A stretch of 64,000 nucleotides of DNA. It comes from an uncultured bacterium (lineage in GTDB: Bacteria > Verrucomicrobiota > Kiritimatiellia > RFP12 > UBA1067). A program made the translations under genes and the position numbers. Of the stretch, positions 1 to 64,000 are shown piece by piece; within the stretch, counting starts at the first letter, position 1, and every line of letters starts with the position of its first letter. The stretch covers positions 2,898 through 66,897 of the forward strand of contig CACZHC010000011.1 of NCBI GenBank assembly GCA_902780865.1, written 5' to 3'. The notes beneath the pieces were generated by a model. It searched no databases, was not told the origin of the DNA, and saw nothing but the letters and a program-made list of their open reading frames with translations.

Positions 1-1873
1 CGAACTCGGCGCTTTCGCCGCGCGCGAGGGCAAGCCGCACGCCGTCGACATGCTTTTCGGGGACATAGTTCACGAGATGCACCGCGACATGGTCCTTGTC
101 GAGGCGACGATACTCCGCGAAGACGTGGGCGGGAAGGCCCTCGAACCGGACTGGCGGCCGCCACCCCGACTTCTCGAGGTCTGCGACAAGCCTCCGTCCT
201 CCGTCCTCTGGCGGATCCACGGTATAGCACCAGTCGAGGTCTGCGCCGGCGATCATGTCGGACGACTCGCGCAGCACGACATTCGGCAACCCGGCCAGCC
301 GGGGAATGAAGCCGTTGACGCGCCGCTGCGCGTTCCACTCGTCGTAGCGGCCTGAGTCGCCGGTGACGACGAGCCGCCCGCCCTTCTTCGCCCATCCCAC
401 AAGGAAATCCATTTGCGCGTCGGAAAGCGAGACGAGACCGGGAACAACAATCAGATCCGTACCATCGGGCACGGCGATGGGCTCGCCGGGATATGCCACG
501 AGATAGCCGTATGGAATGTGGCCGCGCAGGAATATCTCCTCGGCCGCCGCAATGCCCTGGTGCGTTGTCTCGGAGAAAAGCACCTCCCTTTCAGGATAGA
601 AGATGCGCACCGGGTGCATCATAGGCGCCGAAAGCTCGGCTCGATGCGATGCGACAAACTTGTCGAACACGGCGTGCAGGCGCTTGCGTCTCTCGAAGAC
701 TTCCTTGTGCAGGAAACCCGGCTCGGGAGAAGGCGTAAGAATCGTGCGGTCTGTCGGAATGCCGCCGAACACGACATCTTCGACCATCGGCATGAGGAAC
801 TTCGCCTCCCGCTCCGGAATGATCGTGCTGTCTGTGTCGCACAGGGCGACGATGCGCTGTCCGAGGTCCTGCGCGAACTTCAGGTCGCGGACGCGGTTGA
901 AGATGCGCCCGCCCTTCACCTCGGGGAAGTTCGTGTTCTGCATTATTATGAAGTCAAACGGCCTGCACAGCTCCGCCATGTTCTGGGCCAGGTCCAGGAA
1001 CCGCGCCCGGCTGCGGTACGGCGACGGATTGCCGGAGACTATTGCATCGTGCTTTACGGACTTTATATGCGCCCGGAAGCGGGACATCACCCCTGTCATC
1101 GTCTCGCATCTCCAGAGCGCCCAGGCCTGAAAGACCGGATCCTTTGCGTCAAGATGGTGCATCTGGCTGCGGCCCATCCTCGGCAGCAGGGCGGACGAGG
1201 CGTCGGCGAAGCCGAACCTGCGCAAGCGCTCGTCCTCCGGAATCCCCGCAAGCCACTCCCGAAAGGCCTTTTCGCAGCGGGCGCAGTAACACGGATAGTC
1301 GAACACATTGTCGAACATGATGCCGTCGAAGCCGCCGTCCGTGAGTGCGATCGTGCACATGCGCTTGATGTACTCCTCCCACTCGCGGCAGTTTAGGCAT
1401 GGCGCCCAGCGGAAGTACTGTCCGCCCCACAGGTTCTTGTTGCCCTGCCAGTCGACGGTCGCCCAGTCGTCTATCGAGGGGATCTCCCTTCTCATGAACT
1501 CGGGGTACAGCGTGCAGAACTGGACGTATGCGAGGGTCTTCACTCCATGTGCGTGGCAGTTCCTGACGAACTTCTGCACATTCGGGAAGTCGCCCTTTTC
1601 CATTTCCCAGCCCATGCCCTTGTAGAAGCGCGAGTGGAGGAAGTTGAGCCCCACTTCCTCCATCTTCTCTGGCGCGTGCTCGTCGAACCAGTCAAGCCAG
1701 TCCTTCACCCACAGGGCGTTGCCGTCTATGCTGCCGGTGCAGCTCTTGCCGACCCTGCGGTACATCGTGTAGGGCTCGTGCGCACCGAATGTCCAGCGCG
1801 TAGTCAGGGGATCGATCTCCGCCGACGCAATCAGGGCGGGCAAAGCCGCAATTGTCGCCAACATCGCTTTCAT
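1..1873 (-). CDS. secreted glycoside-hydrolase-like protein (GH42-like TIM barrel); C-terminus cut by window edge
   Basis: Absent from the ORF track because it has no stop in the window. ATG at 1873-1871 lies 7 nt after AAGGAG. Hand translation MKAMLATIAALPALIASAEID... (signal peptide) stays open to nt 2. It contains ...DYPCYCARCEKAFREWL..., a Cys cluster like that of GH42-type enzymes. The plus-strand ORFs here are Arg/Ala-rich antisense artefacts. Confidence 0.6.
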   Translation of the reverse strand, partial: MKAMLATIAALPALIASAEIDPLTTRWTFGAHEPYTMYRRVGKSCTGSIDGNALWVKDWLDWFDEHAPEKMEEVGLNFLHSRFYKGMGWEMEKGDFPNVQKFVRNCHAHGVKTLAYVQFCTLYPEFMRREIPSIDDWATVDWQGNKNLWGGQYFRWAPCLNCREWEEYIKRMCTIALTDGGFDGIMFDNVFDYPCYCARCEKAFREWLAGIPEDERLRRFGFADASSALLPRMGRSQMHHLDAKDPVFQAWALWRCETMTGVMSRFRAHIKSVKHDAIVSGNPSPYRSRARFLDLAQNMAELCRPFDFIIMQNTNFPEVKGGRIFNRVRDLKFAQDLGQRIVALCDTDSTIIPEREAKFLMPMVEDVVFGGIPTDRTILTPSPEPGFLHKEVFERRKRLHAVFDKFVASHRAELSAPMMHPVRIFYPEREVLFSETTHQGIAAAEEIFLRGHIPYGYLVAYPGEPIAVPDGTDLIVVPGLVSLSDAQMDFLVGWAKKGGRLVVTGDSGRYDEWNAQRRVNGFIPRLAGLPNVVLRESSDMIAGADLDWCYTVDPPEDGGRRLVADLEKSGWRPPVRFEGLPAHVFAEYRRLDKDHVAVHLVNYVPEKHVDGVRLALARGESAEF

Positions 1874-1907
1874 AGTTCCACTCCTTGGTTTTCCGAATGA
1901 CATGGCA

Positions 1908-3680
1908 TCATGGGCTGGATTTGCCGGCGCCAGTTATCCTGACTCCGGGCGGAGCGTCGATCTTCGTGTCGATCGATCCGTCCGGACGTCTCTCGTGGCG
2001 AACCCGCACGACGCCCCGCGCCGTCGGGAGCGCGCCCTCAGCCCATGCGAGGTCTCCCAGGAACGGCTTCACGCGCACCGTCATGCCGCCGTCGTCCGTA
2101 GCCTCAAGCCCGAGCACATGCGCGATGCACCACGCCGCAGGGCCCGCGCTCCATCCATGGCAGAGGGAATGGCGGTAGCCGGGATAGCAGAACTCGCCGA
2201 AATCGCCGTGGATGTCCTTCTTCCCGCTGACCGGCATTTCGTCGAGGCGCGAGGCGTTGTTGGTCCACGAAAGGCTGAAGTCCTCCCAGAAGCTTGTCGC
2301 TCCCATGTCGAGCATCCCGCCCCAGTAGTCGCGCACCGTGTCCATTGCGCGCTGGTTCTCGCCCGCTGCGCTCATCGCCTCCAGCATGTAGTAGCCGTAG
2401 AAGGTCGAGACCCCTTCGTTGCCGTTCTTTCCGATGACGTCGCGGAACATCTCCTTCGCGTCTGAAAGGCCGCCGAGCGCAAGAAGCGCGGCAGCGGACT
2501 TCGCCCCCGCGGGATCGGGCCGTTCCGCACGCACCTTCGCGGCCTCGTCGCGGCATTTCGCGGCGAGCGCAGCATCGCCCGCCACATCCATCAGCTCCGC
2601 GGCGTCGTCAAGCGCGAGCGCGAGAAGTCCGCGCGTGCCGGCGTGGACGGCGGGCTTGTTGTGCTGCGTGGGCCAGTCGAGAAACACATTGGAGTGCGGG
2701 CCGTCGCCGTACGCGGCGGATTCGCCGCGGACGTTCTCCAGCACGTGCGCGACGGTCGCCTTCAGGTATTCGCCGCGCGCGCGCACCCACGCGGCGTCGC
2801 CGGTGTAGCGATGCCATTCGCGCACGACGCGGAGGAACCAGAGCGTATAGTTCGGCATGTTGTTCATCCAGCCGTCGGGCGGAGTCGTGGCGATTGCGTA
2901 GTCGATGGAATCGGAAAGGACTTCCGCCGCGCCGAAGACGGACAGTATCGCGCACGCCTCGGGATGCATGTCGCCGAGCCAGACGAGCCGGTCGCGCTTG
3001 ATGCCGTCCCAGAGATAATCCTGGCAGCAGAGATGGACGGTGCGCACAGCCGTGTCGAATATGCGGTTCAGGCGCTCGTCCGAACACCTGAATTCGCCGA
3101 GGCGCGGCATCGGCCGCATAAGCGAAACGGCGCGTACGCACTCGAGGTTGACTTTGCCCGCGGTGACGAGGTCAAGCCGCACGAAGCGAAAGCCAGTGTT
3201 GCCAATTTCGACAATGCCCATGAACGGTATGTCGTGCACGCCGTCGCGTATCGCGTGGTCGTTGCTGGCCGACTTCGTACCGATGTCCGACATAACCTCG
3301 CCAACGCTCTCCCCGAAGCGGACGCGCATCTTCATGCCGCGCTGGCACATGCTCCCGATCTGGAGCCCGCCGTGCAGTTCGCGCCCGAAATCCAGGATCA
3401 CCGAAGCCGGCTCGCCGTTGTTATCCATCGCGCAGCCGCAGACGCCCCTCCAGCGCTCTTCGGGAATCTGTCCGTGGCGCGGCAGCAGCAGGCTCTCGGC
3501 GTTTTTCACGACCGACCTGTTGCCGTAAACGGCGTCGCCGGACGTCCACACCACCCGCGCAGGCGGCAGAAACGTGCGCGTGCGCGGATCGGCACGGCCC
3601 TGCTCCAGCGCATATAGCCCGAAGGCAGAGGATGATGCGGCCAACGCCACAAGGACGCGCAGTATGCTGTTCGATTTCAT
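1908..3680 (-). CDS. GH78-like (alpha-L-rhamnosidase-type six-hairpin) glycoside hydrolase, secreted
   Basis: 590-aa ORF with signal peptide MKSNSILRVLVALAASSSAFG. DGIKRDRLVWLGDMHPE resembles the RDERLGWTGD region of GH78 enzymes. The start lies 15 nt downstream of the stop of the preceding gene. Confidence 0.6.
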   Translation of the reverse strand: MKSNSILRVLVALAASSSAFGLYALEQGRADPRTRTFLPPARVVWTSGDAVYGNRSVVKNAESLLLPRHGQIPEERWRGVCGCAMDNNGEPASVILDFGRELHGGLQIGSMCQRGMKMRVRFGESVGEVMSDIGTKSASNDHAIRDGVHDIPFMGIVEIGNTGFRFVRLDLVTAGKVNLECVRAVSLMRPMPRLGEFRCSDERLNRIFDTAVRTVHLCCQDYLWDGIKRDRLVWLGDMHPEACAILSVFGAAEVLSDSIDYAIATTPPDGWMNNMPNYTLWFLRVVREWHRYTGDAAWVRARGEYLKATVAHVLENVRGESAAYGDGPHSNVFLDWPTQHNKPAVHAGTRGLLALALDDAAELMDVAGDAALAAKCRDEAAKVRAERPDPAGAKSAAALLALGGLSDAKEMFRDVIGKNGNEGVSTFYGYYMLEAMSAAGENQRAMDTVRDYWGGMLDMGATSFWEDFSLSWTNNASRLDEMPVSGKKDIHGDFGEFCYPGYRHSLCHGWSAGPAAWCIAHVLGLEATDDGGMTVRVKPFLGDLAWAEGALPTARGVVRVRHERRPDGSIDTKIDAPPGVRITGAGKSSP

Positions 3681-3695
3681 GGTTCCTCCGTCATG

Positions 3696-6600
3696 TCACA
3701 GCCCGTTGTCGGACGAGGACGGCGCGCGGTCTGCTGCCGGCGCATCGCCAAGCGAAAATCCCGAGAGGGCGAGGACAAAGCCGTCTGCAGGGATGCCAAG
3801 CGCGCCGCCGCGCCATTCGCCGCAATCAGAGAGCTTCGCGTGTTCGGCATCGACGCGATACAGTCTGAAGACGCCTCCACCAACATCAAGCGCCGCCGAC
3901 GCGTTCTCCTTCCCGACGTTGGACACAATGAACGCGCGGCGCGAACCATTCTTCGCGGCCGCGGCATAGATGTCCTTTGCGCCGCACTTCACTTCGGCCG
4001 CCGTGCCAAGCTTCGCAAGTTCGTTCCACGCGCGGAACGCCTCGTAGCATGGCGTGGTGCGATGCCCAGGGAAGGTAAAGAGCCCGCAATAGACGCGCGT
4101 GGGGCACGCATCGTAGTACATCGCCTTGTCTATTGACGAATCCTGCATAACGCAGAACGCCGCGGCCACGTTCGCCGCACCGACGTGCGTCTTGCACATC
4201 TCGAACTGGTCTTTCCTGTCGCCGCGGAAGACGTTCCATTCGTTGAAGATGTTTTCCGTCCCCTTCAGCCCGGCCGCATCGAGCGTCCTGCGCACATACG
4301 CCGCATGCGTCGCGATCCGGTCAACCGGCCAGTCCTGGGAAACGTAGAGATGCCACGAGAAGAAATCGAGCGGCGCCTTCGTATCGGGCGCATTAACGTA
4401 GCGGCAGAAATCCTCGAACCAGGTCACGAAGCTCCTGTAGAACGCGCTCTCCTCGCGCCGCTTGGCGTCGTCGACCGTGTAGAATCCGCACCCTGCGTAG
4501 CCGCCGACCTTTATCTGCGGGAACGTCGCCTTGAGGTGGTTCGCCGCCACGCGGTAGAGCTCGAAGAACTGCTCCTTCGTCCCCTGCCACATCGCCGGAT
4601 TCTCCGGCTCGTTCCATATCTCCCAGTACTCTATGTTCCAGCGGAAGCCGTCCGCCCAGCCTTCGTTGTAGTGGCGCACGACGTGTTCGCATATACGCGC
4701 CCACTTGGCGTAGTCCTTCGGCGGATAGATGTTGTATGCCTTGACCCTCCAGTTGTTCTCGATCGTGACGCCGAGGCGATAGAAGAGCTTGCACCCGGCC
4801 GCGACAATCGGCTTCAGGTACGCATCGGTGTAGGCGAAGTCGTAGTTCGCGGGATCCGTCTCGTCCGCGTCGAAGTCGGGAAACACGTTCGGGATGTCGA
4901 CGTAGTGCGTGCCGCCGAAGGAGTAGGCGGTGTCGTGAGTGCGCACGAACGGTATGCCGGCGGACTTGAATTCGTCCTGGCCCTGTTTCCCGTTCACGCG
5001 GACAGGCGCGTTGTTCACGCCGTGGAGCGGCTTTACCTCCCCGCGTTCGGAATCGAAGTCGATCTTGATGCCGGCACCGGGCTTTGCGAAGCGTACAATC
5101 GGAACGGACGCGGCGCTTCCGGAAAGAAACGCCTCCGTGGCTATGCCGATTGCGGTCTCCCTCCTGTCGCTATCGCTGTCGTTGACGACAAGATTGAAGC
5201 GCACTCCGTCTTCAAGCGTCTTCGCGGTGAATCCCGAAGCGGCATCGTACGGAACAAGCGCATCGTAGCGCGTCAGCGTACCAACGCGTTCCGCAGGCGC
5301 AAAGCAGAAGCGACGCTGCCCGTTGCCGCTCTGATCTGCAATGGAGACTTCGACGCAGTCGCCTTCGTTCCGCGCGGCGCTCGCCGGCGGCTCGCGGTGT
5401 TCGTCGTCTTCAACATCGACGCGGATGCGTAGTCCGCGCTCGTCCTTAGACAGCCAGACTTTCGCCGAATTGTCCTTCGGGCCCCGCCAAAGCCGTTCCG
5501 TCTCCGTGGGATTCGCCTCGAAGAAGTCGTGCACCTGCTGCGGCGCTTCGAGGACGAAGTCCGGCGCACGATCGGGAGAGTCCGGCGTGATTTCGACTGT
5601 ACGCGTGCCTTCGCCTTCGCTTTTGACGCAGAAGGCCGCATCGTCGACGGACGCAAACGTGGCGCCTTCCAACACCAGCGCGGAAGGCACGGACGCGATC
5701 GTCAGCCGAGCTCTCCCGCCCCCCAGGGGCACGGCGGTCCTGTTGCCCATGAGGTCGACGCGATAGGCGCGTTTTGCGTCCGTCTCCACCGGAACCTTGA
5801 CGTCGGCCAGCCCAGATTCATCCCATGACGCAAGAACCAGGTCGCCCCCCCTCCTGAACTCGAACACGAAGCGGGAATCGGTGTCGAGAATCGCACGGCG
5901 GAATTCGCCGCCGCCGAACGTGGACGCGAGCGCGGCGAAGGCAACGTAGGAATCGCGCGGGAAGAAGTCCGCCGTGACAAGACCGTAGCAATGTTCCGAG
6001 TTCTTGGGGTCCCACCCTGTCGCACGAAGGTTGTACCATACGTAGTCGACGCTTCCATGCGCCCAGGCCCAGAGGATTTTCTTCCACACGGCTATGGCGG
6101 CGTCGCGTTCGCTCCACAAGCTCGTGAGGGCAGACTCGTTCGAGAACCAGGGTTTGCCGGACGCTCCGGTGCGCTCGCGAAGCGGGAAAAGCTTCCGCGA
6201 TATCGAGTTCACGTATCGCGGGAACGGACCGTGGCTGTGAATCGTATCGACGTCGAAATAGTCCTTGGCGTTCTTCAGGAAATGTTCGTGTATCCTGGTG
6301 CGTCCCTTCCCGTCTATGCTCGGGATGTCTCCCGCGGCGGCCCAGCCGTTCGGTATCACGCAGACGTCGGGGCATCCTTTCTTCAGCCCCAAGTACGCCT
6401 CGCGTTGCACGGCCACCGCCTCGTCGTATGTCCCGCCGAAGCGGAGGTCCCATTCGTTGCCGATCTCGTAGTAGTCGATCCGCGTGCCGTACCGCGCGGC
6501 GAGACGTTCGCAGAACGCGCCGAAGGTCCCGGCAACGGGAGGCCGCACGGCGTGCGCAGGCAGGGTGGTGTCGGCAGGCGGCGGAGTCATCGCCCACCGC

Positions 6601-7679
6601 GGCGTCTTAAAGATTATCGCGTCAAGCGAAAGTCCGTTGTCATCGAGTTCCTTCAAAAGCTCGTCCGTCCGCGCGAACTCCCAGCTGTCCGGACCCGCTG
6701 GCTGGATGCTCGCCATGTTCGCGAAGTCCGCGCGCGTGAGCTTCGCGCCGCAGGCGACGATTGCCGACGCGGCGAGGCCTCGGTCGCCGTCAGTGTACCG
6801 AGGGAAGTGCCAGTGGACGCCGAGGCGGAATGTCCCGCGCGGCTGTTTCGGCGTGACGCCGTGGTAGTCCATGACGGCGAAGCGAGTGTCGACGGACGCT
6901 ACGCTGCCGTCGTCCGCGGCAAGTTCGCCGCGGATTCTCCACACGCCTTTGGAATCGCCCACCTGCACGGGAATCCTGATTGCCTCGCCAGCGCCGAGTG
7001 CAATGTCCACCGGCAAATCGAGCACTTCGCCGCTGAACCCTTCCACTTTCAAAGTTCCGCGTGCGGCGATTCTTTCCTGCGCAGCGTTATGTATTGCGAG
7101 CACAGGCGTTTCGCCCCGCCCTTCCCGGACGATATGCAGGGGATTTCCCGTCTCCGCCTCGACGCGCAGCGCCTCGGCTTTCGTCGTCTTGAACACGCCG
7201 CGCAACGACGAGAAAACGGCTTTCCATGAGGTTCCGTCTTCCTGCTCGCGCCTGATGGAGAGCGAAGCGATTTGGTATTTCTTCGCGGCATCCAGCCCCG
7301 TTTTGAACTTAGTCTCGCTGGAAACAGGCGCAGTGAACTTCATCGGCTCTGCGCCCTTCTTGGACGGAAATTCGAAGATTGACAGTTCCGCAGTCGCCTT
7401 GTTCTGCATGTCAGACTTCATGCTGAGGACGATTTCGTCCGCGCCGCGAAACGGCTCCATGCCCGGATAGCGGTCGTACTTGATGGTTAAGTCAGAGCAT
7501 CCGGAGGCAACCACCTCAAAGCCCAAGTCAGTCCACTTTCCGCGCACCCCACTCTCCGCGCGCCACGCATCGACACCTCTTCTAAACGCGGGGATTCCCT
7601 CCTCGAAGGAAATCCCCGCGATGACAGTGCCGCAGGATACGGCCATCGCGAATGCTGCAGCTAAAACACGGATCATCAT
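3696..7679 (-). CDS. large secreted protein with two clan GH-A type catalytic modules (C-terminal module GH39-like)
   Basis: 1327-aa ORF with a signal peptide. It carries two NE(P/W) acid/base-type signatures: ...RIDYYEIGNEWDL... in the first half and ...NIEYWEIWNEPENPAMW... in the C-terminal ~430 aa. Confidence 0.6.
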   Translation of the reverse strand: MMIRVLAAAFAMAVSCGTVIAGISFEEGIPAFRRGVDAWRAESGVRGKWTDLGFEVVASGCSDLTIKYDRYPGMEPFRGADEIVLSMKSDMQNKATAELSIFEFPSKKGAEPMKFTAPVSSETKFKTGLDAAKKYQIASLSIRREQEDGTSWKAVFSSLRGVFKTTKAEALRVEAETGNPLHIVREGRGETPVLAIHNAAQERIAARGTLKVEGFSGEVLDLPVDIALGAGEAIRIPVQVGDSKGVWRIRGELAADDGSVASVDTRFAVMDYHGVTPKQPRGTFRLGVHWHFPRYTDGDRGLAASAIVACGAKLTRADFANMASIQPAGPDSWEFARTDELLKELDDNGLSLDAIIFKTPRWAMTPPPADTTLPAHAVRPPVAGTFGAFCERLAARYGTRIDYYEIGNEWDLRFGGTYDEAVAVQREAYLGLKKGCPDVCVIPNGWAAAGDIPSIDGKGRTRIHEHFLKNAKDYFDVDTIHSHGPFPRYVNSISRKLFPLRERTGASGKPWFSNESALTSLWSERDAAIAVWKKILWAWAHGSVDYVWYNLRATGWDPKNSEHCYGLVTADFFPRDSYVAFAALASTFGGGEFRRAILDTDSRFVFEFRRGGDLVLASWDESGLADVKVPVETDAKRAYRVDLMGNRTAVPLGGGRARLTIASVPSALVLEGATFASVDDAAFCVKSEGEGTRTVEITPDSPDRAPDFVLEAPQQVHDFFEANPTETERLWRGPKDNSAKVWLSKDERGLRIRVDVEDDEHREPPASAARNEGDCVEVSIADQSGNGQRRFCFAPAERVGTLTRYDALVPYDAASGFTAKTLEDGVRFNLVVNDSDSDRRETAIGIATEAFLSGSAASVPIVRFAKPGAGIKIDFDSERGEVKPLHGVNNAPVRVNGKQGQDEFKSAGIPFVRTHDTAYSFGGTHYVDIPNVFPDFDADETDPANYDFAYTDAYLKPIVAAGCKLFYRLGVTIENNWRVKAYNIYPPKDYAKWARICEHVVRHYNEGWADGFRWNIEYWEIWNEPENPAMWQGTKEQFFELYRVAANHLKATFPQIKVGGYAGCGFYTVDDAKRREESAFYRSFVTWFEDFCRYVNAPDTKAPLDFFSWHLYVSQDWPVDRIATHAAYVRRTLDAAGLKGTENIFNEWNVFRGDRKDQFEMCKTHVGAANVAAAFCVMQDSSIDKAMYYDACPTRVYCGLFTFPGHRTTPCYEAFRAWNELAKLGTAAEVKCGAKDIYAAAAKNGSRRAFIVSNVGKENASAALDVGGGVFRLYRVDAEHAKLSDCGEWRGGALGIPADGFVLALSGFSLGDAPAADRAPSSSDNGL

Positions 7680-7682
7680 GCG

Positions 7683-9551
7683 CTACCTGATAAAGACCGA
7701 CAATCCCGGAAATGGCGGAAAACTGAACGCTGACGGCAGAACCGTCTCAAAGCGGAAGTAGCCGAAGCGCCAGTAGCAAGAGGGGTATGGCAATGGCGCA
7801 ATGAATTCAAAGTCGTTCCACCCGCCTTGCAATTCACCCGGCTGAAAATCAAGTTTGTGTTGCTGCCAACCATCAGCGACTCTGAGTTTGCTCTTGCTTA
7901 CCTCATTGATGTAAATAGTAAAGGACTCCGTGCCGATTGCGTCACAGCACTGTGTAGCCGTCTTCATAACGAACGAGGCCCTGTCGGACACATCGGGATC
8001 GACCCAGACGCGGAAGTGAAGGTTGGTGATGCCCGTAGATGGCCTGAGCTCCTGTGGCCAGTGCTGAGTATTTGGATCCGCCGCAGACGGAACCCCGGTT
8101 TTAATACGTTCCGGATCGACCCTTCCATCGTCCTCGCTGCTTGCGGTCATCTTTCCCACGCCGAGCGAGCCACCAAGCTCCATTGCGTCTATTTTGAATA
8201 CGTCTCCACCACCATTCTTACGTTCAATGACAAGCGTATTCTCGCCCGCGGAGATAAGTTCTTTAGGCACAGGCCAAAATGCGCAACCGTCTTTCGCCAT
8301 GCGCATTTCCCCTAGAGACTGATCGTTCAATCTGGGCTCGATCGTGGCTGTCGCCGAATCCGGCAGCGATTTGATGGTGAGTATCTGCGCAAGGTTGGCT
8401 TCGTCACGCAAGGCGGTGAAGTTTACCGTCCAAGTGTCGCCGACTTTCATCGTGTTGGCAATGTCCTGCCACGAGCCAAGCCCGTCGATCTCCTGCGACG
8501 AACCCGACCGCGTACCGCCGAATTCGTGCGAGCTTCCATTGTCGAAACCAATCCTGAAAATTGCCGGTCGCGGCATACCGAACGCTTCCATGACCTCCTG
8601 GTCGCTAAGCGCCCTGCCCCATATAGCCAACTGCTGGACACTGCCGATGAAACACGTCTGGTCGGCGGCATTTGCCTCTTTAGGAGCCGTCTGCCCGTTA
8701 AAACAAAACATCCTGTAGCCATCAGAGAGCAACGGGCAGTTGTCCGTCCACATGTCTGTTTCAGCAAAAGCGATGGTGGGGTTGTCGCCATGATTTGCGG
8801 ACGATTCTGGCGTGGCAATGCCAACGCGCAGCTTGCCATTCCCCACCACCACTGCTAAGTCTACCCATGTATTCGTCGGAATCCGGATGGGGAAATTAAA
8901 GCTTGCATCGTCGCTCCCGCTGTTAGGCGTGCATTTTCCCTTTATGTATCTGGATCCAATATCGGTTATGCCCGAGCTTGCAGGAGATTTCGCGAGAGAA
9001 AGATACATTCCCTGTTTTGCCGATGCACTGTACCCTATCTTAAATAGGCACTCATCACGGTCAAGCCCGTCCTCATCCAGCTTTACCCTGCTGACGATCG
9101 TATATTTGTTGGATATGTTGTTGTCCGCAAAGACGCTATGAGGATTGACCACGAACGGAAGATAATAGTTTTTAGTACTGCCAGATGGTTTCACGGCCAC
9201 ATTGGAAATGCGCAGAACCCGCATGTTTTTAACTACGCCTTTCCCCAACGCCGGAAAAACAACCGGCTCGCTCCGAATAACGGCGTTTGCCCTAAACCCA
9301 GCGGAATCTCCCGTGTAGTACGATGTCGACATGGACATCTTGTGGTTGGCATGCGTTGGATCGTCTGCATGGAGGTCGTCGAAGAACTCGCCCTGCCGAA
9401 TGTAGCCGTCACTGTTCAAATCCTTGCCGCCGCGGAACCAGAACACGGCGTCGTTGAATACGTTTGTCGATCCGTGCGCCGCGAACGCGAGACACGCGAC
9501 AAAAAACCCACTCAGCGCCCTTGAGCACTTGCGCATTGCCATCGGATTCAT
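7683..9551 (-). CDS. secreted LamG/concanavalin-A-like lectin domain protein with C-terminal ...GLSVFIR tail
   Basis: ORF track gives 7683..9593. I prefer the internal ATG at 9551 (MNPMAMRKCSRALSGFFVACLAFAAHG) because it follows GAAAGGGGTAAG. ...QLAIWGRALSDQEVMEAFG... is a typical LamG (Laminin_G_3) signature. Only 3 nt separate its stop from the next gene start. Confidence 0.6.
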   Translation of the reverse strand: MNPMAMRKCSRALSGFFVACLAFAAHGSTNVFNDAVFWFRGGKDLNSDGYIRQGEFFDDLHADDPTHANHKMSMSTSYYTGDSAGFRANAVIRSEPVVFPALGKGVVKNMRVLRISNVAVKPSGSTKNYYLPFVVNPHSVFADNNISNKYTIVSRVKLDEDGLDRDECLFKIGYSASAKQGMYLSLAKSPASSGITDIGSRYIKGKCTPNSGSDDASFNFPIRIPTNTWVDLAVVVGNGKLRVGIATPESSANHGDNPTIAFAETDMWTDNCPLLSDGYRMFCFNGQTAPKEANAADQTCFIGSVQQLAIWGRALSDQEVMEAFGMPRPAIFRIGFDNGSSHEFGGTRSGSSQEIDGLGSWQDIANTMKVGDTWTVNFTALRDEANLAQILTIKSLPDSATATIEPRLNDQSLGEMRMAKDGCAFWPVPKELISAGENTLVIERKNGGGDVFKIDAMELGGSLGVGKMTASSEDDGRVDPERIKTGVPSAADPNTQHWPQELRPSTGITNLHFRVWVDPDVSDRASFVMKTATQCCDAIGTESFTIYINEVSKSKLRVADGWQQHKLDFQPGELQGGWNDFEFIAPLPYPSCYWRFGYFRFETVLPSAFSFPPFPGLSVFIR

Positions 9552-9619
9552 CTTACCCCTTTCCCCCTTTCGGAGTTGTTTGACAGAAGGCATAACCCCC
9601 AGTCTGTTTTACCTTGAAT

Positions 9620-9648
9620 AAAATACCACATAGCACGTTGAAAGTCAA
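9620..9648 (-). promoter_or_regulatory. sigma70-like promoter for the LamG/GH operon
   Basis: On the minus strand: TTGACT (9648-9643), a 17-nt spacer, then TATTTT (9625-9620). Confidence 0.45.
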
Positions 9649-9702
9649 TGGGCGCATCACCCAGGAACGCCTCGCCGAAAATATGTCTGCGCTTCGCTTT
9701 CA

Positions 9703-10734
9703 TCAGTCGTTGAGAGGGCTGAACGGGTCTTCGTCGGTCTCGACGCGTCCCTCCCTGTCCTCCATGCGGCCTATGTATTCCTTGGCGATGTCAGCCGGAA
9801 TCTCATACGGCTTGGTGTGATCGATCTTCCACTGCTTCCATCCCGGCTTGCGGAACGGATTGCGGAATGTCTTGGTGAGCTTGTTGCGCTGCTCGAGGTG
9901 AACCATGCAGGCACGGATGCATCCACACGCGCCCTCCACGGCGCGGCCATATCCGTACTGCCTCGGGAAGTCGCCCTCGAACGGCGACAGCGACTTGTCG
10001 GCTCCGCCGTGTATTCCCTCCTCGCAGGCAAGTTCGTCCAGCTTGCCCCACTCGATCTCGTGGCCGCATACCGTGACCTTGACGGACTCCGTCATCGATA
10101 TCGCGTGCCCCGCGCAGTTTCTGACGCAAAGTTTGCAGCGGTCACAGATGTGGCCTTCGTAAATTGGGTCGTATTCGTCAAATTCCGCATCGGTGAACAG
10201 CATCGCGAAGCGGACGCGCGGCCCGAACTCCGGCGTGAGGAACATCTTCGACCAGCCGAACTCTCCGAGCCCCGCGAGATACGCCGCCATGCGGAAGTGC
10301 ACAAGCACGTCGGGCGCAGGGCGACCCTCCGCGACATGGCGGCTGAGTCCGGCGCGAAACTTGCCTGTCACCGGGTTCACCGCATCGCCGCCGTTCGCGT
10401 TCTGCAGCGGAAACACCTCGTATCCGCGCTCTTCGAGATAGCGGTTCAGCTTCCAGAGTACCATGGGGCCGTGCACCTGGTTGAGCGACGCATAGCCCAT
10501 GCCGGGATAGTCGAGAAACCTCGTTCCCTCCTCGATGCCGCGGAGAAGTCCACGCGGGATGCGGAAGCCGAAGACTATCATCGACTTCGCGCCCGGGAAA
10601 ATGTAGCGCGGGTCGTTCTGCTTCGGCGCACCCTCCCAGCGGCTCATCGGCGCAATGCCGACGCAGTCCGCGCCGACCCTTTTCGCCAGCGCTTTTATCT
10701 CGGCGCTCGTGACATCTGGGAAATTCTCGGTCAC
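9703..10734 (-). CDS. QueG/reductive-dehalogenase-superfamily Fe-S protein, paralog B
   Basis: This is the C-terminal 343 aa of the 608-aa track ORF. The GTG start at 10734-10732 overlaps the TGA stop of paralog A (GTGA). It aligns residue-for-residue with paralog A from the N-terminus (VTENFPDVTSAEIKALAKRVGADCVGIAP vs MSYEKELTAAEVKAKAKECGADIVGIAP). Shared motifs are AGLGEFG, CDRCKLCVRNC and GACGCIRACMVHLE. Confidence 0.7.
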   Translation of the reverse strand: MTENFPDVTSAEIKALAKRVGADCVGIAPMSRWEGAPKQNDPRYIFPGAKSMIVFGFRIPRGLLRGIEEGTRFLDYPGMGYASLNQVHGPMVLWKLNRYLEERGYEVFPLQNANGGDAVNPVTGKFRAGLSRHVAEGRPAPDVLVHFRMAAYLAGLGEFGWSKMFLTPEFGPRVRFAMLFTDAEFDEYDPIYEGHICDRCKLCVRNCAGHAISMTESVKVTVCGHEIEWGKLDELACEEGIHGGADKSLSPFEGDFPRQYGYGRAVEGACGCIRACMVHLEQRNKLTKTFRNPFRKPGWKQWKIDHTKPYEIPADIAKEYIGRMEDREGRVETDEDPFSPLND

Positions 10735-11807
10735 GCCACGCCTCCGCTGGACGAGTTGTCCTGAACAAGCCCCGCCGCGGCCTTCGTACCGTAGTTGGAC
10801 TTGATGTTGTAGTTCGTGTAGGCGTCGTGCGACTCGATGTTGCCCTCGTATTCCCTGAGCGTGTCCGCCGGAATCTCGTATGGCTTGGAGTGGTCGATCT
10901 CCCACTGCTGCCAGCCCTCCTTGCGGAAGGGATTGCGAAATCCGTGAGTCATCTTGGCACGACGCTCCAGGTGGACCATGCAGGCGCGGATGCAGCCGCA
11001 GCTGCCTTCGTGCGCGAGGCCGTAGCCGTACTTGCGCGGATAGTTGCCGTCGAAAGGCGAAAGCTCGCGGTTGAGCCCGCCCTCGCGGAAGGCCTTGGAG
11101 CAGGCCATTTCGTCGCGCTTGGCCCATTCGACCTCCACACCGCATATCGTCTTCTTCACGGTCTCCGTAGGCGAGATGCACTTGCCGTGGCAGTTTTTGA
11201 CGCACTCCATGCAGCGGTCGCAGATCTTTCCGACGTAGATCGGATCGGGATCCAGCTCCGCGTCCGTCAGCATTATCGCAAAACGCTGGCGGGGGCCGAA
11301 TTCCGGCGTCAGAAAGGCCCGGGAATAGCCGAACTCGCCAAGTCCGGCGAGAAACGCCGCCATGCGGAAATCGACCGCAACGTCGGGCGCGGGAAGCCCT
11401 GGGCGGACGGGACGACTCCAGCCCTTGCGGAAGTTGCCCGTGAGGGGGTTGACGGCTTCGCCGCCGCCGACGTTCGCCATTGGCACGGCCTCGTAGCCGT
11501 GATCTTCCATGAAGCGGTTCATCTCCCACAGGACCATCGGCCCGTAGATGGAGTTGAGCGCGGCATATCCCATTGTCGCGTAGTTGAGGTAGTGCGTGCC
11601 TTCTTCAACGCCGCGCAGCGAGCCGCGCGGGATGCGGAAACCAAAGACGATCATCGACTTCGCGTCAGGGAAGATGTAGCGTGGGTCGTGTTGCTTGTCC
11701 GCCACACCTTCCCAGCGGGTCATAGGAGCGATGCCGACAATATCGGCGCCGCATTCCTTCGCCTTGGCCTTGACCTCTGCCGCTGTCAGTTCTTTTTCGT
11801 AGGACAT
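10731..11807 (-). CDS. QueG/reductive-dehalogenase-superfamily Fe-S protein, paralog A
   Basis: 358-aa ORF. It has a QueG-like N-terminus (KECGADIVGIAP), FLAGLGEFGYSRAFLTPEFGPRQRF, a CxxCxxCxxxC motif (CDRCMECVKNC) and GSCGCIRAC. It has no signal or TAT motif. Confidence 0.7.
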   Translation of the reverse strand: MSYEKELTAAEVKAKAKECGADIVGIAPMTRWEGVADKQHDPRYIFPDAKSMIVFGFRIPRGSLRGVEEGTHYLNYATMGYAALNSIYGPMVLWEMNRFMEDHGYEAVPMANVGGGEAVNPLTGNFRKGWSRPVRPGLPAPDVAVDFRMAAFLAGLGEFGYSRAFLTPEFGPRQRFAIMLTDAELDPDPIYVGKICDRCMECVKNCHGKCISPTETVKKTICGVEVEWAKRDEMACSKAFREGGLNRELSPFDGNYPRKYGYGLAHEGSCGCIRACMVHLERRAKMTHGFRNPFRKEGWQQWEIDHSKPYEIPADTLREYEGNIESHDAYTNYNIKSNYGTKAAAGLVQDNSSSGGVA

Positions 11808-11827
11808 AATAGTTTAAAGTTGAAAGT

Positions 11828-13564
11828 TTAAAGTTGACAGTCGCCTGTGGACTTGTGGTTGAGACGGTGCAAGATTGGAATCAGCAGGAGCCCCGAGGCG
11901 ACGGACACGATCGTCATCACCGCGGCAAACGCGATGCGGCCGTATATCCAGTATCCGCCCGCGAACATGAGCGAATAGATGGCGGCGCATGAAACCGTCA
12001 TAGCCAGCATTCCCCAAGCGATGTCGTGCCCGCTGGCACGGATCTTGTTCTGGAACGCCGCGCGCTTCGCAGCCTCGGTCGGCGGCGTGAGGAGTGTCAC
12101 GCCGACCCATGCAGCCGTCGTGACGGACATCACGATCAGGAGCCGGTGCCAGACCGCCAGCTCAGGTCCGCCGAGATGCGGATAGACAAGCTGAAGGAAT
12201 ACGGCCACCGCGAACGAGACGGCCATCGCCGTGATCTCGCTCCATGCGTTGATGCGCATCCAGAACCAACGGAGCAGGTAGATAAGCCCCGTGCCCGCGC
12301 CGATCTGCAAAATCAGGTTGAAGACCGCGCCAGCCGAAATGAGGAACGGGGAGATTATGGCGGTGAGCGCCATCAGGACGACGACGGTCACGCGTCCGAC
12401 GACGATGAGCTCGCGCTCTTCGGCCTCCGGGCGGACGAAGCGCTTCCAGAAGTCATTGGCGATGTAGTTTGACCCCATGGAAAGATGCGCCGCCACCGTG
12501 GAGAAGAGAGCGCCCATCATGGACGCCGCGACGACTCCAAGCCAGCCGTTCGGCACGAACGTAAGCATCGCGGGATAGGCGAGATCGCCCTTGACGAGCG
12601 CGGGATTGACGTTCGGGAACGCCTTCTGGAGAGATGCAAGGTCGGGGAACACGATGAGCGAAGCGAACGCGGTTAGGTACCACGGCCACGGGCGGATCGC
12701 GTAGTTGATGACCTGGTACAGTATCGAGCCGCCGACACAATGCCCCTCGCTCTTCGCGGAAAGCATGCGCTGGACGATATAGCCGCCGCCGCCCGGCTCG
12801 GAACCTGGATACCACACGTTCCACCACTGGATCGCGACCGGAATCACGAACACGGCGACGAAAAGATCGGCGTTGGACGGATCGGGAAAGAACGACAGAT
12901 GGCTCTGCACGACGGGGTTCGACATCATCGCAGAGAATCCGCCGACTGCAGGATGGTTCACGGCGTAGTACATGCCCACGACCGCCCCGACCATTATGAC
13001 GACGAAGAGGAAGAAGTCCGTGTATATCGCGCCGCGGAATCCGCCCACGGCGGAATACACTATCGACGCGACGGCCGTGACTGCGACGACCGTCCACTGC
13101 CCGACGCCGAAAAGCGTCTGGCCTATCTTTATCGCCGCCAGCATCACGAGCCCCGTCGTTATCACGTTGAACACCAGCCCGAGATATATGGCGCGGAAGC
13201 CGCGCAGGAACGCGGCGGCCCTGCCCGAGTAGCGAAGCTCGTAGAACTCGATGTCGCTCTTGGCGCCGGAGCGCACCCACAGCTTGGAATAGACGAACAC
13301 CGTGAGCATGCCTGTGAGGAGAAACGCCCACCACTTCCAGTTCTCTCCAAGCGAGGAGTTGCGAATGAATTCGGTGAACATGTTCGCGGAGTTCGTCGAG
13401 GTCGATGCCGCGCACATGGAGACGCCGATTAGCCACCACGGCATCGAGCGCCCAGAGAGGAAGAAGTCCTTGGCGTCCTTGCTCGCATGGCGCGAGCACG
13501 CCGCCGCGATGCCGAAAAGGGCCGCGAAGAATAGCCCTATGGCAAGGAAGTCCAGACTGTCCAT
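11828..13564 (-). CDS. sodium:solute symporter (SSS/SLC5) family transporter
   Basis: Polytopic hydrophobic ORF. The track start at 13576 is GTG. I prefer ATG at 13564 (MDSLDFLAIGLFFAALFGIAA). The sequence is typical of the SSS family (...SGRSMPWWLIGVSM..., GGGYIVQRMLSAKSE). Confidence 0.75.
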   Translation of the reverse strand: MDSLDFLAIGLFFAALFGIAAACSRHASKDAKDFFLSGRSMPWWLIGVSMCAASTSTNSANMFTEFIRNSSLGENWKWWAFLLTGMLTVFVYSKLWVRSGAKSDIEFYELRYSGRAAAFLRGFRAIYLGLVFNVITTGLVMLAAIKIGQTLFGVGQWTVVAVTAVASIVYSAVGGFRGAIYTDFFLFVVIMVGAVVGMYYAVNHPAVGGFSAMMSNPVVQSHLSFFPDPSNADLFVAVFVIPVAIQWWNVWYPGSEPGGGGYIVQRMLSAKSEGHCVGGSILYQVINYAIRPWPWYLTAFASLIVFPDLASLQKAFPNVNPALVKGDLAYPAMLTFVPNGWLGVVAASMMGALFSTVAAHLSMGSNYIANDFWKRFVRPEAEERELIVVGRVTVVVLMALTAIISPFLISAGAVFNLILQIGAGTGLIYLLRWFWMRINAWSEITAMAVSFAVAVFLQLVYPHLGGPELAVWHRLLIVMSVTTAAWVGVTLLTPPTEAAKRAAFQNKIRASGHDIAWGMLAMTVSCAAIYSLMFAGGYWIYGRIAFAAVMTIVSVASGLLLIPILHRLNHKSTGDCQL

Positions 13565-13676
13565 GTGCACCCTCACGCGGACATTTTACAAAACGCACCC
13601 GTCCGCGGCAACAAATAAACGCGAAAAAGAATATAAACAAATGCGAAACGCGGCTCATGCGCCGCGGATATATTTA

Positions 13677-13685
13677 TGGTATAAT
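13677..13685 (+). promoter_or_regulatory. extended -10 (TGGTATAAT) 6 nt upstream of the regulator ATG (leaderless-type)
   Basis: TGGTATAAT lies at 13677-13685 and the ATG at 13692. Confidence 0.5.
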
Positions 13686-13691
13686 TCCCGC

Positions 13692-14855
13692 ATGAAGGCG
13701 AAGGTCCTGATCATATTGCCGTCCGACAAGTTCCTGCACCGGCAGATACTTGAAGGCGTGCTCGCATATGGGCACGCGCACGGACCGTGGCAGTTCCATT
13801 TCGAGACCGGGAGCCGCTATGAACAGGGCCTTGCCAGGCTTCGCCGCTGGGGTTGCAGCGGCGTCATAGCGCTTGTTCGCGAGCGCCGGCAGATGAACCG
13901 CATCCTGGCGACGAAAACGCCTGCCGTTCTGATCAATCCGCCGACGCCACCCCACGGCACGGCGTCAAAACCGCCGAAACGCACGACTTTCATAGCTCGC
14001 GTACAGGAGGATGTCGGGAAATCCGCTGCGGAATATTTTCTAGACAGGGGCTTCCGCAGCTTTGCTTTTGTCGGGACACCCGAGCCGTCGGCCTGGTGCG
14101 AGCGTCGCCTAAAGGGAATGAGGAATCGACTCGCCGCAGCGGACCTTGAGTGCAACGCGTTCCCCGGGGCTCCAAAGGGCGAGCGCGAAGACTTTGACAG
14201 GGAGTCCGCCCATCTGGCCGAATGGCTGCGCTCGCTGAAACCGCAGACAGCCCTTTACGCCGCGTGGGACAGACGCGCGCTCCAGATCCTGAGCCTCTGC
14301 TCCGAACTCGACATCGCAGTTCCGGAATCGCTGTCCGTCCTCGGCACAGACAACGACGAGGTGCTTTGCGAATCGTCGACCCCGTCGCTTTCATCAATTG
14401 CGCTGGACGGGCGGAACGCCGGAATCCTCTGCGCAAAGCTGCTTGACGCGCACATGAACGGACGCAAGGCCGAACCGCTTGTCGACCTTGCGTTCCCGCG
14501 CATCGTGACAAGGCAATCAACCGACAAGACCGTGGTCCCTGACGCATACTTGGCAAAGGCGCTGGACATGGTGCGAAAAGACCTCTCGGTGGCCCGCACC
14601 ATCGACGACATTGCGAAGGAACTGCGCATATCGAAGCGTTCCCTCGAAATGAAGGCGAACCTTGTGCTTGGCAACACGCTGAAGAACGAGATAATCCGCA
14701 TACGGCTAAACGAGGCTGTGCGGCTTGTCTCGAACACGTCCCTGCCGCTGTCCGAAGTCGCCGAAAAATGCGGCTTCTGCTGCGCGAGCCACATGAACAC
14801 CCGATTCAAAGCCGCGTTCGGATATAGCCCGTCCGTTTTCCGTGCGCCTCCGTGA
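13692..14855 (+). CDS. XylR-like transcriptional regulator (periplasmic-binding-protein-like sensor + AraC-type HTH)
   Basis: The real start is MKAKVLIILPSDKFLHRQILEGVLAYG. The upstream 130 aa of the track ORF 13302..14855 are antisense to the symporter. The C-terminal AraC HTH is ...SLPLSEVAEKCGFCCASHMNTRFKAAFGYSPSVFR. Confidence 0.75.
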   Translation: MKAKVLIILPSDKFLHRQILEGVLAYGHAHGPWQFHFETGSRYEQGLARLRRWGCSGVIALVRERRQMNRILATKTPAVLINPPTPPHGTASKPPKRTTFIARVQEDVGKSAAEYFLDRGFRSFAFVGTPEPSAWCERRLKGMRNRLAAADLECNAFPGAPKGEREDFDRESAHLAEWLRSLKPQTALYAAWDRRALQILSLCSELDIAVPESLSVLGTDNDEVLCESSTPSLSSIALDGRNAGILCAKLLDAHMNGRKAEPLVDLAFPRIVTRQSTDKTVVPDAYLAKALDMVRKDLSVARTIDDIAKELRISKRSLEMKANLVLGNTLKNEIIRIRLNEAVRLVSNTSLPLSEVAEKCGFCCASHMNTRFKAAFGYSPSVFRAPP

Positions 14856-14906
14856 GCCACGCAAGCTCCGCACGATATCTGCGTACATAGCCAGCGACAT
14901 TCCCGG

Positions 14907-16022
14907 TCAGTCGCCCTCGAGCATCAGCTCGCGGAGACGCGCGATGTCCGCGTCGGTGAAGCCAGTCGACTTTACGTAGGACTCGATGCGTGCGTTAAGC
15001 GTGTCGCCCGGATATTTGTTCATCACTTCAAGGAGCGCGGCGTATGTGTTGTTGCGGTTGAACCAGTCGTGCTCGTCTTTCCAGAGAGCCGACGCCTCCC
15101 AGTCGCGCACAAGGTCCTCTGGCGACACGCCGAGGAGACCATTGATCAAGAAGGCAAGCGTACCAGTACGGTCCTGCCCGCTGCTGCAGTGGAAGAGAAG
15201 CGGAAGATTCTTCTCGTCACACACAAGCTCGAGCCCCTTCCTGCACGCCTCCTTCGCCCACGGCTCATCCATCTGCGAATAGCAGCCTGACGAAACCTCA
15301 ACACGTCGCACCGACGGCCCAAGAGGCGAACCGACGAGTCCAGCACATTCCTTTGGACTGCGCAAATCCAGCTCCGTGCAGATGCCAAGCGCATTTGTCA
15401 TGAAGTTTACGCCAGAATCGTCAAGACGCATGCGAGGCAGTTCACCGGGACACTCCGATGCATTCTCGCAAAGGTTCGCCGAGCGGTAGAGAAGACCCTG
15501 CTTCACACGCCGCCCGTCGGCAGTGCGCCAACCGCCAAGGTCGCGCACGTTCGGAACGCCAGGGACGCGGATAAGGCGCGGCGGACGGTCCTCGGTGAAA
15601 AATGAGCCTGTCGCCGAACCCTTCCCCGCGACGTCGACAGACCAGCGATAGCGGCAGCCGACCCTGAAGTTATCCCACTCGAACCGCCCAGTTGTGAGGT
15701 AGACAAAATTCGTGTCGCAGACACACACATCGTCATCCTCGCGCCAAATGCGGAAGTGAAGCCGCTCCTTTCGGGAGTTGATGCCAGTCCAGACGAAGAC
15801 GACAGGCTGAGGATACCACCCAAGCGCCAGGAGATCCGCACGATAGACTGCATCGCCCGCCTTTGACATGCGCTCCGCGTCTGAGGAGTCAAAAAACGAC
15901 TTTTGCCCCTCGCTCAGCAGCGGAACGGTCGCGCCTTCCGCCGGGAGCATCAGCTCGACGGCGGACGCGGCGCCGCAGACCGCGGCAACTGCCATGGCAA
16001 GAAGCGTCTTCATCGATGTCAT
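14907..16022 (-). CDS. secreted protein-tyrosine-phosphatase-like enzyme (Y_phosphatase3 type, CX5R)
   Basis: 371-aa ORF with a signal peptide. The active-site loop is HCSSGQDRTG. The start ATG overlaps the stop of the upstream gene (ATGA at 16022-16019). Confidence 0.65.
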   Translation of the reverse strand: MTSMKTLLAMAVAAVCGAASAVELMLPAEGATVPLLSEGQKSFFDSSDAERMSKAGDAVYRADLLALGWYPQPVVFVWTGINSRKERLHFRIWREDDDVCVCDTNFVYLTTGRFEWDNFRVGCRYRWSVDVAGKGSATGSFFTEDRPPRLIRVPGVPNVRDLGGWRTADGRRVKQGLLYRSANLCENASECPGELPRMRLDDSGVNFMTNALGICTELDLRSPKECAGLVGSPLGPSVRRVEVSSGCYSQMDEPWAKEACRKGLELVCDEKNLPLLFHCSSGQDRTGTLAFLINGLLGVSPEDLVRDWEASALWKDEHDWFNRNNTYAALLEVMNKYPGDTLNARIESYVKSTGFTDADIARLRELMLEGD

Positions 16023-19000
16023 TCCGCCGCGCCGATGCCGACGACAAAAAGCTGCGACTTGGACGTAGCGGCCTGAAGCTCGCCGAGCGCATCTGCGACA
16101 TCTGTGAGGGTGGCATTTAGAGTGAACGTCTCGGCGTCGTCAAGATTGTCCTTGCAGAGAAGGCCGAATGTCGAGCCGACGTTCGCGCCGATTTCCGCAG
16201 CACGGAATCCGACCGCGACCATGCCGCCCTCATACGCAATCGCTGTGAACGCGATGAACTTCCCGCCCTGTCCGTCGTCCAGTCCCTTAATGCCGCCGTT
16301 CGTGCCCGGGATGTCCCATTCGTCCGCAGGACGCGGACCGTATTCGCCGTACTCGTAGCATCCGATCGCCGGCTTCAGGTAGGAGAAGTACTTGCCGTCG
16401 AGGTCTTTTTCAAGACCGGCGTAGTCCGTGCCCGCCTCGATCGCAGGCGAAGTCGCGGCGAGATGGTAGTCGCCGTTCGCGGCATTGACAAAGAGCGGCG
16501 TTCCGCCGAAGAGGCAGGTCGTTGTCTTGGCCCCGACTGCGGAGGCGACTGTTGCGTCCTTGTACGCGACATCCGCATCGCCGGCCGTCGCGGCAGCTTC
16601 CGCCGTGTTGCCGGAGACGATGCAGTTCACGAGCGTCGTGTCGCCCTGGGCGATGTAGATTCCGCCGCCAAGCCCCGAGCCGACGACGCCATTGTTCGCA
16701 ACCGTCGTGTTGCGTATTACGGTCGTGAAGCTGTCGCTCGCGGCCACGCCCGTGACGGCGATGCCGCCGCCGTGGCTCGTGCGATCAGACGCGCCGGCCG
16801 TGTTGCCGTACACGAGGCAGGAGTCGATCTCGACGCTAAGCCCTGACCTTCCGCGGATGCCTATGCCGCCGCCAACTCCGTTGAGGAAGTCCGTTCCAGC
16901 GGAATTGCCCGCGACAATCGTGTGGTCGATCTTCACGCTGCCAGCGCCGCTCGCAAAGATGCCGCCGCCGCCATAGCTGCGCTTCGCATAGTTGTTCGTG
17001 ACGCAGCACCAGGAGACCGTGCCGTCGTCGATGTACACTCCGCCACCGGACTTGTCGTTGCCGTCGACCTTGCCTCCCGTGATGGCGACATGGCTGACGA
17101 CGCTTCCGTCCGCTATGTACGCCACGCGGTTGTCGCTTCCGGAGTTCGTTTTCGCGAAGCGAATCGTCGTGTTCGTCCAACCCTGGCCGACAAGCGTGAC
17201 GCCTCCAGTCACATTGAGCTGCGCGTCGATGTCGAAAAGACCGTTGCCAAGCGTGACGGTTCCCTGCGTCGGAACTGCGGCGTCGATTGCTTCCTGTATC
17301 GTCTGGCGCGTCTCGGCAGCCGTCTCGCCCGGCTGAATCCCCTCGCCCGGCTGCGGCGGAGTAATTACCTTGGGGATCGTAACGTCCTTCGTCTGGGTTG
17401 CGAACGGCGCGCCAGGGAATACAGCCGTGTAGCGCCCCGTGCCGGTCGCTTCGGTTGTCGCGGCCTGAACGACAGCGTAGGTCGCCGTGACTGTTTCGTT
17501 CGTCACATGCGCGGAATCGACGGTGCACGTCGCGCTTCCGGTGCACGTCGCGTTGTCGGCGGACCAGACGTACGACGCATCGCCCCAAGTATGGACGTGC
17601 GTTTCGGGACCGGGCTCAACAGGCTCGGCCCCGGTCGTAAAATTTCCGCTTTTCACCGCCCCCATCACGGTCTCGGCATTGTTGGAGATCGAAAGCGAAT
17701 AATAGTAAGTCGTCTCTGCCGTCAGGTTGGAAATGGCATAGTTGAACGAAGCCGTCGCGTCCTCGGCGATCTTCGTTGCCACGCCGAGAGTATTTGCACT
17801 CGCGCCGAGCGCGAGATAGACATCGCACGCGGTCGCGCCGGAGCCAAGCGAAGAGATCGTGCCGGAGATCGTCGCGTTCGTGACCGCCGGCGTAACGGTG
17901 ACCGTGCCGAGGACAGGCGACGTCTGAACGGGCTGAGCGCTGGATGAGGCCGTGCGGATGTTGTAGTCGTGGAGCTGCACGACGGGGTCCTCGTGAGGAT
18001 TGGGATAGGTGCCGCTCCACCCGCCGAGACGGACCTCGCGAAGCTTGTTGCTGTCCGTGTCGATAACGAAGATGCTGAAGTGGTAGGCGGCTTCCGTTCC
18101 GAGTTCGTGGCTCTTCGGCTTGCTCGGACAGTTCACGGCGTACGCGCTCGCGACGGATATTGCTGAAGCCCAGACCGCATTGCCAGGATTTGCGTCCTGA
18201 TCGGCCTTTGACGCGATTTCCTTCTCGTTCGTGAAATGGAAGTGCGCGGCGACGAGCCCGAAGAATCCCATGCCCTTGTGCGTGCCGAGGTTCCAGGGCT
18301 CATCGTGGCTCCCAGGGTTCGTGTAGCCGTTTATGTACCCGCACTGAAGGTCGGCGGCGGCGCCGCGTCCCGAGGAACCGCTAACCTTTTCCTCCGCACC
18401 GTGCGCGACCATGCCCATGACGGTGTTCTCCGGTGTGAGCGCTGGGTCGATGAGATTGCCGGATGCGTCGTAGAACTGCGCCGCGTCGTAGGCGCGGTAT
18501 TCGGACTTGCCGCCCGTCGCGCTGTCATAGAGGCTCACGCAGGCGATGCGCACGTTGGGGCCGCCGGACGCAAGAAGGCGACGGAAGTCGAGGTGGTAGG
18601 AGTTGCCGGTGAAATGTCCGGTTGTGCTGCCGAGCTTCGCGTTCGGAAGATCGCGATGGTAGGTGATGTCCACTCCCTGCAAATGCGCAGCGGCGGCAGA
18701 CGTGTTGAAGTTCGTCTGGACGTACGCCCACGCCTCGTCCGACATGTGCATATTCGCGCCGTTGAGCGAATAGTTGCGCTCGTGGTTGCCATCGATCGTG
18801 AAGAGCGGAACGCTCGCGGGGAGGTGCTGGTCAAACATCGCCTTCACGTTCCAGATTTCGTTGGTATATTCGGCTTCCGTGAGGCCGCGGTCCTGTGCGC
18901 CGCCGTTGTAGATCGGCGCAGTCGACAGGTCGCCGCCGTTGATGACGGCATCTAGCCCGGCGTCGACCGCCACGGACCCGAGAAGCCGGATCGACTGCTC

Positions 19001-19270
19001 CGCCTCCGTGAGGCAGCTGGCCGAACCGTACCAGTAGGTCGTGACCGGGTTAGTCGCCGCGTCGTCGCCTGCAACGCGCTTGCACTTGTGGACGTCGGAG
19101 ATCATGGCAAACGAGATGTACTTGCGCTTGCCGGTCGCAGGATCGATCGGGTTCACCTGTTCGACTATCGTCATGATGTCCGACTTGAGTCCGGCCTCAA
19201 GCGTCGCGACATCGTCTCCGAAGGCCAGAAGCCCCGAAGTCAGCAGTACGGCAGAAACGAGTTTTTTCAT
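16019..19270 (-). CDS. large secreted metallophosphoesterase fused to Pmp-type (GGGI...N) beta-helix repeats
   Basis: The track ORF starts at 19276. The second ATG (19270, MKKLVSAVLL) is 6 nt after AAGGAG. Calcineurin-like motifs are present (ISDVHK, GGDLS, IDGNHE). The C-terminal half has repeated GGGIFASG/GGGIGIRG/GGGIAVTG/GGGIYIAQ ... GN(S/T)A units. Confidence 0.65.
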   Translation of the reverse strand: MKKLVSAVLLTSGLLAFGDDVATLEAGLKSDIMTIVEQVNPIDPATGKRKYISFAMISDVHKCKRVAGDDAATNPVTTYWYGSASCLTEAEQSIRLLGSVAVDAGLDAVINGGDLSTAPIYNGGAQDRGLTEAEYTNEIWNVKAMFDQHLPASVPLFTIDGNHERNYSLNGANMHMSDEAWAYVQTNFNTSAAAAHLQGVDITYHRDLPNAKLGSTTGHFTGNSYHLDFRRLLASGGPNVRIACVSLYDSATGGKSEYRAYDAAQFYDASGNLIDPALTPENTVMGMVAHGAEEKVSGSSGRGAAADLQCGYINGYTNPGSHDEPWNLGTHKGMGFFGLVAAHFHFTNEKEIASKADQDANPGNAVWASAISVASAYAVNCPSKPKSHELGTEAAYHFSIFVIDTDSNKLREVRLGGWSGTYPNPHEDPVVQLHDYNIRTASSSAQPVQTSPVLGTVTVTPAVTNATISGTISSLGSGATACDVYLALGASANTLGVATKIAEDATASFNYAISNLTAETTYYYSLSISNNAETVMGAVKSGNFTTGAEPVEPGPETHVHTWGDASYVWSADNATCTGSATCTVDSAHVTNETVTATYAVVQAATTEATGTGRYTAVFPGAPFATQTKDVTIPKVITPPQPGEGIQPGETAAETRQTIQEAIDAAVPTQGTVTLGNGLFDIDAQLNVTGGVTLVGQGWTNTTIRFAKTNSGSDNRVAYIADGSVVSHVAITGGKVDGNDKSGGGVYIDDGTVSWCCVTNNYAKRSYGGGGIFASGAGSVKIDHTIVAGNSAGTDFLNGVGGGIGIRGRSGLSVEIDSCLVYGNTAGASDRTSHGGGIAVTGVAASDSFTTVIRNTTVANNGVVGSGLGGGIYIAQGDTTLVNCIVSGNTAEAAATAGDADVAYKDATVASAVGAKTTTCLFGGTPLFVNAANGDYHLAATSPAIEAGTDYAGLEKDLDGKYFSYLKPAIGCYEYGEYGPRPADEWDIPGTNGGIKGLDDGQGGKFIAFTAIAYEGGMVAVGFRAAEIGANVGSTFGLLCKDNLDDAETFTLNATLTDVADALGELQAATSKSQLFVVGIGAAE

Positions 19271-19300
19271 TTGCATCTCCTTTTTTGTGGTGACGTCGAA

Positions 19301-19367
19301 AGTATAGCAGAAACGCAGATGTCGAACAATTATTCAGAGGTATACCCCCGCGTATACAAAGGTATAC
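19301..19367 (-). promoter_or_regulatory. promoter (TTGTTC-17-TATACT) with an upstream array of three GTATAC palindromes
   Basis: On the minus strand the -10 TGCTATACT is at 19309-19301 and the -35 TTGTTC at 19329-19324. GTATAC occurs at 19340-19345, 19352-19357 and 19362-19367. In my hand alignment, 37 of 44 positions are identical to 20533-20576. Confidence 0.6.
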
Positions 19368-20462
19368 TTACCGAACGAAAATCACAGCGCCGGACTTGCC
19401 GCCGATTTCCTCCACGTCGCCAGCCGTCAGGAAAGTAGAGCTCGCGACCGTCGCGTACTCCGCGGCAATCCAGTCCGCCGACGCGACAGCATTGAGAAGC
19501 CGGCATTCGTCGAACGAACCATCTGCACAATTTGAACCGCCGCCAGATTTGCTGCCAATGGAAAATGATTTTTCATTGTCAGTAGCCGCAGTAATGCTGT
19601 CTGAGCGAACAGAGAAATTGCCATTGGTATAAGCCGTAATCGTCGTCCCATCGTATACGAACGCCAAATGGACCCAATTATTATGTGTATCAGGAGTAAT
19701 TGATCCAGTGCATAAGTTTTTGTCTTCAGCAGCGCCACGCGCCTTGAACTGACCAAAACTGGACAGCTCTATTTCCCAACCGTCAGAATCCTTATAGCCA
19801 ACCTTACGCGAGAAAACACGCGGGCTGCTCCCATATCCAGTAAGGCGCACCCATCCCGAAACAGAGAATGTGTTGCCGACACTGAACGAATCGTAGCTTG
19901 CAATCGAGAGATAACTGGCCGAACTACCTGTCCCTGTCCTTCGGGCATGTCCGACTGGAGCATCGCTGCCACTATATCGATTGCTTTTTGTCGTGTCTGT
20001 ACCCGCCGGCATGGCCGTAAGTCCGTGGCCTGTCGCGTCGGCGACCGGGCCACTTGTCTCGTCCATGTGCCAGACACCGACGTAGTTCGCACCCGTCCAG
20101 GTGGCGGCAGGGTTGTTGATCGTATCGTCCGAACCGCAGAAGCACATCGTAAACGTCGTCGTTTTCGTTACCGACGGAACGAGGACCCAGACGAGCGAGG
20201 TACCAGAGATATCCCAAGTGTCGACTTCATGCGGAACGACATTGCCTCCAGAGTCCTTGAAAACCAAATTGGTAGTCGCGCCGAAATCAGCGTAGTCAAA
20301 GCCCTCAATGGCAGTGGAGAGCTTCACAAGGACGGGGAAATTTGCAATCGGTCCAGAACCTTGATAGCCAGAGGTCGTAAAAGTGATCGACTTCGTAAAA
20401 CCGCCAAATGCGGACACGACGCCAGCTACAGACAGCAACGAGAATAAAAAGAACTTTGCCAT
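19368..20462 (-). CDS. secreted DUF2341 + LamG lectin-like protein with C-terminal ...GGKSGAVIFVR tail
   Basis: The track ORF starts at 20480. I prefer ATG at 20462 (MAKFFLFSLLSVAGVVSAFG), 7 nt after GGAG. ANFPVLVKLS...LVFKDSGGNVVPHEVDTWDISGTSLVWVLVP matches the DUF2341 pattern. A LamG-like C-terminal half follows. Confidence 0.65.
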   Translation of the reverse strand: MAKFFLFSLLSVAGVVSAFGGFTKSITFTTSGYQGSGPIANFPVLVKLSTAIEGFDYADFGATTNLVFKDSGGNVVPHEVDTWDISGTSLVWVLVPSVTKTTTFTMCFCGSDDTINNPAATWTGANYVGVWHMDETSGPVADATGHGLTAMPAGTDTTKSNRYSGSDAPVGHARRTGTGSSASYLSIASYDSFSVGNTFSVSGWVRLTGYGSSPRVFSRKVGYKDSDGWEIELSSFGQFKARGAAEDKNLCTGSITPDTHNNWVHLAFVYDGTTITAYTNGNFSVRSDSITAATDNEKSFSIGSKSGGGSNCADGSFDECRLLNAVASADWIAAEYATVASSTFLTAGDVEEIGGKSGAVIFVR

Positions 20463-20509
20463 TGTGGTTCTCCTTTTCATTAATCTTGTTTGTGAGATAC
20501 GGCTGCACT

Positions 20510-20576
20510 ATTATAGAAAATGACGCCGCCTTGAACAATTATACAGCGGTATACAGCCGAGTATACGAATGTATAC
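20510..20576 (-). promoter_or_regulatory. promoter (TTGTTC-17-TATAAT) with GTATAC array, in the divergent region shared with the sensor kinase gene
   Basis: On the minus strand the -10 TATAAT is at 20515-20510 and the -35 TTGTTC at 20538-20533. TTATAC is at 20539-20544. GTATAC occurs at 20549-20554, 20561-20566 and 20571-20576, with 10/12/10 bp phasing. Confidence 0.6.
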
Positions 20577-20616
20577 CGAAGAATCGCAAGTATCGCATTG
20601 CGTAAGATACATTAAC

Positions 20617-20627
20617 TGTGGTATACT
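20617..20627 (+). promoter_or_regulatory. extended -10 (TGTGGTATACT) 9 nt upstream of the kinase ATG
   Basis: TGTGGTATACT lies at 20617-20627 and the ATG at 20637. There is no SD in between. Confidence 0.45.
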
Positions 20628-20636
20628 TTTTATCAA

Positions 20637-22754
20637 ATGCTTGTCTTCTCCATTTCCTGTGCGTTCCTGCTTGGAATCGCCGCCCCGGTGACGCCGTCCG
20701 GTTCGATGCTGCACAGCATCGCCGAGTTAAACGACTTCTCCGACGATCCAAGCCACCGCCATGCGCCGTTCTGCATCACTGGCACAGTTCAGGCGGTCAG
20801 CGCATCCCCCGACAACTATCTTGTCCTGAGCGACACAAGCGGCTGGGTTGAAATCTTCAATGCCTCATCATACCATCCCGCTCCTGGCGAGGAGATTGCA
20901 CTGACCGGTCAAGCACACATGTCTGCGCACCATGAGATACACATCGCCGCACAGAGCATAACGCATGTTGGAACGGGGTCCGTATCGCAGCCGACAGAGT
21001 TGTCCATACGGGACATCAGCGACGAAAAGCACCATCTGCACACAGTCATCACCGAAGGCACGGTTATCGACACGTTCCCAGACGAAATAGACTCCCACAA
21101 CCAGTTTCTCATTCTAAAGGACGAAGAAGACATCCTGCCTGTAGCGCTGCGCGTGAATCCCGGCGCCAATCCTGACCTCGAGTCCCTGCGCGACGCAAGG
21201 GTGCGGATCACCGGCCGTTTCCTGCGCACCGTCAGCGGCAGCCGCAAGTTCTCCGGCCCTTTCATCTACGTCGACGACCGTTCGTGCATCACAGTCGTCG
21301 CACCTGCCCTTGAAGACCCCTTCGCCGCGCCGCCGCTCGAAAAGGCCCTCTACAGGACTCCACGGGAAATCGCAAAGCGCGATAAGCGGACAGTCTCCGG
21401 CGAAGTCCTCGCCGTCTGGGGAGGAAACCAGCTTATGGTGCGGGCATCTGACGGACGCATCGTCAATGTCTCTCTCGCCCATGGACAAGCCGCCCCCAAC
21501 CCTGGCGAGACCGTAACCGCCTCCGGCTATCCAGAGACAGACCTCTTCCGCGTCAACCTATCCCGCGCGATGGTGCGTGTGGAGCCGCACGCCATCGCGC
21601 CACAGCAGGAATCCGCAATCACGGACGTCAAGTCAGTTTTCGACGGCAGCGGCGGGATGAACGCCATCGACCCCGCCAGTCACGGACGCCTGATGCGAAT
21701 CCAGGGCATTGTCCAAAGCGCCCCTTCGCCAAACGGCCCAGGTCGGTTGCTGCTCGCGTGCGGTTCTTTCAAGTTGATGGTCGACCTCGGCACGCATCCC
21801 GATGCCGCCGCGGACATCGCGCTCGGCACCAAGATAGAAGTCACCGGACGCTGTCTCCTCGAAATCGACAAATGGACCCCAGACGACATCTTCCCGCGGA
21901 TCAGAAATCTCGTCGTCGTCATTCGCACACCCGAGGACCTTCGGATAATCGCCCGCCCTCCATGGTGGACGCCGCTCAGGCTGCTCATCGTGATTTCCGT
22001 CCTCGTCGCCGCGCTGATCGGCGTATACATCTGGAACCGCATACTGCAAAAACTTGTCAACCAGCGCGGTCGCGAACTCTACCGCGAGCAGGTCGCGCAT
22101 GCAATAGCGGAGTTCAGGACTGACGAACGCACGCGACTCGCCGTCGAGCTGCACGACTCGCTCTCGCAGTCGCTCGCCGGCGTCGCCTGCCATGTCGCCG
22201 CAAGCGCAAAGACAATCGACAAAAATCCAACCGTCGCAAAGCGCTGCATCGAGACGGCGGACAAGATGCTCAACTCCTGCCGCACGGAACTGCGCCAATG
22301 CCTCTTCGACCTCAGGAGCGACACGCTGGAAGAGACGAACTTCTCCACGGCCATCAGCAGGACCCTCGACCAGCTCGACGGCAATGCCGCGATCAAGGTG
22401 CGCTTCAACGTCCCGCGCAGACGCCTCAAGGACACGACGGCACACGCCATTCTCGCCATTGTGCGGGAACTGACGGGCAATGCGATACGCCACGGCGCGG
22501 CGACTGAAGTCCTGGTCGCCGGCAGCATTGAGTCCGGGAGAATTCTCTTCTCCGTACGAGACAACGGAAGCGGCTTCGATCCCGAGAGCTGCGTCGGCCC
22601 TCTCCAGGGGCACTTCGGCATAGAGGGAATCAGAAACCGCCTCGAGAAGCTGAACGGAACCCTTTCCATCGATTCAACGCCAGGCGACGGAACAAGGGCC
22701 GTCGTCGTCATACCCCTTCCACCATCCCAAAATACGGAAGCACACACACCATGA
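20637..22754 (+). CDS. sensor histidine kinase (HisKA_3/NarX-LiaS type) with ~415-aa extracytoplasmic repeat domain
   Basis: 705-aa ORF. It has an N-terminal hydrophobic segment, a TM at WWTPLRLLIVISVLVAALIGVYIW, the H-box ELHDSLSQSLAG, and an HATPase region (RELTGNAIRHG, DNGSGFD, GHFGIEGIRNRL). Confidence 0.8.
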   Translation: MLVFSISCAFLLGIAAPVTPSGSMLHSIAELNDFSDDPSHRHAPFCITGTVQAVSASPDNYLVLSDTSGWVEIFNASSYHPAPGEEIALTGQAHMSAHHEIHIAAQSITHVGTGSVSQPTELSIRDISDEKHHLHTVITEGTVIDTFPDEIDSHNQFLILKDEEDILPVALRVNPGANPDLESLRDARVRITGRFLRTVSGSRKFSGPFIYVDDRSCITVVAPALEDPFAAPPLEKALYRTPREIAKRDKRTVSGEVLAVWGGNQLMVRASDGRIVNVSLAHGQAAPNPGETVTASGYPETDLFRVNLSRAMVRVEPHAIAPQQESAITDVKSVFDGSGGMNAIDPASHGRLMRIQGIVQSAPSPNGPGRLLLACGSFKLMVDLGTHPDAAADIALGTKIEVTGRCLLEIDKWTPDDIFPRIRNLVVVIRTPEDLRIIARPPWWTPLRLLIVISVLVAALIGVYIWNRILQKLVNQRGRELYREQVAHAIAEFRTDERTRLAVELHDSLSQSLAGVACHVAASAKTIDKNPTVAKRCIETADKMLNSCRTELRQCLFDLRSDTLEETNFSTAISRTLDQLDGNAAIKVRFNVPRRRLKDTTAHAILAIVRELTGNAIRHGAATEVLVAGSIESGRILFSVRDNGSGFDPESCVGPLQGHFGIEGIRNRLEKLNGTLSIDSTPGDGTRAVVVIPLPPSQNTEAHTP

Positions 22755-23377
22755 AAAAAGCGCCAATCAGAATCATGCTCGCCGACGACCACATGCTCAT
22801 GCGCATGGGACTCTCGACGCTTATCGACTGCGAAGACGACATGAAGATCGTAGGGGAAGCCAAGAACGGCCGCCAGGCAGTGGAGCTGGCACATGCGCTG
22901 AAACCCGACATCATCATCATGGACCTGATGATGCCGGAGCTAAGCGGCGCCGAGGCTACAAAGCTCATACACGACGCCTATCCTGAAATCAAGATAATGG
23001 TCCTGACATCCTTCGGTACTTCCAAGGAAATGTCCGATGCCATCATGAACGGCGCAGACGGCGCATTGATGAAAGACACTGCCGCAGACGAGCTTATCAA
23101 AACCATCCGCGCCATAGTCGCCGGAGAGCGCATAATCCCCGACCGCCTGATGAGGCAGGCGGCCGAAGACAACATAACCCCGAAGCTCTCCGACCGCCAC
23201 CTCGAGATACTGTCCTCAATCGCACAGGGCCAGTCAAACTCCGACATCGCCAAGCAATACGGTCTGTCGGAAATCTCGATCAAGAAGCAGGTCTCGAAGA
23301 TCTTCGCGCGCCTCGGCGTCTCAAACCGCTCCGAAGCCGTCGCTCTCGCCCTCAGGAAGCAGATGCTCAAGTCCTGA
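22751..23377 (+). CDS. NarL/FixJ (LuxR-HTH) family response regulator
   Basis: 208-aa ORF whose ATG overlaps the kinase stop (ATGA). The receiver domain is IRIMLADDHMLMR...DIIIMDLMMP. The LuxR HTH is LSDRHLEILSSIAQGQSNSDIAKQYGLSEISIKKQVSKIFARLGVSNRSEA. Confidence 0.85.
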   Translation: MKKAPIRIMLADDHMLMRMGLSTLIDCEDDMKIVGEAKNGRQAVELAHALKPDIIIMDLMMPELSGAEATKLIHDAYPEIKIMVLTSFGTSKEMSDAIMNGADGALMKDTAADELIKTIRAIVAGERIIPDRLMRQAAEDNITPKLSDRHLEILSSIAQGQSNSDIAKQYGLSEISIKKQVSKIFARLGVSNRSEAVALALRKQMLKS

Positions 23378-23379
23378 GT

Positions 23380-25995
23380 CTACCGCTCGATCTTGAACAG
23401 CCAAGTGTTGGGGCCATCCGTTTCAAGCATGAACTCCTTGGCCTTGTACCTCTCGTCCGAGAAAAGGTCGCGGACCGACCCTGTCATCATCGGCATGCGA
23501 ATCGTGTGCCTGCCGACCGCACCAGTGTGGAACATGAAAATGTCCCCATGCCGGCGAAAGTAATTTCCAGGCGCCGTGTACATCCACGCGCCGGCCTCCT
23601 TCAGCAGCGCCGCATACTCCTTCGGGGAACGCGGCGGTTCGGGAACGATGATGCTCTTCGACTTCCCGGCTGACAGTTTCTTCGCGAACGCCTTGCCTCC
23701 GCAGACCGGCTTCGCCTCGGGATCGCGGCATGCGATCTTCGGCTTGCGGGCGGCACCGGAGGCAGTAACGCCAGTCAGCGCAGACATCGCCGCATCGTCG
23801 AAACCGGAGTCCGTCACGCCACCGGCCGGGCCAATCCACACCGCCGACACGCCAGGCATGCGCGTCAACTTTATCAGCGTCGCGCGCTCTTCCTTGGTAA
23901 GATAAAACGCGTTGAGGAAGACGACCTTCTTGTACTTGCGAGGATTGGCGACGTAGTCCTCGAGCGTAAGCATGTCGAATGCAGCGCCGCTGCGATAGAG
24001 GTCAAGGAAGGACTTCTGGTAGAGAAGACGCGTGAACGAGGTGCAATCGCCACCGTCTTGGCGCAATCTCTCGCGCGGGCTCATCACGACGGCCACGTCG
24101 TTGCCGGACAGCATGGCCGGCGTTCCCGCCTTCTTCATCATCGTCTTTGCGTCCTCCAGCGCCTTGAACACCGCCGGATTGTCAAAGGCATGTGCACGCT
24201 GGCCGACGCCTTCCATCGGATCGTATAGCTGTATCCCGGCGCAGTCGAAGAACTGGTTCAGCCAGTTGCGGCGCATGTTCATCTCCGTCTCCCTCTCCGA
24301 CCGCGTGGCGTACTCCTGTCCGCTGTTCTTGATCCAGCGGTAGATGTGGTGGAATCGGCTGTCGTCCTCGACGAGAAGAATCTTGTCGAAGCGGCGGAAC
24401 GCCGACGGAATCGTCCTCGGCACATAGCTGGCCCCAGAGAGGCGGGCGCATGCGGCGTGGAACGGCGGACTCGAGAGGAAGTCGATGTCAGGGCTCGAGA
24501 GCACCTTGTCGAGCAGGACGTTCGTCCCTTCCGGGGCGTCAGTCGTGAAAAGATAGCCGTAGAACGCGCCGACCAGCCGCCCCGGGAAGAGGCGCCGCGT
24601 CTCGCCCGCCATTGCCAGCAGGAGATCGGCCGTCACGTTCGCGTGGCAGTCGTAGTAGTCAAGCACAAGCCTGTCCTTGACCGGATCAAGCAGATCGCAA
24701 CCCTCGTGGCGGCGCATTGCCGCCGTTGGGATCTTCGCGTCGGATACGCCGCGCTTCGCCTGCATGTACGCGCGGAACTTCTCCTGCATCCTGAGGCCGG
24801 TGTCGGGCGCCTCGAACATTCCGTAGCAGTGCCACTCGCCGTAGACACCGCACATAGGACGGACGCCTATCACGCGCTTGGACCACGGCTGCTTGTTGAC
24901 GTACTCGGCGAGCTCTCGGATCATCTGGAGCGAGAGTTCGCGGAACTTGCCGCTTGCCATCGAAGGCCTTACTGGGCGTCCTAGGCGGTCGTCGTCGCTC
25001 TTCGGGTCTGCCGGGCCCGTGGCGTATCCGACCTGCTCGGTTGGGTTGCGCATCGCCCACTCCCGCATTCCGAAGCGAAGCCCCAGCATCAGATAGGCGC
25101 CGGGATTGAGGCTAAGCACGCGCCGCGCCGCATTGTCCACTTCGGTGAATATGCATGGTTCGCCATCGCCATTGTAGAAATTCTCCATGCCAAGATCCAA
25201 CTCGACAATCTTGAATCCCGCCTCTCCAAACCTGACAATCGCGCTGTCACGATAGGCATCCCCGGGATCGCAACGATTGATGACAGCATCGTGCAGCGAT
25301 CCGTTGATCTCGATCTTGGGCTGAATTCCGCGGTAGACTACTTTCGCGACAGGATTCGGCTCGTCGGAGAGCCCTTCTGGCAGAACCCTGGTAGACGCCT
25401 CGATTTCCATCAGGCTGTCGTACTCCTCTGGCGTTGTGAACCTGCGCCTAAGGTCGTTATTCAGCGACCAGGGCTTGCCAAGGACATCTCCGCATATCTT
25501 TACTCTTGGCCACGCAGAATCGTCGAAGCCCGGACGCTCCCATCCGGCTTTTGGCTCCTTCACCGTGCCCCTGACCGCGGGACCGCTGTGTATGTAGCAC
25601 CTGGTACCGCTGGCGTCCTCGCACGAAACCATGTAGATGGCGGCGGAAGCGTAGAAGTCGTTGACCAGGCATATGGCTATCGTGTTTGTGCCCGCATGGA
25701 GATGACCCGCCACATCTCCCGCGCGCTCCACCTGCGTACCGTTCACGTACACCGTCCCGTCATCGTCGAGATAGAAGTCAAACTTCGCCTTCGCCGGCTT
25801 TACAGGCAGTATGAAGGTGTGTCTGTAGTACGAGACGATGCCGTTGGTAACCGATCCGTCCGCCGCCCACACAAGCTTCGACTTGCTGACGGTACCCTCA
25901 GGAATCTCCAGCACCCCAGGCGCAAAAGCGTACCCGAACACGCTCGGCATAGCCAGCGCGGCTAGAAGCATCAAAAATAACCTTGTCACTCTCAT
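23380..25995 (-). CDS. secreted GH42-like putative glycoside hydrolase with N-terminal beta-sandwich (paralog 1)
   Basis: 871-aa ORF with a signal peptide. It is homologous along most of its length to 26120..29092 (e.g. VIGVRPMCGVYGEWHCYGMFEAPDTGLRMQEKF vs VIGVRPCWGIYTEWHMYGMDQGPDTGLRMTEAF; VLSSPDIDFLSSP vs VLSSPDVDFMSNP). Confidence 0.55.
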   Translation of the reverse strand: MRVTRLFLMLLAALAMPSVFGYAFAPGVLEIPEGTVSKSKLVWAADGSVTNGIVSYYRHTFILPVKPAKAKFDFYLDDDGTVYVNGTQVERAGDVAGHLHAGTNTIAICLVNDFYASAAIYMVSCEDASGTRCYIHSGPAVRGTVKEPKAGWERPGFDDSAWPRVKICGDVLGKPWSLNNDLRRRFTTPEEYDSLMEIEASTRVLPEGLSDEPNPVAKVVYRGIQPKIEINGSLHDAVINRCDPGDAYRDSAIVRFGEAGFKIVELDLGMENFYNGDGEPCIFTEVDNAARRVLSLNPGAYLMLGLRFGMREWAMRNPTEQVGYATGPADPKSDDDRLGRPVRPSMASGKFRELSLQMIRELAEYVNKQPWSKRVIGVRPMCGVYGEWHCYGMFEAPDTGLRMQEKFRAYMQAKRGVSDAKIPTAAMRRHEGCDLLDPVKDRLVLDYYDCHANVTADLLLAMAGETRRLFPGRLVGAFYGYLFTTDAPEGTNVLLDKVLSSPDIDFLSSPPFHAACARLSGASYVPRTIPSAFRRFDKILLVEDDSRFHHIYRWIKNSGQEYATRSERETEMNMRRNWLNQFFDCAGIQLYDPMEGVGQRAHAFDNPAVFKALEDAKTMMKKAGTPAMLSGNDVAVVMSPRERLRQDGGDCTSFTRLLYQKSFLDLYRSGAAFDMLTLEDYVANPRKYKKVVFLNAFYLTKEERATLIKLTRMPGVSAVWIGPAGGVTDSGFDDAAMSALTGVTASGAARKPKIACRDPEAKPVCGGKAFAKKLSAGKSKSIIVPEPPRSPKEYAALLKEAGAWMYTAPGNYFRRHGDIFMFHTGAVGRHTIRMPMMTGSVRDLFSDERYKAKEFMLETDGPNTWLFKIER

Positions 25996-26037
25996 CTCAA
26001 TCCAGATTCTCTCCTGTCCCGAGAAAAATTGGGCGGT

Positions 26038-26082
26038 ATTTTACCATTTGGTCGTTTGCAAGGCAACTATACCAATGTATAC
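26038..26082 (-). promoter_or_regulatory. promoter (TTGCCT-17-TAAAAT) abutted by CTATAC/GTATAC sites
   Basis: On the minus strand the -10 is at 26043-26038 and the -35 at 26066-26061. CTATAC is at 26067-26072 and GTATAC at 26077-26082, 10 bp apart. Confidence 0.5.
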
Positions 26083-26119
26083 ACCTCAAGCAGCACTGAG
26101 AGTCCTTTCTGAGCGAAAA

Positions 26120-29092
26120 TCACTGTGGATCGCGCGGAGTAGATCGGAGAACCATGAATCCCCTGTCTGCGTTTACTGGAATGGACGCGAGAATCTTCGT
26201 TCCGTCCGCACTGACGGTCAACCCGGAATTCTCGAACGAGACCGGCTTCCAGGTCGAGACCTTGGCCGTAAGGTCGGAATTAGTGCAGACGGAAATGCCA
26301 AGGACGGCCTTCCCATTCTCAACTTCAAGAGTTGCAGCGCCAGCGGCCTCAACCTCGGTCCGCGAGACAAGCAACATGCCCTCGGGAACGGAAGCGCTAA
26401 AGCCACTCTTTAACTCGCCCAGCGAAAGACTGACCGGCACCGTGTCGGGGAGCCCGGCAAAGACGTTCTCCCCAAGCGTCACGCCATTGCCTATCTGAAT
26501 ACCCGTCACGGACGACTTGTCCCACGGAACGTCAGCAGCGCCCGAAAAATCGCGCGTCGACCCCGTGCCCGTGAAACGCAGCGTGCCGTCCGGCTCCAGC
26601 GAGGCGGTAACGGAATCGCCGACCGACCACGATTCGGCCGCGACCGCCTTGAACACCCAGGTGTTCGGCCCGTCGGAGTGGAGCGTCAGCTCGGAAGAAT
26701 CGTAGACCTGGCCGGTGTAGAGTTCGCGGACCTTCGTCATGCCGGCCGGAAGGTTGATCCGGATCGTCGCGTTCGACGCCGTGTGGAACATCATTACGTC
26801 GCCGTGGCGGCGGATGCAGTGCCCGATCGGCGCGAGCGGCGTCGCCCCCATGCCGGTAAGAAGCTCACGCCACACATTCGGGTTCGTGACGTGGTACGGC
26901 ATGTTGTTGATGTCGCGCACCTTTGCCTGCGACGACGGGAGGTTGAATGGGCAGTGGAAGAGCCAGACCGATTTGAAGTCCGAGGCGGAAACGCGTTGCT
27001 GCAACGCGGTCTTCATCTCGCCCTCGGGCGCAAACACGTTGAGGAAGACGGCCTTGCGGTAGCGCGATGCGGGCTTGGCGAGGAAGTCGTCGAGCGACAT
27101 CATGTCGAACGGCACGCCAGAGGCGTAGAGGCCCGGCAGGGAGTGCGTATAGATGAGGGCGTGGGTGAAGGTTTCCTTGGTGGAGCACCGCAGGCGTTCG
27201 CGCCAGTCGACTACGACCGCGACCTCGTTGCCGGAATCCGCAGGACGTTCGCCAATCTCCCCGAGAACTCGCTGCGTGTCGGCGATAGCCTGCAGAACGG
27301 GCGGCGTGTCCATCGAGAAATTTCGCTTGTCGATGTCATGCTCGGGATCAAGCATCTGGAGACCGCAACCATCGAAATAGCGGTTGAGCCAGTTGCGGCG
27401 CGTCGTCATCTCCTCCTCTTGCTCACTTCTCGTGCAGATGTACTGTAGCTGGACGTACTTGGAGACGTGGTAGTGACGCATGTCGTCCTCAAGCATGACG
27501 AGCTTGCCATAGCGGTGGAAGGTCGCAGGAATCGTCCGGTGGTGATACGCGCCGCCCGCAAGACGGCACTCCTCCGTATAGTCGGCCGGATTGGACATGA
27601 AATCGACGTCCGGCGACGAGAGCACCCGGTCGAGCATCACGTTCGCCCCCTCCGGCGGATGCGTCGTCATGACGTAGCCGTAGTACATGCCGACGAGGCG
27701 GCCGGGGAGCTCGGTCTTGATGGTGTGAGCGACGTTCGTCATGAGATCGGCGATTACGGTGGCCTGGCACTCGTAGAAGTCGATTACCTTCTGCTCGGTC
27801 GCGTTGTTCGCGCGATTCAGGAAGAAGCGGTCGTTGTCGTTTCTGCGATCTGCCATCGTCGGCGGATTCTCGTTCGCGTACTTTCCGTTCTTCCACTTGT
27901 GGAACGCCTCGGTCATCCGAAGGCCCGTGTCGGGGCCCTGGTCCATGCCGTACATGTGCCACTCGGTGTAGATGCCCCAGCAGGGACGCACGCCTATGAC
28001 GCGGTCGCCCCAAGACTGCGCCTTGATGTACGCGGCGAGCTTCGTGAGAAGGCTCTTCGCCTCGGCGCAATACGCGGCCGAGGCCGGCGAGGGCCGCGCG
28101 ACGCGGTCCTTGCGCTCGTCGAGGTCTCCTGAGGTCTGCACGTCGCCGTTCGCATAGCCGATGCGTTCGTTCGGATGCGCAGCAAGCCACTTGGGGAGCT
28201 CCATGCGGATCAACACGAGAATGCGTGCGTCGGGAGCGGCCTGGAACATCGAGGCGGCCTTGTTGCCGAGTGCGGAAAAGTCATAGGAGCCGGCCGACTT
28301 CTCGTATTCCGACGGACGCAGGTTGAGCTGGTTGATGGTGATTCCGAGATTGGCCATCTTCGCGACCGCCTGCTTGCAGTAGGAGCTGTCGACTCCGCTC
28401 TGGTTGAAGACAGGCTCGAAGAGCGCTCCGTCGATCGAGATCTTCGGCACGCCGTTTGTATAGACGATCTTCGCGTTGGGTGTCCCAGTCGTATCCCCGG
28501 AACCTCCCGACCCTCCCGATCCTCCCGCCTCCGCCGCCGCCTTTGCGGCGCGCTCCTCCTCAGTCGTGCAGTTGTTCACATAGGGAGTGATGTCTCCTGC
28601 TATGTTCGTCCATGCGTCGCCGATTTCCGTCGCAGCGCGCCAGGAAGAATCGTCATAGTCGGGCGCCTGCCAGTTGCCGGACGCCGTGCCGTCAGTTACC
28701 TTGAAAGTCTGCGAGTCGCTGTTGACGATGACGTGTCCTCCGTCCGTAAGCTCGATGTCGCCGCGGAGAATGATTCCCGCCTTGCTCACGTGGTTCGTCG
28801 CGAGCATCGCGAGGACGTTGCGCCCTTCACGCAGGCCGTTGCCGTCGACGATTTCGTTGCGCGAGTAGGACGTACCGTTCATCCAATAGTACGCGCCGTC
28901 GTCGACGTACACCTTGATTGACGCCCGACTAACAGGCCCCGGCACGTTGAATTCCGCGCGGAACAAATACGTCTCGTGCGAATGTGCCTCGGACGCGCCC
29001 CAGATCCAACGCGAGGCGGAATAGTATTCCTGTGTTGCGCCAACTGCGGAAAGCGCCAGAACGGATGCACAAACAACAACTGCCATCTTCAT
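26120..29092 (-). CDS. secreted GH42-like putative glycoside hydrolase with N-terminal beta-sandwich and extra C-terminal domains (paralog 2)
   Basis: 990-aa ORF with a signal peptide. The start follows GAGGA-N8-ATG. It has a GGSGGSGGSG linker after the N-terminal domain and ~200 extra C-terminal residues relative to paralog 1. Confidence 0.55.
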   Translation of the reverse strand: MKMAVVVCASVLALSAVGATQEYYSASRWIWGASEAHSHETYLFRAEFNVPGPVSRASIKVYVDDGAYYWMNGTSYSRNEIVDGNGLREGRNVLAMLATNHVSKAGIILRGDIELTDGGHVIVNSDSQTFKVTDGTASGNWQAPDYDDSSWRAATEIGDAWTNIAGDITPYVNNCTTEEERAAKAAAEAGGSGGSGGSGDTTGTPNAKIVYTNGVPKISIDGALFEPVFNQSGVDSSYCKQAVAKMANLGITINQLNLRPSEYEKSAGSYDFSALGNKAASMFQAAPDARILVLIRMELPKWLAAHPNERIGYANGDVQTSGDLDERKDRVARPSPASAAYCAEAKSLLTKLAAYIKAQSWGDRVIGVRPCWGIYTEWHMYGMDQGPDTGLRMTEAFHKWKNGKYANENPPTMADRRNDNDRFFLNRANNATEQKVIDFYECQATVIADLMTNVAHTIKTELPGRLVGMYYGYVMTTHPPEGANVMLDRVLSSPDVDFMSNPADYTEECRLAGGAYHHRTIPATFHRYGKLVMLEDDMRHYHVSKYVQLQYICTRSEQEEEMTTRRNWLNRYFDGCGLQMLDPEHDIDKRNFSMDTPPVLQAIADTQRVLGEIGERPADSGNEVAVVVDWRERLRCSTKETFTHALIYTHSLPGLYASGVPFDMMSLDDFLAKPASRYRKAVFLNVFAPEGEMKTALQQRVSASDFKSVWLFHCPFNLPSSQAKVRDINNMPYHVTNPNVWRELLTGMGATPLAPIGHCIRRHGDVMMFHTASNATIRINLPAGMTKVRELYTGQVYDSSELTLHSDGPNTWVFKAVAAESWSVGDSVTASLEPDGTLRFTGTGSTRDFSGAADVPWDKSSVTGIQIGNGVTLGENVFAGLPDTVPVSLSLGELKSGFSASVPEGMLLVSRTEVEAAGAATLEVENGKAVLGISVCTNSDLTAKVSTWKPVSFENSGLTVSADGTKILASIPVNADRGFMVLRSTPRDPQ

Positions 29093-29128
29093 TTTTTCGT
29101 TCCTCGTTGATGAATGTTTTCGAGGAAG

Positions 29129-29209
29129 ATTATAGCAGACGGTCAGTTTACAGACAATTATACGAAAGAGACGAAATCCATATACGAAAGTATTAACCAG
29201 TCACTATAC
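29129..29209 (-). promoter_or_regulatory. promoter (TTGTCT-17-TATAAT) with degenerate (T/A/C)TATAC sites upstream
   Basis: On the minus strand the -10 TGCTATAAT is at 29137-29129 and the -35 at 29157-29152. TTATAC is at 29158-29163, ATATAC at 29180-29185 and CTATAC at 29204-29209. Confidence 0.45.
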
Positions 29210-29229
29210 AGAAAAGGGCTTAAAAAAGC

Positions 29230-30855
29230 TCACTTGCGGACAAAGTGCGGAAGACGGCTGATCGGCGTTGCGACTTCGACGGTCTTTGGTCCGACTACTT
29301 CAGTGCCGTCGTCCGCAACCCATGTTCCTGTCGGCACGAAAACCTTGCGCGTCTTCGCTCCCTTGACGGTCTGCGGCGCGACGAGAAGCTTGGAGCCAAG
29401 CATGAACTGGTCGGTTATCCGCTCTGCGCCAAGGCCTGGGAACTCGTATTCCATCGCCCTGAGCATCGGCTCGCCCGACTTGGCCGAGGCCTTCGCCGTC
29501 TCGATGATGTAGTCGACATGCTTCATGCGCGTATGCGCCGCAGCACGGACCGCGTCGAGATATTCGCCCTTCAGAAGACGCCAAGGCGCCGCCGAGAACT
29601 GCATCATCGGCGCAAGGGCGTGCACCTGGGCGCTGCGAACGAAGAGCTCGGGATCAAAAGGCGTCGGCGCGTCAGGCATAAACGCCATCCAGCTGCCGCC
29701 GCCAATCATGTCGGGGCAGACGAACGGATGGCCGAGAAGCCCGCACGCAATCATGTCTGGCACGAGTTGCTGCACCGCAGGCCAGTCGTGCCCCTTGTCG
29801 CAAAGGCGCTGCACGAGCGGCTGGCCGCCCATCTTGAAACACGCGCGATACTCGTTCAGCGGAAACTCGAGGCCGATCTTCGCGTACGCCTCGCACAGTT
29901 CCGAAGGCGACGCCTTGACGTGCGTCACATACGGCTTGATATACTCGTCCATATCTCCCGCGTCCAGCTTGAATCCGTCGACGCCGTAGTCGGCCTGGAG
30001 ACGCTTGAGCTCGCGAGCGAACCACTTCGCACCGAGCGGATGGGTGAAATCGACAAACGCGCTCGCTCCGTTCCACCAGTGGACGGTTTTCGCGGTTTTG
30101 CGCCCGTACACGTTTTTCTCGCCAGACATGATAAGCCCGCCCTTTTCGCATTTCCGCCCCGCGTCAAGCGAGCCAAAGACCATCTCTCGATAGCCAGGTG
30201 AGTCCATTGACACAAACGGGCACACCCAGAGCATCACTTTGTATCCGGCGGCATGGAGCTCGTCGCACATCGCCTTCGGGTCTGAGAATCGGCGGCGGTC
30301 AAAGTCCCAGACGCCGTAGCCATGCTGCCAGGTGTCGTCGACCATTATCACGCCGCCTACGGGAAATCCGTTCGCCGCGATTCCCTTCGCGTAGTCGAGA
30401 ATGCCCTGCTGGTTCTGGAAGTAGGTAAGCTCAACCCAGGTGTTCCACTGGGGCTTCGCAATGAGCGCGAGATCCGGGGTCTTTCCGCTCGCGGGGAAAT
30501 GCCTGCTCGCTGCGGCGAGAAAAGCCGAGCGAAGGTCCGATCCCTCTTCCCTAAGCTCGATCGGCGCATCGCCAGTAAACGTCATCACGCCGTCCGCAAA
30601 TGAGCAGGCAAACGCCTTTTCGCTCCACACTGAGCGCCCCTTCGTCGACAGCATGATGGGCGCGGCCTGGTTGCTGTAGTTGTCTTTCCTGATGTCAAAG
30701 GTAAAAGACGTGGCGTTGAGCCCAAGCGGCTCCTTCGTGCCAAACGTCGTGGCACCGCCCCACCAGCCCTCTCCGGGCAGCAGGGTCACCTTGAGTTCTT
30801 CTGCGCCCACGACCAGTGCCGCTGCCACCGTCATCGCCGTAACAAGACTTTTCAT
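29230..30855 (-). CDS. secreted GH31-family glycoside hydrolase
   Basis: 541-aa ORF with a signal peptide. ...[11 protein letters not shown]... and ...[12 protein letters not shown]... match the GH31 catalytic-region pattern (G-V-D-x-F-K-x-D). Confidence 0.6.
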
Positions 30856-30908
30856 CTACTTTCGCTCCTTTTCACCGTTTGCACACACGCCAAAACCTAT
30901 TTCAACAA

Positions 30909-30946
30909 ATGCGCCTCGCGCGGCATATATTCCACGCGAGGCGCAT
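30909..30946 (-). terminator. hairpin downstream of pnp (12-bp perfect stem, 14-nt loop)
   Basis: ATGCGCCTCGCG (30909-30920) pairs with CGCGAGGCGCAT (30935-30946). On the minus strand it is followed by TTTGTTGAAAT. Confidence 0.5.
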
Positions 30947-30999
30947 AGCTTGCATACGAACAGGACGAACTCAGTTCGCGGTCTGCTCGTCGAGTTCCT

Positions 31000-33102
31000 T
31001 CATAGCCGCCTTGCGGGAGAGCTTGATGCGCCCGCGCTCGTCGACGTCAAGGCACTTGACCTTGATGATGTCGCCGACCTTGCAGACGCCGTCCATCGAC
31101 TTGAGGAACTTGTCGTCGACTTGAGGAACTTGTCGGAGAACTCCGAGATGTGGCAGAGGCCGTCCATTCCGGGGAGGATCTCGACGAACGCGCCGAAGTC
31201 CTTGATGCCGGTGACCTTGCCCTCGTAGATCTTGCCGGGCTCGGCGACGGCCGAGACCGCGCCGACAGCGCGCTTCGCCGCTTCCATCGACTCGAGCGAG
31301 GTCGCGAAGATCGAGACCTTGCCGTCGTCGTCGATGTCGATCTGCGCGCCAGTGGACTCCACGATGCCGCGGATGTTCGAGCCGCCGGGGCCGATAAGGG
31401 CGCCGATCTTGTCGACGGGAATCTGCATCTCCTCGATCCGGGGCGCGTACTTGTTGAGCTCGGCGCGCGGGGCGGGGATGACCGACTCCATGAAGTCGAT
31501 GATCTTGAGACGCGCGTCGTGAGCGGCCTTGACCGCGCCCTCGACGAGATCCCACGTGAGGCCGCGAAGCTTCAAGTCTACCTGGAAGCCCGTGATGCCC
31601 TTCTTAGTGCCGCCGACCTTGAAGTCCATGTCGCCGCAGTGGTCTTCCGCGCCGAGGATGTCGGTGACGAGCACTTTCTTCGACTGGTCCTCGTTCGTGA
31701 AAAGGCCGATCGATATGCCCGCGACGGTGCGCTTCAGCGGAACGCCTGCATCCATGAGCGCGAGGCAGCCGTTGCAGATCGAGGCCATCGACGAGGAGCC
31801 GTTGGAGCCCATGATCTCGCTGACGACGCGGATCGAGTACGGGAATTCGTCGGGGAGAACCTCCGCGATCGAACGCTCGGCAAGAGCGCCGTGGCCGATC
31901 TCGCGGCGGCCCGTGGAGCCGAGACGCCCGACCTCGCCCGTGCAGTAGGGCGGGAAGTTGTAGTGGAGCATGAAGCGCTTCGAGGGCTCGCCGCCAGTAA
32001 CGGAGTCGAGGTCCTGAGCGTCCTTCTTCGTGCCGAGCGTGACAGTCGCGAACGACTGGGTCTCGCCGCGCGAGAAGATCGCAGAGCCGTGGAGGCGCGG
32101 AAGGACGCCGACCTGGGCGGAGAGCGGACGGATCTCGTGCTGGGCGCGGCCGTCGATGCGGAGGCCCTTCTCCAAGACGTTCTTGCGGACGGTCTCGATC
32201 TCGAGGGCGTCGAAGAGGTGGACGAATCCGACGGCGTCGACCTCGGGCCACTTCTCGCTGACCTTCTTGAGAAGGTCTTCCTTGATGGCGGAAACCTTGC
32301 CCTGGCGCTCGAGCTTGCCCTTGATGAGAAGCGCTGCCGCGAGAGCCTCGCCGCCTTCCTTGCGCATGAAGTCCATCTTGTCCGCGGGCTGCGGGATGTC
32401 CTTGATGTCCTTGTCGGGCTTGCCGAGGGCGCGGCGCATCTCGATCTGGAGGTCGATGATCTTCTCGACTTCCTCGTGGGCGCGCTTCAAGGCCGCGACG
32501 AAATCCTCGTCGCTGATTTCCGAGGCGGAGCCTTCCATCATGAGGAACTTGCCGCGGATGCCGGCGTAGAGGAGGTCGATGTCGCTCTTGGCCTTCTGCT
32601 CGTGGGTCGGGTTGATGACCCACTGGCCGTCGATGCGGCCGATCCTGACGCATCCGATCGGGCCCATGAACGGGATCTCGGAGATGTGGAGCGCGGCGGA
32701 CGACGCGTTGACGGCGAGGAAGTCTGCCTCCCTGGTGCCGTCGGACTGGATGAGCGTCGAGTTGACCTGGACGTCGTTGTAGTAGCCGTCGGGGAAGAGC
32801 GGACGGATCGGACGGTCGCACATGCGGGCCGTGAGGATCTCCTTGCTCGTCGGACGCGCTTCGCGCTTGAAGAACCCGCCGGGGAACTTGCCCGCCGCGT
32901 AGAACTTCTCGCGATACTCGCACTGCAGCGGGAAGAAGTCGATTCCTTCCCGCGGCGTATCGGTATTTGTGACCGCCGTAAAGACGGTCGTGTCACCGTA
33001 CGAGACGGTGACGGCTCCGGCGGCCTGCTGCGCCAGGAGCCCAGTCTCGATCACGAGGTCCGTCCCCGCGATGTTGACCTTGAACTGCTTTGTTCCTTGC
33101 AT
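31000..33102 (-). CDS. pnp: polynucleotide phosphorylase (PNPase), frameshifted in the C-terminal S1 domain by a 20-bp tandem duplication
   Basis: The 700-aa ORF is typical PNPase throughout (two RNase PH domains, KH, start of S1: [35 protein letters not shown]). It then reads out of frame ([11 protein letters not shown]...). Removing one copy of the duplication restores ...[45 protein letters not shown] ending at 30971. Confidence 0.9.
31095..31134. repeat. perfect 20-bp tandem duplication (tcgacttgaggaacttgtcg x2) inside pnp
   Basis: 31095-31114 and 31115-31134 are identical in a base-by-base read. Confidence 0.95.
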
Positions 33103-33139
33103 TGTCTTTTTTCTTTTCTTTGTTTCTGTTTGTCAATCC

Positions 33140-33400
33140 TTAGCGGCGGATGCCGAGCTTCTTGATGAGCTCGCGGTAGCTCGCCTCGTTCTCGCGCTTC
33201 AGGTAGTCGAGGAGGCTGCGGCGGTTCTGGACCTTGCGGAGGAGGCCGTAGCGGGAAGAATGGTCCTTCTTGTTCGCCTTGAGGTGCGCGGTGAGTGCCT
33301 CGATCTCCTTCGTGAGAATCGCAATCTGGACTTCGGAGGAACCCGTGTCGCGGTCGTGACGCTGGAATTCGGACTTAATGGCGGCCTTGTCGATCTTCAT
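33140..33400 (-). CDS. rpsO: 30S ribosomal protein S15
   Basis: 86-aa ORF, ...[49 protein letters not shown]... It sits immediately upstream of pnp, the conserved rpsO-pnp arrangement. Confidence 0.95.
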
Positions 33401-33533
33401 TGTATCTATTCTTTCTCTTTATTCTGCGTACCGGGAAGCAAGACCCTGCCAGTGGTCCCGACATGGGACACCGAACGCCCGAATTTCGAGCACCCGCGGC
33501 AGGGATAACCTCCTGAGACAGTCGCAGGACGCC

Positions 33534-34514
33534 TTAGAAGCCGAAGACAACCTTGATGCGGGCGTCGAACTCGGCCTTCATCTTGTCCGTGATCTCGAAG
33601 TTCTCAACCTTGCCCTTCCCCGTGCGCGTGAGGCGGTTGCGGAAGATCCCAAGGCGCTCCAGCACGTACAGGTGCGGACCGCGCATCTCGTCGTCGCCCC
33701 AGGTCGAGAAGATATCGCCAAGGTTCGCCATGTAGAGATACTTCGAATAGGCGTCGGCAAGCACGGGATCGGAAGCATCAGCCCCAGCCTTCGCACGCTT
33801 CCAGATCTTCACGAAGAGTGGCGCGTAGGCGGGACGCTGCGAGATGACGCCGCGCGTTCCGATTCTCGTCGCCTGGTAGACCCAGCCCTTGCCGCCCCAG
33901 CCGCTGAAGACCGTCTTGATGGCGGGATCGGCCACAAGCCGCTCCATGCGTCCGTTCACCTGCAGGCCCGGAGACTCTTCCTTCACGTAGCCAAGGTTCT
34001 CGGGGAATTCCTTCGCAAGGCGGATAAGCAGCTCGACCGACGGCTGCGGGCTCTTCCCGTTGTAGGTCTGTATGATGATCGGCAGCGTCGTCGCCTTCGC
34101 GAGCGTGCGGTAGTGGCGCTCCATGTCCGCATCGTCCTTCGCGTTATCCGGCGGACGCGCGAGAATCGCCATCTTCGCGCCGGTCGCCTTTGCAATGGCA
34201 TCGACCCGTTTCACGCGCGAGACGGCGGTTTCGGTGTTGGTCGCCGAGCAGATGGAGACGATCCACGCGGCATAGCCGTCGGCGACGGAGGCATTGGCGA
34301 GCGCAGTAAGTCCCTTCTCGAACTCCCCCGACTCGTCCAGGTCGTTGACCTCGGGAGCCGTCGGCCATACGATGCCGCCTACGCCGGCGTCGTTCACATA
34401 CTTCGCTTCCTTGACAAGGACCGGCACGTCGAGCTCGGCCTGTTCAGTCCACGGTGTGCACAGCAGCGGGAACGGACCTTCGAGCACGGCTGCCGCAAGA
34501 ATGGATGCCAACAT
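33534..34514 (-). CDS. dihydrodipicolinate synthase/N-acetylneuraminate lyase family (class I aldolase) protein
   Basis: DapA-family layout: FPLLCTPW near the N-terminus and ...ENLGYVKEESPG with the candidate Schiff-base Lys. GGAGGA lies 6-9 nt upstream of the GTG(34517)/ATG(34514) start. Confidence 0.6.
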   Translation of the reverse strand: MLASILAAAVLEGPFPLLCTPWTEQAELDVPVLVKEAKYVNDAGVGGIVWPTAPEVNDLDESGEFEKGLTALANASVADGYAAWIVSICSATNTETAVSRVKRVDAIAKATGAKMAILARPPDNAKDDADMERHYRTLAKATTLPIIIQTYNGKSPQPSVELLIRLAKEFPENLGYVKEESPGLQVNGRMERLVADPAIKTVFSGWGGKGWVYQATRIGTRGVISQRPAYAPLFVKIWKRAKAGADASDPVLADAYSKYLYMANLGDIFSTWGDDEMRGPHLYVLERLGIFRNRLTRTGKGKVENFEITDKMKAEFDARIKVVFGF

Positions 34515-34532
34515 CACGTCACTTCCTCCAGA

Positions 34533-35465
34533 TTACCTTTTTATCAAACGGTCGAAAACCTCGCCGCGTCCCGCTTTGACATCGTCCTTGGCCAGCGGAA
34601 CGACGAATATCGCCGGATCGTGGAGCAGCTTTAGGAATTCCTCCTGGACGTCCTTCGTAAGATCGCTTACGACGAAGCCGACGCGCTCGCGCCCCTTTGG
34701 CGACACCGCGGGCGGCAGGCGAAAGTCGACGCCTGTCAGCGAACGAATGGACGCGCATATAAAATGCCGCGTATCGGCACGGACCTCGGGATGGCAGTTG
34801 AAGAGAATCATCCGACCCTTGGCATAGTCGCAACTTACAACCGCCGGCGCGCCGAACATCGGATTGGTGACAGGGCCCTGCTCGCACAGCTCGCTGTTCA
34901 TCCTCGCCAGCACCACCACGTTCGAGCACGGCGGCACGGGATCCGTCTGGTAGACGATCGGCCCGTTGTGGTAGCGGATGAAGTAGTCCTTGTCCTCTAC
35001 TCCGAAAAGGGCCCGTCCCTCCGCAGTGAACCGCACAGCGCCCGTAAATCCGCCGCGCGGCCCGCCGGGGATCCGCGCGAACGGCACCATCGTGTTGCGC
35101 TTTGCGAAACTCGGCTGCTCGTTCAGAAGGTTGGAGAAGCCGCAGCAGGTGCCGAGGTACTTGCCGCCGTCCGCCACGAACTTGCGGATGGCCGCCATGC
35201 CTTCGTCGCCCATCGCCGCCGTCTGTGGGCCGCCCGCGCCGCCGGGATTGACGAAGAGATCGAGTCCGTCAAGACCGCCCTTTCGAAGGTCCTCGCCGCT
35301 CAAGAGCGTCAGCTCCGCGTCCGGAGAGCCGTCGATCAGCCACGCCCACAAGGCGGAGCCGGAACCGCGGCAGCCCTTGTCTGCGTAGAGACCGACCTTG
35401 AGTGACGCGGCTCCAGCGACACCGGCCAACAACGACAAAATAACAACGAAATTAAATTTTACCAC
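34533..35465 (-). CDS. secreted class-I glutamine-amidotransferase-like (BPL_N-like) domain protein
   Basis: The track ORF starts at GTG 35486. That codon lies inside a TGGTATAAT box, so I prefer GTG 35465 (VVKFNFVVILSLLAGVAGAAS signal peptide). ...LDLFVNPGGAGG...GGKYLGTCCGF... matches the GATase1-like nucleophile-elbow pattern. Confidence 0.5.
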   Translation of the reverse strand: MVKFNFVVILSLLAGVAGAASLKVGLYADKGCRGSGSALWAWLIDGSPDAELTLLSGEDLRKGGLDGLDLFVNPGGAGGPQTAAMGDEGMAAIRKFVADGGKYLGTCCGFSNLLNEQPSFAKRNTMVPFARIPGGPRGGFTGAVRFTAEGRALFGVEDKDYFIRYHNGPIVYQTDPVPPCSNVVVLARMNSELCEQGPVTNPMFGAPAVVSCDYAKGRMILFNCHPEVRADTRHFICASIRSLTGVDFRLPPAVSPKGRERVGFVVSDLTKDVQEEFLKLLHDPAIFVVPLAKDDVKAGRGEVFDRLIKR

Positions 35466-35474
35466 AGCGTCTCT

Positions 35475-35483
35475 ATTATACCA
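35475..35483 (-). promoter_or_regulatory. extended -10 (TGGTATAAT) 9 nt upstream of GTG 35465
   Basis: The reverse complement of 35475-35483 is TGGTATAAT. It lies directly after the stop of the CE4 gene. Confidence 0.4.
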
Positions 35484-35489
35484 CACGGC

Positions 35490-36623
35490 TCACTTGCTTA
35501 CAACGCGCACCACGCCCTTGTCGGGAACTGCCTCGACGAGCGCATAGGGCGCGCCGTCGTGCGAGACGAAACGCACGGGGACGCTCTTCCCGCCCTGTGT
35601 CGCCTTTGCGGACTTCCAGCCGTCGGGGAGGCGCACCTTGACGGTGAGCGGATAGTCGAAGATGTCGTCTTTCATGCGGTCGGTCAGCGTGAACTCGATC
35701 TTGTCGCCCTTCAACGCGCTCGTAAGCGTCGCCGAGTCGCGCTCCTGGCCGTACTTCGCGGCGTCGTCGAAGCGGCACACCCAGAGCCGATCGTCCTTTA
35801 GAGACGCGATGTAGCGAACCTCCTTCTCCGCGCCGGCGGCGTTCTTCTCCCGGTCCGCGTCGGTTCGCCCTGCGTGCACGAAGTGGTACAGGACGACGTT
35901 CCAGCCGCGCTTGAGCGCCTTGTTGCCGCGGATCCACTTCGGGTCTTCCTGCGTCTCGCCGAAGGCCACCATCTGCACATGGCCCTTGCCGCCCGCACCC
36001 TTGTTTGTGCAGAGGTAGTTGATCGAGTTGGCGCAGCTCGGGACGCCATAGACGCCACGGCACGCGATCGCGTACTTCGCCGCGATCGCCTCGTGCGGCT
36101 CCCCGCGCGGGTAGGCGATGCAGCACGCGAAGTTGTTCGTGACGTTGTCGTTGATTGCCTTCAGGGAGTCGCGGTACATCGACTCGACCTCCTCGTCAGA
36201 CGGCATCGGGACGTCGCCGTGCTTCGCCTTGTGGTTCGTCGTGTGCGACTGGATCGAGTGACCGGCGTCCGCGAGCTTCTGCCAGTCGGCCCACGTCCCG
36301 TTGAACCCAGGGTTGTTCTTCTTCACGCAATGGTCGGTTATCACGAACCACGTGAGCTTGATGCCGAGCTCTTCGGAGAGCTTGAGCCACCACTCGTGGT
36401 CGGGCTTGCAGTTGTCATCGATCGTGATGGAGCACGCGGCGAACCTGTCGCCCGACCACAGGCACACGTCGGCCTCGCCCGGCTTCGCGGGCCACACGAG
36501 ATCGGTCGGCGTCGTAAAACGCCCGCCCTTCGGGGGCGGCGGAAGGTTCATCAGCTGCTCGCCGCCAACCGCGGCAAATACGGCCGCCACGGAGAGTGCC
36601 GTTGCAATAGTCGCTTGTTTCAT
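35490..36623 (-). CDS. secreted polysaccharide deacetylase (CE4-like)
   Basis: The real start is ATG 36623 (MKQATIATALSVAAVFAAVGG). The upstream part of the 572-aa track ORF is an Arg-rich overlap with the next gene. CE4-type motifs are SITIDDN and HSIQSHTTNH. Confidence 0.6.
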   Translation of the reverse strand: MKQATIATALSVAAVFAAVGGEQLMNLPPPPKGGRFTTPTDLVWPAKPGEADVCLWSGDRFAACSITIDDNCKPDHEWWLKLSEELGIKLTWFVITDHCVKKNNPGFNGTWADWQKLADAGHSIQSHTTNHKAKHGDVPMPSDEEVESMYRDSLKAINDNVTNNFACCIAYPRGEPHEAIAAKYAIACRGVYGVPSCANSINYLCTNKGAGGKGHVQMVAFGETQEDPKWIRGNKALKRGWNVVLYHFVHAGRTDADREKNAAGAEKEVRYIASLKDDRLWVCRFDDAAKYGQERDSATLTSALKGDKIEFTLTDRMKDDIFDYPLTVKVRLPDGWKSAKATQGGKSVPVRFVSHDGAPYALVEAVPDKGVVRVVSK

Positions 36624-36652
36624 CTTTTGTTTTTCCCTTCTTTTTTTAAGTC

Positions 36653-38164
36653 TCACTTTGCGTAAGCGCCGCAGGGGCGAGGTCCGCACGGATACGGGTT
36701 GCCGTTTATGTCTGCCGGCACGCACTGGAGCGGCACGCCGTGCTTCAGCGCGGGCGAGCCTGCGCGCAGCGCGTAGTGATGCCGCGACTCGTCGGCGAAC
36801 GGACGCTCCGCGCGCGCCGTTTCCGAGCCGTACTCGCCCGTGTCGCCGCCCTTCCTGTCCTTCCCGTAGAAGGCGTTGCGCCACACCTTGAGCCCGGCGG
36901 AGCCGTCGCCGTTCGCGAGCGCCGCGAAGCCGCCCATCTGGCGCAGCACGCAGTTCACGACGCGGACGTCCTTGAGGTTGAACGTGCCCTTCGGACCCTT
37001 CGCCTCGCGCCACAGCCAGGTCTGGTCCACAAGCGTGATGTGCGCGAAGAGGACGTTCTCCATGTCGTCCGAGTACTGCGTGTACATCATGCAGTCGCAT
37101 TTGAAGGAGACGTTCACGAACGCCGAGTCGCGCAGGCGTATGCCGAAGAGCCCCTGGCATTTGCAGTCGTATCCGGACACATTGTACAATATGACGTCGT
37201 GGACCCATCCCGGCGCCTTCGCGTGCGATTGGTGGAAGTCGGGGTGCGCGCCCGTCTTACCGGGGTCGACTCCGTCGCAGCGGCAGTTCACCACGAGGCA
37301 GTCGCTGCCGGTCCACACGTCGGACGATATGTCGTGCACGTAGTGTCCGCGCTGGAGCGTCGCGCCAGGTCCGTTCGACATCTCCTTCGTCTCACCGCCC
37401 GTCACGTAGGCGCGCATGCGGTTTCCGAGGACATTGGCGTTGCACGCCCAGCGTCCCTTCTTGTTGAGCATTACGCATTCGTCGAGCCAGCAGCAAGTCG
37501 CGCCGTTCTCGCCGGCGATGATCGACGCGTACTTCCCCTCCGCGTCGCAGAAGAGCGTGACGTTCCTGAAGCGGAGCTTGTCGCCGCCAGGGCGCCCCGC
37601 GGAGAACTCGACCTCCTCGCGCTTCATTCCGGGTGCGGCGGCGAGGGTCGTCCAGAACTTCGCGTTCCTGTCGCCTATGCGGCTCAGCGAGTAGACGCCC
37701 TTCCTGAGGTAAACCGTGCCGCCGTCGCCCGCCTTCCTGACCGCGTCGGCGAGCGAGTCCTCCGGGCCTATCGTCACCTCGGCCTTCGAGCCCTGCGTGC
37801 CCTTCGCGTTGGCGTAGAGCGGCAGCTCCGGAAGCTCGAAGCTCTCAGGCGCGGAGCCGAGAGTGGTCGCGACCGCCTTCACCGCCACCGGTCCGTCCGG
37901 AAGCTTCGCCGCGTCGATCGGCACGAAGTACTCCCACACGCCGGTGCGGGCGTTGAGCTTCGGCTCCTCCGCGGTGAACTTCCGTCCGCCCACGTCGAAC
38001 GTCACCTTGACGCCGTCCTCGTGAAATGCGACCACGCCGGCGTTGAACACGCCGGAGATGCGCTGGTGCGGGACGACGTCCCACCTCGCCACCGGCCTCG
38101 CCGCGAACGTCTGCCCCGCGGCCAGAACCGCGACTGCCGCAAAGTAAAACACCGACTTTCTCAT
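36653..38164 (-). CDS. secreted right-handed beta-helix (pectin-lyase-fold) protein
   Basis: ATG 38164 (MRKSVFYFAAVAVLAAGQTFA) is preceded by AGGAGG. ...AVRKAGDGGTVYLRKGVYSL... is the usual N-terminal cap pattern of pectin-lyase-fold enzymes. Confidence 0.5.
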   Translation of the reverse strand: MRKSVFYFAAVAVLAAGQTFAARPVARWDVVPHQRISGVFNAGVVAFHEDGVKVTFDVGGRKFTAEEPKLNARTGVWEYFVPIDAAKLPDGPVAVKAVATTLGSAPESFELPELPLYANAKGTQGSKAEVTIGPEDSLADAVRKAGDGGTVYLRKGVYSLSRIGDRNAKFWTTLAAAPGMKREEVEFSAGRPGGDKLRFRNVTLFCDAEGKYASIIAGENGATCCWLDECVMLNKKGRWACNANVLGNRMRAYVTGGETKEMSNGPGATLQRGHYVHDISSDVWTGSDCLVVNCRCDGVDPGKTGAHPDFHQSHAKAPGWVHDVILYNVSGYDCKCQGLFGIRLRDSAFVNVSFKCDCMMYTQYSDDMENVLFAHITLVDQTWLWREAKGPKGTFNLKDVRVVNCVLRQMGGFAALANGDGSAGLKVWRNAFYGKDRKGGDTGEYGSETARAERPFADESRHHYALRAGSPALKHGVPLQCVPADINGNPYPCGPRPCGAYAK

Positions 38165-38199
38165 ATACAACCTCCTTTTCCGTTTTCCGCCAGACGGGA

Positions 38200-41100
38200 T
38201 CAGCGGATTATAACCACCAGGGAAGTCTTCCCCGCCCGCGTCATGAAGCACTCAAGTTCAGGGAACACCGCGTCCCCAACGCGACCGAGAACCCACGGCT
38301 CGTAGCCGTTCTCCTCGACGGCAACATTCAATGCCCTTTTTGCACTAGCAGGCGCATAGCCATTGTCGGCGGCAGTCACGAGCCCATTCGTGATGATGGT
38401 GCTCTCTGAATTGTCTGCACAGAAGTTTTTGGTCATGAAGAAGCTGTTCACCGCGCCGTACTGGCGGGCAGGGGAATCGGCGACATTGGTCTCGAACCGT
38501 GCGAAGATCTCTCCAGTCAAACCGCCTTCCGCCGGGGCCGAGAGGGACCCGTAGTTGGCGCAGTTGTAGAACAGGAGTATGGTGGAGGGGTGGCCATCGT
38601 TGGCGTTGAAACCGCCGAGGAGCCCGCCCGCGTACTTCCCGCCCGTGACGGCCCCATAGTTGGCGCAGTTCGTGGCCGTGACGGAATTGTTGTTGTAGAG
38701 GCTGTCGACGAATCCGATGAGTCCGCCGGCCACGTTGCCTGTGACGGGGGTCGTGCCGTCTCCCGCGACGGCGGTGCCGATGTCGCCTCGGTTGACGCAG
38801 CCCGACAGAACCGTCTCGCAGCCGCGGTAGAGGAATCCGACGATGCCGCCGAGGTTGGCGGCGGTCGTGCCAAGGGAGCGGATGTCCCCGAGATTGGCGC
38901 AGTCGACGATGTACAGGACGCCGCCATGCTCGGCCGTGGCGTTGATGTTCCTTTCGCCGAGAATGCCGCCGAACTTGATGCCGTAGGTGACAGCCATCGT
39001 CGACGTTAAGTCGGCCTCGTTGACGCAGCGGAGAATGCGGATGGCCGGCAGATAGGTCGAGTTGTGCACGTTGACCTTGCCGACGATGCCGCCAGAGACG
39101 AGCATATTGTTGACGTAGACGACGACGGGGGCGCGGTTCGTGCAGTCGGCGACAAGCGCGAGCGTCTCGCCAGCAACAGGATTTCCCTCGCCGTCGGTCG
39201 GGGAGAAGTCGGCCGTGCGGTCGATGGCGCCGACGATGCCACCCGCTCCGTTGGTGCGCGTCTGCCGGAACGTGCAGCTGGCCGCCGCCATGCACCGCTC
39301 GATGGCGGCGCCGTCGACCATCCTGCCGACGAGGAAGCCGACGGTGCAGTCGTTCCCCGTCTGGAGGACGAGGTTTTCCACCGTGACGTCGCAGATCGCG
39401 CCGCCGGAGAGCGTGTTGGCAACCGTGCCGAACACGGCGCTGGCGCCGAGCGTGATTTTCGTCGCCGAACCTTCCGAGGCCGCGTCGACGACGAAGTTCG
39501 AGGCGCATCCGTAGAGATGGTTGAAGAGCGGCAGTCCGCCGTTCGGGCACCGGATCGAGTGTCCTGCGCCGTCGAAGGCCGCATAAAAGTCCGGGGCTAC
39601 CCAGTCCGCGGGCAGTTCGATATCGGACGAGAGATGGACTGTGACGCCGGGAACGGTCTCGGACGAGACGGCCGTTGCGAAATCCGCTGCCGTAGCGACA
39701 TGAACATTCGCGGGAACATACGAGGCGTGAACCGTCAGATCATCGGTCACGTTGTCGAACGCCGTGTCCCATCCAACGAAAATGTATCCTTCTCGCGAGG
39801 GATTGGCCGGCGGTGTTGCCGCCTCGCCGTGGACGACCTCCTGGTCCTCTCCGATCTGCGTGTTGTCCCAGTCGAAGAACGAGACCGTGTGGGTGAGGAT
39901 GCCGCTCGAATACTGGGCGGTGAACGTCGTGTCCGCCGTCAGGCCGGTGAACGCGGCCGGGATCCAGCCGACGAAGGTGTAGCCGTCGCGGACCGGATCC
40001 GCAGGGGGTAAGACGCATCCGCCGCGGGCGATGGTCTTCTGCTTGAGGACGGTTTCGTCCCAGTCCTTGAACGTTGCGACGATGGTGTCCGGCGCCGCCT
40101 CGTCGGGCAGGATCTTGAGGATGGGGAACTCGTGGCCCTGCTTCCAGAGGTTGCAGTTGCTGTTGTAGGCGTTGAGCGCCGCAAGGTCCGTGCCGTCCAC
40201 AAGGCCATCGGAGTTGCCGAGATACACATTGCCGTTCATGTTGAGCGTCGTGATGGTGGCACCCTCCGCGTATGTCCCAATGAGAGCGTCGCTGGCGTAC
40301 AGCCCGCCCTCGATGTCAATGCGCGGATGGACAACGCCCTTCGTCAAGACGCCGATCGCCTCGCCCGGAAACACGCCTTCCTTGCGGGCGGTGATCGTCC
40401 CCGTGTTCATGCAGGAATGGATGAGTATCTTGGTGTTCACATAGTCCTTGTTGTGCTCCAACGAGCAAATAAAACCGCCCGCGCTGTAGCCAGTGATGTC
40501 GCCGGTGTTGGCGCAGCCCGTGATGGAGACATCCACCTGGATAGGCGCAACAATGACTCCAATCAGACCGCCGATCTCGGATCGTGTGTCGCCATTTCCG
40601 GTGGAAGTCACGCTTCCGTAGTTGATGCAGTCCTCCATTGTGAGCTTTCCGCTCGTCCAGCGGCCGACAAGACCACCGTAGTTCGTCCCGGAGGAAGTAA
40701 GGCTGCCATTGTACACAAACGACCCGTAGTTTGCACAGCTGCGGATGACGGCGTCGGCCATCTGGGTGGAAGCGCCAGTTCCAGCTGTATGCACGAGACC
40801 GCCAAAGCTACGGTTGGTTCCGGTCCAGGTCGAGGAGCCCGTGCCGCTGTAGTTCGTGCAGCCGTCCAGGATCAGGTGGGCGTAGTATTCGGCGGTTCTT
40901 CCTCCGCCTTTGACCATCAGGTTTCCGGCAATGCCGCCGAACTGCGAACCATAGGACTCCCCTGTGGAGAGGGCCGCCGCCATCGTGCAGTGCGTGAAGG
41001 AAATCGTCGCACCCGTTCCGGTGGCGGTACCGTTCCCCGCGATGCCGGCATGCTGGTTGACGCCAAGGGCGAACGAGCAGGTGTTATCCACATGGCAGTC

Positions 41101-41574
41101 CGAGAACGATGCCGTCCCCGTCACGGAGAACAAACCGACGACGAAAGCGACGTTGCCCTGCTTCTGGGCGTTCTGTAGGGTCGACTCGGTGAAGGTGACG
41201 TTTTCCACGGTGAGGTTCCCAGCCGTGACGCTGTTGATAAGCATTCCACGGTTACCCCCGGTGGGAAGAGCGACGTTCGCGGCTTTCACGACAAGATTGC
41301 TGATGGCAATGTCGCCGGTGATGGTGCCGAAGAGCGGAGCGGAGAGGTTCGTGATCTTGTACCCCTTGCCGTCAAGCGTGCCTGAAAATCCGTCAATCGT
41401 GGTCCACCCCGAGCAGTCTATGTCCGCGGTGAGCGTGTATGTACCGGAGGGATCGGCGGCGATGGCCGCAGCGAGTTCGGCCGCGGTGCCGATGTCCGCG
41501 GCGAATGTGCCGCGGGAGAGGATTGCAAGACCAATGGAAGCGAGAACGAATTTCAACCATTTCATAGGCAACAT
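38200..41574 (-). CDS. large secreted GLUG-repeat protein (two GLUG modules separated by Listeria-Bacteroides repeats) with ...AGKTSLVVIIR tail
   Basis: 1124-aa ORF with a signal peptide. The head motif DIGTAAELAAAIAADPSGTYTLTADIDCS occurs twice. It has many GG(I/L)(V/I)G...N.G repeats and two repeats of the ...GYTFVGW... type. Confidence 0.7.
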   Translation of the reverse strand: MLPMKWLKFVLASIGLAILSRGTFAADIGTAAELAAAIAADPSGTYTLTADIDCSGWTTIDGFSGTLDGKGYKITNLSAPLFGTITGDIAISNLVVKAANVALPTGGNRGMLINSVTAGNLTVENVTFTESTLQNAQKQGNVAFVVGLFSVTGTASFSDCHVDNTCSFALGVNQHAGIAGNGTATGTGATISFTHCTMAAALSTGESYGSQFGGIAGNLMVKGGGRTAEYYAHLILDGCTNYSGTGSSTWTGTNRSFGGLVHTAGTGASTQMADAVIRSCANYGSFVYNGSLTSSGTNYGGLVGRWTSGKLTMEDCINYGSVTSTGNGDTRSEIGGLIGVIVAPIQVDVSITGCANTGDITGYSAGGFICSLEHNKDYVNTKILIHSCMNTGTITARKEGVFPGEAIGVLTKGVVHPRIDIEGGLYASDALIGTYAEGATITTLNMNGNVYLGNSDGLVDGTDLAALNAYNSNCNLWKQGHEFPILKILPDEAAPDTIVATFKDWDETVLKQKTIARGGCVLPPADPVRDGYTFVGWIPAAFTGLTADTTFTAQYSSGILTHTVSFFDWDNTQIGEDQEVVHGEAATPPANPSREGYIFVGWDTAFDNVTDDLTVHASYVPANVHVATAADFATAVSSETVPGVTVHLSSDIELPADWVAPDFYAAFDGAGHSIRCPNGGLPLFNHLYGCASNFVVDAASEGSATKITLGASAVFGTVANTLSGGAICDVTVENLVLQTGNDCTVGFLVGRMVDGAAIERCMAAASCTFRQTRTNGAGGIVGAIDRTADFSPTDGEGNPVAGETLALVADCTNRAPVVVYVNNMLVSGGIVGKVNVHNSTYLPAIRILRCVNEADLTSTMAVTYGIKFGGILGERNINATAEHGGVLYIVDCANLGDIRSLGTTAANLGGIVGFLYRGCETVLSGCVNRGDIGTAVAGDGTTPVTGNVAGGLIGFVDSLYNNNSVTATNCANYGAVTGGKYAGGLLGGFNANDGHPSTILLFYNCANYGSLSAPAEGGLTGEIFARFETNVADSPARQYGAVNSFFMTKNFCADNSESTIITNGLVTAADNGYAPASAKRALNVAVEENGYEPWVLGRVGDAVFPELECFMTRAGKTSLVVIIR

Positions 41575-41592
41575 CCTTTCTTGTTCGGCGAA

Positions 41593-41659
41593 ATTCTACA
41601 ATATTTGCATTTCAAACGCAAGGGAGAATGCGCAAACCTCAATTAATGTCTCAATTATT
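41593..41659 (-). promoter_or_regulatory. promoter (TTGCGT-17-TAGAAT) plus upstream TAATTGAG direct-repeat element
   Basis: On the minus strand the -10 is at 41598-41593 and the -35 at 41621-41616. The element cctcaattaatgtctcaattatt lies at 41637-41659. In my hand alignment, 21 of 23 positions are identical to 54419-54441. Confidence 0.5.
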
Positions 41660-41679
41660 CAATTTCGGTTCGCGCATCC

Positions 41680-41710
41680 GACGCGGCGAGACGGGACGTC
41701 TCGCCGCGTC
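41680..41710 (-). terminator. 14-bp perfect GC-rich hairpin (3-nt loop) starting at the stop codon of the beta-helix gene
   Basis: GACGCGGCGAGACG (41680-41693), loop gga, CGTCTCGCCGCGTC (41697-41710). There is no U-tract on the minus strand. Confidence 0.5.
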
Positions 41711-43760
41711 AGCCCTTGGGCGGGATGACGGGGTTGTTGGGAGAGGGAATTCCCTCCGCGACATCGGCGGGGATGGCGGGAATGGTCCTGCGTCCGGTGC
41801 CGAGCAGGTCGCCTCTGCGGAAAGCCGCCGGCGAGACGGGCGAGCCGCATCCGTCGACCTGGCGGATGTCGATATCCGTGGACTTCGCCTTCTTCCAGTT
41901 GAACACCATCACTCCGCGGTACGGCGGCGCGTCAAGCGCGGGAGAGAACGACAGAACGCCGTTCGCGCACGACTTCACCGTCCTCAGCACGCCGTCGCAG
42001 TTAAGCTCTATCCTGTCGCCGGACGCGAAGAGGTCCGTGCGCGACGCCGCGTCCTTGCGCAGCGCCAGCGAGTCGAGCGACGAGCCGTTCGCGCTAGACA
42101 CCGCCATGTCGGACGGAAAGTTCGACGACGGAACCGCGCACACGGAACTGCCCTTCTCCTGCCCCAGCTCCGACTGCGCTTTCGCGAGATCGGTGTACTT
42201 CCGCCAGGGTTTCGCCGTGCGGGCGAAGAACGAGGGGGCGAAGCGGTTGCCGGAGCTGTCGACCTTCGTGCTGTCGAGCTGTCCGTAGTCCATCGAGCCG
42301 CCGATGAACAGGTTCTTAGTCACGGAATAGTCGTGTCCGGTGAAGCTGAAGAAACCGTATCCAGCGCCCCAAAGCGTGTTGCCCTCGAACTTCCAGCGGT
42401 GGGAATTGCCGTGTCCGCAGATGAGCATCACCGCGTCGCATCCCATGAAGAGGTTTCCGCGCACCGTGACGTCTTCCGCCTCCTCGGCCATTATCGACTG
42501 TCCGCCGCAGATGTTGAAGTTCTCCTCGTACACCACGTCCGACACGTCGCGGTACATCTGCGTGTTGTCGGGATGAGCCTGGTAGATGTGGTGGTGGATG
42601 TAGTTCCTTCTCACGACGACATGCTTCGTCGGCGGATTCGCCCCCGGCGTGCCCGTCTTCTTCCCGGAGATGTTTCCGGCGACGACGATTCCGTCCACCT
42701 GGTTGAGCGCCACCTCGTTGCCCTCGACAAGCGCGTTCTCGACGGAGGCGAGCCCGATCCCGTTGCCTCCGTTGGCGACGACGACGTTCGAGCGGACCTT
42801 CAGGTCCTTCGCCATGCGCGCAGCGATTCCCGCGCCGTTGTGGTGGACGAGGCAGTTCTGCACCGTCACACCGTCGCCGCCGATCTGCACTCCCGCGGCA
42901 CGCGAGCCGGCGATCTCGAATCCGTCGAGGACTACGTTGCCGGACGGATTCTTGTGGTGCCCCACGGCGACGAGCGGACGGTCCGCGGCGCAATACAGCG
43001 TCCTCGCGAGGTCGGCCTTCTTCACCGGCTTGAAGTAGACCGTTCCCGCCGTGCTCTTCGGGTCGCCGCCAGGTTCGGACACGAACGCCCAGCTTCCGGG
43101 CAGGTCGATCAGCGCGGGGTGGTTGACGAACGAATAGGTGTTGTTCTCCGGCCTGATCCACTTCATCCACTCCTCCTGCGAGAAGACGATGTCGCCTGTC
43201 TTCGGATCGTACGACTGGACGCGACGGGACGAGAAGGCGTTCCCGAAGGCGAAGTAGAAGAAGCAACGGACGTCCTTCGGATCCTTCGCGATGATTGCGA
43301 GCTTCCGGTCGCTGACCGGGGCGGTCCTAAAAGTGCGCGTGTCCGCTTCGGCGGTCAGTATCGGGAGCCGCGTTCCGTCCACAGGCCAGCGCGCGCACTG
43401 CTGCTCGACGTAGCCGACGAGGAGCGAGTCTACCCGCGAAGGGACCTTCGCGGAGAACACACCTCTGCCTTCGTCCTTCCACCCCTCTATCTTCTGCATC
43501 CCGCTCAGCGTGACGCGCTCCCCGGGCGCGGCCTTGATCGTCAGCGGCGCTCCCTCGAAAAGCTTCTGCACCCTGAATCCGCCGTACGTCCCCGCCTTCA
43601 CCAGCACGACGTCTCCGCCCTTCGCGGCGTCCACCGCCTTCTGAATCGTCGGGTACTGCGCAGGGACGACAAGCTCAGTGGCGAGAACTGCAGTCGCGCA
43701 AAGCCCCGTCACCGCGGAAAACATTATCCTCCTTGTCATGATCATTCTCCCTTTAATCAA
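41709..43760 (-). CDS. secreted parallel beta-helix repeat (pectin-lyase-fold) protein
   Basis: 683-aa ORF. ...VPAQYPTIQKAVDAAKGGDVVLVKAGTYGGF... is followed by PbH1-like repeats (NGGNGIGLASVENALVEGNEVALNQVDGIVVAGN). The start may be an internal ATG (MIMTRR) after AAAGGGAGA. Confidence 0.6.
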   Translation of the reverse strand: MIKGRMIMTRRIMFSAVTGLCATAVLATELVVPAQYPTIQKAVDAAKGGDVVLVKAGTYGGFRVQKLFEGAPLTIKAAPGERVTLSGMQKIEGWKDEGRGVFSAKVPSRVDSLLVGYVEQQCARWPVDGTRLPILTAEADTRTFRTAPVSDRKLAIIAKDPKDVRCFFYFAFGNAFSSRRVQSYDPKTGDIVFSQEEWMKWIRPENNTYSFVNHPALIDLPGSWAFVSEPGGDPKSTAGTVYFKPVKKADLARTLYCAADRPLVAVGHHKNPSGNVVLDGFEIAGSRAAGVQIGGDGVTVQNCLVHHNGAGIAARMAKDLKVRSNVVVANGGNGIGLASVENALVEGNEVALNQVDGIVVAGNISGKKTGTPGANPPTKHVVVRRNYIHHHIYQAHPDNTQMYRDVSDVVYEENFNICGGQSIMAEEAEDVTVRGNLFMGCDAVMLICGHGNSHRWKFEGNTLWGAGYGFFSFTGHDYSVTKNLFIGGSMDYGQLDSTKVDSSGNRFAPSFFARTAKPWRKYTDLAKAQSELGQEKGSSVCAVPSSNFPSDMAVSSANGSSLDSLALRKDAASRTDLFASGDRIELNCDGVLRTVKSCANGVLSFSPALDAPPYRGVMVFNWKKAKSTDIDIRQVDGCGSPVSPAAFRRGDLLGTGRRTIPAIPADVAEGIPSPNNPVIPPKG

Positions 43761-43797
43761 AAATCCATCATCGCACCACGGTAAAAGACCGCCGTCA

Positions 43798-46398
43798 TCA
43801 TCTGACGACTACCACAAGTCCGCCGCTCTTGCCAAGCGAGAAAGTCGTGGCATAGCCAGGGTTCGTCTGGTTGCTGGAATCGTCGACCTTCTTGATGGAC
43901 AAGACATTGTACTCATTGTTCTCGTATGGGCTGGCCAAGAAGGAATACTGCAAATCGTCGCCGGATCGCAGAACCTGCATTCCCCACTGGCTGGAAATCG
44001 CCTCTTCAAGCCCCTTCCAGTCTCCATATTCCGATGTAAACGTGGTGGTTCCGTCAGCAAGGCGAAGGTCCGCGCCAAAGAGTATCGTTGCAGTCGGATA
44101 ATTGGTTTTTAGCTTGTTGATCGTCGAAACCGACAACGACAGATAATCCTTGACGTTCTTGGTTGGGTTGAAGAACCCGCAGACGAGAAGATATATGTTC
44201 TGGGTATCCTTCTCCTTGACAGGCACCCAGGCGAAGGTGGCATTGGAAGCCGGCATGGCTGTAGACGCAGGACCGAACGCTTCGAATCTCGAGGACTTGA
44301 AGAAGAACACTCGCCCGCTTGCGTCTGAAGACCCGTTGCTGCCGGTATAGACGCAGTCATATCCCTCAATATTGGCCATCATTGTCTGCAGCAGTGTTGA
44401 GCTCAGGCCAAACCCCGAAAACACGCAGACATCCGGGTTAGTCGCCTCGAACGCCGCCGCAATGCCCTTGCTGCGCGCAGACACACTCGATACGTTGATG
44501 CTTTTCAGATTCCACTGAAAGAGGGTGAGCTGCCTCACATAAGGCTCCTTTTCAGCCTTCCAAAGCGCCGTCATCGTGATGTCTTTGTCGTGGATAGTCC
44601 CCACATCCGTATAGATCCCGTCGAGAGACCACCCAGAGAAGACAAAGCCACTTAGCAAGGGAACGGGAAGATCAAACAGCGAATAGACGTTCCCGGTGAC
44701 GGAAGCGCACGGCGTTCCACCGCAAGTGTCAAACGCGACCGTATACTGCAGCGGCGCATACTTCGCGTACACAATTGTGTTCTCGACGATGTTGTCAAAC
44801 GATGCACTCCAGCCCGCAAAGGAATAATGCGTGCGCTCGGGGTCCGCCGGCGCCGTAGCGGACGAACCGGGAGATACAGCCTCCTGACCGAGTATCGCCC
44901 CGTCCCAGTCCCGGAAGACAACGAGCCGGCGGTCTGCGGACGGAACGAACGCAAGAAGCTCGGGACGCCCGTCCGTTCCAGAGACCCACGGCAGATACGA
45001 AAGGTCCGCACCTGCAACATCGTTTAGACCTGCCAACGCATCAGCGTCATCTGCAGTCTTCATGTTGCGCTGCGTGGGAACCTTGGGTGTTGCAGAAGCA
45101 TAGATTGTTGATGTCTTCGTCCAGCAGTTGTCGAACAGCCCAGCGTCCGTTGCGCTGGTGTTGTATGTCAAGGAAGCTGTCATCTCGCCCCAGGAACCAG
45201 TGGCGGCAACCGTTCCGTAAGAAGCGCAGTTCAGGAAGTGGAAGTACCCGGTCGCCCAACCGATGTTCGTGTCGATTTTACCGCACAACCCGCCTGCGGA
45301 GCTTCCGCCGTCCACCGAACCGTAGTTGGCGCAGTTGCGGAAAGTCAAGTCGCGTGTATTCGCCTCGCCGCTCATGTACGTGCCCCAGAAGCCTGCTAAC
45401 CCTCCGGCGTATTTGGCCTTGCCGTCGGTACCAATCGCCCCGTAGTTTGCACAGCCGTCAAAAACCGCAGACACGCTGGACGTGCCCTGCCCGACAATGC
45501 CGCCGATTGCGGAGCACGACGACGCGGTTATGATCGACCCAAGGTTGATGCAGTCTATGAAATAAGATCTGTTGCCGTATTCCTTGTGATTCCCGAAGGC
45601 TATATAGCCAACAAGTCCGCCCGCATTGACGCTCCCGCCTGTCACCGTAATGTCGCCTTTGTTGACGCAACCGATAAAGACAAAGCGCGTGATTGTCGCC
45701 TTGCCGCCAGTAAGGGCGCCGACAAATCCTCCCGACCCCCAGCTGGAATTGTTGTCCCCTCCCACGGAAAATGACACGTCGTTCGTGCAAGAGTCAAAAG
45801 TCACCACGACGCCGTCGGATTCGTCCTTTGTCGCAACACCAACGAAACCTCCCACCATCGCATTCGCCTTCCCGTTCTTGGAGAGCGAGCATGATGCGTC
45901 GGTGGCGCATCGCTCAAACAGAGTCCCCGCATATGCCGCCCCGGCAAAAAGGCCGATGCCGACACCGCCAACGTTGCCGGTGCTATGCTTGATCGTATAC
46001 CCCTTCACCGTAACGCCGCTGAACGTGCCGGAATGGGCGCCTTTGCAGATTGCGCCGTATCCGGTGCCTGTCATAGTCGTGTTGGCGGAATCCAAAGATC
46101 CATCAACGACAATGTTCTTGATCGTCCCTTGGAACTTGTCGAACAAAGGCGTGGAGCCCCTCCAGGAAAGAACGTGTCCGTTGCCGTCGATAACGCCTTT
46201 GAAGGCCGGCAGCATAGCATAGTCAGTCGATGAAAGATCCATGTCGGCTGTTAGCGTGTATGAGCCGGCAGGATCATCCACAAGCGCCGCCGCAAGGTCG
46301 GCCGCAGTGGAAATGTCAACCGCATAGGCGAAAACGGAATTGAGAAGCAGGCCCGCCGCGAAGAGGAACGTCGTCAATCTAAGGGTTTTCATAGACAC
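43798..46398 (-). CDS. secreted GLUG-repeat protein with Listeria-Bacteroides repeats, C-terminal EEP-like domain and ...GKSGGLVVVVR tail
   Basis: 866-aa ORF. The head motif is DISTAADLAAALVDDPAGSYTLTADMDLS. It has GG(F/L)VG repeats and ...HYSFAGW.../...GFVFSGW... repeats. The C-terminal ~250 aa begin LTLFQWNLKS (weak call as an endonuclease/exonuclease/phosphatase-like domain). Confidence 0.65.
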   Translation of the reverse strand: MSMKTLRLTTFLFAAGLLLNSVFAYAVDISTAADLAAALVDDPAGSYTLTADMDLSSTDYAMLPAFKGVIDGNGHVLSWRGSTPLFDKFQGTIKNIVVDGSLDSANTTMTGTGYGAICKGAHSGTFSGVTVKGYTIKHSTGNVGGVGIGLFAGAAYAGTLFERCATDASCSLSKNGKANAMVGGFVGVATKDESDGVVVTFDSCTNDVSFSVGGDNNSSWGSGGFVGALTGGKATITRFVFIGCVNKGDITVTGGSVNAGGLVGYIAFGNHKEYGNRSYFIDCINLGSIITASSCSAIGGIVGQGTSSVSAVFDGCANYGAIGTDGKAKYAGGLAGFWGTYMSGEANTRDLTFRNCANYGSVDGGSSAGGLCGKIDTNIGWATGYFHFLNCASYGTVAATGSWGEMTASLTYNTSATDAGLFDNCWTKTSTIYASATPKVPTQRNMKTADDADALAGLNDVAGADLSYLPWVSGTDGRPELLAFVPSADRRLVVFRDWDGAILGQEAVSPGSSATAPADPERTHYSFAGWSASFDNIVENTIVYAKYAPLQYTVAFDTCGGTPCASVTGNVYSLFDLPVPLLSGFVFSGWSLDGIYTDVGTIHDKDITMTALWKAEKEPYVRQLTLFQWNLKSINVSSVSARSKGIAAAFEATNPDVCVFSGFGLSSTLLQTMMANIEGYDCVYTGSNGSSDASGRVFFFKSSRFEAFGPASTAMPASNATFAWVPVKEKDTQNIYLLVCGFFNPTKNVKDYLSLSVSTINKLKTNYPTATILFGADLRLADGTTTFTSEYGDWKGLEEAISSQWGMQVLRSGDDLQYSFLASPYENNEYNVLSIKKVDDSSNQTNPGYATTFSLGKSGGLVVVVR

Positions 46399-46463
46399 CT
46401 CCTATGCCTCGTAAACATCTTAACAAAAATTGAATGAATTACACAAGAAGAAAGACCGCCCCC

Positions 46464-46484
46464 CAGTTATTACCTCGATTACTG
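46464..46484 (-). promoter_or_regulatory. degenerate copy of the TAATTGAG-type element upstream of the third GLUG gene
   Basis: cagttattacctcgattactg matches 16 of 21 positions of 54422-54442 by hand alignment. It overlaps the stop codon of the upstream gene at the same relative position as the 54419 copy. Confidence 0.35.
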
Positions 46485-47744
46485 CCCCAGACATTGCTTC
46501 GACGGCGCGGTTGGGATCTGCCGCTCGCGCTTGAGGTCCAGGAGAAGCTCGAGATAGTAGTAGTCGCCGTAGTTCAGCGGAACGTCGATGTCGGCACCGT
46601 CTGGCTTCGAAGCGACGGCGTGCTTGAGGACAAACCCGCCGATTTCCGTCGGCTTCGCGAAGTAGGCGTCGGACGAGAGGGATTTGGCGATCTTGAGCGC
46701 CTCGGCGCGATAGCGCGCGGCCTTCTCCTTGTCGGGGCAGATCTTCGAGAGCTTCAGGAATCCGCACCCGAGCACGGCAGCCGCGGAGGAATCGCGCTCT
46801 TCGTTCGGAATGTTCGGCGCCTCGTAGTCCCAATACGGAATCCTGTCTTCAGGCACGTTCTTTTCGTTCAGCGCGTAGTCGGCGACCTTGATCGCCGCAT
46901 CGAGGAAACGCTGCTCGCGCGTGAAGGAATACATCATTGGGAATCCGTACACGACCCAGCCCTGCCCGCGGCTCCAGTGGCCGACGCCCTGCCCGTTCAG
47001 GTGCTTTATGAGCTCGCCGGTCTTGAAGTCGAGGAGCGCGAAGTGGTACGACGAGCCGTCTGGCCTAAGCAGGTACTTGATCGTCGTGTCCGCATGGGCC
47101 TCGGCCATGTCGCGGAAAACTCCGCCGTCAAGCCAGTCGCGCGGCTGCCCTTCCCAGCCCTCGCACGGAAACTTCCCCGCCCACTCGAGAAGCTCAAGGT
47201 TTAGCATGCAGTCGACGATTACCGAGCAGCTGTCGGCCCACTTCCCGTCCCAGTTCCCCCACACCTGGATCGCCTGGCAGCGCGGACGCCAGCGCGTGCA
47301 GAGCGTGCGCGCGGCGTCGTAGAGATAGCCGGCGTACTTCCTGTCTCCGGTAATGCGGTAGGCGTTCCATGCCGACGGCAGGAACATGAAGCCGAGATCG
47401 TGGTGGAGGTTGGACGTGCGTATGTGCGCCTGCTCCTCGGTATACTTCTCGGCAAGCGCACGCCACTTCGCGTCGCCAGTCGCCTCGTGGAGATACCAGA
47501 GACACCCCTGGAAGAATCCGCTGCACCAGTCCCAGTCCTTGCATAAGACGACCTTCCCGTTCCTGAACGTCTTCGGATAGGGCGCCTCCTTCGTGTAGCC
47601 GAGCTTCGCGTTCTCCGCAAGCACGGTGTAGTTCGTGCCGAACCGCGCAATCGCGGAGTCGACCCAGGCAAGGTCCTCCGCGGCGAACGCACACGCCACG
47701 GACATTGCCGTCACCAGAAAAACGAGGGCATGCTTTGTTGTCAT
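46479..47744 (-). CDS. GH88 unsaturated glucuronyl hydrolase family protein, secreted
   Basis: 421-aa ORF with a signal peptide. ...WDWCSGFFQGCLWYLHEATGD... and ...HHDLGFMFLPS... are typical GH88 signatures. Confidence 0.75.
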   Translation of the reverse strand: MTTKHALVFLVTAMSVACAFAAEDLAWVDSAIARFGTNYTVLAENAKLGYTKEAPYPKTFRNGKVVLCKDWDWCSGFFQGCLWYLHEATGDAKWRALAEKYTEEQAHIRTSNLHHDLGFMFLPSAWNAYRITGDRKYAGYLYDAARTLCTRWRPRCQAIQVWGNWDGKWADSCSVIVDCMLNLELLEWAGKFPCEGWEGQPRDWLDGGVFRDMAEAHADTTIKYLLRPDGSSYHFALLDFKTGELIKHLNGQGVGHWSRGQGWVVYGFPMMYSFTREQRFLDAAIKVADYALNEKNVPEDRIPYWDYEAPNIPNEERDSSAAAVLGCGFLKLSKICPDKEKAARYRAEALKIAKSLSSDAYFAKPTEIGGFVLKHAVASKPDGADIDVPLNYGDYYYLELLLDLKRERQIPTAPSKQCLGQ

Positions 47745-47766
47745 GGACTTTTCCTCTTAATTCTTG

Positions 47767-50700
47767 TTACCTGATGCGCTCGACCTTCACCTTCGGATCG
47801 GCGACGACTATGTAGTCGACGTTGAGCCCGCCTCCGCCGACGTTGGTCATGCGAATCGTATTATCGCCCTGGCGCAGCCGGAACGTCATCGGGCGCGACT
47901 TGTCCGCGGGATCGGGAATCGCAACAAGCCGCCAGTCATCGGTTCCGTTGGAGAACCCGCCCGTGGCAGGGAAGGAGAACGCACCAAGCTCGACGACCGG
48001 TTCTCCGTTCACCGCGACCTCGCGCGTGCGGTCCTTGTCGGCACAACCGCAGAGAAGCACCTGGTAGTAGGCGTCCTTCGGCACGGACACCTTCCACTCG
48101 AGCCAATGCCCTTCGTTGTCCCACCTGAAGATCGAAGACCCGACGGCGGCCGTCTTCTTGTCGCTTGCGCGCACCTCTCCGCCGCCCTGCGCCGCGAAGT
48201 CCTCCGCCTGCACGACGGCCTTGAATCCCTCGGGCGCGGGAAGCTTCGCGGCCTCGTCGCGGCGCTTCTTCGCCTGCGCCTCGCGCTCCGCGGCGATCTT
48301 CGCCTCCTTCGCCGCGGCCTCCTCTGCGAGCCGCTTGAGCTCCGCCTTCCTGAACTCGGCGATCGGCTGCGCCCCCTTGGGGACGATCTCCTTCGTCTCG
48401 CCGGCCTTCAAGTCGAACGACTTGCCTTCAGGGATCGAGAGTGAGACCTTCGCGGCAGATGCGCCGCAGTTGCGGACAAGCACGCTCCCCGTCTCGGTGC
48501 GCTCGACGAGAGCTGCGCCGGGAATGGATGTCTCGAGCGAAAACCGCCCCGCCTTAATCTTCGTGCCGCCGGCAAACGCGATCGCGCGCATCGAACCGTC
48601 CTTCGCAAGCGAGACAAACGCCTGCTGCGCATCGGTCTCGACGCCGCCTATCGTCCGTGAACCGTCCTTGATAGAGGCGTAGCAGAAGTCGCGTCCGCCA
48701 TCGGAAAGCGACAGCACAAGCGTCGCATAGCCCTTCTCGAGCCCGCCCGACTGCCGCACTTCGCGCACGAAGCCGGAACCTGAGATGTCAATCACGTTGC
48801 CGAAGACCGTCGACTTCGTCTTCCGGCGCTCGAAGATAGGCGTCTCCAACTCGCGCCTCGGCTGCGCCTTGCCGAAGACGAACTCCGTGTCCTCGCCTCC
48901 AGCGAAGAGGAGACGGAGCTCGCGGTCGTTGTTGCGGAACTTCGCGACTACGCCGGACGTTCCCGAAACCGACTTCATGTCCTTGAGCTCGTTGTATCCA
49001 GGGCTGCGCGGCTCGGGAATACTGAACGGCTTTGCCTCGCCGGTCACGCCCTCGCAGCTCCCGCGCGGATGCCACGTGAGGTCGTAGACGCGCTCGAGCA
49101 TTCCGATTGCGGCGAACAAGTCCGCCACATATCCGCGCGTCATGAAGAGCGACCTGTCCATCGTGACGCCGGGATACGCTTCGTCGGTCCTGCCGCGCAT
49201 AATGCCGAACGCATCGCCCGCCGCATACGTGAGAAGCTCCGCGCCGCAGGCGGCCTGCTCCTGCATGTCGACGTTCAGCGTGTTGTGAGCGAACGTCGTG
49301 TGGTACCAGTTGCGGTATATCGGGTCTTCGTACCATGCCGTCCCCGGGTCGGGCACCTGAAGCGCGCCGAACGCCCACAGGTCGATGTTGAGCTTGTCGG
49401 GATGTCCGTGCGAGCGGTTGGGCCCGTAGTCGAGGAGGAGGTTCCGCGTGCCCTCTCCGTCGGTGACGCGAAGGACGCCGTAACCGACGCCGTTCAGGTT
49501 GACGCTCTCCGGCGCGACGACCTCGCCTGCCGACGAAAGATCCACGTCGTACAGCGTGGAGATCGTGAAGAGCTGGAAGCCCGCCATGAGCCGGCGCTTG
49601 ATGCGCCGAAGGACCTCGAGGTACTTTGGGTCGCGGTAGCGCAGGTAACCGTACTCGTAGAGGTCGGAGTTGTAGCCGACAAGCGAGGCGTTGCCCGAGT
49701 CGTGGATCGCCGGCGAGACGAGGTTCGGATAGCTGAAGTAGAGCGGCGAGTCGAACACGCACTTCAGCGCGCAACCGCGATAGCGGTAGAGGTCGATGCC
49801 GTGATGCCACAGCATCTCCGCGTCCACGACGAGCGCCTGGAGCGCCATGAACTGATACCCCATCGCACCCTCGCACCACATGCCGTCCACGTCGATGGAC
49901 TTCCCCGAGAAATGAAGCTCCACGCCGCTCGGCTGCGGGTTGGGCGTTCCCTCCCACCACTTGTTCGGCAACGGCAGCGGTTCGCCCTTGCGTTTCGGAC
50001 GGCGCTCTGTCCAGTTGACGCCGTAGAGCGCGGTGTTGACGAGATCCTCGTCGTCGCACGCAAGCCCTGCAGCGAGTATGGCCGCGGTGCCGATAGCGGA
50101 CCAGTTCGTGGCGCTCCTCAAATGCGCCCTGTTCTGGCGGATGAACCGACCCGATCCCGCGACGAGGTCGTCTGCGATGTGGCGCCTGTCGGCATCGGAG
50201 AAGCACTTCGACTCGCGCACGAAGTCATAGCCGATTGCGACCTGGATGAGCCACGTCGCGTCGCTGAGCCGCTGGTCGAACACCTTGGAGGGATCGTGCG
50301 AGAAACCATGGCGCGCACCAACGCCGTAGTTGGGCCATGCGTCGGCGTATGCAATGAGCAGTTTCCTCGCGTACTCGGCGTACTTCTCGTCGCCGAAAAG
50401 CTGGTAGGCCGTACCGAGGTTCGCGATGTCGAGGGAAAGGTTGTTGTGTGTCTTCCCGACCTTGGAGTCGGAGATGTGTTCCCACTTCCCGTCCGCGCCC
50501 TTTACGGGCTGCGGGACGGCGACGGGCTGCGCGATGCGGCGGTCCATCGCAATGCGCAGCGCGGCCGCCTGCTCGCGGAGGGTCTCGGACGTCTTCATCA
50601 TCGAGCGGAACCTGGCGACGTCCTCCTTGTCCCATGTCGTACAGGGATGTCCCTTCGACATGCGGGGCTTTCCATGCACTTCGACCGCGCCGCGCGCGCC

Positions 50701-51339
50701 GGTTCCAGTCGGCATCACGGCGTTCGCGATCGGTGCGACCGAATACTCCTTGGGCGCGGCGATCAGCGCGGAGACGTCCGTCGTCGACATGACGCGCACG
50801 CGCGCCCAGCCACCGTAGGCCGGACCCTCCTTGCCGTCAGGGAGCTTGCGCTTCGGATACGTCGAAATGCACTTGATCGACACGGCCGAGCCCTTCGCCT
50901 TGACGGGAATCTCCTGGTACTTCCCGGGGAGTTCCTCGAGGTCAAGCGTCTTGACGACCTTGCCGTCGACCGCGATCTCGGCCTTCTTCACGCACATCGT
51001 GCCGTGGTAGTCAAGCTGCATCAGGTCGATGCGCTCGATCGCGCAAGGCGCGACGAGGGAAATCACGAGCGTTCCGCCCTCCATCGGCGCGCCGAAGAGC
51101 GTGCCGCCCCGCATGTTGCGCGGATCTTCCTTTGGAATCGCCCGCAGCCCGGGCCAGTCCTTGTTGCACGGCGCCCCGGTCGTGACCGCCGTCGCGCCGA
51201 GCGAGGCCTGCGCGACGTTGAACAGTTCCTCGGCAGACGTTGTAGTTGAAAGAACGCAAGCGGCAAAGGCCAGCAAGGACTTTCTGAAAAGACGAGTTGC
51301 CGCGTGCGGAGTCCCTTCAAAGTTTATTTTCGCTGCCAT
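47767..51339 (-). CDS. secreted polysaccharide lyase of the heparinase II/III (alginate-lyase-fold) type with N-terminal F5/8-like and C-terminal CBM6/35-like modules
   Basis: 1190-aa ORF. ...GPNRSHGHPDKLNIDLWAFG... is the heparinase II/III signature. A coiled KE/A-rich linker follows, then ...VVQAEDFAAQGGGEVRASDKK... (CBM-like). Confidence 0.65.
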   Translation of the reverse strand: MAAKINFEGTPHAATRLFRKSLLAFAACVLSTTTSAEELFNVAQASLGATAVTTGAPCNKDWPGLRAIPKEDPRNMRGGTLFGAPMEGGTLVISLVAPCAIERIDLMQLDYHGTMCVKKAEIAVDGKVVKTLDLEELPGKYQEIPVKAKGSAVSIKCISTYPKRKLPDGKEGPAYGGWARVRVMSTTDVSALIAAPKEYSVAPIANAVMPTGTGARGAVEVHGKPRMSKGHPCTTWDKEDVARFRSMMKTSETLREQAAALRIAMDRRIAQPVAVPQPVKGADGKWEHISDSKVGKTHNNLSLDIANLGTAYQLFGDEKYAEYARKLLIAYADAWPNYGVGARHGFSHDPSKVFDQRLSDATWLIQVAIGYDFVRESKCFSDADRRHIADDLVAGSGRFIRQNRAHLRSATNWSAIGTAAILAAGLACDDEDLVNTALYGVNWTERRPKRKGEPLPLPNKWWEGTPNPQPSGVELHFSGKSIDVDGMWCEGAMGYQFMALQALVVDAEMLWHHGIDLYRYRGCALKCVFDSPLYFSYPNLVSPAIHDSGNASLVGYNSDLYEYGYLRYRDPKYLEVLRRIKRRLMAGFQLFTISTLYDVDLSSAGEVVAPESVNLNGVGYGVLRVTDGEGTRNLLLDYGPNRSHGHPDKLNIDLWAFGALQVPDPGTAWYEDPIYRNWYHTTFAHNTLNVDMQEQAACGAELLTYAAGDAFGIMRGRTDEAYPGVTMDRSLFMTRGYVADLFAAIGMLERVYDLTWHPRGSCEGVTGEAKPFSIPEPRSPGYNELKDMKSVSGTSGVVAKFRNNDRELRLLFAGGEDTEFVFGKAQPRRELETPIFERRKTKSTVFGNVIDISGSGFVREVRQSGGLEKGYATLVLSLSDGGRDFCYASIKDGSRTIGGVETDAQQAFVSLAKDGSMRAIAFAGGTKIKAGRFSLETSIPGAALVERTETGSVLVRNCGASAAKVSLSIPEGKSFDLKAGETKEIVPKGAQPIAEFRKAELKRLAEEAAAKEAKIAAEREAQAKKRRDEAAKLPAPEGFKAVVQAEDFAAQGGGEVRASDKKTAAVGSSIFRWDNEGHWLEWKVSVPKDAYYQVLLCGCADKDRTREVAVNGEPVVELGAFSFPATGGFSNGTDDWRLVAIPDPADKSRPMTFRLRQGDNTIRMTNVGGGGLNVDYIVVADPKVKVERIR

Positions 51340-51464
51340 TGTATTTGTCCCTCCTTTTGCTGTTGTTCAAATTCTGGAATTCTCCAGTGCGCAACCATTA
51401 TATACTTTCGCGAAAGGCCTGTCTATTGTAAAAATTGAAACTTAAGATTATAATATGTGTAGCA

Positions 51465-54338
51465 TTATCTTAGCGACACCTTAAAGCCTGGTTTTCCTGG
51501 CTTCGTCATGAAGTGCGACAGCTCTGGCGCAATAAAGGCACTGCTCCCTCTGCCAATCTTTCCAAGCACCCAGTACTCAAGGCTGGCAGCGTCAGCAATA
51601 ACGTTCAGCGCGTTTCGCGCCGACGAAGCGGCATAGCCTTCGTCCGACGAGCCAACTATTGCCTCTCTGGCGAAATCCCCGTCCGTGGCGTTGTCGCCAA
51701 ATAGCGGGACTCCCGCATTTGACGACATCTCAAAGAAGGCGTTGACCAGGCATCGAACATGCGCCACATTTGGAACCACGCAGCTTCCGACCGCCTGTGC
51801 CGCGTTCGTGACGCCTGAGATAGCCGCATAGTTGGCGACATTGGAAAGGACGACAGCCGTGCCGACGTAGTTCACGTTCGCCCCGATCTGCGCGACGAGG
51901 CCGGCTGCGCGATGTCCCAACACCGCGCCGTAGTTCGCAGAATCGACTATGGCGAGGCGCGCTTCCTTGTGAAGCGACGCTACATTCCCTACAAGCCCGC
52001 CGGCGCACTTCTTGTAGAAAGACGAACCCTCCGGCTCGTAGCCGGACAGGACCACCCCGCGGTTCGCACAGCGGGATATCTCAATGACACCCTGGTACGG
52101 ACCGCCGACATTGCCGACGATGCCGCCTGCATGCGTCGTCACATACGCGGTGCTTGCCGCGGTTGAAGTGTTGGAGATCGCGCCAACGTTCTGGCAATCA
52201 ACGATAGAAAGAGCCCCGACGGCGCTGCCCACTGTCGCATATCCAACGATTCCGCCAAGGTTGCAGGCCGCGTGGGTCGATGTGAACGTTCCGTCGTTGA
52301 AGCAACGCTCAATTCGGCACTCGACGGAAGGCTGCCCGTCGGGAAGGGAAACGTCGATATGACCGACGATTCCGCCGTTCCCGCCGGCAACGGTATTGTA
52401 GTCCCCGGTCTTCTTTTCGATCGCGGCGTGGTTTGTGCAGTCGAATATCCCGGAGAACTCCGCGCCCGCGTAGTCAGTCCCCTTCGCAATGCTGCCCGCA
52501 ATCGCTCCGCACTTCACGTTGTTGCCCGCCCGCAGCAAGCATCCCGCCTTGATTGTGCAATTGGACACCAACGCGCCGCACTCGAGCGTGCGCGCAATGA
52601 AACCAATGGATACGCCATTTGCCTCAGACTCGACTGTCGACGAGGCGATCACGAGATTCTTGACACGGCCGCCGAAGACGGTGTTGAAAAGCGGCGCGGC
52701 GAGCCCTTCGAGCGTGTGCCCGTTTCCGTCGAGAATTCCCCTGAAGTCCACGGCATTCCACGACGCAAGGTTGATGTCAGCCGTAAGCCTATATCGCGCA
52801 CCGGCGGGAGAACCTTCGGTTATGGCGGCGGCGAACTCGCCATACGAACCGATTTCCTGTACGCCATCCGTCGTGCCGGATCCACCCTGGGGATCGTCGC
52901 CGCCCTGAGGATCGTCGCCGCCCTGAGGATCGCCGCCTCCCTGGGAGTCGCCCTCCAGGTTGATGCGGAAGATGGCGCCCGAAAGCTCGGGGTCCTTAGG
53001 CAGGTTCTTCCAGATCTCGCACACGTTCGTCGAGTATCCCATGCCGACGTAGAAGTCGTCGCCGTATTTGCAGAGCGCAGTCGCATGGCGGTTGGTGGCG
53101 AAGTGGAAGAGCTCGGTGAACGTAACGCCGTCCTCGGTCTTCCACACGCTGTTCGTCACGACCGTCCCCATCTCGGTCCCCGTAGCTGCCACGATGTACG
53201 CCGCGCCGTCGCTCACGTGTATGTCGAACGGGCGCGCGCCGCCGAGGTCGATCTTCGTCGCCTTCACGTGGTGGTTCTCGTTGACCGCGCTGTACGCAGC
53301 CCACGGACGGCTGTGGCTCGCGACATTGGTCTTTATGCCTTCGATCAGATAGAGCACCCTCGATCCGAACCTCCGGCAATGCGACGGCCTGATGTCGAAT
53401 TCAAGGTAATCACTCATCCAATCAGCGACCGAAATCGCCTTGTCCTCTTCGGTAATCCCCGGCGCGACGTCGCTCCACGGCACAAGCGAAGAGACGAACT
53501 TGCCGAGCGATGCGTCCCAGCGCCACTCTTCCCACTCAAATATATCAATGTCGCACTTGTACCCGAAATCCATCGAGAAGCAGAACAGGTCATCGTCAAA
53601 CGGCATGAACGCCGCGAACTTGCGCGCCTGGGCGACATTGAATCGATTCTTCCCTGCAATCCACACTGAGGTAGAGCTCTCGAAGTATGTTCTATAAGCG
53701 GACGACAAGTCGGGTGTCGCGTCCGTCATCCTCGTGTCGCCCCAGTTAGAAGATGCGCAGATTCCGTATCCAGCGGTAAAGAACTTGCCTCCGAACTCGG
53801 CAATATCCCAAATATGCGCAGCGTAATTCGCGGTTGCTCCGTTATGCCCGCTTATGCATGACGTCAGGTTCGTCCACGTTCCGTCGGTCTCGCGACGGAA
53901 GAAATGCCCCGCATGCTCGTGGCTTTCGCGCATGTCCACGCTACCAGCCCACAGCCGCCCGTCGGAGAACGACTTGAGATCGGTTATGAGCTCCGTGCCG
54001 GCCTCAAACTCGTTGGTAAAAGTCCCCGTCGAGGGATCGACAGCGAAGATTGGCACGGGGCCCTGGTTGGAAAACGCGCCCCAGTCGCCGCCAGTCGTGT
54101 AGATCTTGCCGTTGTACACGTGGAGATCCTGAACCTCGCGCGCATAGAAGCCAGGCCGCGACCCGGGCGTGTTCCATCTCGTCGCGTTCGGGTTGCACAC
54201 GAACTCGGGCGACACTTCGACCGAGCCGGCAGGTGCAGAATTTCCCTGCGCGCCAGCCGTCTGCGGCACTACGACGATTGACGCCGCAATGACCGCAATA
54301 ATTAGGGCCGTTGATTTTATCGTTGATAGCGATTTCAT
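51465..54338 (-). CDS. secreted protein: N-terminal beta-propeller-like region, (GGDxPQ)n linker, C-terminal GLUG module, ...PGKPGFKVSLR tail
   Basis: 957-aa ORF with a signal peptide. The GLUG head motif is internal (...SPAGARYRLTADINLASWNAVDFRGILDGNGHTLEG). It has GGIVG repeats. The C-terminal 45 aa are homologous to those of the 38200 gene. Confidence 0.65.
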   Translation of the reverse strand: MKSLSTIKSTALIIAVIAASIVVVPQTAGAQGNSAPAGSVEVSPEFVCNPNATRWNTPGSRPGFYAREVQDLHVYNGKIYTTGGDWGAFSNQGPVPIFAVDPSTGTFTNEFEAGTELITDLKSFSDGRLWAGSVDMRESHEHAGHFFRRETDGTWTNLTSCISGHNGATANYAAHIWDIAEFGGKFFTAGYGICASSNWGDTRMTDATPDLSSAYRTYFESSTSVWIAGKNRFNVAQARKFAAFMPFDDDLFCFSMDFGYKCDIDIFEWEEWRWDASLGKFVSSLVPWSDVAPGITEEDKAISVADWMSDYLEFDIRPSHCRRFGSRVLYLIEGIKTNVASHSRPWAAYSAVNENHHVKATKIDLGGARPFDIHVSDGAAYIVAATGTEMGTVVTNSVWKTEDGVTFTELFHFATNRHATALCKYGDDFYVGMGYSTNVCEIWKNLPKDPELSGAIFRINLEGDSQGGGDPQGGDDPQGGDDPQGGSGTTDGVQEIGSYGEFAAAITEGSPAGARYRLTADINLASWNAVDFRGILDGNGHTLEGLAAPLFNTVFGGRVKNLVIASSTVESEANGVSIGFIARTLECGALVSNCTIKAGCLLRAGNNVKCGAIAGSIAKGTDYAGAEFSGIFDCTNHAAIEKKTGDYNTVAGGNGGIVGHIDVSLPDGQPSVECRIERCFNDGTFTSTHAACNLGGIVGYATVGSAVGALSIVDCQNVGAISNTSTAASTAYVTTHAGGIVGNVGGPYQGVIEISRCANRGVVLSGYEPEGSSFYKKCAGGLVGNVASLHKEARLAIVDSANYGAVLGHRAAGLVAQIGANVNYVGTAVVLSNVANYAAISGVTNAAQAVGSCVVPNVAHVRCLVNAFFEMSSNAGVPLFGDNATDGDFAREAIVGSSDEGYAASSARNALNVIADAASLEYWVLGKIGRGSSAFIAPELSHFMTKPGKPGFKVSLR
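52885..52954. repeat. in-frame 18-bp tandem repeat (~3.8 copies) encoding the GGD(D/P)PQ linker
   Basis: Units ccctg(g/a)ggatcgtcgccg lie at 52885, 52903 and 52921, with a partial unit at 52939. Confidence 0.8.
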
Positions 54339-54374
54339 CGTTGCAAGCTCCCTGTCTTGGCTTTTGACGGTGCA

Positions 54375-54441
54375 ATGATAGCCAAAAAACGCAGGGAGCG
54401 CAACAATTAATCAACCGACCTCAATTAATACCTCAATTATT
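54375..54441 (-). promoter_or_regulatory. promoter (TTGCGC-17-TATCAT) plus upstream TAATTG(A/T) repeats
   Basis: On the minus strand the -10 is at 54380-54375 and the -35 at 54403-54398. caattaat copies start at 54404, 54422 and 54434. The 23-mer cctcaattaatacctcaattatt lies at 54419-54441 and overlaps the GntR-type gene stop. Confidence 0.5.
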
Positions 54442-55513
54442 TCTTGTGGCGTCCAATGCTCTCGCCATTGACAAACCGCCACGCAACCTTTGGCAGAGCG
54501 GTACGACGCCCTTCGAGCTGCGCAACGACATATTCGGCGACAGCGTCGGCGTATGATACTGGATCGTTCACGAATCGTGCGACAGAAACGCCGAGCGCAA
54601 GCTCGTTGCCGCGGTTGGCGTGGCAGACAACTCCGATGTCGGCGGGGATTCTGAAGCCCGCCTCGAAAAGCGCCACAACTCCGCCGACGGCAAGATAGTC
54701 GTCGTCAAAGAGAACGACGTCGGGCGGGCGTAGTCTATGGCGTTCGTCCGCAAAATAGGCGGCAACTGTCCTGTGTCCGCAGGCCTTGAGATCGCCGAGA
54801 GTCCATTTACGCTCGTTGTCCCACTTGCACATCACGCGCTCGACGCTTATACCCGCCTCGAAGAGCTGGCGCTTGAAGCTGCGGTCGATGGACCGCGGCA
54901 TGTCGAACTCGACAAGCCGACGCACGCCGCGCGCCCTGAGCGCCGCGATCAGCGCGGCGAAGCACTCGCGGGCATCCTCGCGTATGACGGCGCGGGCGTT
55001 TGGGAAGTTGCGCGTAAAGCCGTTGAGGATGACATACGGCACGCCTGCATGGTCGAGCATCACGGCGACCTGTTTCTCGCCGAAGAGCCCTATGACAAAG
55101 TCCATACCGTCGGCGAGGTGGCGGCGAAGCGGCTCGAGGTCGAGGGAGCCGTCCTTCGCGTTTTCGATGACCACGGGGACAAACTGCCAGCCGGCGGGCT
55201 CAAAGACTTGCGCGAACCTGATTGACAGCATCTGCTGGAAGTACGAACCCATGGCGCCGACCGCAACAAAGGCGACGCGCCCCTTCCACGACCAAAACGG
55301 CTTGGCCGTCACCACCGCGCCGACATGCTTCTTCACTGATATTGCGCCAGAATCCGCAAGGCGCCTGATTGCACGGCGAACGGCATATTCGCCCGCTCCG
55401 AAGCGCGCTCTGAGCTCGTCGACGGAAGGCAACCGCTCGCCCGTCTTCCAGCGTCCGCTGGCAAGATCGGCCTCAAGCGCCTCTGCTATCGCCTCGGAGA
55501 TGCATTTATTCAT
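54437..55513 (-). CDS. GntR-type winged-helix regulator fused to a periplasmic-binding-protein (LacI-like sugar-binding) domain
   Basis: 358-aa ORF. The N-terminal part is ...GERLPSVDELRARFGAGEYAVRRAIRRLADSGAISVKKHVGAVV. The C-terminal part is PBP1-like. It starts 6 nt after the peptidase stop. Confidence 0.7.
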   Translation of the reverse strand: MNKCISEAIAEALEADLASGRWKTGERLPSVDELRARFGAGEYAVRRAIRRLADSGAISVKKHVGAVVTAKPFWSWKGRVAFVAVGAMGSYFQQMLSIRFAQVFEPAGWQFVPVVIENAKDGSLDLEPLRRHLADGMDFVIGLFGEKQVAVMLDHAGVPYVILNGFTRNFPNARAVIREDARECFAALIAALRARGVRRLVEFDMPRSIDRSFKRQLFEAGISVERVMCKWDNERKWTLGDLKACGHRTVAAYFADERHRLRPPDVVLFDDDYLAVGGVVALFEAGFRIPADIGVVCHANRGNELALGVSVARFVNDPVSYADAVAEYVVAQLEGRRTALPKVAWRFVNGESIGRHKK

Positions 55514-55519
55514 GGCGAA

Positions 55520-58159
55520 TCACTTCTTCTCGACAAACACCTTGAAGAATCGATGCAGCGAATCCATGTTCGCCCAGTCAACGGCGGAATCAAGGGTCTG
55601 CTTGCCCTTCACGACCGGCTGGTAGCCATACGTGGCGAGGCGGTTCGTGTCGGCGTTGCTTTCTACTATGGGCGTCGTTCCGTCCATTCGGATCGTCGCC
55701 TCAAGCCGGCTGAGCGCATTCGTCGGATCTGTGCCGAGAAGGTATTCCGCCCAGGTATCGATGCCGTCGCCGTCCGAATCCGCTTTCGCAATCGCCTCGT
55801 AGTCCCCTGCCGCGCTCGCGCTACCGGGGAAATATTCATCAAGCCAGACGTATGTCACAGGAACTTCAGTTGTCGAAGTCTCGGTAGACATTACGGTCAA
55901 ATCTCCCGACCAGGAAAGAGTGAAGGTGCCGCTTCCGTCATAACCCATCATACCGACGATGCGATAAGTGACTCCCTGTTCGACATCAAACTCGAGCGTC
56001 GTGACATAGGTTGTTTTATCATACTCATAGGCAAACACTTGCCGATTGTTCAACGAAAGCGTGTCGCCGATGTAGACCGCGATGAATGTCGGATAAATAA
56101 AACCGCCGCCGGAGCACTGCGTCTGCAACGTCATCGTCCCACTCCCGGGTGCCGTCCATAGATACCAAGCGGTACGGTACTGGTAACTGTAGGTGTAGCC
56201 GCCGCCGTTTGGACGGCGGGTGTGGTACGGCTCTCCCGGCTCAACCGTGTATGCCGAGTTGTCTTCGATAACGCGGCTGCCGCTCGCGCCTGAGATCTTG
56301 ATCGGATTGTCGAAATAGTCTCCCTTCGGCGCACCCTGCGCGGCGTCATAGGTATAGGTCGCGGTGACGACAACACTTGGGTTCATGCCGCTTTTCCACG
56401 CCCGTGCCTTGATGGTAGCATCATCGTCGATGAAGATTTGCCCATTGTAGAGCGTGCTGGACTCTGTCGGATCGCTCCCGTCCGTCGTGTACCGTATCTC
56501 CGCCCCGTCCGTCGCGCAAGAGATGGTTACGTTCGTGGACGGATAGAACAGGCAGGAGCTGGGCGAGAACTGCGGTTCTGCGACGCTCGCGACGCCCGTA
56601 AGCACGAAGTCGTTGTCGCAGACGTTGTTGACTTTTGGCGAAGGAGACAGCCAATAACCACCCGAGTGTGAATACTCGATGGACACGTTCTGCCGCAGCG
56701 TTATGGCTTTCGACGCGGATGCTTCGCCCGACGAGGCGGTCATCGTGTATGTTCCGGGCGTGAGGACGAGCGCGTAGATTCCCTTCTGATTCGTCTGGAC
56801 GTAGCCGACATTGTTCGCGCCCTGGATTCCTGATCCGCCTGCGCCGGATCCCTGTTCGCGGAATGAAACGATCGCGTTCTCCACGGGGACTCCGCTGGCG
56901 TCCAAAACGCGTCCGCTGCAGATGACAGCACTGGACGGATGGTTCGTGAAGACGTTGTAGACGACACCGTTAAGGATGCTGAAGTTGTAATGTGTCGTCC
57001 CCATTGCCGGAGGCGCATACCATGCGTCGTCTAATCCGCCCCATCCCATGTTGAAGTGGATGTAGAGTGTTCCGTCCGAATAGCCGTATCCGTCACCGAC
57101 GATCTCGTGCCCGCCGGCGCCGGACAGGCTCAGGGCGACGGGAAGCCCGGCGTCGAAGTTGGACAGCATCGCCTTCCTCACGTCGTCGGATCCGCTCTGG
57201 TCGCTTTCGCTTTCCCATTGTGCCACCATCGCACTCGCGTAGCCGAAGTGGTTTGTAAACGCGTGGGCCAGCAGGTAGCCGCCGGCAGAGCTTCCGCCAG
57301 ATCTGTAGTCCATGCCAACGCAGATTCCGATGTCGGAGGTGAGCCTGCCGATGGCCTTCCGCTGGTCATCGGTCATGGAGGAACCGGGCTCAAGCGGCAT
57401 TGCATTCCAGTTGTAGATGCCACCCTGGGTGGTGAGGGTTGTCGGATTGCCACCGATCGCGCATCTCGAATTCGTGAACTGCGGCATCGATGCCGTTGGA
57501 TAGCAGAAGTACCGCATGATCTGGGCGCCTACTGTCGCGACGCATCCGCACACATAGTTGTTCGGCGTGTAGTAGTTGTAGCAATGGCCGTCGCCGACGT
57601 CTTCCTGATCCCATTTCGACTGGACTAGCGGGGCGACGCGGACGTCCGAGACCGAGGAGACGCCCTGCGACGTGCGGAGCAGCCCACTGGACTTGCCGAG
57701 GAGCCTGTTCCACTTGGCCTCATTGCCAGAGCTTGACGAGTCGCCAGCGGCCGCCCTGAGAAGACCGCCTTTCCCCGCTCCGCTCGCCCCGGCAGCCTCG
57801 CGGGCGCGCAGGGCGAGGTCGCTTTTGAGAAGCACCCAGAGGGGATTGGCGTCACTCTCCACGAGATTGCCGCCAGAGGAAAACGCGACAACCGGCTCAC
57901 GCGTCGTATCGGACGACATCACTACGAATCCGCCGCCCTTGAGCTTGACCACGTGGAACGATGCGTCCTCTTGAGGGAAGCATGTGCGGACCGAGTCCAC
58001 CTCCGCACCGAAATTGCATCCAAGTGCTGCATCGCCCTCAAGCCAGCGCCGCGCGGCAATGCCGGCGGAATCGGCCGACACCTCCTCGGCACTCGCATAA
58101 AAGGCGATGATAGCCGACACCGCGACAGAAACAATGTTCCTTATGCCGACCCTAGTCAT
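55520..58159 (-). CDS. secreted multi-domain C10 (streptopain-like) cysteine peptidase
   Basis: The track start at 58171 is TTG inside the SD. I prefer ATG 58159 (MTRVGIRNIVSV), 5 nt after GGAGG. The C10 signature is QSKWDQ...HCYNYYTPNNYVCGCVATVGAQIMRYF. Downstream are a carboxypeptidase-regulatory-like module, a chitobiase/Fn3_assoc-like module (AEIRYTTDGSDPTESSTLY) and pre-peptidase-like modules. Confidence 0.7.
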   Translation of the reverse strand: MTRVGIRNIVSVAVSAIIAFYASAEEVSADSAGIAARRWLEGDAALGCNFGAEVDSVRTCFPQEDASFHVVKLKGGGFVVMSSDTTREPVVAFSSGGNLVESDANPLWVLLKSDLALRAREAAGASGAGKGGLLRAAAGDSSSSGNEAKWNRLLGKSSGLLRTSQGVSSVSDVRVAPLVQSKWDQEDVGDGHCYNYYTPNNYVCGCVATVGAQIMRYFCYPTASMPQFTNSRCAIGGNPTTLTTQGGIYNWNAMPLEPGSSMTDDQRKAIGRLTSDIGICVGMDYRSGGSSAGGYLLAHAFTNHFGYASAMVAQWESESDQSGSDDVRKAMLSNFDAGLPVALSLSGAGGHEIVGDGYGYSDGTLYIHFNMGWGGLDDAWYAPPAMGTTHYNFSILNGVVYNVFTNHPSSAVICSGRVLDASGVPVENAIVSFREQGSGAGGSGIQGANNVGYVQTNQKGIYALVLTPGTYTMTASSGEASASKAITLRQNVSIEYSHSGGYWLSPSPKVNNVCDNDFVLTGVASVAEPQFSPSSCLFYPSTNVTISCATDGAEIRYTTDGSDPTESSTLYNGQIFIDDDATIKARAWKSGMNPSVVVTATYTYDAAQGAPKGDYFDNPIKISGASGSRVIEDNSAYTVEPGEPYHTRRPNGGGYTYSYQYRTAWYLWTAPGSGTMTLQTQCSGGGFIYPTFIAVYIGDTLSLNNRQVFAYEYDKTTYVTTLEFDVEQGVTYRIVGMMGYDGSGTFTLSWSGDLTVMSTETSTTEVPVTYVWLDEYFPGSASAAGDYEAIAKADSDGDGIDTWAEYLLGTDPTNALSRLEATIRMDGTTPIVESNADTNRLATYGYQPVVKGKQTLDSAVDWANMDSLHRFFKVFVEKK

Positions 58160-58181
58160 TAAAACCTCCAATCACACCCTC

Positions 58182-58205
58182 ATTATACCACAAATGTGCT
58201 ATAAT
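58182..58205. promoter_or_regulatory. back-to-back divergent extended -10 boxes (TGGTATAAT minus strand; TGTGCTATAAT plus strand)
   Basis: The reverse complement of 58182-58190 is TGGTATAAT, facing the peptidase. 58195-58205 is TGTGCTATAAT, facing tadA. Confidence 0.5.
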
Positions 58206-58212
58206 GTCACCG

Positions 58213-58674
58213 ATGGACGCAGACGATATTAAATATATGGAAATGGCGCTCAGGGAGGCGGAGAAGGCCGCTGAAGACGGCGAGGTGCCGACTGGATGCG
58301 TCATCGTCGACTCCGAGGGACGCATCCTCGGGCGGGCGCACAACCAGACCGAGGGCCTTGCCGACGCGACGGCCCACGCCGAAATGCTCGCCCTTTCCGC
58401 AGCATTCAACGCGAAGGGAAACTGGCGGCTCACCGGCACGACGCTCTATGTCACGAAGGAACCCTGCCCGATGTGCGCGGGCGCAATCGTGCTCGCGCGG
58501 CCCGACCGCGTCGTGTGGGGCGTCTCAGACCCCAAGCGCGGAGGCTCGACCGTATTCGACATCCTGCGCCATCCCGGCATGAACCACCATCCGGAAATCG
58601 TCTCGGGGATTCTCGAGGAACGGTGCAAGGCAGTTCTCGTCGACTTCTTCAAAAAAAGAAGAGCCGATCAGTGA
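58213..58674 (+). CDS. tadA: tRNA-specific adenosine deaminase
   Basis: CDA motifs HAEMLAL and PCPMCAGA are present. The track start at 58204 lies inside the TATAAT box, so ATG 58213 (MDADDIKYMEMALREAEKA) is preferred. Confidence 0.85.
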   Translation: MDADDIKYMEMALREAEKAAEDGEVPTGCVIVDSEGRILGRAHNQTEGLADATAHAEMLALSAAFNAKGNWRLTGTTLYVTKEPCPMCAGAIVLARPDRVVWGVSDPKRGGSTVFDILRHPGMNHHPEIVSGILEERCKAVLVDFFKKRRADQ

Positions 58675-59738
58675 CGAGTGAAGATAAACTTCTTCTGCAC
58701 AAGATAGCTCGCCACAAAAAGCACCGTGTCAGCCACGATTTTCACCGCCGTGATCGCGACTCCCTTCACGTCGAGAAGCGCCGAGCACCCTTCCGTGAGC
58801 GCATAGCTCGCCGCACCGACCGCGAGAACGAGTCCGAAATAGCCGTAGTAACTGCGATGGGGGCCCTTTCGCGGCACATTGCCGCGACGGAAGACGATGA
58901 ACCTGTTGTAGAAGTAGTTGAAGTGCGACGAGATTACGCGCGCGGCTACGAGCGCAACGAGGACGTCGTCGCGGCGCGGCGTGTCCTTCGCTGCCATCAC
59001 CCAGATCACGGCGGCAAAGACGCCATTGTCGATAAGAAAAGAAAGCACCGAAGAAATGCAGAACTGGAAAAGCGACCGGTAGATCCTGATTGCATCGAGA
59101 ACCGGGTGGAAGTGGCTCGTCGCATTCTCATCGAGGTAGACCGTCTCGATGGGAATCTGAAGTGGTCGCGACGGATGGTGCTTCGCGTCGGCAAGCATCG
59201 CCATCTCGTACTCGTAGCGCTCGCCGGGAATCTTTGCGACGCGCGGCACAAGCGCCGCGGGGATGCCGCGAAGCCCCGTCTGCGTGTCGCGGATCATAAG
59301 CCCCGTCATGAGGAAGAAGAACCAGCGCGTCCACCAGTTTCCGAAGCGGCTCCTAAGCGGGACCTTCCCAGAAAACGAGCGGACGCCGAGAACGAGGCCG
59401 TCGCGGTGCGTCTTAAGACCCTCCGCCACCTTCGCGATGTCTTCAGGCGTGTGCTGCCCGTCGGCGTCTGCGGTGATTACATCGGCCGCGTCGCCTATGT
59501 ATGCGAAGCCCGTCTTGAGCGCGGCGCCTTTGCCGCGGTTTTTCTCGTGCACGAGAATCGCGTCAACGAGAGGCGCCGCCTTTTCAAATACGTCCTTACC
59601 CGTCACAGAACCGTCGTTGACGAGGACGATATGCTCAAAGCGCTCCTTCAGCCGTGGAAGGAGCGCCAGCAGCTTCTCGTCCGGATTGTAGGCCGGGATA
59701 AGTATCGTCAGCGGGCTGGCTAAAGTATCGTTCCCCAT
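58668..59738 (-). CDS. family-2 glycosyltransferase fused to a GtrA-like membrane domain
   Basis: 356-aa ORF with GGAGGAGGGCAA-ATG. GT2 motifs are LTILIPAYNP and ADADGQH. The C-terminal ~120 aa contain four hydrophobic helices (GtrA-like). Confidence 0.7.
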   Translation of the reverse strand: MGNDTLASPLTILIPAYNPDEKLLALLPRLKERFEHIVLVNDGSVTGKDVFEKAAPLVDAILVHEKNRGKGAALKTGFAYIGDAADVITADADGQHTPEDIAKVAEGLKTHRDGLVLGVRSFSGKVPLRSRFGNWWTRWFFFLMTGLMIRDTQTGLRGIPAALVPRVAKIPGERYEYEMAMLADAKHHPSRPLQIPIETVYLDENATSHFHPVLDAIRIYRSLFQFCISSVLSFLIDNGVFAAVIWVMAAKDTPRRDDVLVALVAARVISSHFNYFYNRFIVFRRGNVPRKGPHRSYYGYFGLVLAVGAASYALTEGCSALLDVKGVAITAVKIVADTVLFVASYLVQKKFIFTRH

Positions 59739-60655
59739 TTGCCCTCCTCCTTGATGGCCTTCTCGCGGGCAATGAGACGGATGTAGTCAAGGCGATGGCG
59801 GAAGAGATCGCGCAACACTGCATCTGAAAGGAACGTGATGCCCTTCGCGCGAGCGGCGGAGGAAAACGGCTCGAATACCGTGTTCGACTTCATAACCCCC
59901 GGAATCGACGACAGGAACATTTCCGCCGGCATGCGGTCGACCGAGATGGGCGTGTAGCGCACGCCGAAGAAGTAGCATCCGCCCTTGCGGAGCACAGTCT
60001 CCACGCGGGTCCTCTCCTTGTTTATGCGCGCCACCATCGCCTTTGTCTTGTCGTTGGCCACGAATTCGCCGTCAAGGACGACGGTCGTCGTCGGCTGAGG
60101 CGGTGGCGCGGCTTTCGGCGTCCGCTTCACGGCGGGCTTCGCCGCCACCTTCTTCTTCGGCTTCGGGTCGTCGTCAAAGAGGTCGTCGATGTCGTCGATG
60201 GACGAATCGGAAGTCTCGCTCTCCTCGACGACAGGAGCCGTCTCCTGGGCAGACGCGGCCGCGGCCGGCGGCGGATCGACCTTCTCGACGCGGGCTCCCG
60301 CCTGCGTCTTGAGGAACTCGGTCCACGGAATGATCTCGTTCGTGACCTGTATCCCGTTTATCCTGAGCGCGGTGCCGTAGCGCTCGACCTTGTAGGGAGG
60401 GTCGAGGAACTTGCCGTTGACGAAGACGAGACCGGCCGAGAACGGCTTTCCGACGGTCGCCTTGAGCTCGACGAGCGCCTGCTTCGGAACAGTCGCGAAC
60501 GCCGCGCCGCGCTTGGCGGCGGGCTCGGGAGCGGCCACGGCGGGGAAAGACAGTAGGAGGGTCAGACCTATTTGACACAGCCGTTGATACAGCTTAAGCT
60601 GCATCGAACGACTGCGGTCAAAAAGGTCCGACCCTGACGTTCTCTCTACTTTCAT
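59720..60655 (-). CDS. hypothetical secreted protein with acidic/Lys-Pro-rich low-complexity linker
   Basis: Track ORF is 59720..60718 (GTG start). ATG 60655 or ATG 60605 (MQLKLYQRLCQIGLTLLLSFPAVAAP) is more plausible. I recognise no family. The 3' end overlaps the GT2 start by 19 nt. Confidence 0.45.
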   Translation of the reverse strand: MKVERTSGSDLFDRSRSMQLKLYQRLCQIGLTLLLSFPAVAAPEPAAKRGAAFATVPKQALVELKATVGKPFSAGLVFVNGKFLDPPYKVERYGTALRINGIQVTNEIIPWTEFLKTQAGARVEKVDPPPAAAASAQETAPVVEESETSDSSIDDIDDLFDDDPKPKKKVAAKPAVKRTPKAAPPPQPTTTVVLDGEFVANDKTKAMVARINKERTRVETVLRKGGCYFFGVRYTPISVDRMPAEMFLSSIPGVMKSNTVFEPFSSAARAKGITFLSDAVLRDLFRHRLDYIRLIAREKAIKEEGKWGTIL

Positions 60656-60763
60656 CTTCACTTCAAACTTTAAGCGTTCAACTTCAAACTCTAAAAAGAT
60701 CCCGCATTGCCGTAGCACAGAATCCCCGGAACCCGTCGTTCCAAAGTAGGGGTTGCCCCCTTT

Positions 60764-63118
60764 TTAAAATGTCGGTCGAAGAAATTTCTGCTGAATCCGC
60801 GTGCAGAACACGTCGAAGAGAGTTACCTTTACAAGCTCCTTGCCGCCGTTGTCGCGTATGACCTTTTCGATTGCAGCGTTCGTCACAGCCTTCGCGACGA
60901 CAAGCGCTATGTCGCGCCTGACGAGCGGGAACTGCGGCACGGGCGAGACCCGCCCGAGCTCGTCCACGCGCTTCAGGAGCGGCTTCAAGTCGAGCTCGCA
61001 GAGAACCATCTGCGTCGTGAGGCGGTAGGGGTGGCGCATCTTAGCCGAGAGCGCGCCGAGAACGCCGATGGCGCGGCCGTTGAGCTTGACGGAGAGCGCA
61101 GCGCCCTTCGCAAACGCCGGATGGTCAGCCGGCTCGAACTCGAGCTTTCCTGCGTGGAGCTTCGCGACAAGCTCGTCCACCACGCCCTTCATCCACAGCA
61201 CCGACTCCTCCTCGGAAAGCGGCGCGCGCGTCCTGAGGGCCTCGCGGCCGACGGGCCCGACGAAGCCGAGCGAAAGAGACTCGCGCTCGCAGGGAACGTC
61301 GCCCTTCGGCGTCTTCGCGACGTTGAACACCTTGCCGATCTCGAAAAGCATCGCGGTCTCGAGCTGGTGCGAGGCGTTGCGCCCAAGCGAGCCCATCATC
61401 TGCGGGAGAAGCGAGTCGCGCATCACGCCGTACTCCGCCGACACCGGGTCGGGGATCACGAGGCGGCGGTCCGCAGTGCGCGTGTCGAAATCGTCGAGCT
61501 CCTTCTTCGAAAGGAACGAGTAGTGCATCGCCTCGGTGAAGCCAAGCGCGAGGCAGAGCTCGCGAACGCGCGACTTCGCGCGGAACGGCGCGTCGGAAAG
61601 CGGCGAGATCGACGGTGCGGACGGCATCGTGTCAGGAATGTTGTCGAGACCGTAAAGCCGTGCGATTTCCTCGACGAGATCGGCCTCTGCGGAAATGTCC
61701 CAGCGCCACGACGGGACGCCAAACGCTACGGAAGTCGCGGCGGCGAAGTGGTTGTCCTTCCCGCGCGGCACGAACCCGAGACCCTTAAGGAGAAACACCA
61801 TCGCGTCGTTGCCGACGGGAATTCCAATAAGCCGGCGCGCGCGCTCGAAGTCGAGCGTGACGTCGGGATTGAGCGGCCGCGGGCGGTTGTCGACGTCGAC
61901 GATGCCCTTCGCGATCTTGGCGGCGCCATGCTTCTGAAGGAGATGCGCGGCACGGCGCGAGGCGAAGTCGGCGAGATCCTTGTCGACGCCGCGGATGTAG
62001 CGGTAGCTCGACTCGCTTGCAAGCCCCAGCTTCGACGCCGTGAACTTCGTGGAAGTCGGCTCGAAAAGCGCACTCTCGAGAAGGACGGACGTCGTTCCGG
62101 GCGCAATGCCGGAATCCTCGCCGCCCATGATGCCGGCGACGGCGTTCGGACGCTCCGCGTCGCAGATCATCAACATCGAGGGGTCGAGCTTGCGCTCCAC
62201 GCCGTCGAGAGTCTTGATTGTCTCGCCGTCACGCGCGTCGCGCACGACGATCGTGCGGTCCTTTAGCGTGCGGTGGTCAAAGGCGTGCATCGGCTGGCCA
62301 AGCTCGAGCATCACGTAGTTCGTAACGTCGACGGCGAGGCCGAGCGAGCGGACGCCGCAAAGCTCAAGGCGCTTCGCCATAATCGATGGGCTCGGCGCAT
62401 CGGGCGTCATCTCGGTGACGACGCGCGCGGTGTACCTGAGGCAACGCGCAGCATCCTCGACGACGACCTTTACCTCGTCGTTCACGTCCGTATCGCACTC
62501 GGTGAAATCGACCGGCGGAAGCGTAAGCGGGCGGCCCAGGATCGCGGAGAACTCGCGCGCAAGACCGACGATGGAAAGCGCGTCGGGGCGGTTCCAGGTG
62601 ACTTCGATGTCAAAGACGGTCTCTGGCTTCTCGAGCTTCGCGACGTCGCGGACGAGCGCGCCAGTCGGAATCTCGGCGGAATACTCGATAATTCCGGCGT
62701 TGCCCTCGCCGATGTGGAGCTCTTTCTCCGAACAGCACATGCCGAAGCTCTCGACGCCGCGCAGCTTGCCCTTCTTGATCTTCTCGGGATTGCCGTTCTT
62801 GTCGAGGAATTCCGGGATGGCCGCGCCGATCTTCGCGAACGCGGTCTTGATTCCCTTGCGCATGTTCGGCGCACCGCACACGACCTGATAGGTCTCCTTG
62901 CCGTCCGTCACCTTGCAGACGTGCAAGTGGTCGGAATTGGGATGCGCCTCGCATTCCAGGACTTCCGCAACGACGATCAAATCGGAAAGCGGCGTGCCAC
63001 CGACCGTCTCTATCGCCTCGACCTGCAACCCTGCGCGGGTCAGCTTTTCGGCGAGTTCCTTGGGGTCGATGTCGTCGACTTTAACGTAGTCATTCAGCCA
63101 ACTGAGTGGGAGCTTCAT
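60764..63118 (-). CDS. pheT: phenylalanine--tRNA ligase beta subunit
   Basis: The canonical N-terminus MKLPLSWLNDYVKVDD is at ATG 63118. The 106-aa Pro/Arg-rich extension of the track ORF (to 63436) is an out-of-frame overlap with the upstream gene. Confidence 0.9.
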   Translation of the reverse strand: MKLPLSWLNDYVKVDDIDPKELAEKLTRAGLQVEAIETVGGTPLSDLIVVAEVLECEAHPNSDHLHVCKVTDGKETYQVVCGAPNMRKGIKTAFAKIGAAIPEFLDKNGNPEKIKKGKLRGVESFGMCCSEKELHIGEGNAGIIEYSAEIPTGALVRDVAKLEKPETVFDIEVTWNRPDALSIVGLAREFSAILGRPLTLPPVDFTECDTDVNDEVKVVVEDAARCLRYTARVVTEMTPDAPSPSIMAKRLELCGVRSLGLAVDVTNYVMLELGQPMHAFDHRTLKDRTIVVRDARDGETIKTLDGVERKLDPSMLMICDAERPNAVAGIMGGEDSGIAPGTTSVLLESALFEPTSTKFTASKLGLASESSYRYIRGVDKDLADFASRRAAHLLQKHGAAKIAKGIVDVDNRPRPLNPDVTLDFERARRLIGIPVGNDAMVFLLKGLGFVPRGKDNHFAAATSVAFGVPSWRWDISAEADLVEEIARLYGLDNIPDTMPSAPSISPLSDAPFRAKSRVRELCLALGFTEAMHYSFLSKKELDDFDTRTADRRLVIPDPVSAEYGVMRDSLLPQMMGSLGRNASHQLETAMLFEIGKVFNVAKTPKGDVPCERESLSLGFVGPVGREALRTRAPLSEEESVLWMKGVVDELVAKLHAGKLEFEPADHPAFAKGAALSVKLNGRAIGVLGALSAKMRHPYRLTTQMVLCELDLKPLLKRVDELGRVSPVPQFPLVRRDIALVVAKAVTNAAIEKVIRDNGGKELVKVTLFDVFCTRIQQKFLRPTF

Positions 63119-63986
63119 TCTGTGGTTCTTCTTTCTTCTCTTCTGAAACTGTTGTATCCTGTGTTGCCGGGGCTTCGGGCGCGGCAGGCGCCTCTTCGGC
63201 GACTGGTGCGGCGGGCGTTTCCACGGCGGGCGCAACTGGCGCCTCTGCAACGGGCGTTTCCGCAACTGGTGCCTCTGCAACGGGCGTTTCCGCGGCGGGA
63301 GTCGCTTCCGGTGCGGGAGCCGCTTCGGCTGCCGGCTGCGGCGCGGCGGCCTTAGCGGAACGCTTCTTCCACTGCGGACCGTATTTCGGGAACTTCTCGA
63401 CGGCCGAGTAGACGCCCATCTTCGCGAACGCGACAACGTGTCCCGTGGATACGAGCCACTGGAGATGCTGCAGCGTTCCCTCGCCCGCCGGCAGCTCGGT
63501 CCTGTCGCAGCACGGATGCTCGGCGATGAACTTCGCTATGGCCGCGAGCTCCGGAATCGCGTGCGCGGCGTCAAACTCCTTGAGCTCGGCGCTCGTGACG
63601 AATTCGGGGCCGCGCGCATCGTTCGCGCGGAAGAAGTTGAGCTTGCGGTGGTGGAACGCGCCTCTGAGCGCGAAGCACATGTTGTACGGCGAGCGGCGCT
63701 CAAGTTCGAGCGCGTCGCGCACCGCCCACACGAGCGGCTTCACCGGGCTTTTCATGGCGACGTCGGCCGTTATCATGAGGTTCTTCGGGCGGTCGATGAG
63801 CGACGGAAGGACCGTGCGGCGGAACTCGCCCTCGGCCTGCTCGCGTGTGAGCGTCGCAACGCCCTCGACTTCGGCCTGGCCTTTCGGCACGAACACAGTC
63901 TTCTTCACCGCGCCCTTGCGCCATGCCTCGATCGTCTCGGGATCGCGCACCATCTCGATCTTCGAGCGGTACTGCTCCTCGGACAT
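63090..63986 (-). CDS. hypothetical protein with Pro/Ala/Glu-rich repetitive C-terminus
   Basis: 298-aa ORF. There is no stop between ATG 63986 and the window edge, so the true start could lie upstream. The globular N-terminal ~215 aa have no motif I recognise. The tail contains ETPVAEAPVA x2. Confidence 0.5.
   Translation of the reverse strand: MSEEQYRSKIEMVRDPETIEAWRKGAVKKTVFVPKGQAEVEGVATLTREQAEGEFRRTVLPSLIDRPKNLMITADVAMKSPVKPLVWAVRDALELERRSPYNMCFALRGAFHHRKLNFFRANDARGPEFVTSAELKEFDAAHAIPELAAIAKFIAEHPCCDRTELPAGEGTLQHLQWLVSTGHVVAFAKMGVYSAVEKFPKYGPQWKKRSAKAAAPQPAAEAAPAPEATPAAETPVAEAPVAETPVAEAPVAPAVETPAAPVAEEAPAAPEAPATQDTTVSEEKKEEPQNEAPTQLAE
63231..63290. repeat. 30-bp tandem repeat x2 (29/30 identical), in-frame
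   Basis: cgcaactgg(c/t)gcctctgcaacgggcgtttc lies at 63231-63260 and 63261-63290. Confidence 0.85.
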
Positions 63987-64000
63987 GTCGGGGTAGCGAG

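Follow-up and report, generated by a model that had tools for sequence, protein, structure and literature searches.

A short C-terminal tag on many unrelated Sec-exported proteins of Kiritimatiellae

Five genes in the window, meaning the whole 64,000-nt stretch of DNA that was analysed, encode proteins that share a Sec-type N-terminus (5/5) and a tail in which a hydrophobic strand is followed by arginine and the stop codon. All five genes, and with them their tags, lie on the minus strand. Carrier A (7683..9593) is a Sec-exported protein of 636 aa with a weak LamG match that ends in ...PFPGLSVFIR, with the tag PGLSVFIR and a TAG stop at 7683..7709. Carrier B (19368..20480; 364-370 aa) consists of DUF2341 and LamG domains and ends in ...IGGKSGAVIFVR, its tag SGAVIFVR and a TAA stop occupying 19368..19394. 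In carrier C (38200..41574; 1124 aa; C-terminus ...RAGKTSLVVIIR), a β-helix that is IgA1-protease N-domain-like or GLUG-like is accompanied by Flg_new and by InlB B-repeats, and the tag is TSLVVIIR with a TGA stop (38200..38226). Carrier D (43798..46398; 866 aa), also β-helix/GLUG-like and with Flg_new repeats, ends in ...LGKSGGLVVVVR, of which GGLVVVVR and a TGA stop form the tag at 43798..43824. Carrier E (51465..54338; 957 aa), with a GLUG-like C-terminal half, ends in ...KPGKPGFKVSLR and has an amphipathic variant of the tag, PGFKVSLR, before a TAA stop (51465..51491); this type of variant recurs in homologs as GFKITIR, GFKLIIR and GFRIIIR. The five shared tails described in the first-pass annotation are real and correctly placed, with minus as their strand.

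The carriers of the window stand at the heads of PUL-like operons in which the GH, PL and CE genes are untagged. Carrier A is the first gene of its operon, with GH39 and rhamnosidase genes next, and carrier E heads an operon with PL (heparinase/alginate lyase+CBM6) and GH76-like genes. The GC content of the genome is 61%. The five tails are written in differing codons, use three stop codons and have no nucleotide motif in common, so that their conservation is at the level of the protein. For the same reason a DNA repeat or terminator overlapping the stops was rejected, terminator-like sites there being at background level. A rare-codon or low-GC3 signature of tagged genes was likewise rejected from a comparison of 64 tagged with untagged signal-peptide genes (p=0.67); no unusual codons were seen in the tails of the 64 tagged genes, and GC3 in the window is 0.56-0.67 for B, A and D.

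The distribution of the tail was followed in 651 genes called, by a two-pass gene caller, from the window and 78 related loci, which together cover about 1 Mb and come from 41 MAGs of related Kiritimatiellae. Both the gene calls and the signal-peptide calls are heuristic. The full motif G[VILFMT]x[VILFM]3[RKQ]$ ends 27 of the 252 proteins with a signal peptide, 3 of the 304 without one (mostly miscalled starts) and 1 of 2124 spurious ORFs, counts that describe loci centred on DUF2341/LamG genes rather than whole proteomes. As the internal frequency of the motif is 8e-5 per position, 0.02 C-terminal matches would be expected, and the enrichment is about 1000-fold. When the bait family and the window are removed, the core motif still ends 14/184 proteins with and 6/286 without a signal peptide (Fisher p=0.008), against about 0.3 expected. 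The expectation that in related loci the motif would track the C-termini of signal-peptide proteins is thus borne out.

A bait-free scan of metagenome DNA, using the pattern P-G-F-x-I-I-V-R-stop, returned 37 matches, about 26 of which are of a chance type with upstream ORFs of at most 51 codons. Ten matches terminate ORFs of 39-1571 codons on contigs of 57-66% GC; seven of these ORFs have at least 95 codons, and L097 is a 39-codon ORF that runs off the end of its contig. All four of the complete ORFs (1112-1571 aa) have a signal-peptide-like N-terminus. The tag is present in 31 of the 41 MAGs sampled and is specific to a Kiritimatiellae-centred clade of gut and rumen bacteria. The tail is, then, a position-specific modular tag on Sec-exported proteins.

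Its consensus is [PS]-G-[FLMT]-x-[ILV]-[IFL]-[VLI]-[R>K]-COOH, a length of about eight residues. Glycine stands at -7 in 68% of the tails, although this position lay outside the search pattern, and proline or serine is conserved at -8. The hydrophobic run of 4-6 residues is contiguous and almost wholly β-branched or hydrophobic. The terminal residue is arginine in 64% of tails, lysine in 14% and aromatic in only about 10%, as in the variants ...VFFF, ...ILFY and ...LLVW. Other residues seen there are K, Q, N, H, Y, F, W and D, and such a change can separate even orthologs that are 77-89% identical; this variability argues against a strict read-out of Arg-COOH. The consensus first drawn from the window alone has held roughly, in its glycine, hydrophobic run and terminal arginine, but its "conserved Gly-Lys" is not general: what is conserved is Gly -7 and the Pro/Ser at -8, and one lineage replaces G-F by x-T.

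The proteins that carry the tag vary widely. Sixty-one carriers fall into 26 groups without similarity across the 150 aa that precede it, with 225 similar pairs among 1830. Among the domains in front of the tag are LamG/DUF2341, BspA LRR, InlB repeats, β-helix, choice_anch_Q and C10 peptidase; many carriers have LamG/DUF2341 domains, and many are adhesin-like β-helices. They are also long, their median being 1115 aa compared with 424 aa (p=2e-9). Enzyme domains (Peptidase_C10, GH9+CelD_N, GDSL esterase or 3-keto-disaccharide hydrolase) occur in a minority of the carriers from related genomes, so that the earlier restriction of the tag to non-enzymatic proteins does not hold, although lectin- and adhesin-like proteins do dominate. 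As had been anticipated, orthologs in three different carrier families keep the tail. It is found on at least 72 of 147 diverse (<50% identity) representatives of the carrier family. This family is very large, with 109,534 representatives at E<=1e-3, and roughly half of its top representatives are tagged, without annotation.

Variation in the tag itself follows lineage rather than carrier. In MAGs with a GC content of at least 66%, the tail takes the form x-T-Φ-Φ-I-L-R, with Gly -7 in 2/16 and Thr -6 in 13/16, whereas in the remaining MAGs the form is G-[FLMV]-x-I-[IF]-V-R, with Gly -7 in 34/41 and Thr -6 in 6/41. This difference (Fisher p ~1e-6) extends across non-homologous carriers, and in one MAG all three tails, on three architectures, end in K. 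GC-linked amino-acid usage could add to such differences, but the loss of glycine at high GC is not explained in this way. Concerted shifts across unrelated carriers suggest, from the sequences compared, that the tails may face one shared receptor with which they co-evolve.

Two window proteins that had been put forward as possible degenerate variants do not belong to this set. The ending ...LFVVGIGAAE of the gene at 16019-19276 was rejected as a tag because it forms the last part of a C-terminal domain, some 250 aa long, that is shared by homology, with upstream similarity in 45/45 pairs, and the ...RFFKVFVEKK of the C10 peptidase represents a separate recurrent ending, RFF[KRQ]V. A C10 homolog elsewhere (L040_537_5819) does end in ...GFFILLR.

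Found repeatedly in the vicinity of carriers are an HK/LuxR-type response regulator pair, Y_phosphatase3, a metallophosphoesterase, PEP-CTERM proteins, a TPR membrane protein and a family of small proteins with a signal peptide. No plausible receptor or other sorting machinery was found among the conserved neighbours of carriers in the related loci. Just one prepilin-type gene occurs in the ~1 Mb, unlinked to carriers, and no matches to exosortase- or rhombosortase-type models were found near them. In L023 and L025 a carrier has ExbB/ExbD genes nearby, but a consistent TonB/ExbBD linkage is absent.

Structural models and homologs in Firmicutes bear on what the tail might do. In AF2 models of two carriers with different folds (pTM 0.83 and 0.84), which rest on shallow alignments of 20 and 11 sequences and, as monomer models, are compatible with oligomeric strand exchange, the tail is unstructured and has low pLDDT. 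The fold of carrier B stops at about residue 358 and leaves the tail, 361-370, free; in the model of the C-terminal half of carrier C, some 30 residues at the end lack structure. Homologs of carrier C's GLUG-type domain in Firmicutes have at their C-terminus either a sortase signal, P[SA]TGD followed by a TM segment and basic residues, or SLH domains. Moreover, three tails are directly preceded by a choice-of-anchor Q domain, a class that, in NCBIfam naming, is defined by its position before interchangeable anchors. By sequence comparison, the position of the tag is equivalent to that of the known anchors in the Firmicutes homologs, and this is counted in favour of the main reading.

That reading, which we consider probable if only modestly so, takes the tail for a modular recognition tag of some eight C-terminal residues, captured in trans by a shared component of the envelope for surface display or routing. 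After Sec export the tail would remain unstructured; one shared envelope component would then capture it in trans by β-strand augmentation, the register being set by the carboxylate together with the basic end residue. Capture would display or retain the carrier at the cell surface, or send it across the outer membrane, and the untagged CAZymes of the same operons would follow a default route. The two leading candidates for the receptor are a pilin (tip or minor) belonging to a type-4-filament or T2SS-like system, with a mechanism resembling that of the PilC/PilY1 plug, and an Omp85-/BamA-type barrel whose edge strand is open. Trans recognition, placement at the surface, the use of strand augmentation and the choice of partner are all points that we infer; docking of a strand is the mechanism best supported by analogy with systems described below. 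Of the sorting or processing tag first proposed for these proteins, the position-specific modular tag on exported proteins stands, and strand docking, one of the roles then suggested, is favoured by that analogy. A broader proposal, more tentative and to our minds somewhat short of an even chance, is that the tag is the address label of an unrecognised multi-substrate pathway, serving display or secretion, that Kiritimatiellae and perhaps neighbouring PVC lineages possess, with dozens of carriers per genome and one receptor, which could be the tip pilin of a pilus or pseudopilus or else an Omp85-type barrel dedicated to this task.

The simplest competing view, that the tail has no function and reflects chance, composition bias, a gene-calling artefact or an inherited C-terminal domain, draws on the fact that hydrophobic residues and arginine are common at 61% GC and that LamG/DUF2341 is common to many carriers. 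It is already refuted by the enrichment over the internal frequency and the single match among spurious ORFs, by the differing codons of the tails and by the glycine at -7 that the search pattern did not contain; the 26 unrelated classes of preceding sequence also differ from what is seen for the inherited LFVVGIG ending, where 45/45 are similar upstream. More serious, if still unlikely, is the view that the tail is a motif for self-association through which carriers oligomerise, by strand exchange or as a steric zipper, into a surface layer or fibrils. A strand made almost entirely of β-branched or hydrophobic residues (e.g. VVVVR, IIIIQ) would suit it, adhesin-like β-helices are frequent among carriers, and the free tail of the AF2 monomers fits intermolecular pairing equally well. 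The leading Pro/Ser-Gly, fixed length, strictly terminal place and bulky polar end, on the other hand, look like a motif that is read out, and lineage-wide concerted shifts in flavour fit a single partner more easily. Self-association would, in addition, need the co-assembly of 26 unrelated carrier classes.

Two further views place the tail in periplasmic or membrane-bound processing. PDZ domains recognise, by β-augmentation, hydrophobic C-terminal strands that are short and have a free carboxylate, a mode that suits a tail exposed in the AF2 models, so that the tail could be a signal for proteolysis or quality control in the periplasm, read by the PDZ domains of Prc/Ctp-type or DegS/DegP-type proteases; it would then control maturation, turnover or stress signalling and not where the protein goes. 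The processing idea of the first-pass annotation is compatible with the data. Tsp/Prc-type enzymes, however, favour a small apolar residue at the terminus and a charged one blocks them, whereas Arg and Lys dominate the ends of these tails. That dozens of very large and costly proteins should bear a degron seems implausible, and the Firmicutes cell-wall anchors at the same place and the choice-of-anchor domains before the tail would be left unexplained; we regard this view as improbable. Slightly more doubtful again is a direct membrane anchor or minimal sortase-type signal that a transpeptidase would cleave and link to lipid or glycan. Its attraction lies in the same tripartite logic of [PS]-G, hydrophobic stretch and basic end, and in the PEP-CTERM proteins, hence probably an exosortase, of the same MAGs. 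In all sortase-type systems known to us, however, a TM helix holds the precursor at a membrane-embedded sortase, and a run of 4-6 residues is far too short for such a helix. True PEP-CTERM tails, which occur in these loci, show the complete form, VPEP followed by a TM segment of about 20 residues and RRKRK, and the absence of exosortase- and rhombosortase-type matches near carriers also weighs against it.

The interest of capture by a shared receptor lies in part in its design. To our knowledge, all of the well-known multi-substrate C-terminal signals on Sec-exported proteins are either a motif with a TM helix (sortase, exosortase, rhombosortase) or a folded domain (T9SS CTD). If the main reading is correct, a TM-less tag of eight residues on many unrelated large proteins would represent a third design. 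On the broader proposal, the principle of the one-protein plug of PilY1 would be extended to a proteome-wide sorting system. Kiritimatiellae are abundant but barely cultured polysaccharide degraders of the rumen, gut and marine sediments. On the broader proposal the tag would define which of their PUL-encoded proteins face outward. It would allow surface glycan-binding proteins to be told apart from periplasmic enzymes in PUL-like operons and the surface proteome to be predicted from sequence. The lineage flavours would offer a direct handle on the receptor through co-variation, and the tag, if sufficient alone, could be useful for surface display.

The tag lies at the extreme C-terminus of exported proteins, is modular across unrelated domains and is conserved between orthologs, three features that belong to an operational definition of a generic C-terminal sorting or docking tag. 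That no sorting signal of this form has been described, as initially supposed, agrees with the searches made: no Pfam or NCBIfam model covers it, thirty C-terminal 60-mers searched against NCBIfam at E<=10 match only choice_anch_Q, upstream of the tail, and in the literature only mechanistic analogues, not a description of such a tag, were found. Its separation from PEP-CTERM, LPXTG, GlyGly-CTERM, MYXO-CTERM, the T9SS CTD and the OMP β-signal is likewise upheld. With the tripartite sortase-type signals it shares a C-terminal, modular, multi-substrate and lineage-specific character and the logic of motif, hydrophobic stretch and basic end, but not their TM-length segment and basic cluster. PEP-CTERM (TIGR02595) combines a PEP motif, a TM helix of ~20 residues and a cluster of Arg/Lys, where the tag has 4-6 hydrophobic residues and a single basic one. 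The motif and TM segment of LPXTG, present in the Firmicutes homologs of carrier C, are absent from the tag; GlyGly-CTERM, MYXO-CTERM and PGF-CTERM each pair a signature with a TM helix and have a cognate enzyme (rhombosortase, archaeosortase or myxosortase), whereas the tag has neither a segment of TM length nor an NCBIfam match.

The T9SS CTD (Por_Secre_tail, TIGR04183) resembles the tag in marking part of the Sec-exported adhesins and enzymes, with many examples in each genome; it directs outer-membrane translocation and surface attachment and often ends in a hydrophobic strand and Lys/Arg. It is, however, a folded domain, a β-sandwich of 70-100 residues, and it belongs to Bacteroidota and other members of the FCB group, whereas the hosts of the tag belong to the PVC group, and in carriers no Pfam or NCBIfam match to it was found even at E<=10 (C-terminal 60-mers), nor any terminal domain in the AF2 models. 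The OMP β-signal (polar-x-G-x-x-Φ-x-Φ) is, like the tag, a short C-terminal β-strand with an upstream Gly and hydrophobic residues near its end. It is read by strand augmentation at BamA β1, and the C-terminal peptide of L-type pyocins mimics it, pyocin L2 being a soluble lectin-like protein able to use a tail of the β-signal type (PMC13463100). Yet the β-signal is the last strand of a barrel, alternating and with a terminal aromatic residue, whereas the carriers are LamG β-sandwiches or β-helices with contiguously hydrophobic tails ending in R/K; in these MAGs the canonical ending, ...YMFTIRYEF, is found on true OMPs and TonB-dependent receptors. The TonB box is another strand of ~7 residues that acts by β-augmentation, and its D/E-T-Φ-x-V-x-A is resembled by the high-GC flavour (E-T-I-M-I-L-R, P-T-V-I-V-V-R), but TonB boxes are N-terminal (ELP[PR]VVVEAS in these MAGs).

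Another analogue is the plug of type 4a pili, in which a C-terminal tail of ~12 residues on PilC/PilY1 is enough by itself to specify localisation (Denic et al. 2026, bioRxiv 10.64898/2026.09.18.752573). Docking of this plug takes place through β-strand augmentation on the minor pilin PilK; plug sequences are specific to each system, and their co-evolution with the strand that receives them is proposed (bioRxiv 10.64898/2026.09.18.752573). It follows an IPR008707 β-propeller on one or two proteins per pilus system, whereas the tag appears on many unrelated architectures per genome, under one consensus and with pilin genes unlinked to the carriers; no PilY1 domain (IPR008707 / Pfam Neisseria_PilC) was found in the 42 carriers scanned. 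Like the carriers, PilC/PilY1 is a large protein exported via SPase I, with a variable lectin- or adhesin-like part and a tail that is disordered in AlphaFold monomers.

The five C-terminal tails named in the first-pass annotation of this window were reproduced to the residue, all on minus-strand genes: ...PFPGLSVFIR in A (7683-9593), ...GGKSGAVIFVR in B (19368-20480), ...AGKTSLVVIIR in C (38200-41574), ...GKSGGLVVVVR in D (43798-46398), and ...GKPGFKVSLR in E (51465-54338). Each carrier has a Sec-type N-terminus. A and B contain LamG/DUF2341 domains, and C, D, and E have a β-helix "GLUG-like" fold with Listeria-Bacteroides/InlB repeats, nearest in the PDB to a putative IgA1 protease N-domain, SRRP adhesins, Ag43, and phage tailspikes. 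Because the codons of the tails differ and three stop codons are in use, their conservation is at the level of the peptide, not the DNA. The genome is of Kiritimatiellae (window GC 61%), and homologs come from named Kiritimatiellae metagenome-assembled genomes (MAGs), for the most part rumen or gut; the exact protein B also occurs in ENA metagenome assemblies with synteny unchanged. GC3 is low in B (0.56), A (0.63), and D (0.67) relative to neighboring genes (~0.8), possibly a sign of recent gene transfer, or of weak expression, in this genome; low GC3 is not general among tagged genes.

The spread of the tail was assessed in 78 related loci (~1.03 Mb, 40 species-level MAGs) fetched around DUF2341/LamG homologs, a sample that is hence LamG-centered and in which both the 651 genes, from a purpose-made ORF caller, and the signal peptides were called heuristically. 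Of the proteins with a predicted signal peptide, 27 of 252 terminate in the complete motif, G-[VILFMT]-x-[VILFM]3-[RKQ]; the figures are 3 of 304 for proteins without one, mostly miscalled starts, and 1 of 2124 for spurious ORFs. The motif's internal frequency of 8e-5 per position leads to an expectation of only 0.02 C-terminal matches among the signal-peptide proteins, so that the tail is enriched both among predicted exported proteins and over internal positions. With the bait family and the window removed, the core motif persists in 14/184 proteins with a signal peptide versus 6/286 without (p=0.008; expectation ~0.3). Metagenome contigs were also scanned without a bait, for DNA that encodes P-G-F-x-I-I-V-R-stop, yielding 37 matches. 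About 26 have an upstream ORF of at most 51 codons, mostly on low-GC contigs; ten terminate ORFs of 39-1571 codons on contigs of 57-66% GC, seven of these ORFs having at least 95 codons, and locus L097 contributes a 39-codon ORF that leaves the contig end. Four of the ORFs are complete (1112-1571 aa); all begin with a signal-peptide-like N-terminus and show distant similarity to Kiritimatiellae carriers. A LamG/DUF2341 profile search returned 109,534 representatives among 1.84 billion clusters; the strict tag pattern is present in 72 of the 147 newly returned sequences (mutual identity <50%) from the best 150 of these, with at least 12 more near-matches.

Among 64 non-redundant tails, counted back from the C-terminus, position -8 is P (21%), S (14%), or G (12%); -7 is G (68%); -6 is F, T, L, or M; -5 is variable; -4 is I (51%), L (25%), or V (15%); -3 is I, F, or L; -2 is V, L, or I; and -1 is R (64%) or K (14%), more rarely Y, F, W, Q, N, H, or D. 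Basic residues are frequent at -8 to -10. As Gly at -7 lies outside the selection pattern, it provides independent evidence for the motif. Retention in orthologs is seen in three carrier families, and even between orthologs 77-89% identical the last residue switches (R, N, Q, Y, H, or K). The tag also has lineage flavors common to non-homologous carriers: in MAGs of at least 66% GC it reads x-T-[MLVI]-[LMI]-I-L-R (Gly at -7 in 2/16, Thr at -6 in 13/16), and in the remainder G-[FLMV]-x-I-[IF]-V-R (34/41 and 6/41, respectively; p about 1e-6), and in one MAG a terminal Lys is found on three different architectures. Such concerted change in unrelated carriers would be expected if the tag co-evolves with a single shared reader. 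An acid-terminated tail, [PS]R.[VM][FL][ST]ID (also ...GVGFFVD), ends a number of distinct proteins from two to three MAGs (L024_13899_16097, L024_16150_17163, L039_5766_8900, L039_8912_11053, L008_3543_6890, L015_7697_11044) and may be a further flavor.

The tag is modular: the 61 carriers sort into 26 groups between which the 150 residues upstream of the tail show no detectable similarity (225 of 1830 pairs are similar). Usual carriers in the related loci are LamG/DUF2341, BspA-type LRR, InlB-repeat, choice-of-anchor Q/β-helix, or Pfam-unmatched proteins, long by comparison with other signal-peptide proteins (median 1115 versus 424 aa). A minority contain Peptidase_C10, GH9+CelD_N, GDSL esterase, or 3-keto-disaccharide hydrolase domains, so that the earlier view of the carriers as non-enzymatic holds as a preference for binding proteins that nevertheless admits enzymes. 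Two other endings had been suggested as degenerate tags. That of 16019-19276 (minus), ...T.K.QLF[VA]VGIG.AEE, was rejected, being instead the conserved end of a homologous ~250-aa C-terminal domain (45/45 pairs similar) shared with nine homologs (e.g. L002_11140_14397, L005_2567_7942, L037_1476_5240) on large metallophosphoesterase-like secreted proteins directly downstream of LamG gene B. The ...HRFFKVFVEKK of the C10 peptidase (55520-58171, minus) belongs to a second recurrent ending, W..[TN]....[RH]FF[KRQ]V.[VR]..[KE], found in a small family of signal-peptide proteins and others (L054_6905_7729, L060_6817_7677, L063_6873_7721, L065_6797_7597, L009_1_1173, P0181, P0205). P0181 is homologous to a tagged choice_anch_Q protein and, where the tag would be, has an extra domain with this ending; the ending may be an alternative C-terminal module.

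The genomic setting resembles that of glycan breakdown systems: as surface glycan-binding proteins stand alongside enzymes in polysaccharide utilization loci, so tagged binding proteins (7683-54338, minus) are first in or interspersed among operons of untagged secreted CAZymes (GH39, rhamnosidase, PL, GH76-like, β-helix, CE4). The order from A is A, GH39, rhamnosidase, and from E it is E, PL(+CBM6), GH76-like, D, β-helix protein, C, a gene without assigned function, CE4; GntR/LacI-type and AraC/XylR-type regulators lie near. Three secreted proteins of 505-990 aa within these operons (23380-25995, 26120-29092, 36653-38170, minus) match nothing in Pfam, even at E<=0.1, and could represent carbohydrate-active families not yet classified. 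Around B, synteny is conserved (14907-23377 and loci L001, L002, L004-L006, L009, L036, L079, L080), with a divergent HisKA_3 histidine kinase and LuxR-type response regulator, the LamG/DUF2341 protein, the metallophosphoesterase-like protein, and a secreted Y_phosphatase3 protein. No candidate sorting machinery was found linked to carriers in the ~1 Mb of sampled loci. In L023 and L025 the gene for a tagged LamG protein is followed, at a distance of ~8 kb, by ExbB/ExbD/ExbD genes (19219-20723), and a single prepilin-type protein in ~1 Mb (L056_2505_3242, MNKTEKG|FTLVELLVVIGILG..., 245 aa) indicates that type-4-filament pilins are present in the sampled MAGs.

AlphaFold2 models of B (LamG sandwich, pTM 0.83) and of the C-terminal half of C (β-helix, pTM 0.84), from shallow alignments, leave the tail unstructured at low confidence; both folds stop short of it, so that it is modeled as a free appendage and not as one of the carrier's structural strands. 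It occupies the position of known anchors: three tails immediately follow a choice-of-anchor Q domain, and Firmicutes homologs of the GLUG-type domain have there P[SA]TGD+TM+basic sortase signals or SLH domains. With slightly better than even odds, the tail would be a docking or sorting tag recognized in trans, probably by β-strand augmentation with the register set by the terminal basic residue and carboxylate, leading to surface display or outer-membrane routing of the carrier. That it marks an unrecognized multi-substrate display pathway is plausible, if short of probable.

Self-association of the tails is an unlikely alternative account of their function. A PDZ-protease or processing signal is improbable, being at odds with the terminal Arg/Lys and with the evidence from swapped anchors, and a miniature sortase-type signal or direct membrane anchor, for which the hydrophobic run is too short, is very improbable. 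Chance or shared ancestry, which has next to no probability, is refuted by the excess over expectation among exported proteins and by the 26 carrier groups unrelated upstream.

The tag is best placed among C-terminal sorting or docking signals, as an apparently undescribed variant. No Pfam or NCBIfam model recognizes it, and a full-text search of the literature library at hand found no description. The distinction drawn earlier from PEP-CTERM, LPXTG, GlyGly/MYXO-CTERM, the T9SS CTD, and the OMP β-signal stands, the tag lacking the defining features of each; PGF-CTERM and PilY1 family membership were rejected likewise. Carrier MAGs encode canonical PEP-CTERM proteins (VPEP + TM + RRKRK) and TonB-dependent receptors with a canonical ...YEF β-signal and ELP[PR]VVVEAS TonB box (near carriers at two loci, L013_17283_19346 and L036_2871_4949), and the tag, coexisting with all three, is therefore a degenerate form of none. 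The PEP-CTERM proteins (VPEPSSGLLTLIGFAFLALRRKRKEA; L065_15628_16281, L076_5576_6226, L071_14178_14822, L063_15535_16221, L043_4353_5036), whose genes adjoin giant ~2600-aa untagged LamG-family proteins and an 800-aa multi-TM/TPR protein, indicate that an exosortase system coexists with the short tag. Two precedents make strand augmentation concrete: PilC/PilY1 C-terminal plugs, which dock by β-strand augmentation and are system-specific in sequence, are enough for tip localization (bioRxiv 10.64898/2026.09.18.752573), and in the lectin-like pyocin L2 a C-terminal peptide mimics the β-signal by pairing with BamA β1 (PMC13463100). The high-GC flavor (ETIMILR, PTVIVVR) resembles a TonB box, and the closest working likeness for the tag is the PilY1 plug or the OMP β-signal.

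Follow-up and report, generated by a model that had tools for sequence, protein, structure and literature searches.

Introduction

The proteins considered here have their closest described relatives in the cobalamin/Fe-S reductase superfamily, which includes the respiratory reductive dehalogenases (RdhA), represented by Sulfurospirillum multivorans PceA (PDB 4UQU) and Desulfitobacterium PceA2B2 (PDB 8Q4H), the catabolic dehalogenases NpRdhA and BhbA (PDB 4RAS, 6ZXU), and the epoxyqueuosine reductase QueG (B. subtilis, PDB 5D08; S. thermophilus, PDB 5D6S). Some respiratory RdhAs are reported to carry one 3Fe-4S cluster and to use B12 all the same. NpRdhA, the substrates of which are halophenolic acids, is a fusion protein of ~700 residues that carries an NAD(P)H-ferredoxin reductase and a second, vestigial B12 domain. 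QueG combines a base-off-cobalamin fold with two 4Fe-4S clusters, and its C-terminal region is a six-helix bundle (PMC5175355). The B12-processing protein MMACHC/CblC (PDB 3SOM, 5UOS), a trafficking and dealkylation enzyme, has no Fe-S domain. Also relevant to the present locus are the U32 "peptidase"/O2-independent hydroxylases (UbiU-UbiV, RlhA, and TrhP); the cluster ligands of UbiV follow the pattern CXnCX12CX3C (PMC6747719).

Results

Organization of the Locus

In the window, the analyzed 64 kb stretch of DNA from a rumen bacterium, a minus-strand unit (9703-13564(-)) comprises three genes encoding, in order, an SGLT-like Na+/solute symporter (11828-13564(-)), protein A (10731-11807(-); ATG start, 358 residues), and its paralogue protein B (9703-10734(-); GTG start, 343 residues). 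A XylR-type regulator (13692-14855(+)) is divergent from this operon across an intergenic control region (13565-13691). The arrangement is that of the original prediction, all four genes lying at the coordinates given there. The regulator combines a periplasmic-binding-protein-like sugar-sensor domain (Peripla_BP_3, 1.2e-31) with an AraC-type HTH (HTH_18, 4.3e-17; HTH_AraC, 1.9e-6; all Pfam), shows a weak match to PBP1_XylR, and has orthologues (54-99% identity) in the same divergent position in loci L004, L006, L007, L014, L017, L018, and L027. It probably controls the operon, for which a consensus scan gave only a weak match to a promoter-like pattern, at minus-strand positions 13611-13583. 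A terminator-like hairpin (9649-9663(-)), 40 nt past the protein B stop codon and likewise a weak pattern match, may mark the end of the three-gene unit; it lies where close relatives have a gene for a U32-like partner protein. The symporter matches SSF (Pfam, 1.7e-27) and TIGR00813 (1e-34), and its closest solved relatives are vSGLT (4.6e-32) and SGLT1/2 (~1e-20), with SiaT reaching only 6.7e-7.

Proteins A and B, judged by eye in the original prediction to be about two-thirds identical, share 66% identity and 80% positives over 324 residues (E 7e-165), and the motifs named for them are all present: GAD(I/C)VGIAP, AGLGEFG, CxxCxxCxxxC (reading CDRCxxCVxNC in both proteins), and G(S/A)CGCIRAC. 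At the A/B junction (10731-10745(-)), a GGAGG (10745-10741) is separated by a 6 nt spacer from the GTG start of B (10734-10732), which overlaps the TGA stop of A (10733-10731) as GTGA. As had been predicted, the locus encodes neither a TAT signal nor an RdhB-like protein: A and B start ~20 residues ahead of GADxVGIAP without a twin-arginine N-terminal leader, and there is no space for an RdhB-like ORF, the symporter and A being 20 nt apart, A and B overlapping, and the spacer past B measuring 109 nt. Across the whole window, A and B are the only family members and the only proteins with a CxxCxxCxxxC motif.

Superfamily Placement

Both profile and fold comparisons support the proposed membership of A and B in the RdhA/QueG superfamily. 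A profile of the A/B family matched PceA (4.6e-15) and NpRdhA (2.8e-9), the latter match reaching the first Cys of the second cluster motif (family C236), and its fit to RdhA exceeds that to QueG by ~10 orders of magnitude. The fold matches of the AF2 model of protein A (pLDDT 90; ranks 1-46, E 2e-9) are PceA, NpRdhA, and QueG only, followed by CblC (E ~1e-3); these are all of the PDB neighbors at E <1e-2, and each is a corrinoid-binding protein. The TM-scores to RdhA and QueG are modest (0.37-0.45). Together, the profile and model-based matches point to a distant relationship that is well beyond chance.

The original proposal that A and B fall outside both canonical QueG and respiratory RdhA is borne out by NCBIfam scores of 41-46 bits against TIGR02486 (RdhA; cut-off 160) and 19-21 bits against TIGR00276 (QueG; cut-off 200). 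No Pfam or NCBIfam model reaches its cut-off on A or B, and no family member has a Pfam domain. The clade is a "minimal core" that begins at GADxVGIAP and is without a TAT leader, the RdhA N-terminal extension, the QueG HEAT domain, or a fused reductase; the HEAT-like tRNA domain is absent from A and B, and past residue 282 the protein A model has two short helices only.

Family Distribution and Proposed Function

This large family spans 3,141 clusters and 3,998 representatives at 50% identity; its genes occur in 488 GTDB species stretches, every one of them from an anaerobic glycan degrader. Two unrelated types of sugar transporter, SSF and CUT1 ABC, occur upstream of family genes, and the symporter adjoins a family gene in rumen Kiritimatiellia, other Kiritimatiellia, Prolixibacteraceae, and Bacteroidales. 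Further neighbors include glycoside hydrolases, sugar regulators, a mutarotase/DUF4432 protein, an AraA-like isomerase, an FGGY kinase, a SIS isomerase, and SDR and GFO/IDH/MocA enzymes; no neighboring gene family indicates one particular sugar modification. These neighborhoods agree with the carbohydrate-catabolism setting first suggested for A and B, and the recurrence of the transporter link across phyla, with two unrelated transporter types, supports the suggestion that these cytoplasmic proteins are tied to the import of a sugar-like molecule. Several genomes carry multiple family copies, as expected of a catabolic and not a housekeeping family. The retention of the family by anaerobic glycan degraders, beside genes for sugar uptake and breakdown, suggests that anaerobic sugar use includes a step not yet described.

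The explanation that we favor, with confidence a little above even for the whole, is that the unit is a sugar-responsive operon (symporter, then A, then B), and that A and B, paralogues that have diverged but are constrained to the same degree, belong to a large uncharacterized clade of the cobalamin/Fe-S reductase superfamily. Cobalamin binding and a reductive step are predicted from homology only, and the mechanism might run as follows. The symporter would import a modified free aldose. In the cytoplasm, a base-off corrinoid would be reduced to Co(I) via the two Fe-S clusters, with a ferredoxin- or flavodoxin-type donor, and Co(I) would attack the sugar derivative and reductively eliminate a substituent by C-O or C-X cleavage, in chemistry akin to dehalogenation or epoxide reduction. 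A proton would be provided by Arg175 and Asn112 together with residue 88 (Tyr88 in A, His88 in B). The ordinary aldose so produced would pass to mutarotase, isomerase, and kinase catabolism; alternatively, it may arise after a further step by the usual partner of the family, a U32-type O2-independent Fe-S oxidase, the gene for which, if present at all, would lie elsewhere in this genome.

The Tandem Paralogues

The A/B tandem is confined to a rumen/gut Kiritimatiellia clade, where it is kept in 24 species-level loci with A-B junctions of -4 to +66 nt. The GTGA overlap had been taken to suggest 1:1 co-production; the range of the junctions shows that co-transcription, but not strict 1:1 coupling, has been conserved. 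Both genes are under strong purifying selection (dN/dS 0.03-0.13 for A and for B). Tyr88, Asn112, Trp130, and Arg175 of protein A are all typical of the family, while protein B, the clade of which is sister to Bacteroidales genes, keeps every family-invariant residue and has His88 and Leu130, both specific to the B clade. At positions 88 and 130 of the pocket, which are otherwise conserved, A and B differ, and the two proteins therefore most likely act on two related substrates or in two consecutive steps.

An obligate A-B heterodimer, i.e. a single enzyme with two non-equivalent active sites, is a serious alternative that we rate somewhat short of even. Every A-clade gene with downstream sequence in the sampled loci adjoins a B, the junctions are tight, and the evolutionary rates of A and B are equal; in addition, a distant subfamily (~35% identity) is also tandem beside a U32-like gene (L020, L050), two- or three-module natural fusions occur among more distant relatives, and PceA is a dimer and UbiU-UbiV a heterodimer (PMC6747719). 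However, the fold works without a paralogous partner, most family members, including the Bacteroidales genes sister to B, being single-copy; the start/stop overlap is not conserved; and with all family-invariant residues in both paralogues, neither resembles a degenerate scaffold. The heterodimer suggested in the original prediction is thus possible, but not required for function.

Fe-S Clusters and the Active Site Pocket

Two cluster motifs had been predicted, of which the first is complete and the second is one canonical Cys short; only seven Cys are invariant. The first 4Fe-4S motif, together with C236, C272, and C276, is invariant in 88 and in 108 sequences. In the second motif the canonical CxxCxxxC is cut to (C)xCxxxC: its canonical first Cys is Ser, Ala, or Gly in the family, and Cys270 is missing or replaced in many members. 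With three invariant Cys, the would-be corrin-proximal cluster fits a 3Fe-4S or open-site cluster, and the chemistry is therefore possibly different. In HMMER alignments the invariant Arg175 aligns to PceA R305, and Asn112 and Tyr88 align, both via a weak segment, to PceA N272 and Y246, respectively. The Arg and Asn counterparts are conserved family-wide, as is the Tyr except in the B and Bacteroidales clades.

The depleted second motif would also suit an RdhA-like scaffold with Fe-S clusters and no cobalamin, in which the free iron of the three-Cys cluster would bind a sugar hydroxyl directly for an IspH- or dehydratase-type reductive dehydroxylation or dehydration. This proposal, which we consider unlikely, gains from the failure of all Pfam and NCBIfam models to reach cut-off and from the scarcity of cobalamin riboswitches, which lie near only 2 of ~75 distinct loci. 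It conflicts with the corrinoid binding of every close structural neighbor, with the conservation of the PceA-aligned pocket residues, and with the use of B12 by RdhAs that have a 3Fe-4S cluster; moreover, in one Bacteroidales MAG (L003) two cobalamin riboswitches and a TonB receptor lie directly next to the operon.

The U32-like Partner

The most conserved partner of the family is a divergent U32-fold Fe-S protein, encoded downstream-adjacent to the family gene(s) in 45 of 82 loci. Its model (pLDDT 91) matches the U32 protein Mk0906 (PDB 5D88; E 1.8e-9, TMt 0.70), and the cysteines C81...C176-x14-C191-x3-C195 are invariant. The gene is absent from the 64 kb window and from the loci of several relatives, and the partner had been missed by the earlier sequence-only reading.

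Such frequent adjacency, the two ferredoxin-type cluster motifs, and the fact that the electron partners of U32 oxidases are not known (PMC11574389) could indicate that A and B serve a U32-type oxidase, or another enzyme, as redox partners or maturases, shuttling electrons and not themselves transforming the sugar. We regard this as improbable: a 350-residue protein with a conserved RdhA-type pocket (Arg175, Asn112, Tyr88) far exceeds the needs of a ferredoxin, symporter-A-B units without an adjacent U32 gene occur in the window and in several relatives, and the differences between the paralogues at pocket positions suggest substrate contact.

Discussion

A role for A and B as true catabolic reductive dehalogenases of natural organohalogens, on the model of NpRdhA and BhbA, is very doubtful. 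Their top sequence and fold matches are reductive dehalogenases, and A and B are cytoplasmic, as is NpRdhA; yet the TIGR02486 scores fall far below cut-off, a fused reductase and a vestigial second B12 domain are lacking, the neighbors that recur across anaerobes of rumen, gut, and digester encode sugar transporters, glycoside hydrolases, mutarotases, isomerases, and kinases, no aromatic or halo-organic catabolism genes were seen among family neighbors, and the transporter is SGLT-like. Least probable of all is a QueG-type epoxyqueuosine reductase acting on tRNA or on salvaged free epoxyqueuosine/epoxyqueuine, for which the QueG-like N-terminus, the presence of QueG among the fold matches, and the label "epoxyqueuosine reductase" given to some members in JGI pipelines are outweighed by the TIGR00276 scores, the two short helices in place of a C-terminal HEAT-like RNA-binding domain, the far better profile fit to RdhA, and the several copies per genome in a transporter and glycoside hydrolase context.

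A and B are closest in sequence and fold to respiratory RdhA/PceA, with which the family has in common the AGLGE...GP(R/N)xR strand and the first CxxCxxCxxxC motif, as well as counterparts of Arg305 and Asn272 and, in A and most members, of Tyr246. In contrast to PceA, A and B have no TAT signal, RdhB anchor gene, or ~140-residue N-terminal region, their second Fe-S motif is truncated, the TM-score is just ~0.42-0.45, and the genes sit among those of sugar catabolism, not of respiration. The non-respiratory, catabolic logic of NpRdhA/BhbA is shared, but NpRdhA has a Lys at the position of family Arg175 and is a much larger, multidomain protein. The ranking of CblC as next-best match to the modeled fold confirms the predicted A/B core as the B12-binding variant of the nitroreductase-like fold, although CblC differs in function and in domain content. 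The cysteine pattern of the U32-like partner resembles that of UbiV, but the partner is encoded in sugar loci and not in quinone or RNA-modification contexts, scores below the Pfam U32 cut-off (12-19 versus 22.4 bits), and in most cases has an extra C-terminal CxxxCxxCxxC motif. QueG, from which the A/B family differs in domain content, copy number, and genomic setting, is of similar size and likewise starts directly with G-x-D-x-x-G-I, and its cleavage of a C-O bond on a cyclic polyol-like ring is the best chemical precedent for an enzyme that would act on sugars.

A and B Belong to the RdhA/QueG Superfamily

The tandem paralogues A (358 residues) and B (343 residues) gave no match to PF13486, DUF1730 or Fer4_16 in Pfam at E ≤ 1, at which level Fer4_7 matched weakly and B gave three further hits no better than chance (E 0.2–0.8). 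With no Pfam domain available, their superfamily placement comes from sub-threshold NCBIfam scores, a profile search of PDB sequences and a fold search. The RdhA model TIGR02486 scores 40.7 bits on A and 46.0 bits on B, short of its cut-off of 160.35, and the QueG model TIGR00276 scores 18.9 and 21.5 bits, short of its cut-off of 200. A family profile of 88 sequences, searched against PDB sequences, matched PceA (4.6e-15 and 1.6e-12), NpRdhA (2.8e-9) and QueG (5D08, 1.5e-4).

An AF2 model of A (pLDDT 89.8, pTM 0.88) was compared with known structures using Foldseek. Ranks 1–46 were occupied exclusively by PceA, NpRdhA and QueG (E 2e-9 to 2e-6, TM 0.37–0.45), with RdhA first (E 2e-9, TMq 0.42–0.45) and the B12 chaperone MMACHC/CblC next after these ranks. 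Because of these neighbours, the A/B core is predicted to be a corrinoid-binding variant of the nitroreductase-like fold carrying a ferredoxin-like insert. The PceA profile match and the fold search thus bear out the superfamily assignment of the original prediction. A strong HMMER segment pairs the invariant Arg175, within 'FGPRxRF', with R305 of PceA; Asn112 and Tyr88 align with N272 and Y246, both from a weak 3.6-bit segment only, and B carries a histidine at position 88. In PceA, Tyr246, Asn272 and Arg305 make up the RdhA active site.

A Third Large Clade, Found in Anaerobic Glycan Degraders

The family to which A and B belong forms a third large clade of the cobalamin/Fe-S reductase superfamily, one with no Pfam domain. 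It comprises 3,141 clusters at 90% identity with E ≤ 1e-3, none of which has a Pfam domain, and, at 50% identity, 3,998 representatives; GTDB species representatives yielded 488 stretches. Automatic annotation labels its members 'hypothetical', 'ferredoxin' or 'epoxyqueuosine reductase', and our literature search found no description of the family. The hosts are Kiritimatiellia, Lentisphaeria (Victivallales; Oligosphaera ethanolica DSM 24202), Bacteroidales, Prolixibacteraceae, Spirochaetales, Planctomycetota, Clostridia and Riflebacteria from rumen, gut, digesters and sediments, and the family is confined to anaerobic glycan degraders. Single MAGs may hold two or three separate family loci, as in RUG11483 (L011, L012), Eubacteriales STD1_189 (L039, L055, L070) and Victivallales (L057, L062), and one MAG has two complete symporter-A-B modules.

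The 'RdhA-like' classes described recently are a different group, as they require a canonical CXXCXXXCP motif and resemble NpRdhA with TM 0.92–0.95 (PMC12219181). An 'epoxyqueuosine reductase'-like ORF has been reported beside a metagenomic beta-glucuronidase hit (bioRxiv 10.1101/2022.04.25.489410); no sequence is given there, and a link to the present family is conjectural.

Family Genes Head Monosaccharide-Catabolic Operons

ORF scans placed the window operon on the minus strand, with the SSF symporter at 11828–13564 (alternative GTG start at 13576), A at 10731–11807 and B at 9703–10734; the XylR-type regulator diverges from it on the plus strand at 13692–14855. These four genes, the GTGA overlap between the TGA stop of A and the GTG start of B, and the identity between A and B (66% over 324 residues) all reproduce the original prediction. 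A GGAGG motif lies 6 nt upstream of the B start. Since the 127-nt divergent spacer contains a promoter-like site ahead of the symporter and B is followed by a terminator-like hairpin (9663–9649, minus strand), each a weak pattern match, the unit reads as a three-gene operon. No further copy of the family, no other ferredoxin-motif protein and no other queG candidate were found across the 64 kb window.

The symporter scores 96.8 bits (E 1.7e-27) against PF00474, for which the cut-off is 22.8, and its closest relatives are vSGLT (4.6e-32) and SGLT1/2 (~1e-20), with SiaT far behind (6.7e-7). Judged by these nearest characterised relatives, it is assigned to the sugar (SGLT) branch of PF00474, a sugar being its predicted substrate; sialic-acid transport was rejected, as the SiaT match is much poorer than those to the SGLTs. 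The regulator matches Peripla_BP_3 (110.5 bits) and the AraC-type HTH_18 (62.6 bits), both over cut-off, and PBP1_XylR at 17.3 bits, under the cut-off of 27; its predicted domain order, a PBP-like sensor followed by an AraC HTH, is that of the XylR architecture. The window is rich in CAZymes, with GH78-like rhamnosidase, GH39-like, LamG, GH31 and CE4-like genes and a heparinase/alginate-lyase-like gene with CBM6, and also carries housekeeping PNPase and PheT genes. The nearest public DNA comes from rumen Kiritimatiellia MAGs, among which RUG12088 is 98% identical at the protein level. Beside the regulator region lie a secreted Y_phosphatase3-family protein (14907–16022, minus strand) and a 1,085-residue Metallophos-containing surface protein (16019–19276, minus strand); related rumen Kiritimatiellia loci (L004, L008, L011, L026, L064) have further Y_phosphatase3 paralogues close to the operon.

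Across 82 fetched loci, gene order varies with the host. The order is symporter, A, B in rumen and gut Kiritimatiellia; family gene, a gene of ~340 codons, and symporter, followed by SusC/SusD, in Bacteroidales; and symporter then family gene in other Kiritimatiellia and Prolixibacteraceae. On Firmicutes-type contigs, a CUT1 ABC transporter (SBP and two permeases) precedes the family gene and the 340-residue protein gene. Recurring neighbours include GHL6, DUF5696, GH2/GH20, a CE15/AXE-like esterase, CBM9, SDR and GFO/IDH/MocA oxidoreductases, an enolase-superfamily enzyme, Amidohydro_2, an AraA-like isomerase, FGGY kinase, a KpsF-type SIS isomerase, aldose-1-epimerase/DUF4432 and ROK proteins, and regulators of the LacI, GntR, IclR and AraC types. 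One compact Bacillota operon (L081) encodes, in order, DUF4432 (mutarotase-like), the family protein, the ~340-residue protein, Amidohydro_2, an aldose isomerase, a xylulokinase-like kinase, a SIS isomerase, a YjbQ-like protein and a TIM-like protein.

Family genes head monosaccharide-catabolic operons, usually together with a putative U32-type Fe-S protein. These neighbours and the SGLT-like symporter make it almost certain that a free aldose-type monosaccharide, imported to the cytoplasm, is the substrate or the product, and on locus context the general reading offered originally, a cytoplasmic enzyme acting on an imported sugar-like substrate, holds, its chemistry being inferred. Sulfoquinovose as this sugar is speculation: the window GH31 gene lies 16 kb off and is not a conserved neighbour, and the AraA-like isomerase of L081 matches the SftI model weakly.

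The U32-like Partner Is Missing from the Window Locus

In 45 of the 82 loci the family gene is followed by the ~340-residue partner gene, and the partner family, with 3,985 matches, is of the same size as that of A and B. No Pfam domain reaches its cut-off on the partner, which scores 12–19 bits against PF01136 (Peptidase_U32; cut-off 22.4), and no sequence relative was found in the PDB, profile search included, so that its likely U32 identity comes from the fold search only. Its AF2 model (pLDDT 91) matches the U32 protein Mk0906 (PDB 5D88) with TMt 0.70 and E 1.8e-9, and the next matches, generic TIM barrels, follow five orders of magnitude behind (~1e-4). The invariant cysteines of the partner, C81...C176-x14-C191-x3-C195, resemble the 4Fe-4S ligand pattern CXnCX12CX3C of UbiV (PMC6747719), and U32 proteins are now seen as Fe-S-dependent, O2-independent hydroxylases (PMC6747719; PMC11574389).

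The operon's usual third enzyme is missing from the window locus, and the partner gene was not found anywhere in the 64 kb window. In RUG12088, the closest relative, whose B is 98% identical at the protein level, the partner directly follows B, where ~3.6 kb stands in place of the 109-bp spacer of the window: positions 9594–9702 correspond to 1021–4697 of the RUG12088 locus (L064), which hold the partner, a Y_phosphatase3-like gene and a 408-aa ORF. An indel appears to have removed the partner from the window locus. Several other loci of the clade likewise have no partner beside B, and one such lineage carries a stand-alone partner gene elsewhere on the same contig, so its absence from the window says little of the rest of the genome.

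Two further features lie close to partner genes. Just downstream of the partner in Oligosphaera ethanolica DSM 24202 (L042, 10357–10421, minus strand) is an Acido-Lenti-1 RNA (RF01687; 39.7 bits, gathering threshold 37). At a Victivallales locus (L083, 12340–15414, minus strand), a family-partner pair has, ~1.3 kb away, the genes for a glycyl-radical enzyme with its radical-SAM activase, which may be a functional link or a coincidence.

Both Paralogues Are Conserved

Coupling of A and B was proposed from the overlapping start and stop codons. Within one Kiritimatiellia clade, 24 species-level loci have the A/B tandem, and the identity of A falls as low as 70%; the overlap itself varies, the junctions ranging from −4 to +66 nt. 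Co-transcription of A and B is therefore conserved, but the start/stop overlap is not. Where the genes do not overlap, the 44–66-nt spacer is made up of short, purine-rich repeats in tandem, for example GAGTTGAGAGTTGGGAGTT, GGTGAAAGGTGAAAGGTGAAGG and TTAGTGGTTAGTTGTTAG (L005 1365–1408, L007 4393–4443, L008 9078–9136, L010/L011 9075–9140, L013 7525–7575, L014 4732–4788, L024 2642–2700), which might be SD-like re-initiation or expression-tuning elements.

Neighbour-joining analysis groups the A copies, which carry Tyr88 and Trp130 as is typical of the family, in one clade, and the B copies in a separate clade, sister to Bacteroidales genes. Position 88 is His in most B copies, with Gln or Tyr in basal members, and Leu130 is shared by every B copy except the basal ones. 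Symporters of rumen Bacteroidales (L003, L029–L031, L051, L082) are 75–81% identical to that at 11828–13564 of the window; together with the position of the B clade, this indicates probable horizontal transfer of the module between phyla. Since A and B both keep every family-invariant residue and show dN/dS of 0.03–0.13, both are predicted to be functional. On the same evidence, with dN/dS as in A, we rejected the idea that B is a degenerate, non-catalytic copy.

Whether A and B associate is a separate question, and a heterodimer seems to us possible, if a little short of an even prospect. Tandem pairs beside a U32-like gene in a distant subfamily (L020, L050), and fusions of two or three modules among more distant relatives, speak for association; the dominance of single-copy genes outside the tandem clade argues against an obligate heterodimer.

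The distant subfamily (L020 1536–5335, L050 209–3202) is ~35% identical to A/B, its U32-like gene is ~42% identical to the partner, and one member of each pair has the Asn112 counterpart replaced. The natural fusions (P0134, P0137, P0154 and P0169, 730–810 aa; P0234, 550 aa) have two full RdhA-like modules, each with CxxCxxCxxxCP, flanking a degenerate middle copy without a Cys motif.

Fe-S Clusters and Cobalamin

Two Fe-S motifs had been predicted for A and B. The first, CxxCxxCxxxC, is complete (C196, C199, C202, C206). The second, C236...x269-(C270)-x-C272-xxx-C276, does not match the RdhA-type CxxCxxxCP: position 269, where canonical CxxCxxxC has Cys, carries Ser, Ala or Gly, and Cys270, which A and B retain, is substituted in many relatives. 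Seven cysteines are invariant in the family (C196, C199, C202, C206, C236, C272 and C276). With position 269 not Cys and Cys270 variable, ferredoxin topology would leave only three conserved thiolates for the cluster nearer the corrin, which could be 3Fe-4S, be ligated in part by a residue other than Cys, or leave an iron site open.

The fold, the aligned active-site residues and one Bacteroidales MAG with riboswitches suggest that the family probably uses B12. The scan for cobalamin riboswitches covered 59 sources (~700 kb). In that rumen Bacteroidales MAG (L003), two riboswitches (5718–5890 and 6856–7057, both minus strand; 93 and 102 bits) lie upstream of a TonB-dependent receptor gene that is accompanied by DUF5074 and IclR regulator genes, divergent from the family-partner-symporter-SusC-SusD operon, and a third lies 6 kb from the family gene of an Alistipes locus (L030). 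Riboswitches at two Bacteroidales loci only are too few for enrichment. A mechanism using Fe-S clusters alone we consider unlikely.

A Possible Third Reaction Class

To our knowledge, two chemistries have so far been found in the superfamily, organohalide reduction and tRNA epoxyqueuosine reduction. We tentatively propose, as a rather doubtful reading, that the family performs a third reaction class, in which a non-hydrolysable substituent (such as an O-methyl ether, a C-6 sulfonate or some other C-O/C-X group) would be removed reductively from a free monosaccharide in a Co(I)-dependent step. With a U32-type O2-independent oxidase, the system would be the anaerobic counterpart of the oxygenase-dependent sugar 'de-decoration' of aerobes, and the A/B pair would extend it to two substrates or steps. 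If the function of A and B holds, for which both the chemistry and the cofactor are inferred, anaerobic carbohydrate metabolism would gain a B12-dependent step. Some of the B12 demand seen in fibre-degrading communities would then be explained, and a sugar-locus branch of the U32 family would acquire a role. The cultured carriers Oligosphaera ethanolica DSM 24202 and Victivallis make the question directly testable.

Comparison with RdhA and QueG

A and B belong to the RdhA/QueG superfamily but to neither QueG nor respiratory RdhA. Respiratory RdhA enzymes have a TAT signal and an adjacent rdhB gene. In contrast, the N-termini of A and B (MSYEKELTAAEVK... and MTENFPDVTSAEIK...) contain no RR motif and have no TAT signal, and no small rdhB-like ORF fits between or after their genes; these features, with the low TIGR02486 scores, agree with the original exclusion of a respiratory role. 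Both proteins start ~20 residues before GADxVGIAP, a motif that lies ~140 residues into mature PceA. Enzymes of the NpRdhA/BhbA type are ~700 residues long and carry a vestigial second B12 domain as well as a fused NAD(P)H-ferredoxin reductase; A and B are half that length and have no fused reductase, and the family profile aligns only with chain residues 451–575 of PDB 4RAS/6ZXU.

The C-terminal HEAT-like six-helix domain with which B. subtilis QueG binds tRNA (Leu257–Leu385; PMC5175355) has no counterpart in A, the AF2 model of which has two short helices past residue 282 (314–319 and 329–338). Its absence, the low TIGR00276 scores and the link to a transporter uphold the earlier view that A and B are not tRNA-type QueG. 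Canonical QueG is a single housekeeping copy, unlinked to transport or catabolism; the present family occurs as a tandem pair here and at two or three loci in several genomes and, unlike QueG, its genes are tied across phyla to SSF or ABC transporters and glycoside hydrolases.

Follow-up and report, generated by a model that had tools for sequence, protein, structure and literature searches.

The GTATAC sites that flank a two-component system in this uncultured rumen member of the Kiritimatiellia are, as predicted from their sequence and spacing, real and conserved operators, placed directly against the −35 boxes of genes for secreted, glycan-degrading proteins. They probably serve as the operators of that adjacent system, whose NarL-family response regulator was named as the candidate binder in an earlier sequence-only reading of the same DNA. 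This candidate is supported by the conservation of the arrays, the operators of paralogous systems, the promoter geometry, and the lack of an AraC-type gene at most array loci. By the window, we mean the whole stretch of 64,000 nucleotides that was analyzed.

In the window, GTATAC occurs 13 times vs 2.68 times expected from dinucleotide-preserving shuffles (0/100 shuffles reached 13). Searching for GTATAC-N4-GTATAC with at most two mismatches gives six matches, against 0.26 expected from the same kind of shuffle. Five of these six pairs are located within three intergenic promoters flanking the kinase/regulator operon (19330, 19352, 20539, 20561 and 26067), and the remaining one is intragenic (8859). 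A relaxed scan of the 64 kb for the complete cassette returns only three clean promoters (19345, 20554 and 26082); within the window, all cassettes belong to promoters on either side of the two-component system. Five other GTATAC copies (19653, 22023, 44741, 45995 and 47440) lie in coding DNA, about as many as expected by chance. The copy at 20621, outside any array, was considered as a fifth regulator site and ruled out, as it is part of the conserved extended −10 element of the kinase (TGGTATACT).

Read in gene orientation, the general layout of an array and its promoter is [hexamer-N4-hexamer]-N6-[hexamer-N4-GWATAA]-TTGnnn-17 nt-(TGn)TAnnnT. Taking +1 at 7 nt after the −10 hexamer, the inferred start sites place the predicted pair centers at about −43.5 and −65.5. 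Promoter B, which precedes the LamG gene on the reverse strand, has a distal operator pair (GTATAC-attc-GTATAC, 20561–20576) that is conserved in the related loci L001, L002, L003, L004, L026, L058 and L062. The predicted center of this pair lies at −65.5 relative to both the B and the kinase start sites. The proximal pair (GTATAC-cgct-GTATAA, 20539–20554; predicted center −43.5) abuts the −35 box of a core promoter at 20510–20538, consisting of TTGTTC (20538–20533), a 17-nt spacer and the −10 hexamer TATAAT (20515–20510), with a predicted +1 near 20503. Promoter A, preceding the gene for a 1085-amino acid protein on the same strand, has a distal pair (GTATAC-cttt-GTATAC, 19352–19367; conserved in L002, L004, L027 and L040) that begins immediately after the LamG gene stop codon, and a proximal pair (GTATAC-ctct-GAATAA, 19330–19345) that again abuts the −35 box. 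Its core (19301–19329) combines TTGTTC (19329–19324), a 17-nt spacer and the extended −10 TGC-TATACT (19306–19301), with a predicted +1 near 19294. The GTATAC copies reported for these arrays (19340, 19352 and 19362; 20549, 20561 and 20571) are all present in the sequence, the −35 and −10 elements are as they had been described, and the start-to-start spacing of 10, 12 and 10 bp in both arrays agrees with the helical phasing that was claimed. Because their −35 boxes match the consensus at only 3/6 positions, A and B are absent from the list of a generic promoter scan. The genome has a G+C content of 61%, and the promoters are AT-rich.

The two further promoters, also on the reverse strand, precede a pair of paralogous genes. 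Promoter C has a single operator pair (26067–26082) abutting the −35 box; the CTATAC and GTATAC noted at 26067 and 26077 read, on the gene strand, as GTATAC-attg-GTATAG-TTGCCT-17-TAAAAT, and the counterpart in L001 is GTATAC-cttg-GTATAC in the same place. Its core (26038–26066; TTGCCT, 17-nt spacer, TGG-TAAAAT) was recovered by the generic scan with 9/12 matches and the TG present, and has a predicted +1 near 26031. Promoter D has a degenerate array (29158–29209), of which GTATAA (29163–29158), the TTATAC noted at 29158, abuts the −35 box. The partner hexamer 10 bp further upstream is missing, and GTATAT (29185–29180) and TAATAC (29195–29190) are retained 22 and 32 bp upstream, which puts this promoter in the same register as the other arrays; an additional GTATAG lies at 29209–29204. 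The D core (29129–29157; TTGTCT, 17-nt spacer, TGC-TATAAT) scores 10/12 matches in the generic scan, also with the TG, and its +1 is predicted near 29122. The proximal GTATAAT was also considered as the −10 of a second promoter; this was ruled out, since neither a −35 that could be used nor a TGn is found in register, and in promoter A the sequence is GAATAAT.

The genes behind these promoters, all on the reverse strand, encode mostly secreted proteins. Target gene B (19368–20462) encodes a secreted Laminin_G_3 (LamG) protein with a signal-peptide-like N-terminus (MAKFFLFSLLSVAGVVSAFG). Target operon A (14907–19270) encodes the 1085-amino acid secreted protein followed by a Y_phosphatase3 gene, with a 4-bp gene overlap; the large protein has a weak Metallophos match, and its C-terminal part resembles beta-helix proteins in related loci. 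Target gene C (23380–25995) encodes a GH42-like protein that is secreted and carries a CBM67-like domain at its N-terminus, and target gene D (26120–29092) encodes its paralog (32% identity, E = 4e-140). Their earlier description as GH42-like paralogs holds at the level of the fold, as seen with Foldseek on an AlphaFold model, and finds no counterpart in Pfam: neither protein belongs to PF02449 or matches any Pfam family even at E = 1, and among the homologs PF02449 is carried by only one distant protein (P0209). The model (pLDDT 92.3) has the three-domain GH42 fold (TIM barrel, A4 middle domain and beta-sandwich), with the GH42 beta-galactosidases 3tts and 1kwg as top matches (E = 6e-21 and 5e-19; TM ~0.6 on the target). 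GH35 and GH164 folds score nearly as high in the same search. The neighboring GH31 gene (29230–30855) was rejected as a direct target in the window, where its upstream region holds no cassette and only the PNPase terminator; its orthologs in L004, L005, L026, L031 and L068 do have a cassette upstream.

Comparison among loci shows which parts of the cassette are retained. Across orthologous loci, with kinase identities from 95 down to 45%, there is little or no change in the hexamers and the TTG, and the spacers are variable. In total, 39 cassettes (at least 20 of them distinct) were found, all with the form hexamer-N4-GTATAA-TTGnnn-17/18-(TGn)TAnnnT and a 0-bp gap to the TTG; many were fetched with a pattern that requires the motif, so their conservation is partly a matter of ascertainment. 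The metagenome pattern scan also listed many low-G+C chance matches, and the evidence is limited to Kiritimatiellia-type contigs (high G+C, homologous genes). The inner C6 and G11 are invariant in 31/31 proximal and 13/13 distal pairs, and the central N4 spacer is T-rich. The spacing from pair to pair is 22 bp only in the lineage of the window, and 23–24 bp in others (L048, L005 and L135). Elsewhere, the cassette is found upstream of homologs from the same families (LamG, beta-helix, GH42-like and GH31), in some cases on contigs without a two-component system within 10 kb.

We consider it very improbable that the arrays are something other than transcriptional operators, such as targets for restriction-modification or methylation, the remains of a recent promoter duplication, or a product of AT-rich composition. 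GTATAC is indeed a 6-bp palindrome of the kind read by type II restriction-modification enzymes, the promoters are AT-rich, and cassettes A and B (19324–19367 and 20533–20576) are 84% identical; a hand count reproduces the reported 37/44 shared positions. Of the seven differences between A and B, however, the 14 spacer positions account for six and a hexamer for one, the same pattern of retained hexamers and drifting spacers that is seen among orthologs. Furthermore, paralogous systems use other hexamers at the same offset, the offset to the −35 and −10 elements is fixed within 1 bp, and shuffling falls far short of the six pairs observed.

The two-component system itself, on the forward strand, consists of a NarL/FixJ response regulator with its cognate HisKA_3 kinase in the same operon, as their domains and gene order indicate. 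The sensor histidine kinase (20637–22754; 705 amino acids; Pfam HisKA_3 1.6e-13 and HATPase_c 7.9e-12) is built from an N-terminal membrane helix, followed by about four OB-like beta-barrels in a predicted periplasmic region, then another membrane helix and finally the HisKA_3 and HATPase_c domains. In its structural model, the cytoplasmic part superposes on DesK, and searches of the sensor region against Pfam and NCBIfam gave zero matches. The response regulator (22751–23377; 208 amino acids; REC and GerE domains), whose gene overlaps that of the kinase by 4 bp, is the candidate binder of the arrays. It matches Response_reg (8.3e-26) and GerE (1.1e-13) in Pfam; its best PDB matches are VraR/LiaR (5hev, E = 7.5e-40), DesR, NarL and DevR, and its top NCBIfam matches (MctR, NarL and UvrY) are all under the equivalog cut-offs.

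The promoter of this operon suggests autoregulation through the same sites. Its extended −10 (TGGTATACT, 20619–20627, forward strand) is kept in all orthologs and paralogs examined, and ends 9 nt ahead of the ATG at 20637, without a Shine-Dalgarno sequence. Position and missing Shine-Dalgarno sequence together predict a leaderless or near-leaderless mRNA; with a predicted +1 near 20634, the operon mRNA is probably leaderless. The distance from the kinase −10 to the distal operator pair is 45 nt in the window (23 + 22), and in 11/12 lineages the distance to an operator is 23/24, 34/35, 45 or 55 nt (Monte Carlo p = 5e-5), with L130 (20 nt) and L135 as misfits. This helical phasing lends weight to the earlier suggestion that the regulator controls its own operon. 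Within the 45-nt gap of the window, the in-register 16-mer at 20583–20598 (ATCGCAAGTATCGCAT), considered as a possible third regulator site, is not GTATAC-like.

Paralogous kinase–regulator pairs indicate that the operators go with the regulators. These systems have other 6-4-6 inverted repeats at the same promoter offset (CTGTAC/GTACAG, CTACAC/GTGTAG, CTGCAC/GTGCAT and TCGTCC/GGCTGA, all with N4), located 0–1 bp from the TTG. Their regulators differ in the recognition helix (SIKKQVSK, AVKQHISA, AVKKLLAS, GVKKHFMA and TVKTHIAK), and the changes in operator sequence parallel those in the helix. The match is not one-to-one, as L115 (KHT helix) keeps GTATAC, and L131_1 and L138 share CTGTAC despite different helices. 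The paralogs also bear on the orientation of the monomers: GTATAC is its own reverse complement, so a head-to-head arrangement is unreadable in the window, and CTGTAC-N4-GTACAG and CTACAC-N4-GTGTAG are unambiguous inverted repeats. Originally, these operators were picked by eye, a bias that is partly offset by a motif-free scan of 238 kb fetched via the kinase. Here, 6-4-6 inverted repeats peak 23–24 nt upstream of extended −10 hexamers (15/127 sites, over a typical background of 0–1 per offset), with echoes at 34, 45–46 and 57 nt. For L133, no convincing dyad was seen by eye; the scan suggested CGGCCT-actg-AGGCCG, which we set aside because it may be a hairpin.

These operators also bear on the possibility that another factor reads the arrays and that the proximity of the two-component system is coincidental synteny. 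Such a factor could be unlinked, or it could be the AraC-type regulator with a periplasmic-binding-protein domain encoded at 13302–14855, whose gene adjoins operon A in both the window and L002. AraC-family activators bind half-sites of ~17 bp that recur at 21-bp intervals, the proximal of which overlaps the −35, and this 21-bp repeat resembles the 22-bp period of the pairs. However, the paralog operators CTGTAC-N4-GTACAG and CTACAC-N4-GTGTAG are perfect inverted repeats rather than direct repeats, and inverted repeats are not what an AraC-type regulator would be expected to read. Beside the arrays of L001, L003–L006, L058, L062, L068, L115 and L130–L138, the AraC-type gene is absent; as it is syntenic with the arrays only in the window and L002, plus a fragment in L026, we rule it out as the main binder. 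Any other factor would likewise have to explain why the operator sequence varies with the adjacent regulator paralog and why the operators keep in phase with the kinase promoter, and we regard a different binder as improbable.

The closest parallels to the arrangement are found among NarL/FixJ regulators elsewhere. At the Pfha and Pptx promoters of Bordetella pertussis, BvgA binds as head-to-head dimers, one monomer per helical turn and 22 bp apart, with the proximal dimer abutting the −35 (PMC7250471). The predicted elements described here share the 22-bp spacing on one helix face (A and B; in register in D), the proximal site against the −35, and a variable number of sites per promoter, in this case one to two pairs. 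They differ in the half-site (GTATAC in a 6-4-6 frame, whereas BvgA uses TTTCCTA heptads), in being all near consensus rather than one strong site with cryptic ones, in having at most two clear dimer sites per array, and in the 23–24 bp pair spacing of sister lineages. The host group (Kiritimatiellia) and the glycan-active enzyme targets also differ, and the dimer sites here are putative. At yeaR and ogt of Escherichia coli, NarL binds a 16-bp palindrome just upstream of a weak −35, centered at −43.5 (yeaR) or −44.5 (ogt), and ogt needs a second upstream site (PMC10853779, PMC7419079). The likeness extends to the 16-bp dyad at about −43.5 from the inferred start sites, upstream of a weak −35, and to the HisKA_3 type of the cognate kinase. 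At NarL sites, the alpha-CTD docks in the central minor groove of an A/T-rich dyad center (PMC10853779), to which the T-rich N4 spacer would be suited. The NarL heptamer TACYYMT in its 7-2-7 arrangement was not found in these 6-4-6 sites, which are therefore not those of a NarL ortholog and share only the mode; the second site also lies at −65.5 instead of −77.5, and the kinase sensor domain is unrelated to that of NarX.

The closest solved homologs of the regulator are LiaR/VraR, which share the 16-bp frame and the inner C...G of nTnnAC-N4-GTnnAn. LiaR recognizes the 16-bp consensus T-N4-C-N4-G-N4-A, in which a lysine contacts the inner C...G (PMC4482077), and the base-contacting lysine is conserved in the regulator by alignment. 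The outer T1/A16 of LiaR appear in some sites only, such as TTATAC-tcgt-GTATAA in L130. The activated LiaR tetramer covers ~42–44 bp and has a secondary site without sequence consensus (PMC4482077); this footprint is similar to the length of a four-hexamer array (38 bp plus flanks), although both pairs are near-perfect here. LiaR responds to membrane stress via LiaF and LiaS, in contrast to the large periplasmic sensor and secreted carbohydrate-active targets of the present system.

Regarding the direction of control, activation rather than repression appears to operate at the target promoters. The earlier analogy with class II-type activation stands insofar as the site abuts the −35; the label itself should be taken loosely, because NarL uses a non-canonical class II mode without sigma-4 contact (PMC10853779). 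Most target promoters have a TTG at the −35 and a good extended −10 (TGnTAnnnT), so an activator is perhaps not strictly needed, and the same binder on the same sites might instead block the alpha-CTD or sigma-4 at intrinsically strong promoters until a signal relieves it. Some promoters are indeed repressed by NarL-family regulators. We nevertheless find repression unlikely, since the operator stays clear of the −35, the −10 and the start site throughout, its gap to the −35 being fixed at 0–1 bp in at least 20 promoters and all paralogs. A spacing this rigid is typically seen with activators that need contact with RNA polymerase. Moreover, the −43.5/−44.5 position is activating for NarL and BvgA, and the −35 boxes of A and B are the poor consensus matches described above.

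What the sequences show is the architecture of the arrays, how it is conserved, its statistics and its covariation with the paralogous regulators. From these we infer the binding of the regulator, whether it activates or represses, where transcription starts and what the signal is, and with the regulator as an activator we would picture the circuit as follows. The periplasmic sensor of the kinase would detect a signal, most likely a glycan, upon which the kinase would phosphorylate the REC-GerE regulator. The regulator would bind in the form of head-to-head dimers at 16-bp dyads (GTATAC-N4-GTATAC/A), of which the promoter-proximal one, centered at about −43.5, lies directly against the TTG of a weak −35 box. 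A second dyad, where present, would share its helix face from a position 22 bp upstream (about −65.5), and is probably occupied through cooperativity or by a tetramer. Bound regulator may then recruit RNA polymerase, as NarL does at yeaR/ogt and BvgA at fha/ptx, switching on a small regulon that encodes secreted, glycan-active proteins: LamG, the large beta-helix-type protein with the phosphatase, and the two GH42-like paralogs, to which sister species would add GH31. The divergent and probably leaderless promoter of the kinase is in helical phase with these same operators, so that the circuit would also include positive autoregulation.

The promoter design, with dimers abutting the −35, is already known; the host group is new. 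Literature searches returned nothing relevant on GTATAC as a regulator site or on two-component regulation in Kiritimatiellia, whose gene regulation is essentially uncharted in the searchable literature, and the sole paper to mention these kinases notes only their proximity to glycoside hydrolases (PMC10880615). As glycan degraders of the rumen and gut, Kiritimatiellia are abundant and for the most part uncultured, and a defined operator with fixed geometry would allow the regulon of each sensor to be delimited directly in metagenome-assembled genomes. Hypothetical secreted proteins (GH42-like with a CBM67-like domain, LamG, beta-helix) could be linked into functional units through their operator, and simple binding and reporter work is feasible with cloned components. 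The sites also add a clean, high-consensus example to the BvgA/NarL design, including a bidirectional variant, with a single palindromic dyad 23–24 nt from two divergent −10 elements.

More tentatively, and with the balance tipping slightly against it, the system may represent a large, undescribed two-component family, perhaps largely confined to Kiritimatiellia, that is the counterpart of the Bacteroides PUL regulators. It would be defined by a periplasmic sensor of four OB-like barrels, a leaderless autoregulated operon and a readable code, in which the recognition helix of each paralog sets its own nTnnAC-N4-GTnnAn dyad exactly against the −35. If true, the regulons and substrates of uncultured rumen Kiritimatiellia would become predictable by sequence alone. 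Like the Bacteroides hybrid two-component systems and other PUL regulators, this would be an expanded family of membrane sensors beside secreted glycan-degrading gene clusters, presumably switching them on, with a DNA target for each paralog. In contrast to the hybrid systems, the kinase and the regulator form two proteins, output is through a GerE and not an AraC-type domain, and OB-like barrels make up the sensor in place of a Y_Y_Y beta-propeller or of a periplasmic binding protein; the SusC/SusD pair of the PULs is also absent here. At least 277 kinases match at E <= 1e-10 (96–40% identity among the 120 listed), often as tandem copies beside carbohydrate-active enzyme genes. All close matches are of Kiritimatiellia type, and relatives with 27–29% identity are found in Planctomycetes MAGs.

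On the sequence evidence, the GTATAC arrays appear to be genuine, conserved cis-regulatory operators. The window, with a G+C content of 61%, holds 13 GTATAC copies against 2.68 expected from 100 dinucleotide-preserving shuffles of the window, none of which reached 13. GTATAC-N4-GTATAC pairs (up to two mismatches) occur six times against 0.26 expected, five within three intergenic regions and one in coding DNA at 8859. The excess over chance proposed in the sequence-only reading is thus borne out, and its three copies each at 19340, 19352 and 19362 and at 20549, 20561 and 20571 lie exactly there. Coding DNA contains five further copies, roughly as many as chance would give, and one at 20621 is part of the kinase promoter.

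A relaxed cassette scan of the whole 64 kb matched only three predicted target promoters: A (1085-aa gene operon), B (LamG gene) and C (one GH42-like paralogue). On the minus strand, cassette A reads GTATAC-cttt-GTATAC-gcgggg-GTATAC-ctct-GAATAA-TTGTTC-17 nt-TATACT and cassette B, also on the minus strand, GTATAC-attc-GTATAC-tcggct-GTATAC-cgct-GTATAA-TTGTTC-17 nt-TATAAT. Our own count finds them identical at 37 of 44 positions, the figure reported before, with six of the seven differences in spacers. Promoter C (26067-26082) has a single pair, GTATAC-attg-GTATAG, against TTGCCT-17-TAAAAT. Promoter D of the other paralogue (29158-29209) keeps GTATAA against TTGTCT-17-TATAAT and lacks the partner hexamer; GTATAT lies exactly 22 bp and TAATAC exactly 32 bp upstream of the GTATAA hexamer.

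The source organism is a Kiritimatiellia bacterium of rumen or gut type; its kinase shares 95% identity with the JAZSOG01 MAG kinase, and further Kiritimatiellia MAGs from rumen and goat gut contain relatives. The HisKA_3/HATPase_c kinase gene (20637-22754, plus strand) overlaps the REC + GerE regulator gene (22751-23377, plus strand) by 4 bp. On the minus strand lie the Laminin_G_3 (LamG) gene (19368-20462), the gene for a 1085-aa protein with a weak Metallophos match (16019-19270), translationally coupled to a Y_phosphatase3 gene (14907-16022), and two GH42-like paralogues (23380-25995 and 26120-29092; 32% identity, E = 4e-140). All four predicted target proteins have signal-peptide-like N-termini. 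Comparison of the LamG and 1085-aa genes found no homology, in agreement with their earlier description as non-homologous. The earlier 'GH42-like' label holds at the fold level and fails at the sequence-family level, since a Pfam search of both paralogues gave zero matches, yet a predicted model (pLDDT 92.3) superposes best on the GH42 beta-galactosidases 3tts and 1kwg. The N-terminal domain matches one region of a Streptomyces rhamnosidase, which we take to be the CBM67 rhamnose-binding module. These paralogues may represent an unclassified glycoside hydrolase family; its members are secreted 'hypothetical' proteins, so far only among Kiritimatiellia-type sequences.

In orthologous loci with kinase identities of 95, 85, 78 and 72%, the hexamers, TTG and -10 are retained while the spacers are altered, and this retention with drifting spacers is a classical phylogenetic footprint. 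Non-regulatory explanations of the arrays are, in our judgement, extremely improbable. A GTATAC-type dyad persists in L130 (61% kinase identity) and at 52-45% identity (L005, L006, L068, L134, L135). Among the matches listed from a pattern scan of metagenome contigs, many are chance ones in low-G+C DNA, and Kiritimatiellia-type contigs carry the cassette before homologues of the same gene families: GH31 (at least L025, L031, L050 and L068), the GH42-like gene (at least L044, L048 and L129) and beta-helix/LamG protein genes (at least L107, L115 and L122). Contig L140, retrieved via its GH42-like protein and not the motif, has ACATAC-tttc-GTATAA-TTGCCT-17-TAGAAT upstream of the gene, and its surroundings are free of two-component systems for 10 kb. 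At least 39 cassettes were collected, at least 20 of them distinct, of which the protein-retrieved ones are usable for measuring hexamer conservation and the pattern-retrieved ones are not; in all 39 the operator lies directly against TTG, and a spacer of 17-18 nt leads from the -35 to a -10 that usually bears a TGn extension.

Among candidate binders of the arrays, the adjacent NarL-family regulator stands far ahead. A kinase family search gave 277 matches at E <= 1e-10, all of about 700 aa, with identities of 96-40% among the 120 of 277 listed. Several kinase-regulator pairs per contig are common (three in tandem in L130, two in L131), adjoining glycoside hydrolase, lipase and beta-helix genes, and such tandem pairs beside CAZyme genes indicate recent paralogous expansion; they span L130:456-10225 (three pairs in 10 kb), and L131:10001-12708 and 21208 onward. 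Promoters adjoining distant paralogues keep the layout with different half-sites, around a common core nTnnAC-N4-GTnnAn: perfect inverted repeats CTGTAC-N4-GTACAG in L131 and L138 (two sites in L138), CTACAC-tttc-GTGTAG in L136, CTGCAC-tttt-GTGCAT in L137 and TCGTCC-kttc-GGCTGA (two sites) in L132. The regulators' recognition helices vary in parallel: S-[IV]-K-K-[QH] accompanies GTATAC (window, L001-L006, L130_1, L134, L135), AVKQHIS CTGTAC (L138), AVKKLLA CTACAC (L136), GVKKHFM CTGCAC (L137) and TVKTHIA TCGTCC (L132). This covariation favours the response regulator, as the sequence-only reading had suggested. The match is not perfectly one-to-one, as L115 (KHT) keeps GTATAC. Binding by some other factor is judged very unlikely. 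The obvious rival, the AraC-type regulator (13302-14855), adjoins the arrays only in the window, L002 and L026 (a fragment).

To remove the bias of spotting operators by eye, 6-4-6 inverted repeats were scored at every offset upstream of 127 extended -10-like sites in 238 kb of kinase-retrieved loci. Repeats with at least 5/6 pairs peak sharply 23-24 nt upstream of the -10 (15 cases; background typically 0-1 per offset), with echoes at 34, 45-46 and 57 nt.

Among homologues of solved structure, LiaR/VraR (E = 7.5e-40), DesR and NarL match the regulator best. The LiaR consensus is T-N4-C-N4-G-N4-A, with Lys177 contacting the inner C...G bases, and activated LiaR is a tetramer covering ~42-44 bp (PMC4482077); the window dyads share the 16-bp frame and inner C...G, and the window regulator has a lysine at the Lys177 position. 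BvgA dimers have their monomers head to head, one for each helical turn; successive dimer centres are spaced by 22 bp on the same face, and the proximal dimer abuts the -35 (PMC7250471). Cassettes A and B show this spacing and placement in their sequence. For NarL, activation of yeaR proceeds from a 16-bp dyad centred at -43.5, and that of ogt from one at -44.5 together with a site upstream; alpha-CTD occupies the minor groove in the middle of the dyad, and sigma-4 is not contacted (PMC10853779). With +1 set 7 nt past the -10 hexamer, the predicted centres here are -43.5 (proximal pair) and -65.5 (distal pair). The central N4 spacer is T-rich, above all in distal pairs (TTTC) and paralogues (tttc, tttt, aaaa), which would suit alpha-CTD docking. 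The most likely action would be activation from a site abutting the -35, with positive feedback on the regulator's own operon; that the same regulator binds but represses seems unlikely. BvgA and NarL already exemplify the design of dimers abutting the -35; what is new is the motif, phylum, sensor type and apparent family-wide operator code.

All orthologous and paralogous kinase genes (window 20619-20639, L001-L006, L130-L138) have an extended -10, TGnTATAMT, that stops 6-13 nt short of the start codon, with neither a Shine-Dalgarno sequence nor a recognisable -35 upstream, so the kinase-regulator mRNA is probably leaderless or near-leaderless. The distance from kinase-side operator end to kinase -10 hexamer is 23-24 nt in the L005 group, L131a, L131b, L132, L134 and L138, 34-35 nt in L004, L136 and L137, 45 nt in the window and close relatives, and 55 nt in L003, with L130 an outlier at 20 nt. 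These distances are helically phased (resultant length 0.83; Monte Carlo p = 5e-5, periods 10-11.5 bp), which supports the autoregulation suggested earlier. Where the distance is 23-24 nt, one palindromic dyad is equidistant from two divergent -10 elements, a bidirectional arrangement; the L005 lineage has two pairs, one per promoter, and the window's distal pair sits at -65.5 relative to both divergent promoters. The stretch 20583-20612 (AGTATCGCATTGCG...GATAC, which includes the inverted repeat CGCAA-N8-TTGCG), located in the gap from array B to the kinase -10, is conserved in L001, L002, L026, L058 and L062; it occupies the place for a third dimer in 22-bp register, but is not GTATAC-like.

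The kinase model (pLDDT 81.8) has an N-terminal membrane helix, a periplasmic part, a second membrane helix and a DesK-like catalytic core. The ~400 periplasmic residues (about 22-445; window 20700-21980) are modelled as four consecutive beta-barrels weakly resembling tandem OB/HIN folds, and no Pfam or NCBIfam family model matches this region; one kinase homologue has a faint tRNA_anti-codon OB-fold match there. The nature of the target genes suggests, as a first guess, that the ligand is a fragment of a glycan.

Soil-metagenome contigs (L022, L024, L056, L065, e.g. L065:7318-7410, minus strand, L066, L088, L106, L112, L117; variants L051, L079, L090) share GATCAG-N4-GTATTA-N6-GTATAC-caac-GTATAA-TTGCGCC, spaced 10/12/10 as in the window, between a PAS-GAF-HisKA kinase + REC-GerE operon and a REC-only + sigma-54 activator operon. 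In this second, unrelated case a phased GTATAC-like array again accompanies a GerE regulator. Gut contigs of ~50-58% G+C (L010:835-880, L032, L069, L084, L070:1491-1535) carry an identical GTATAC-TTTC-GTATAA-TTGT with a good -10, ~180 nt upstream of ShlB/FhaC-type two-partner-secretion genes, and no regulator genes in their short flanks.

Elsewhere in the window, a GH78 rhamnosidase lies at 1908-3680, and sugar-type regulators with periplasmic-binding-protein domains (AraC HTH, 13302-14855, plus strand; GntR HTH, 54437-55513, minus strand) adjoin other CAZyme clusters, including GH78, GH39-like, heparinase/alginate-lyase-like and peptidase C10 genes. On the 3' side of the PNPase gene lies a G+C-rich hairpin (GCGCCTCGCG...CGCGAGGCGC; 30910-30960, minus strand), apparently the terminator of that gene. 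The window's GH31 gene, downstream of this hairpin, has no GTATAC cassette upstream; its orthologues in L004, L005, L026, L031 and L068 have one.
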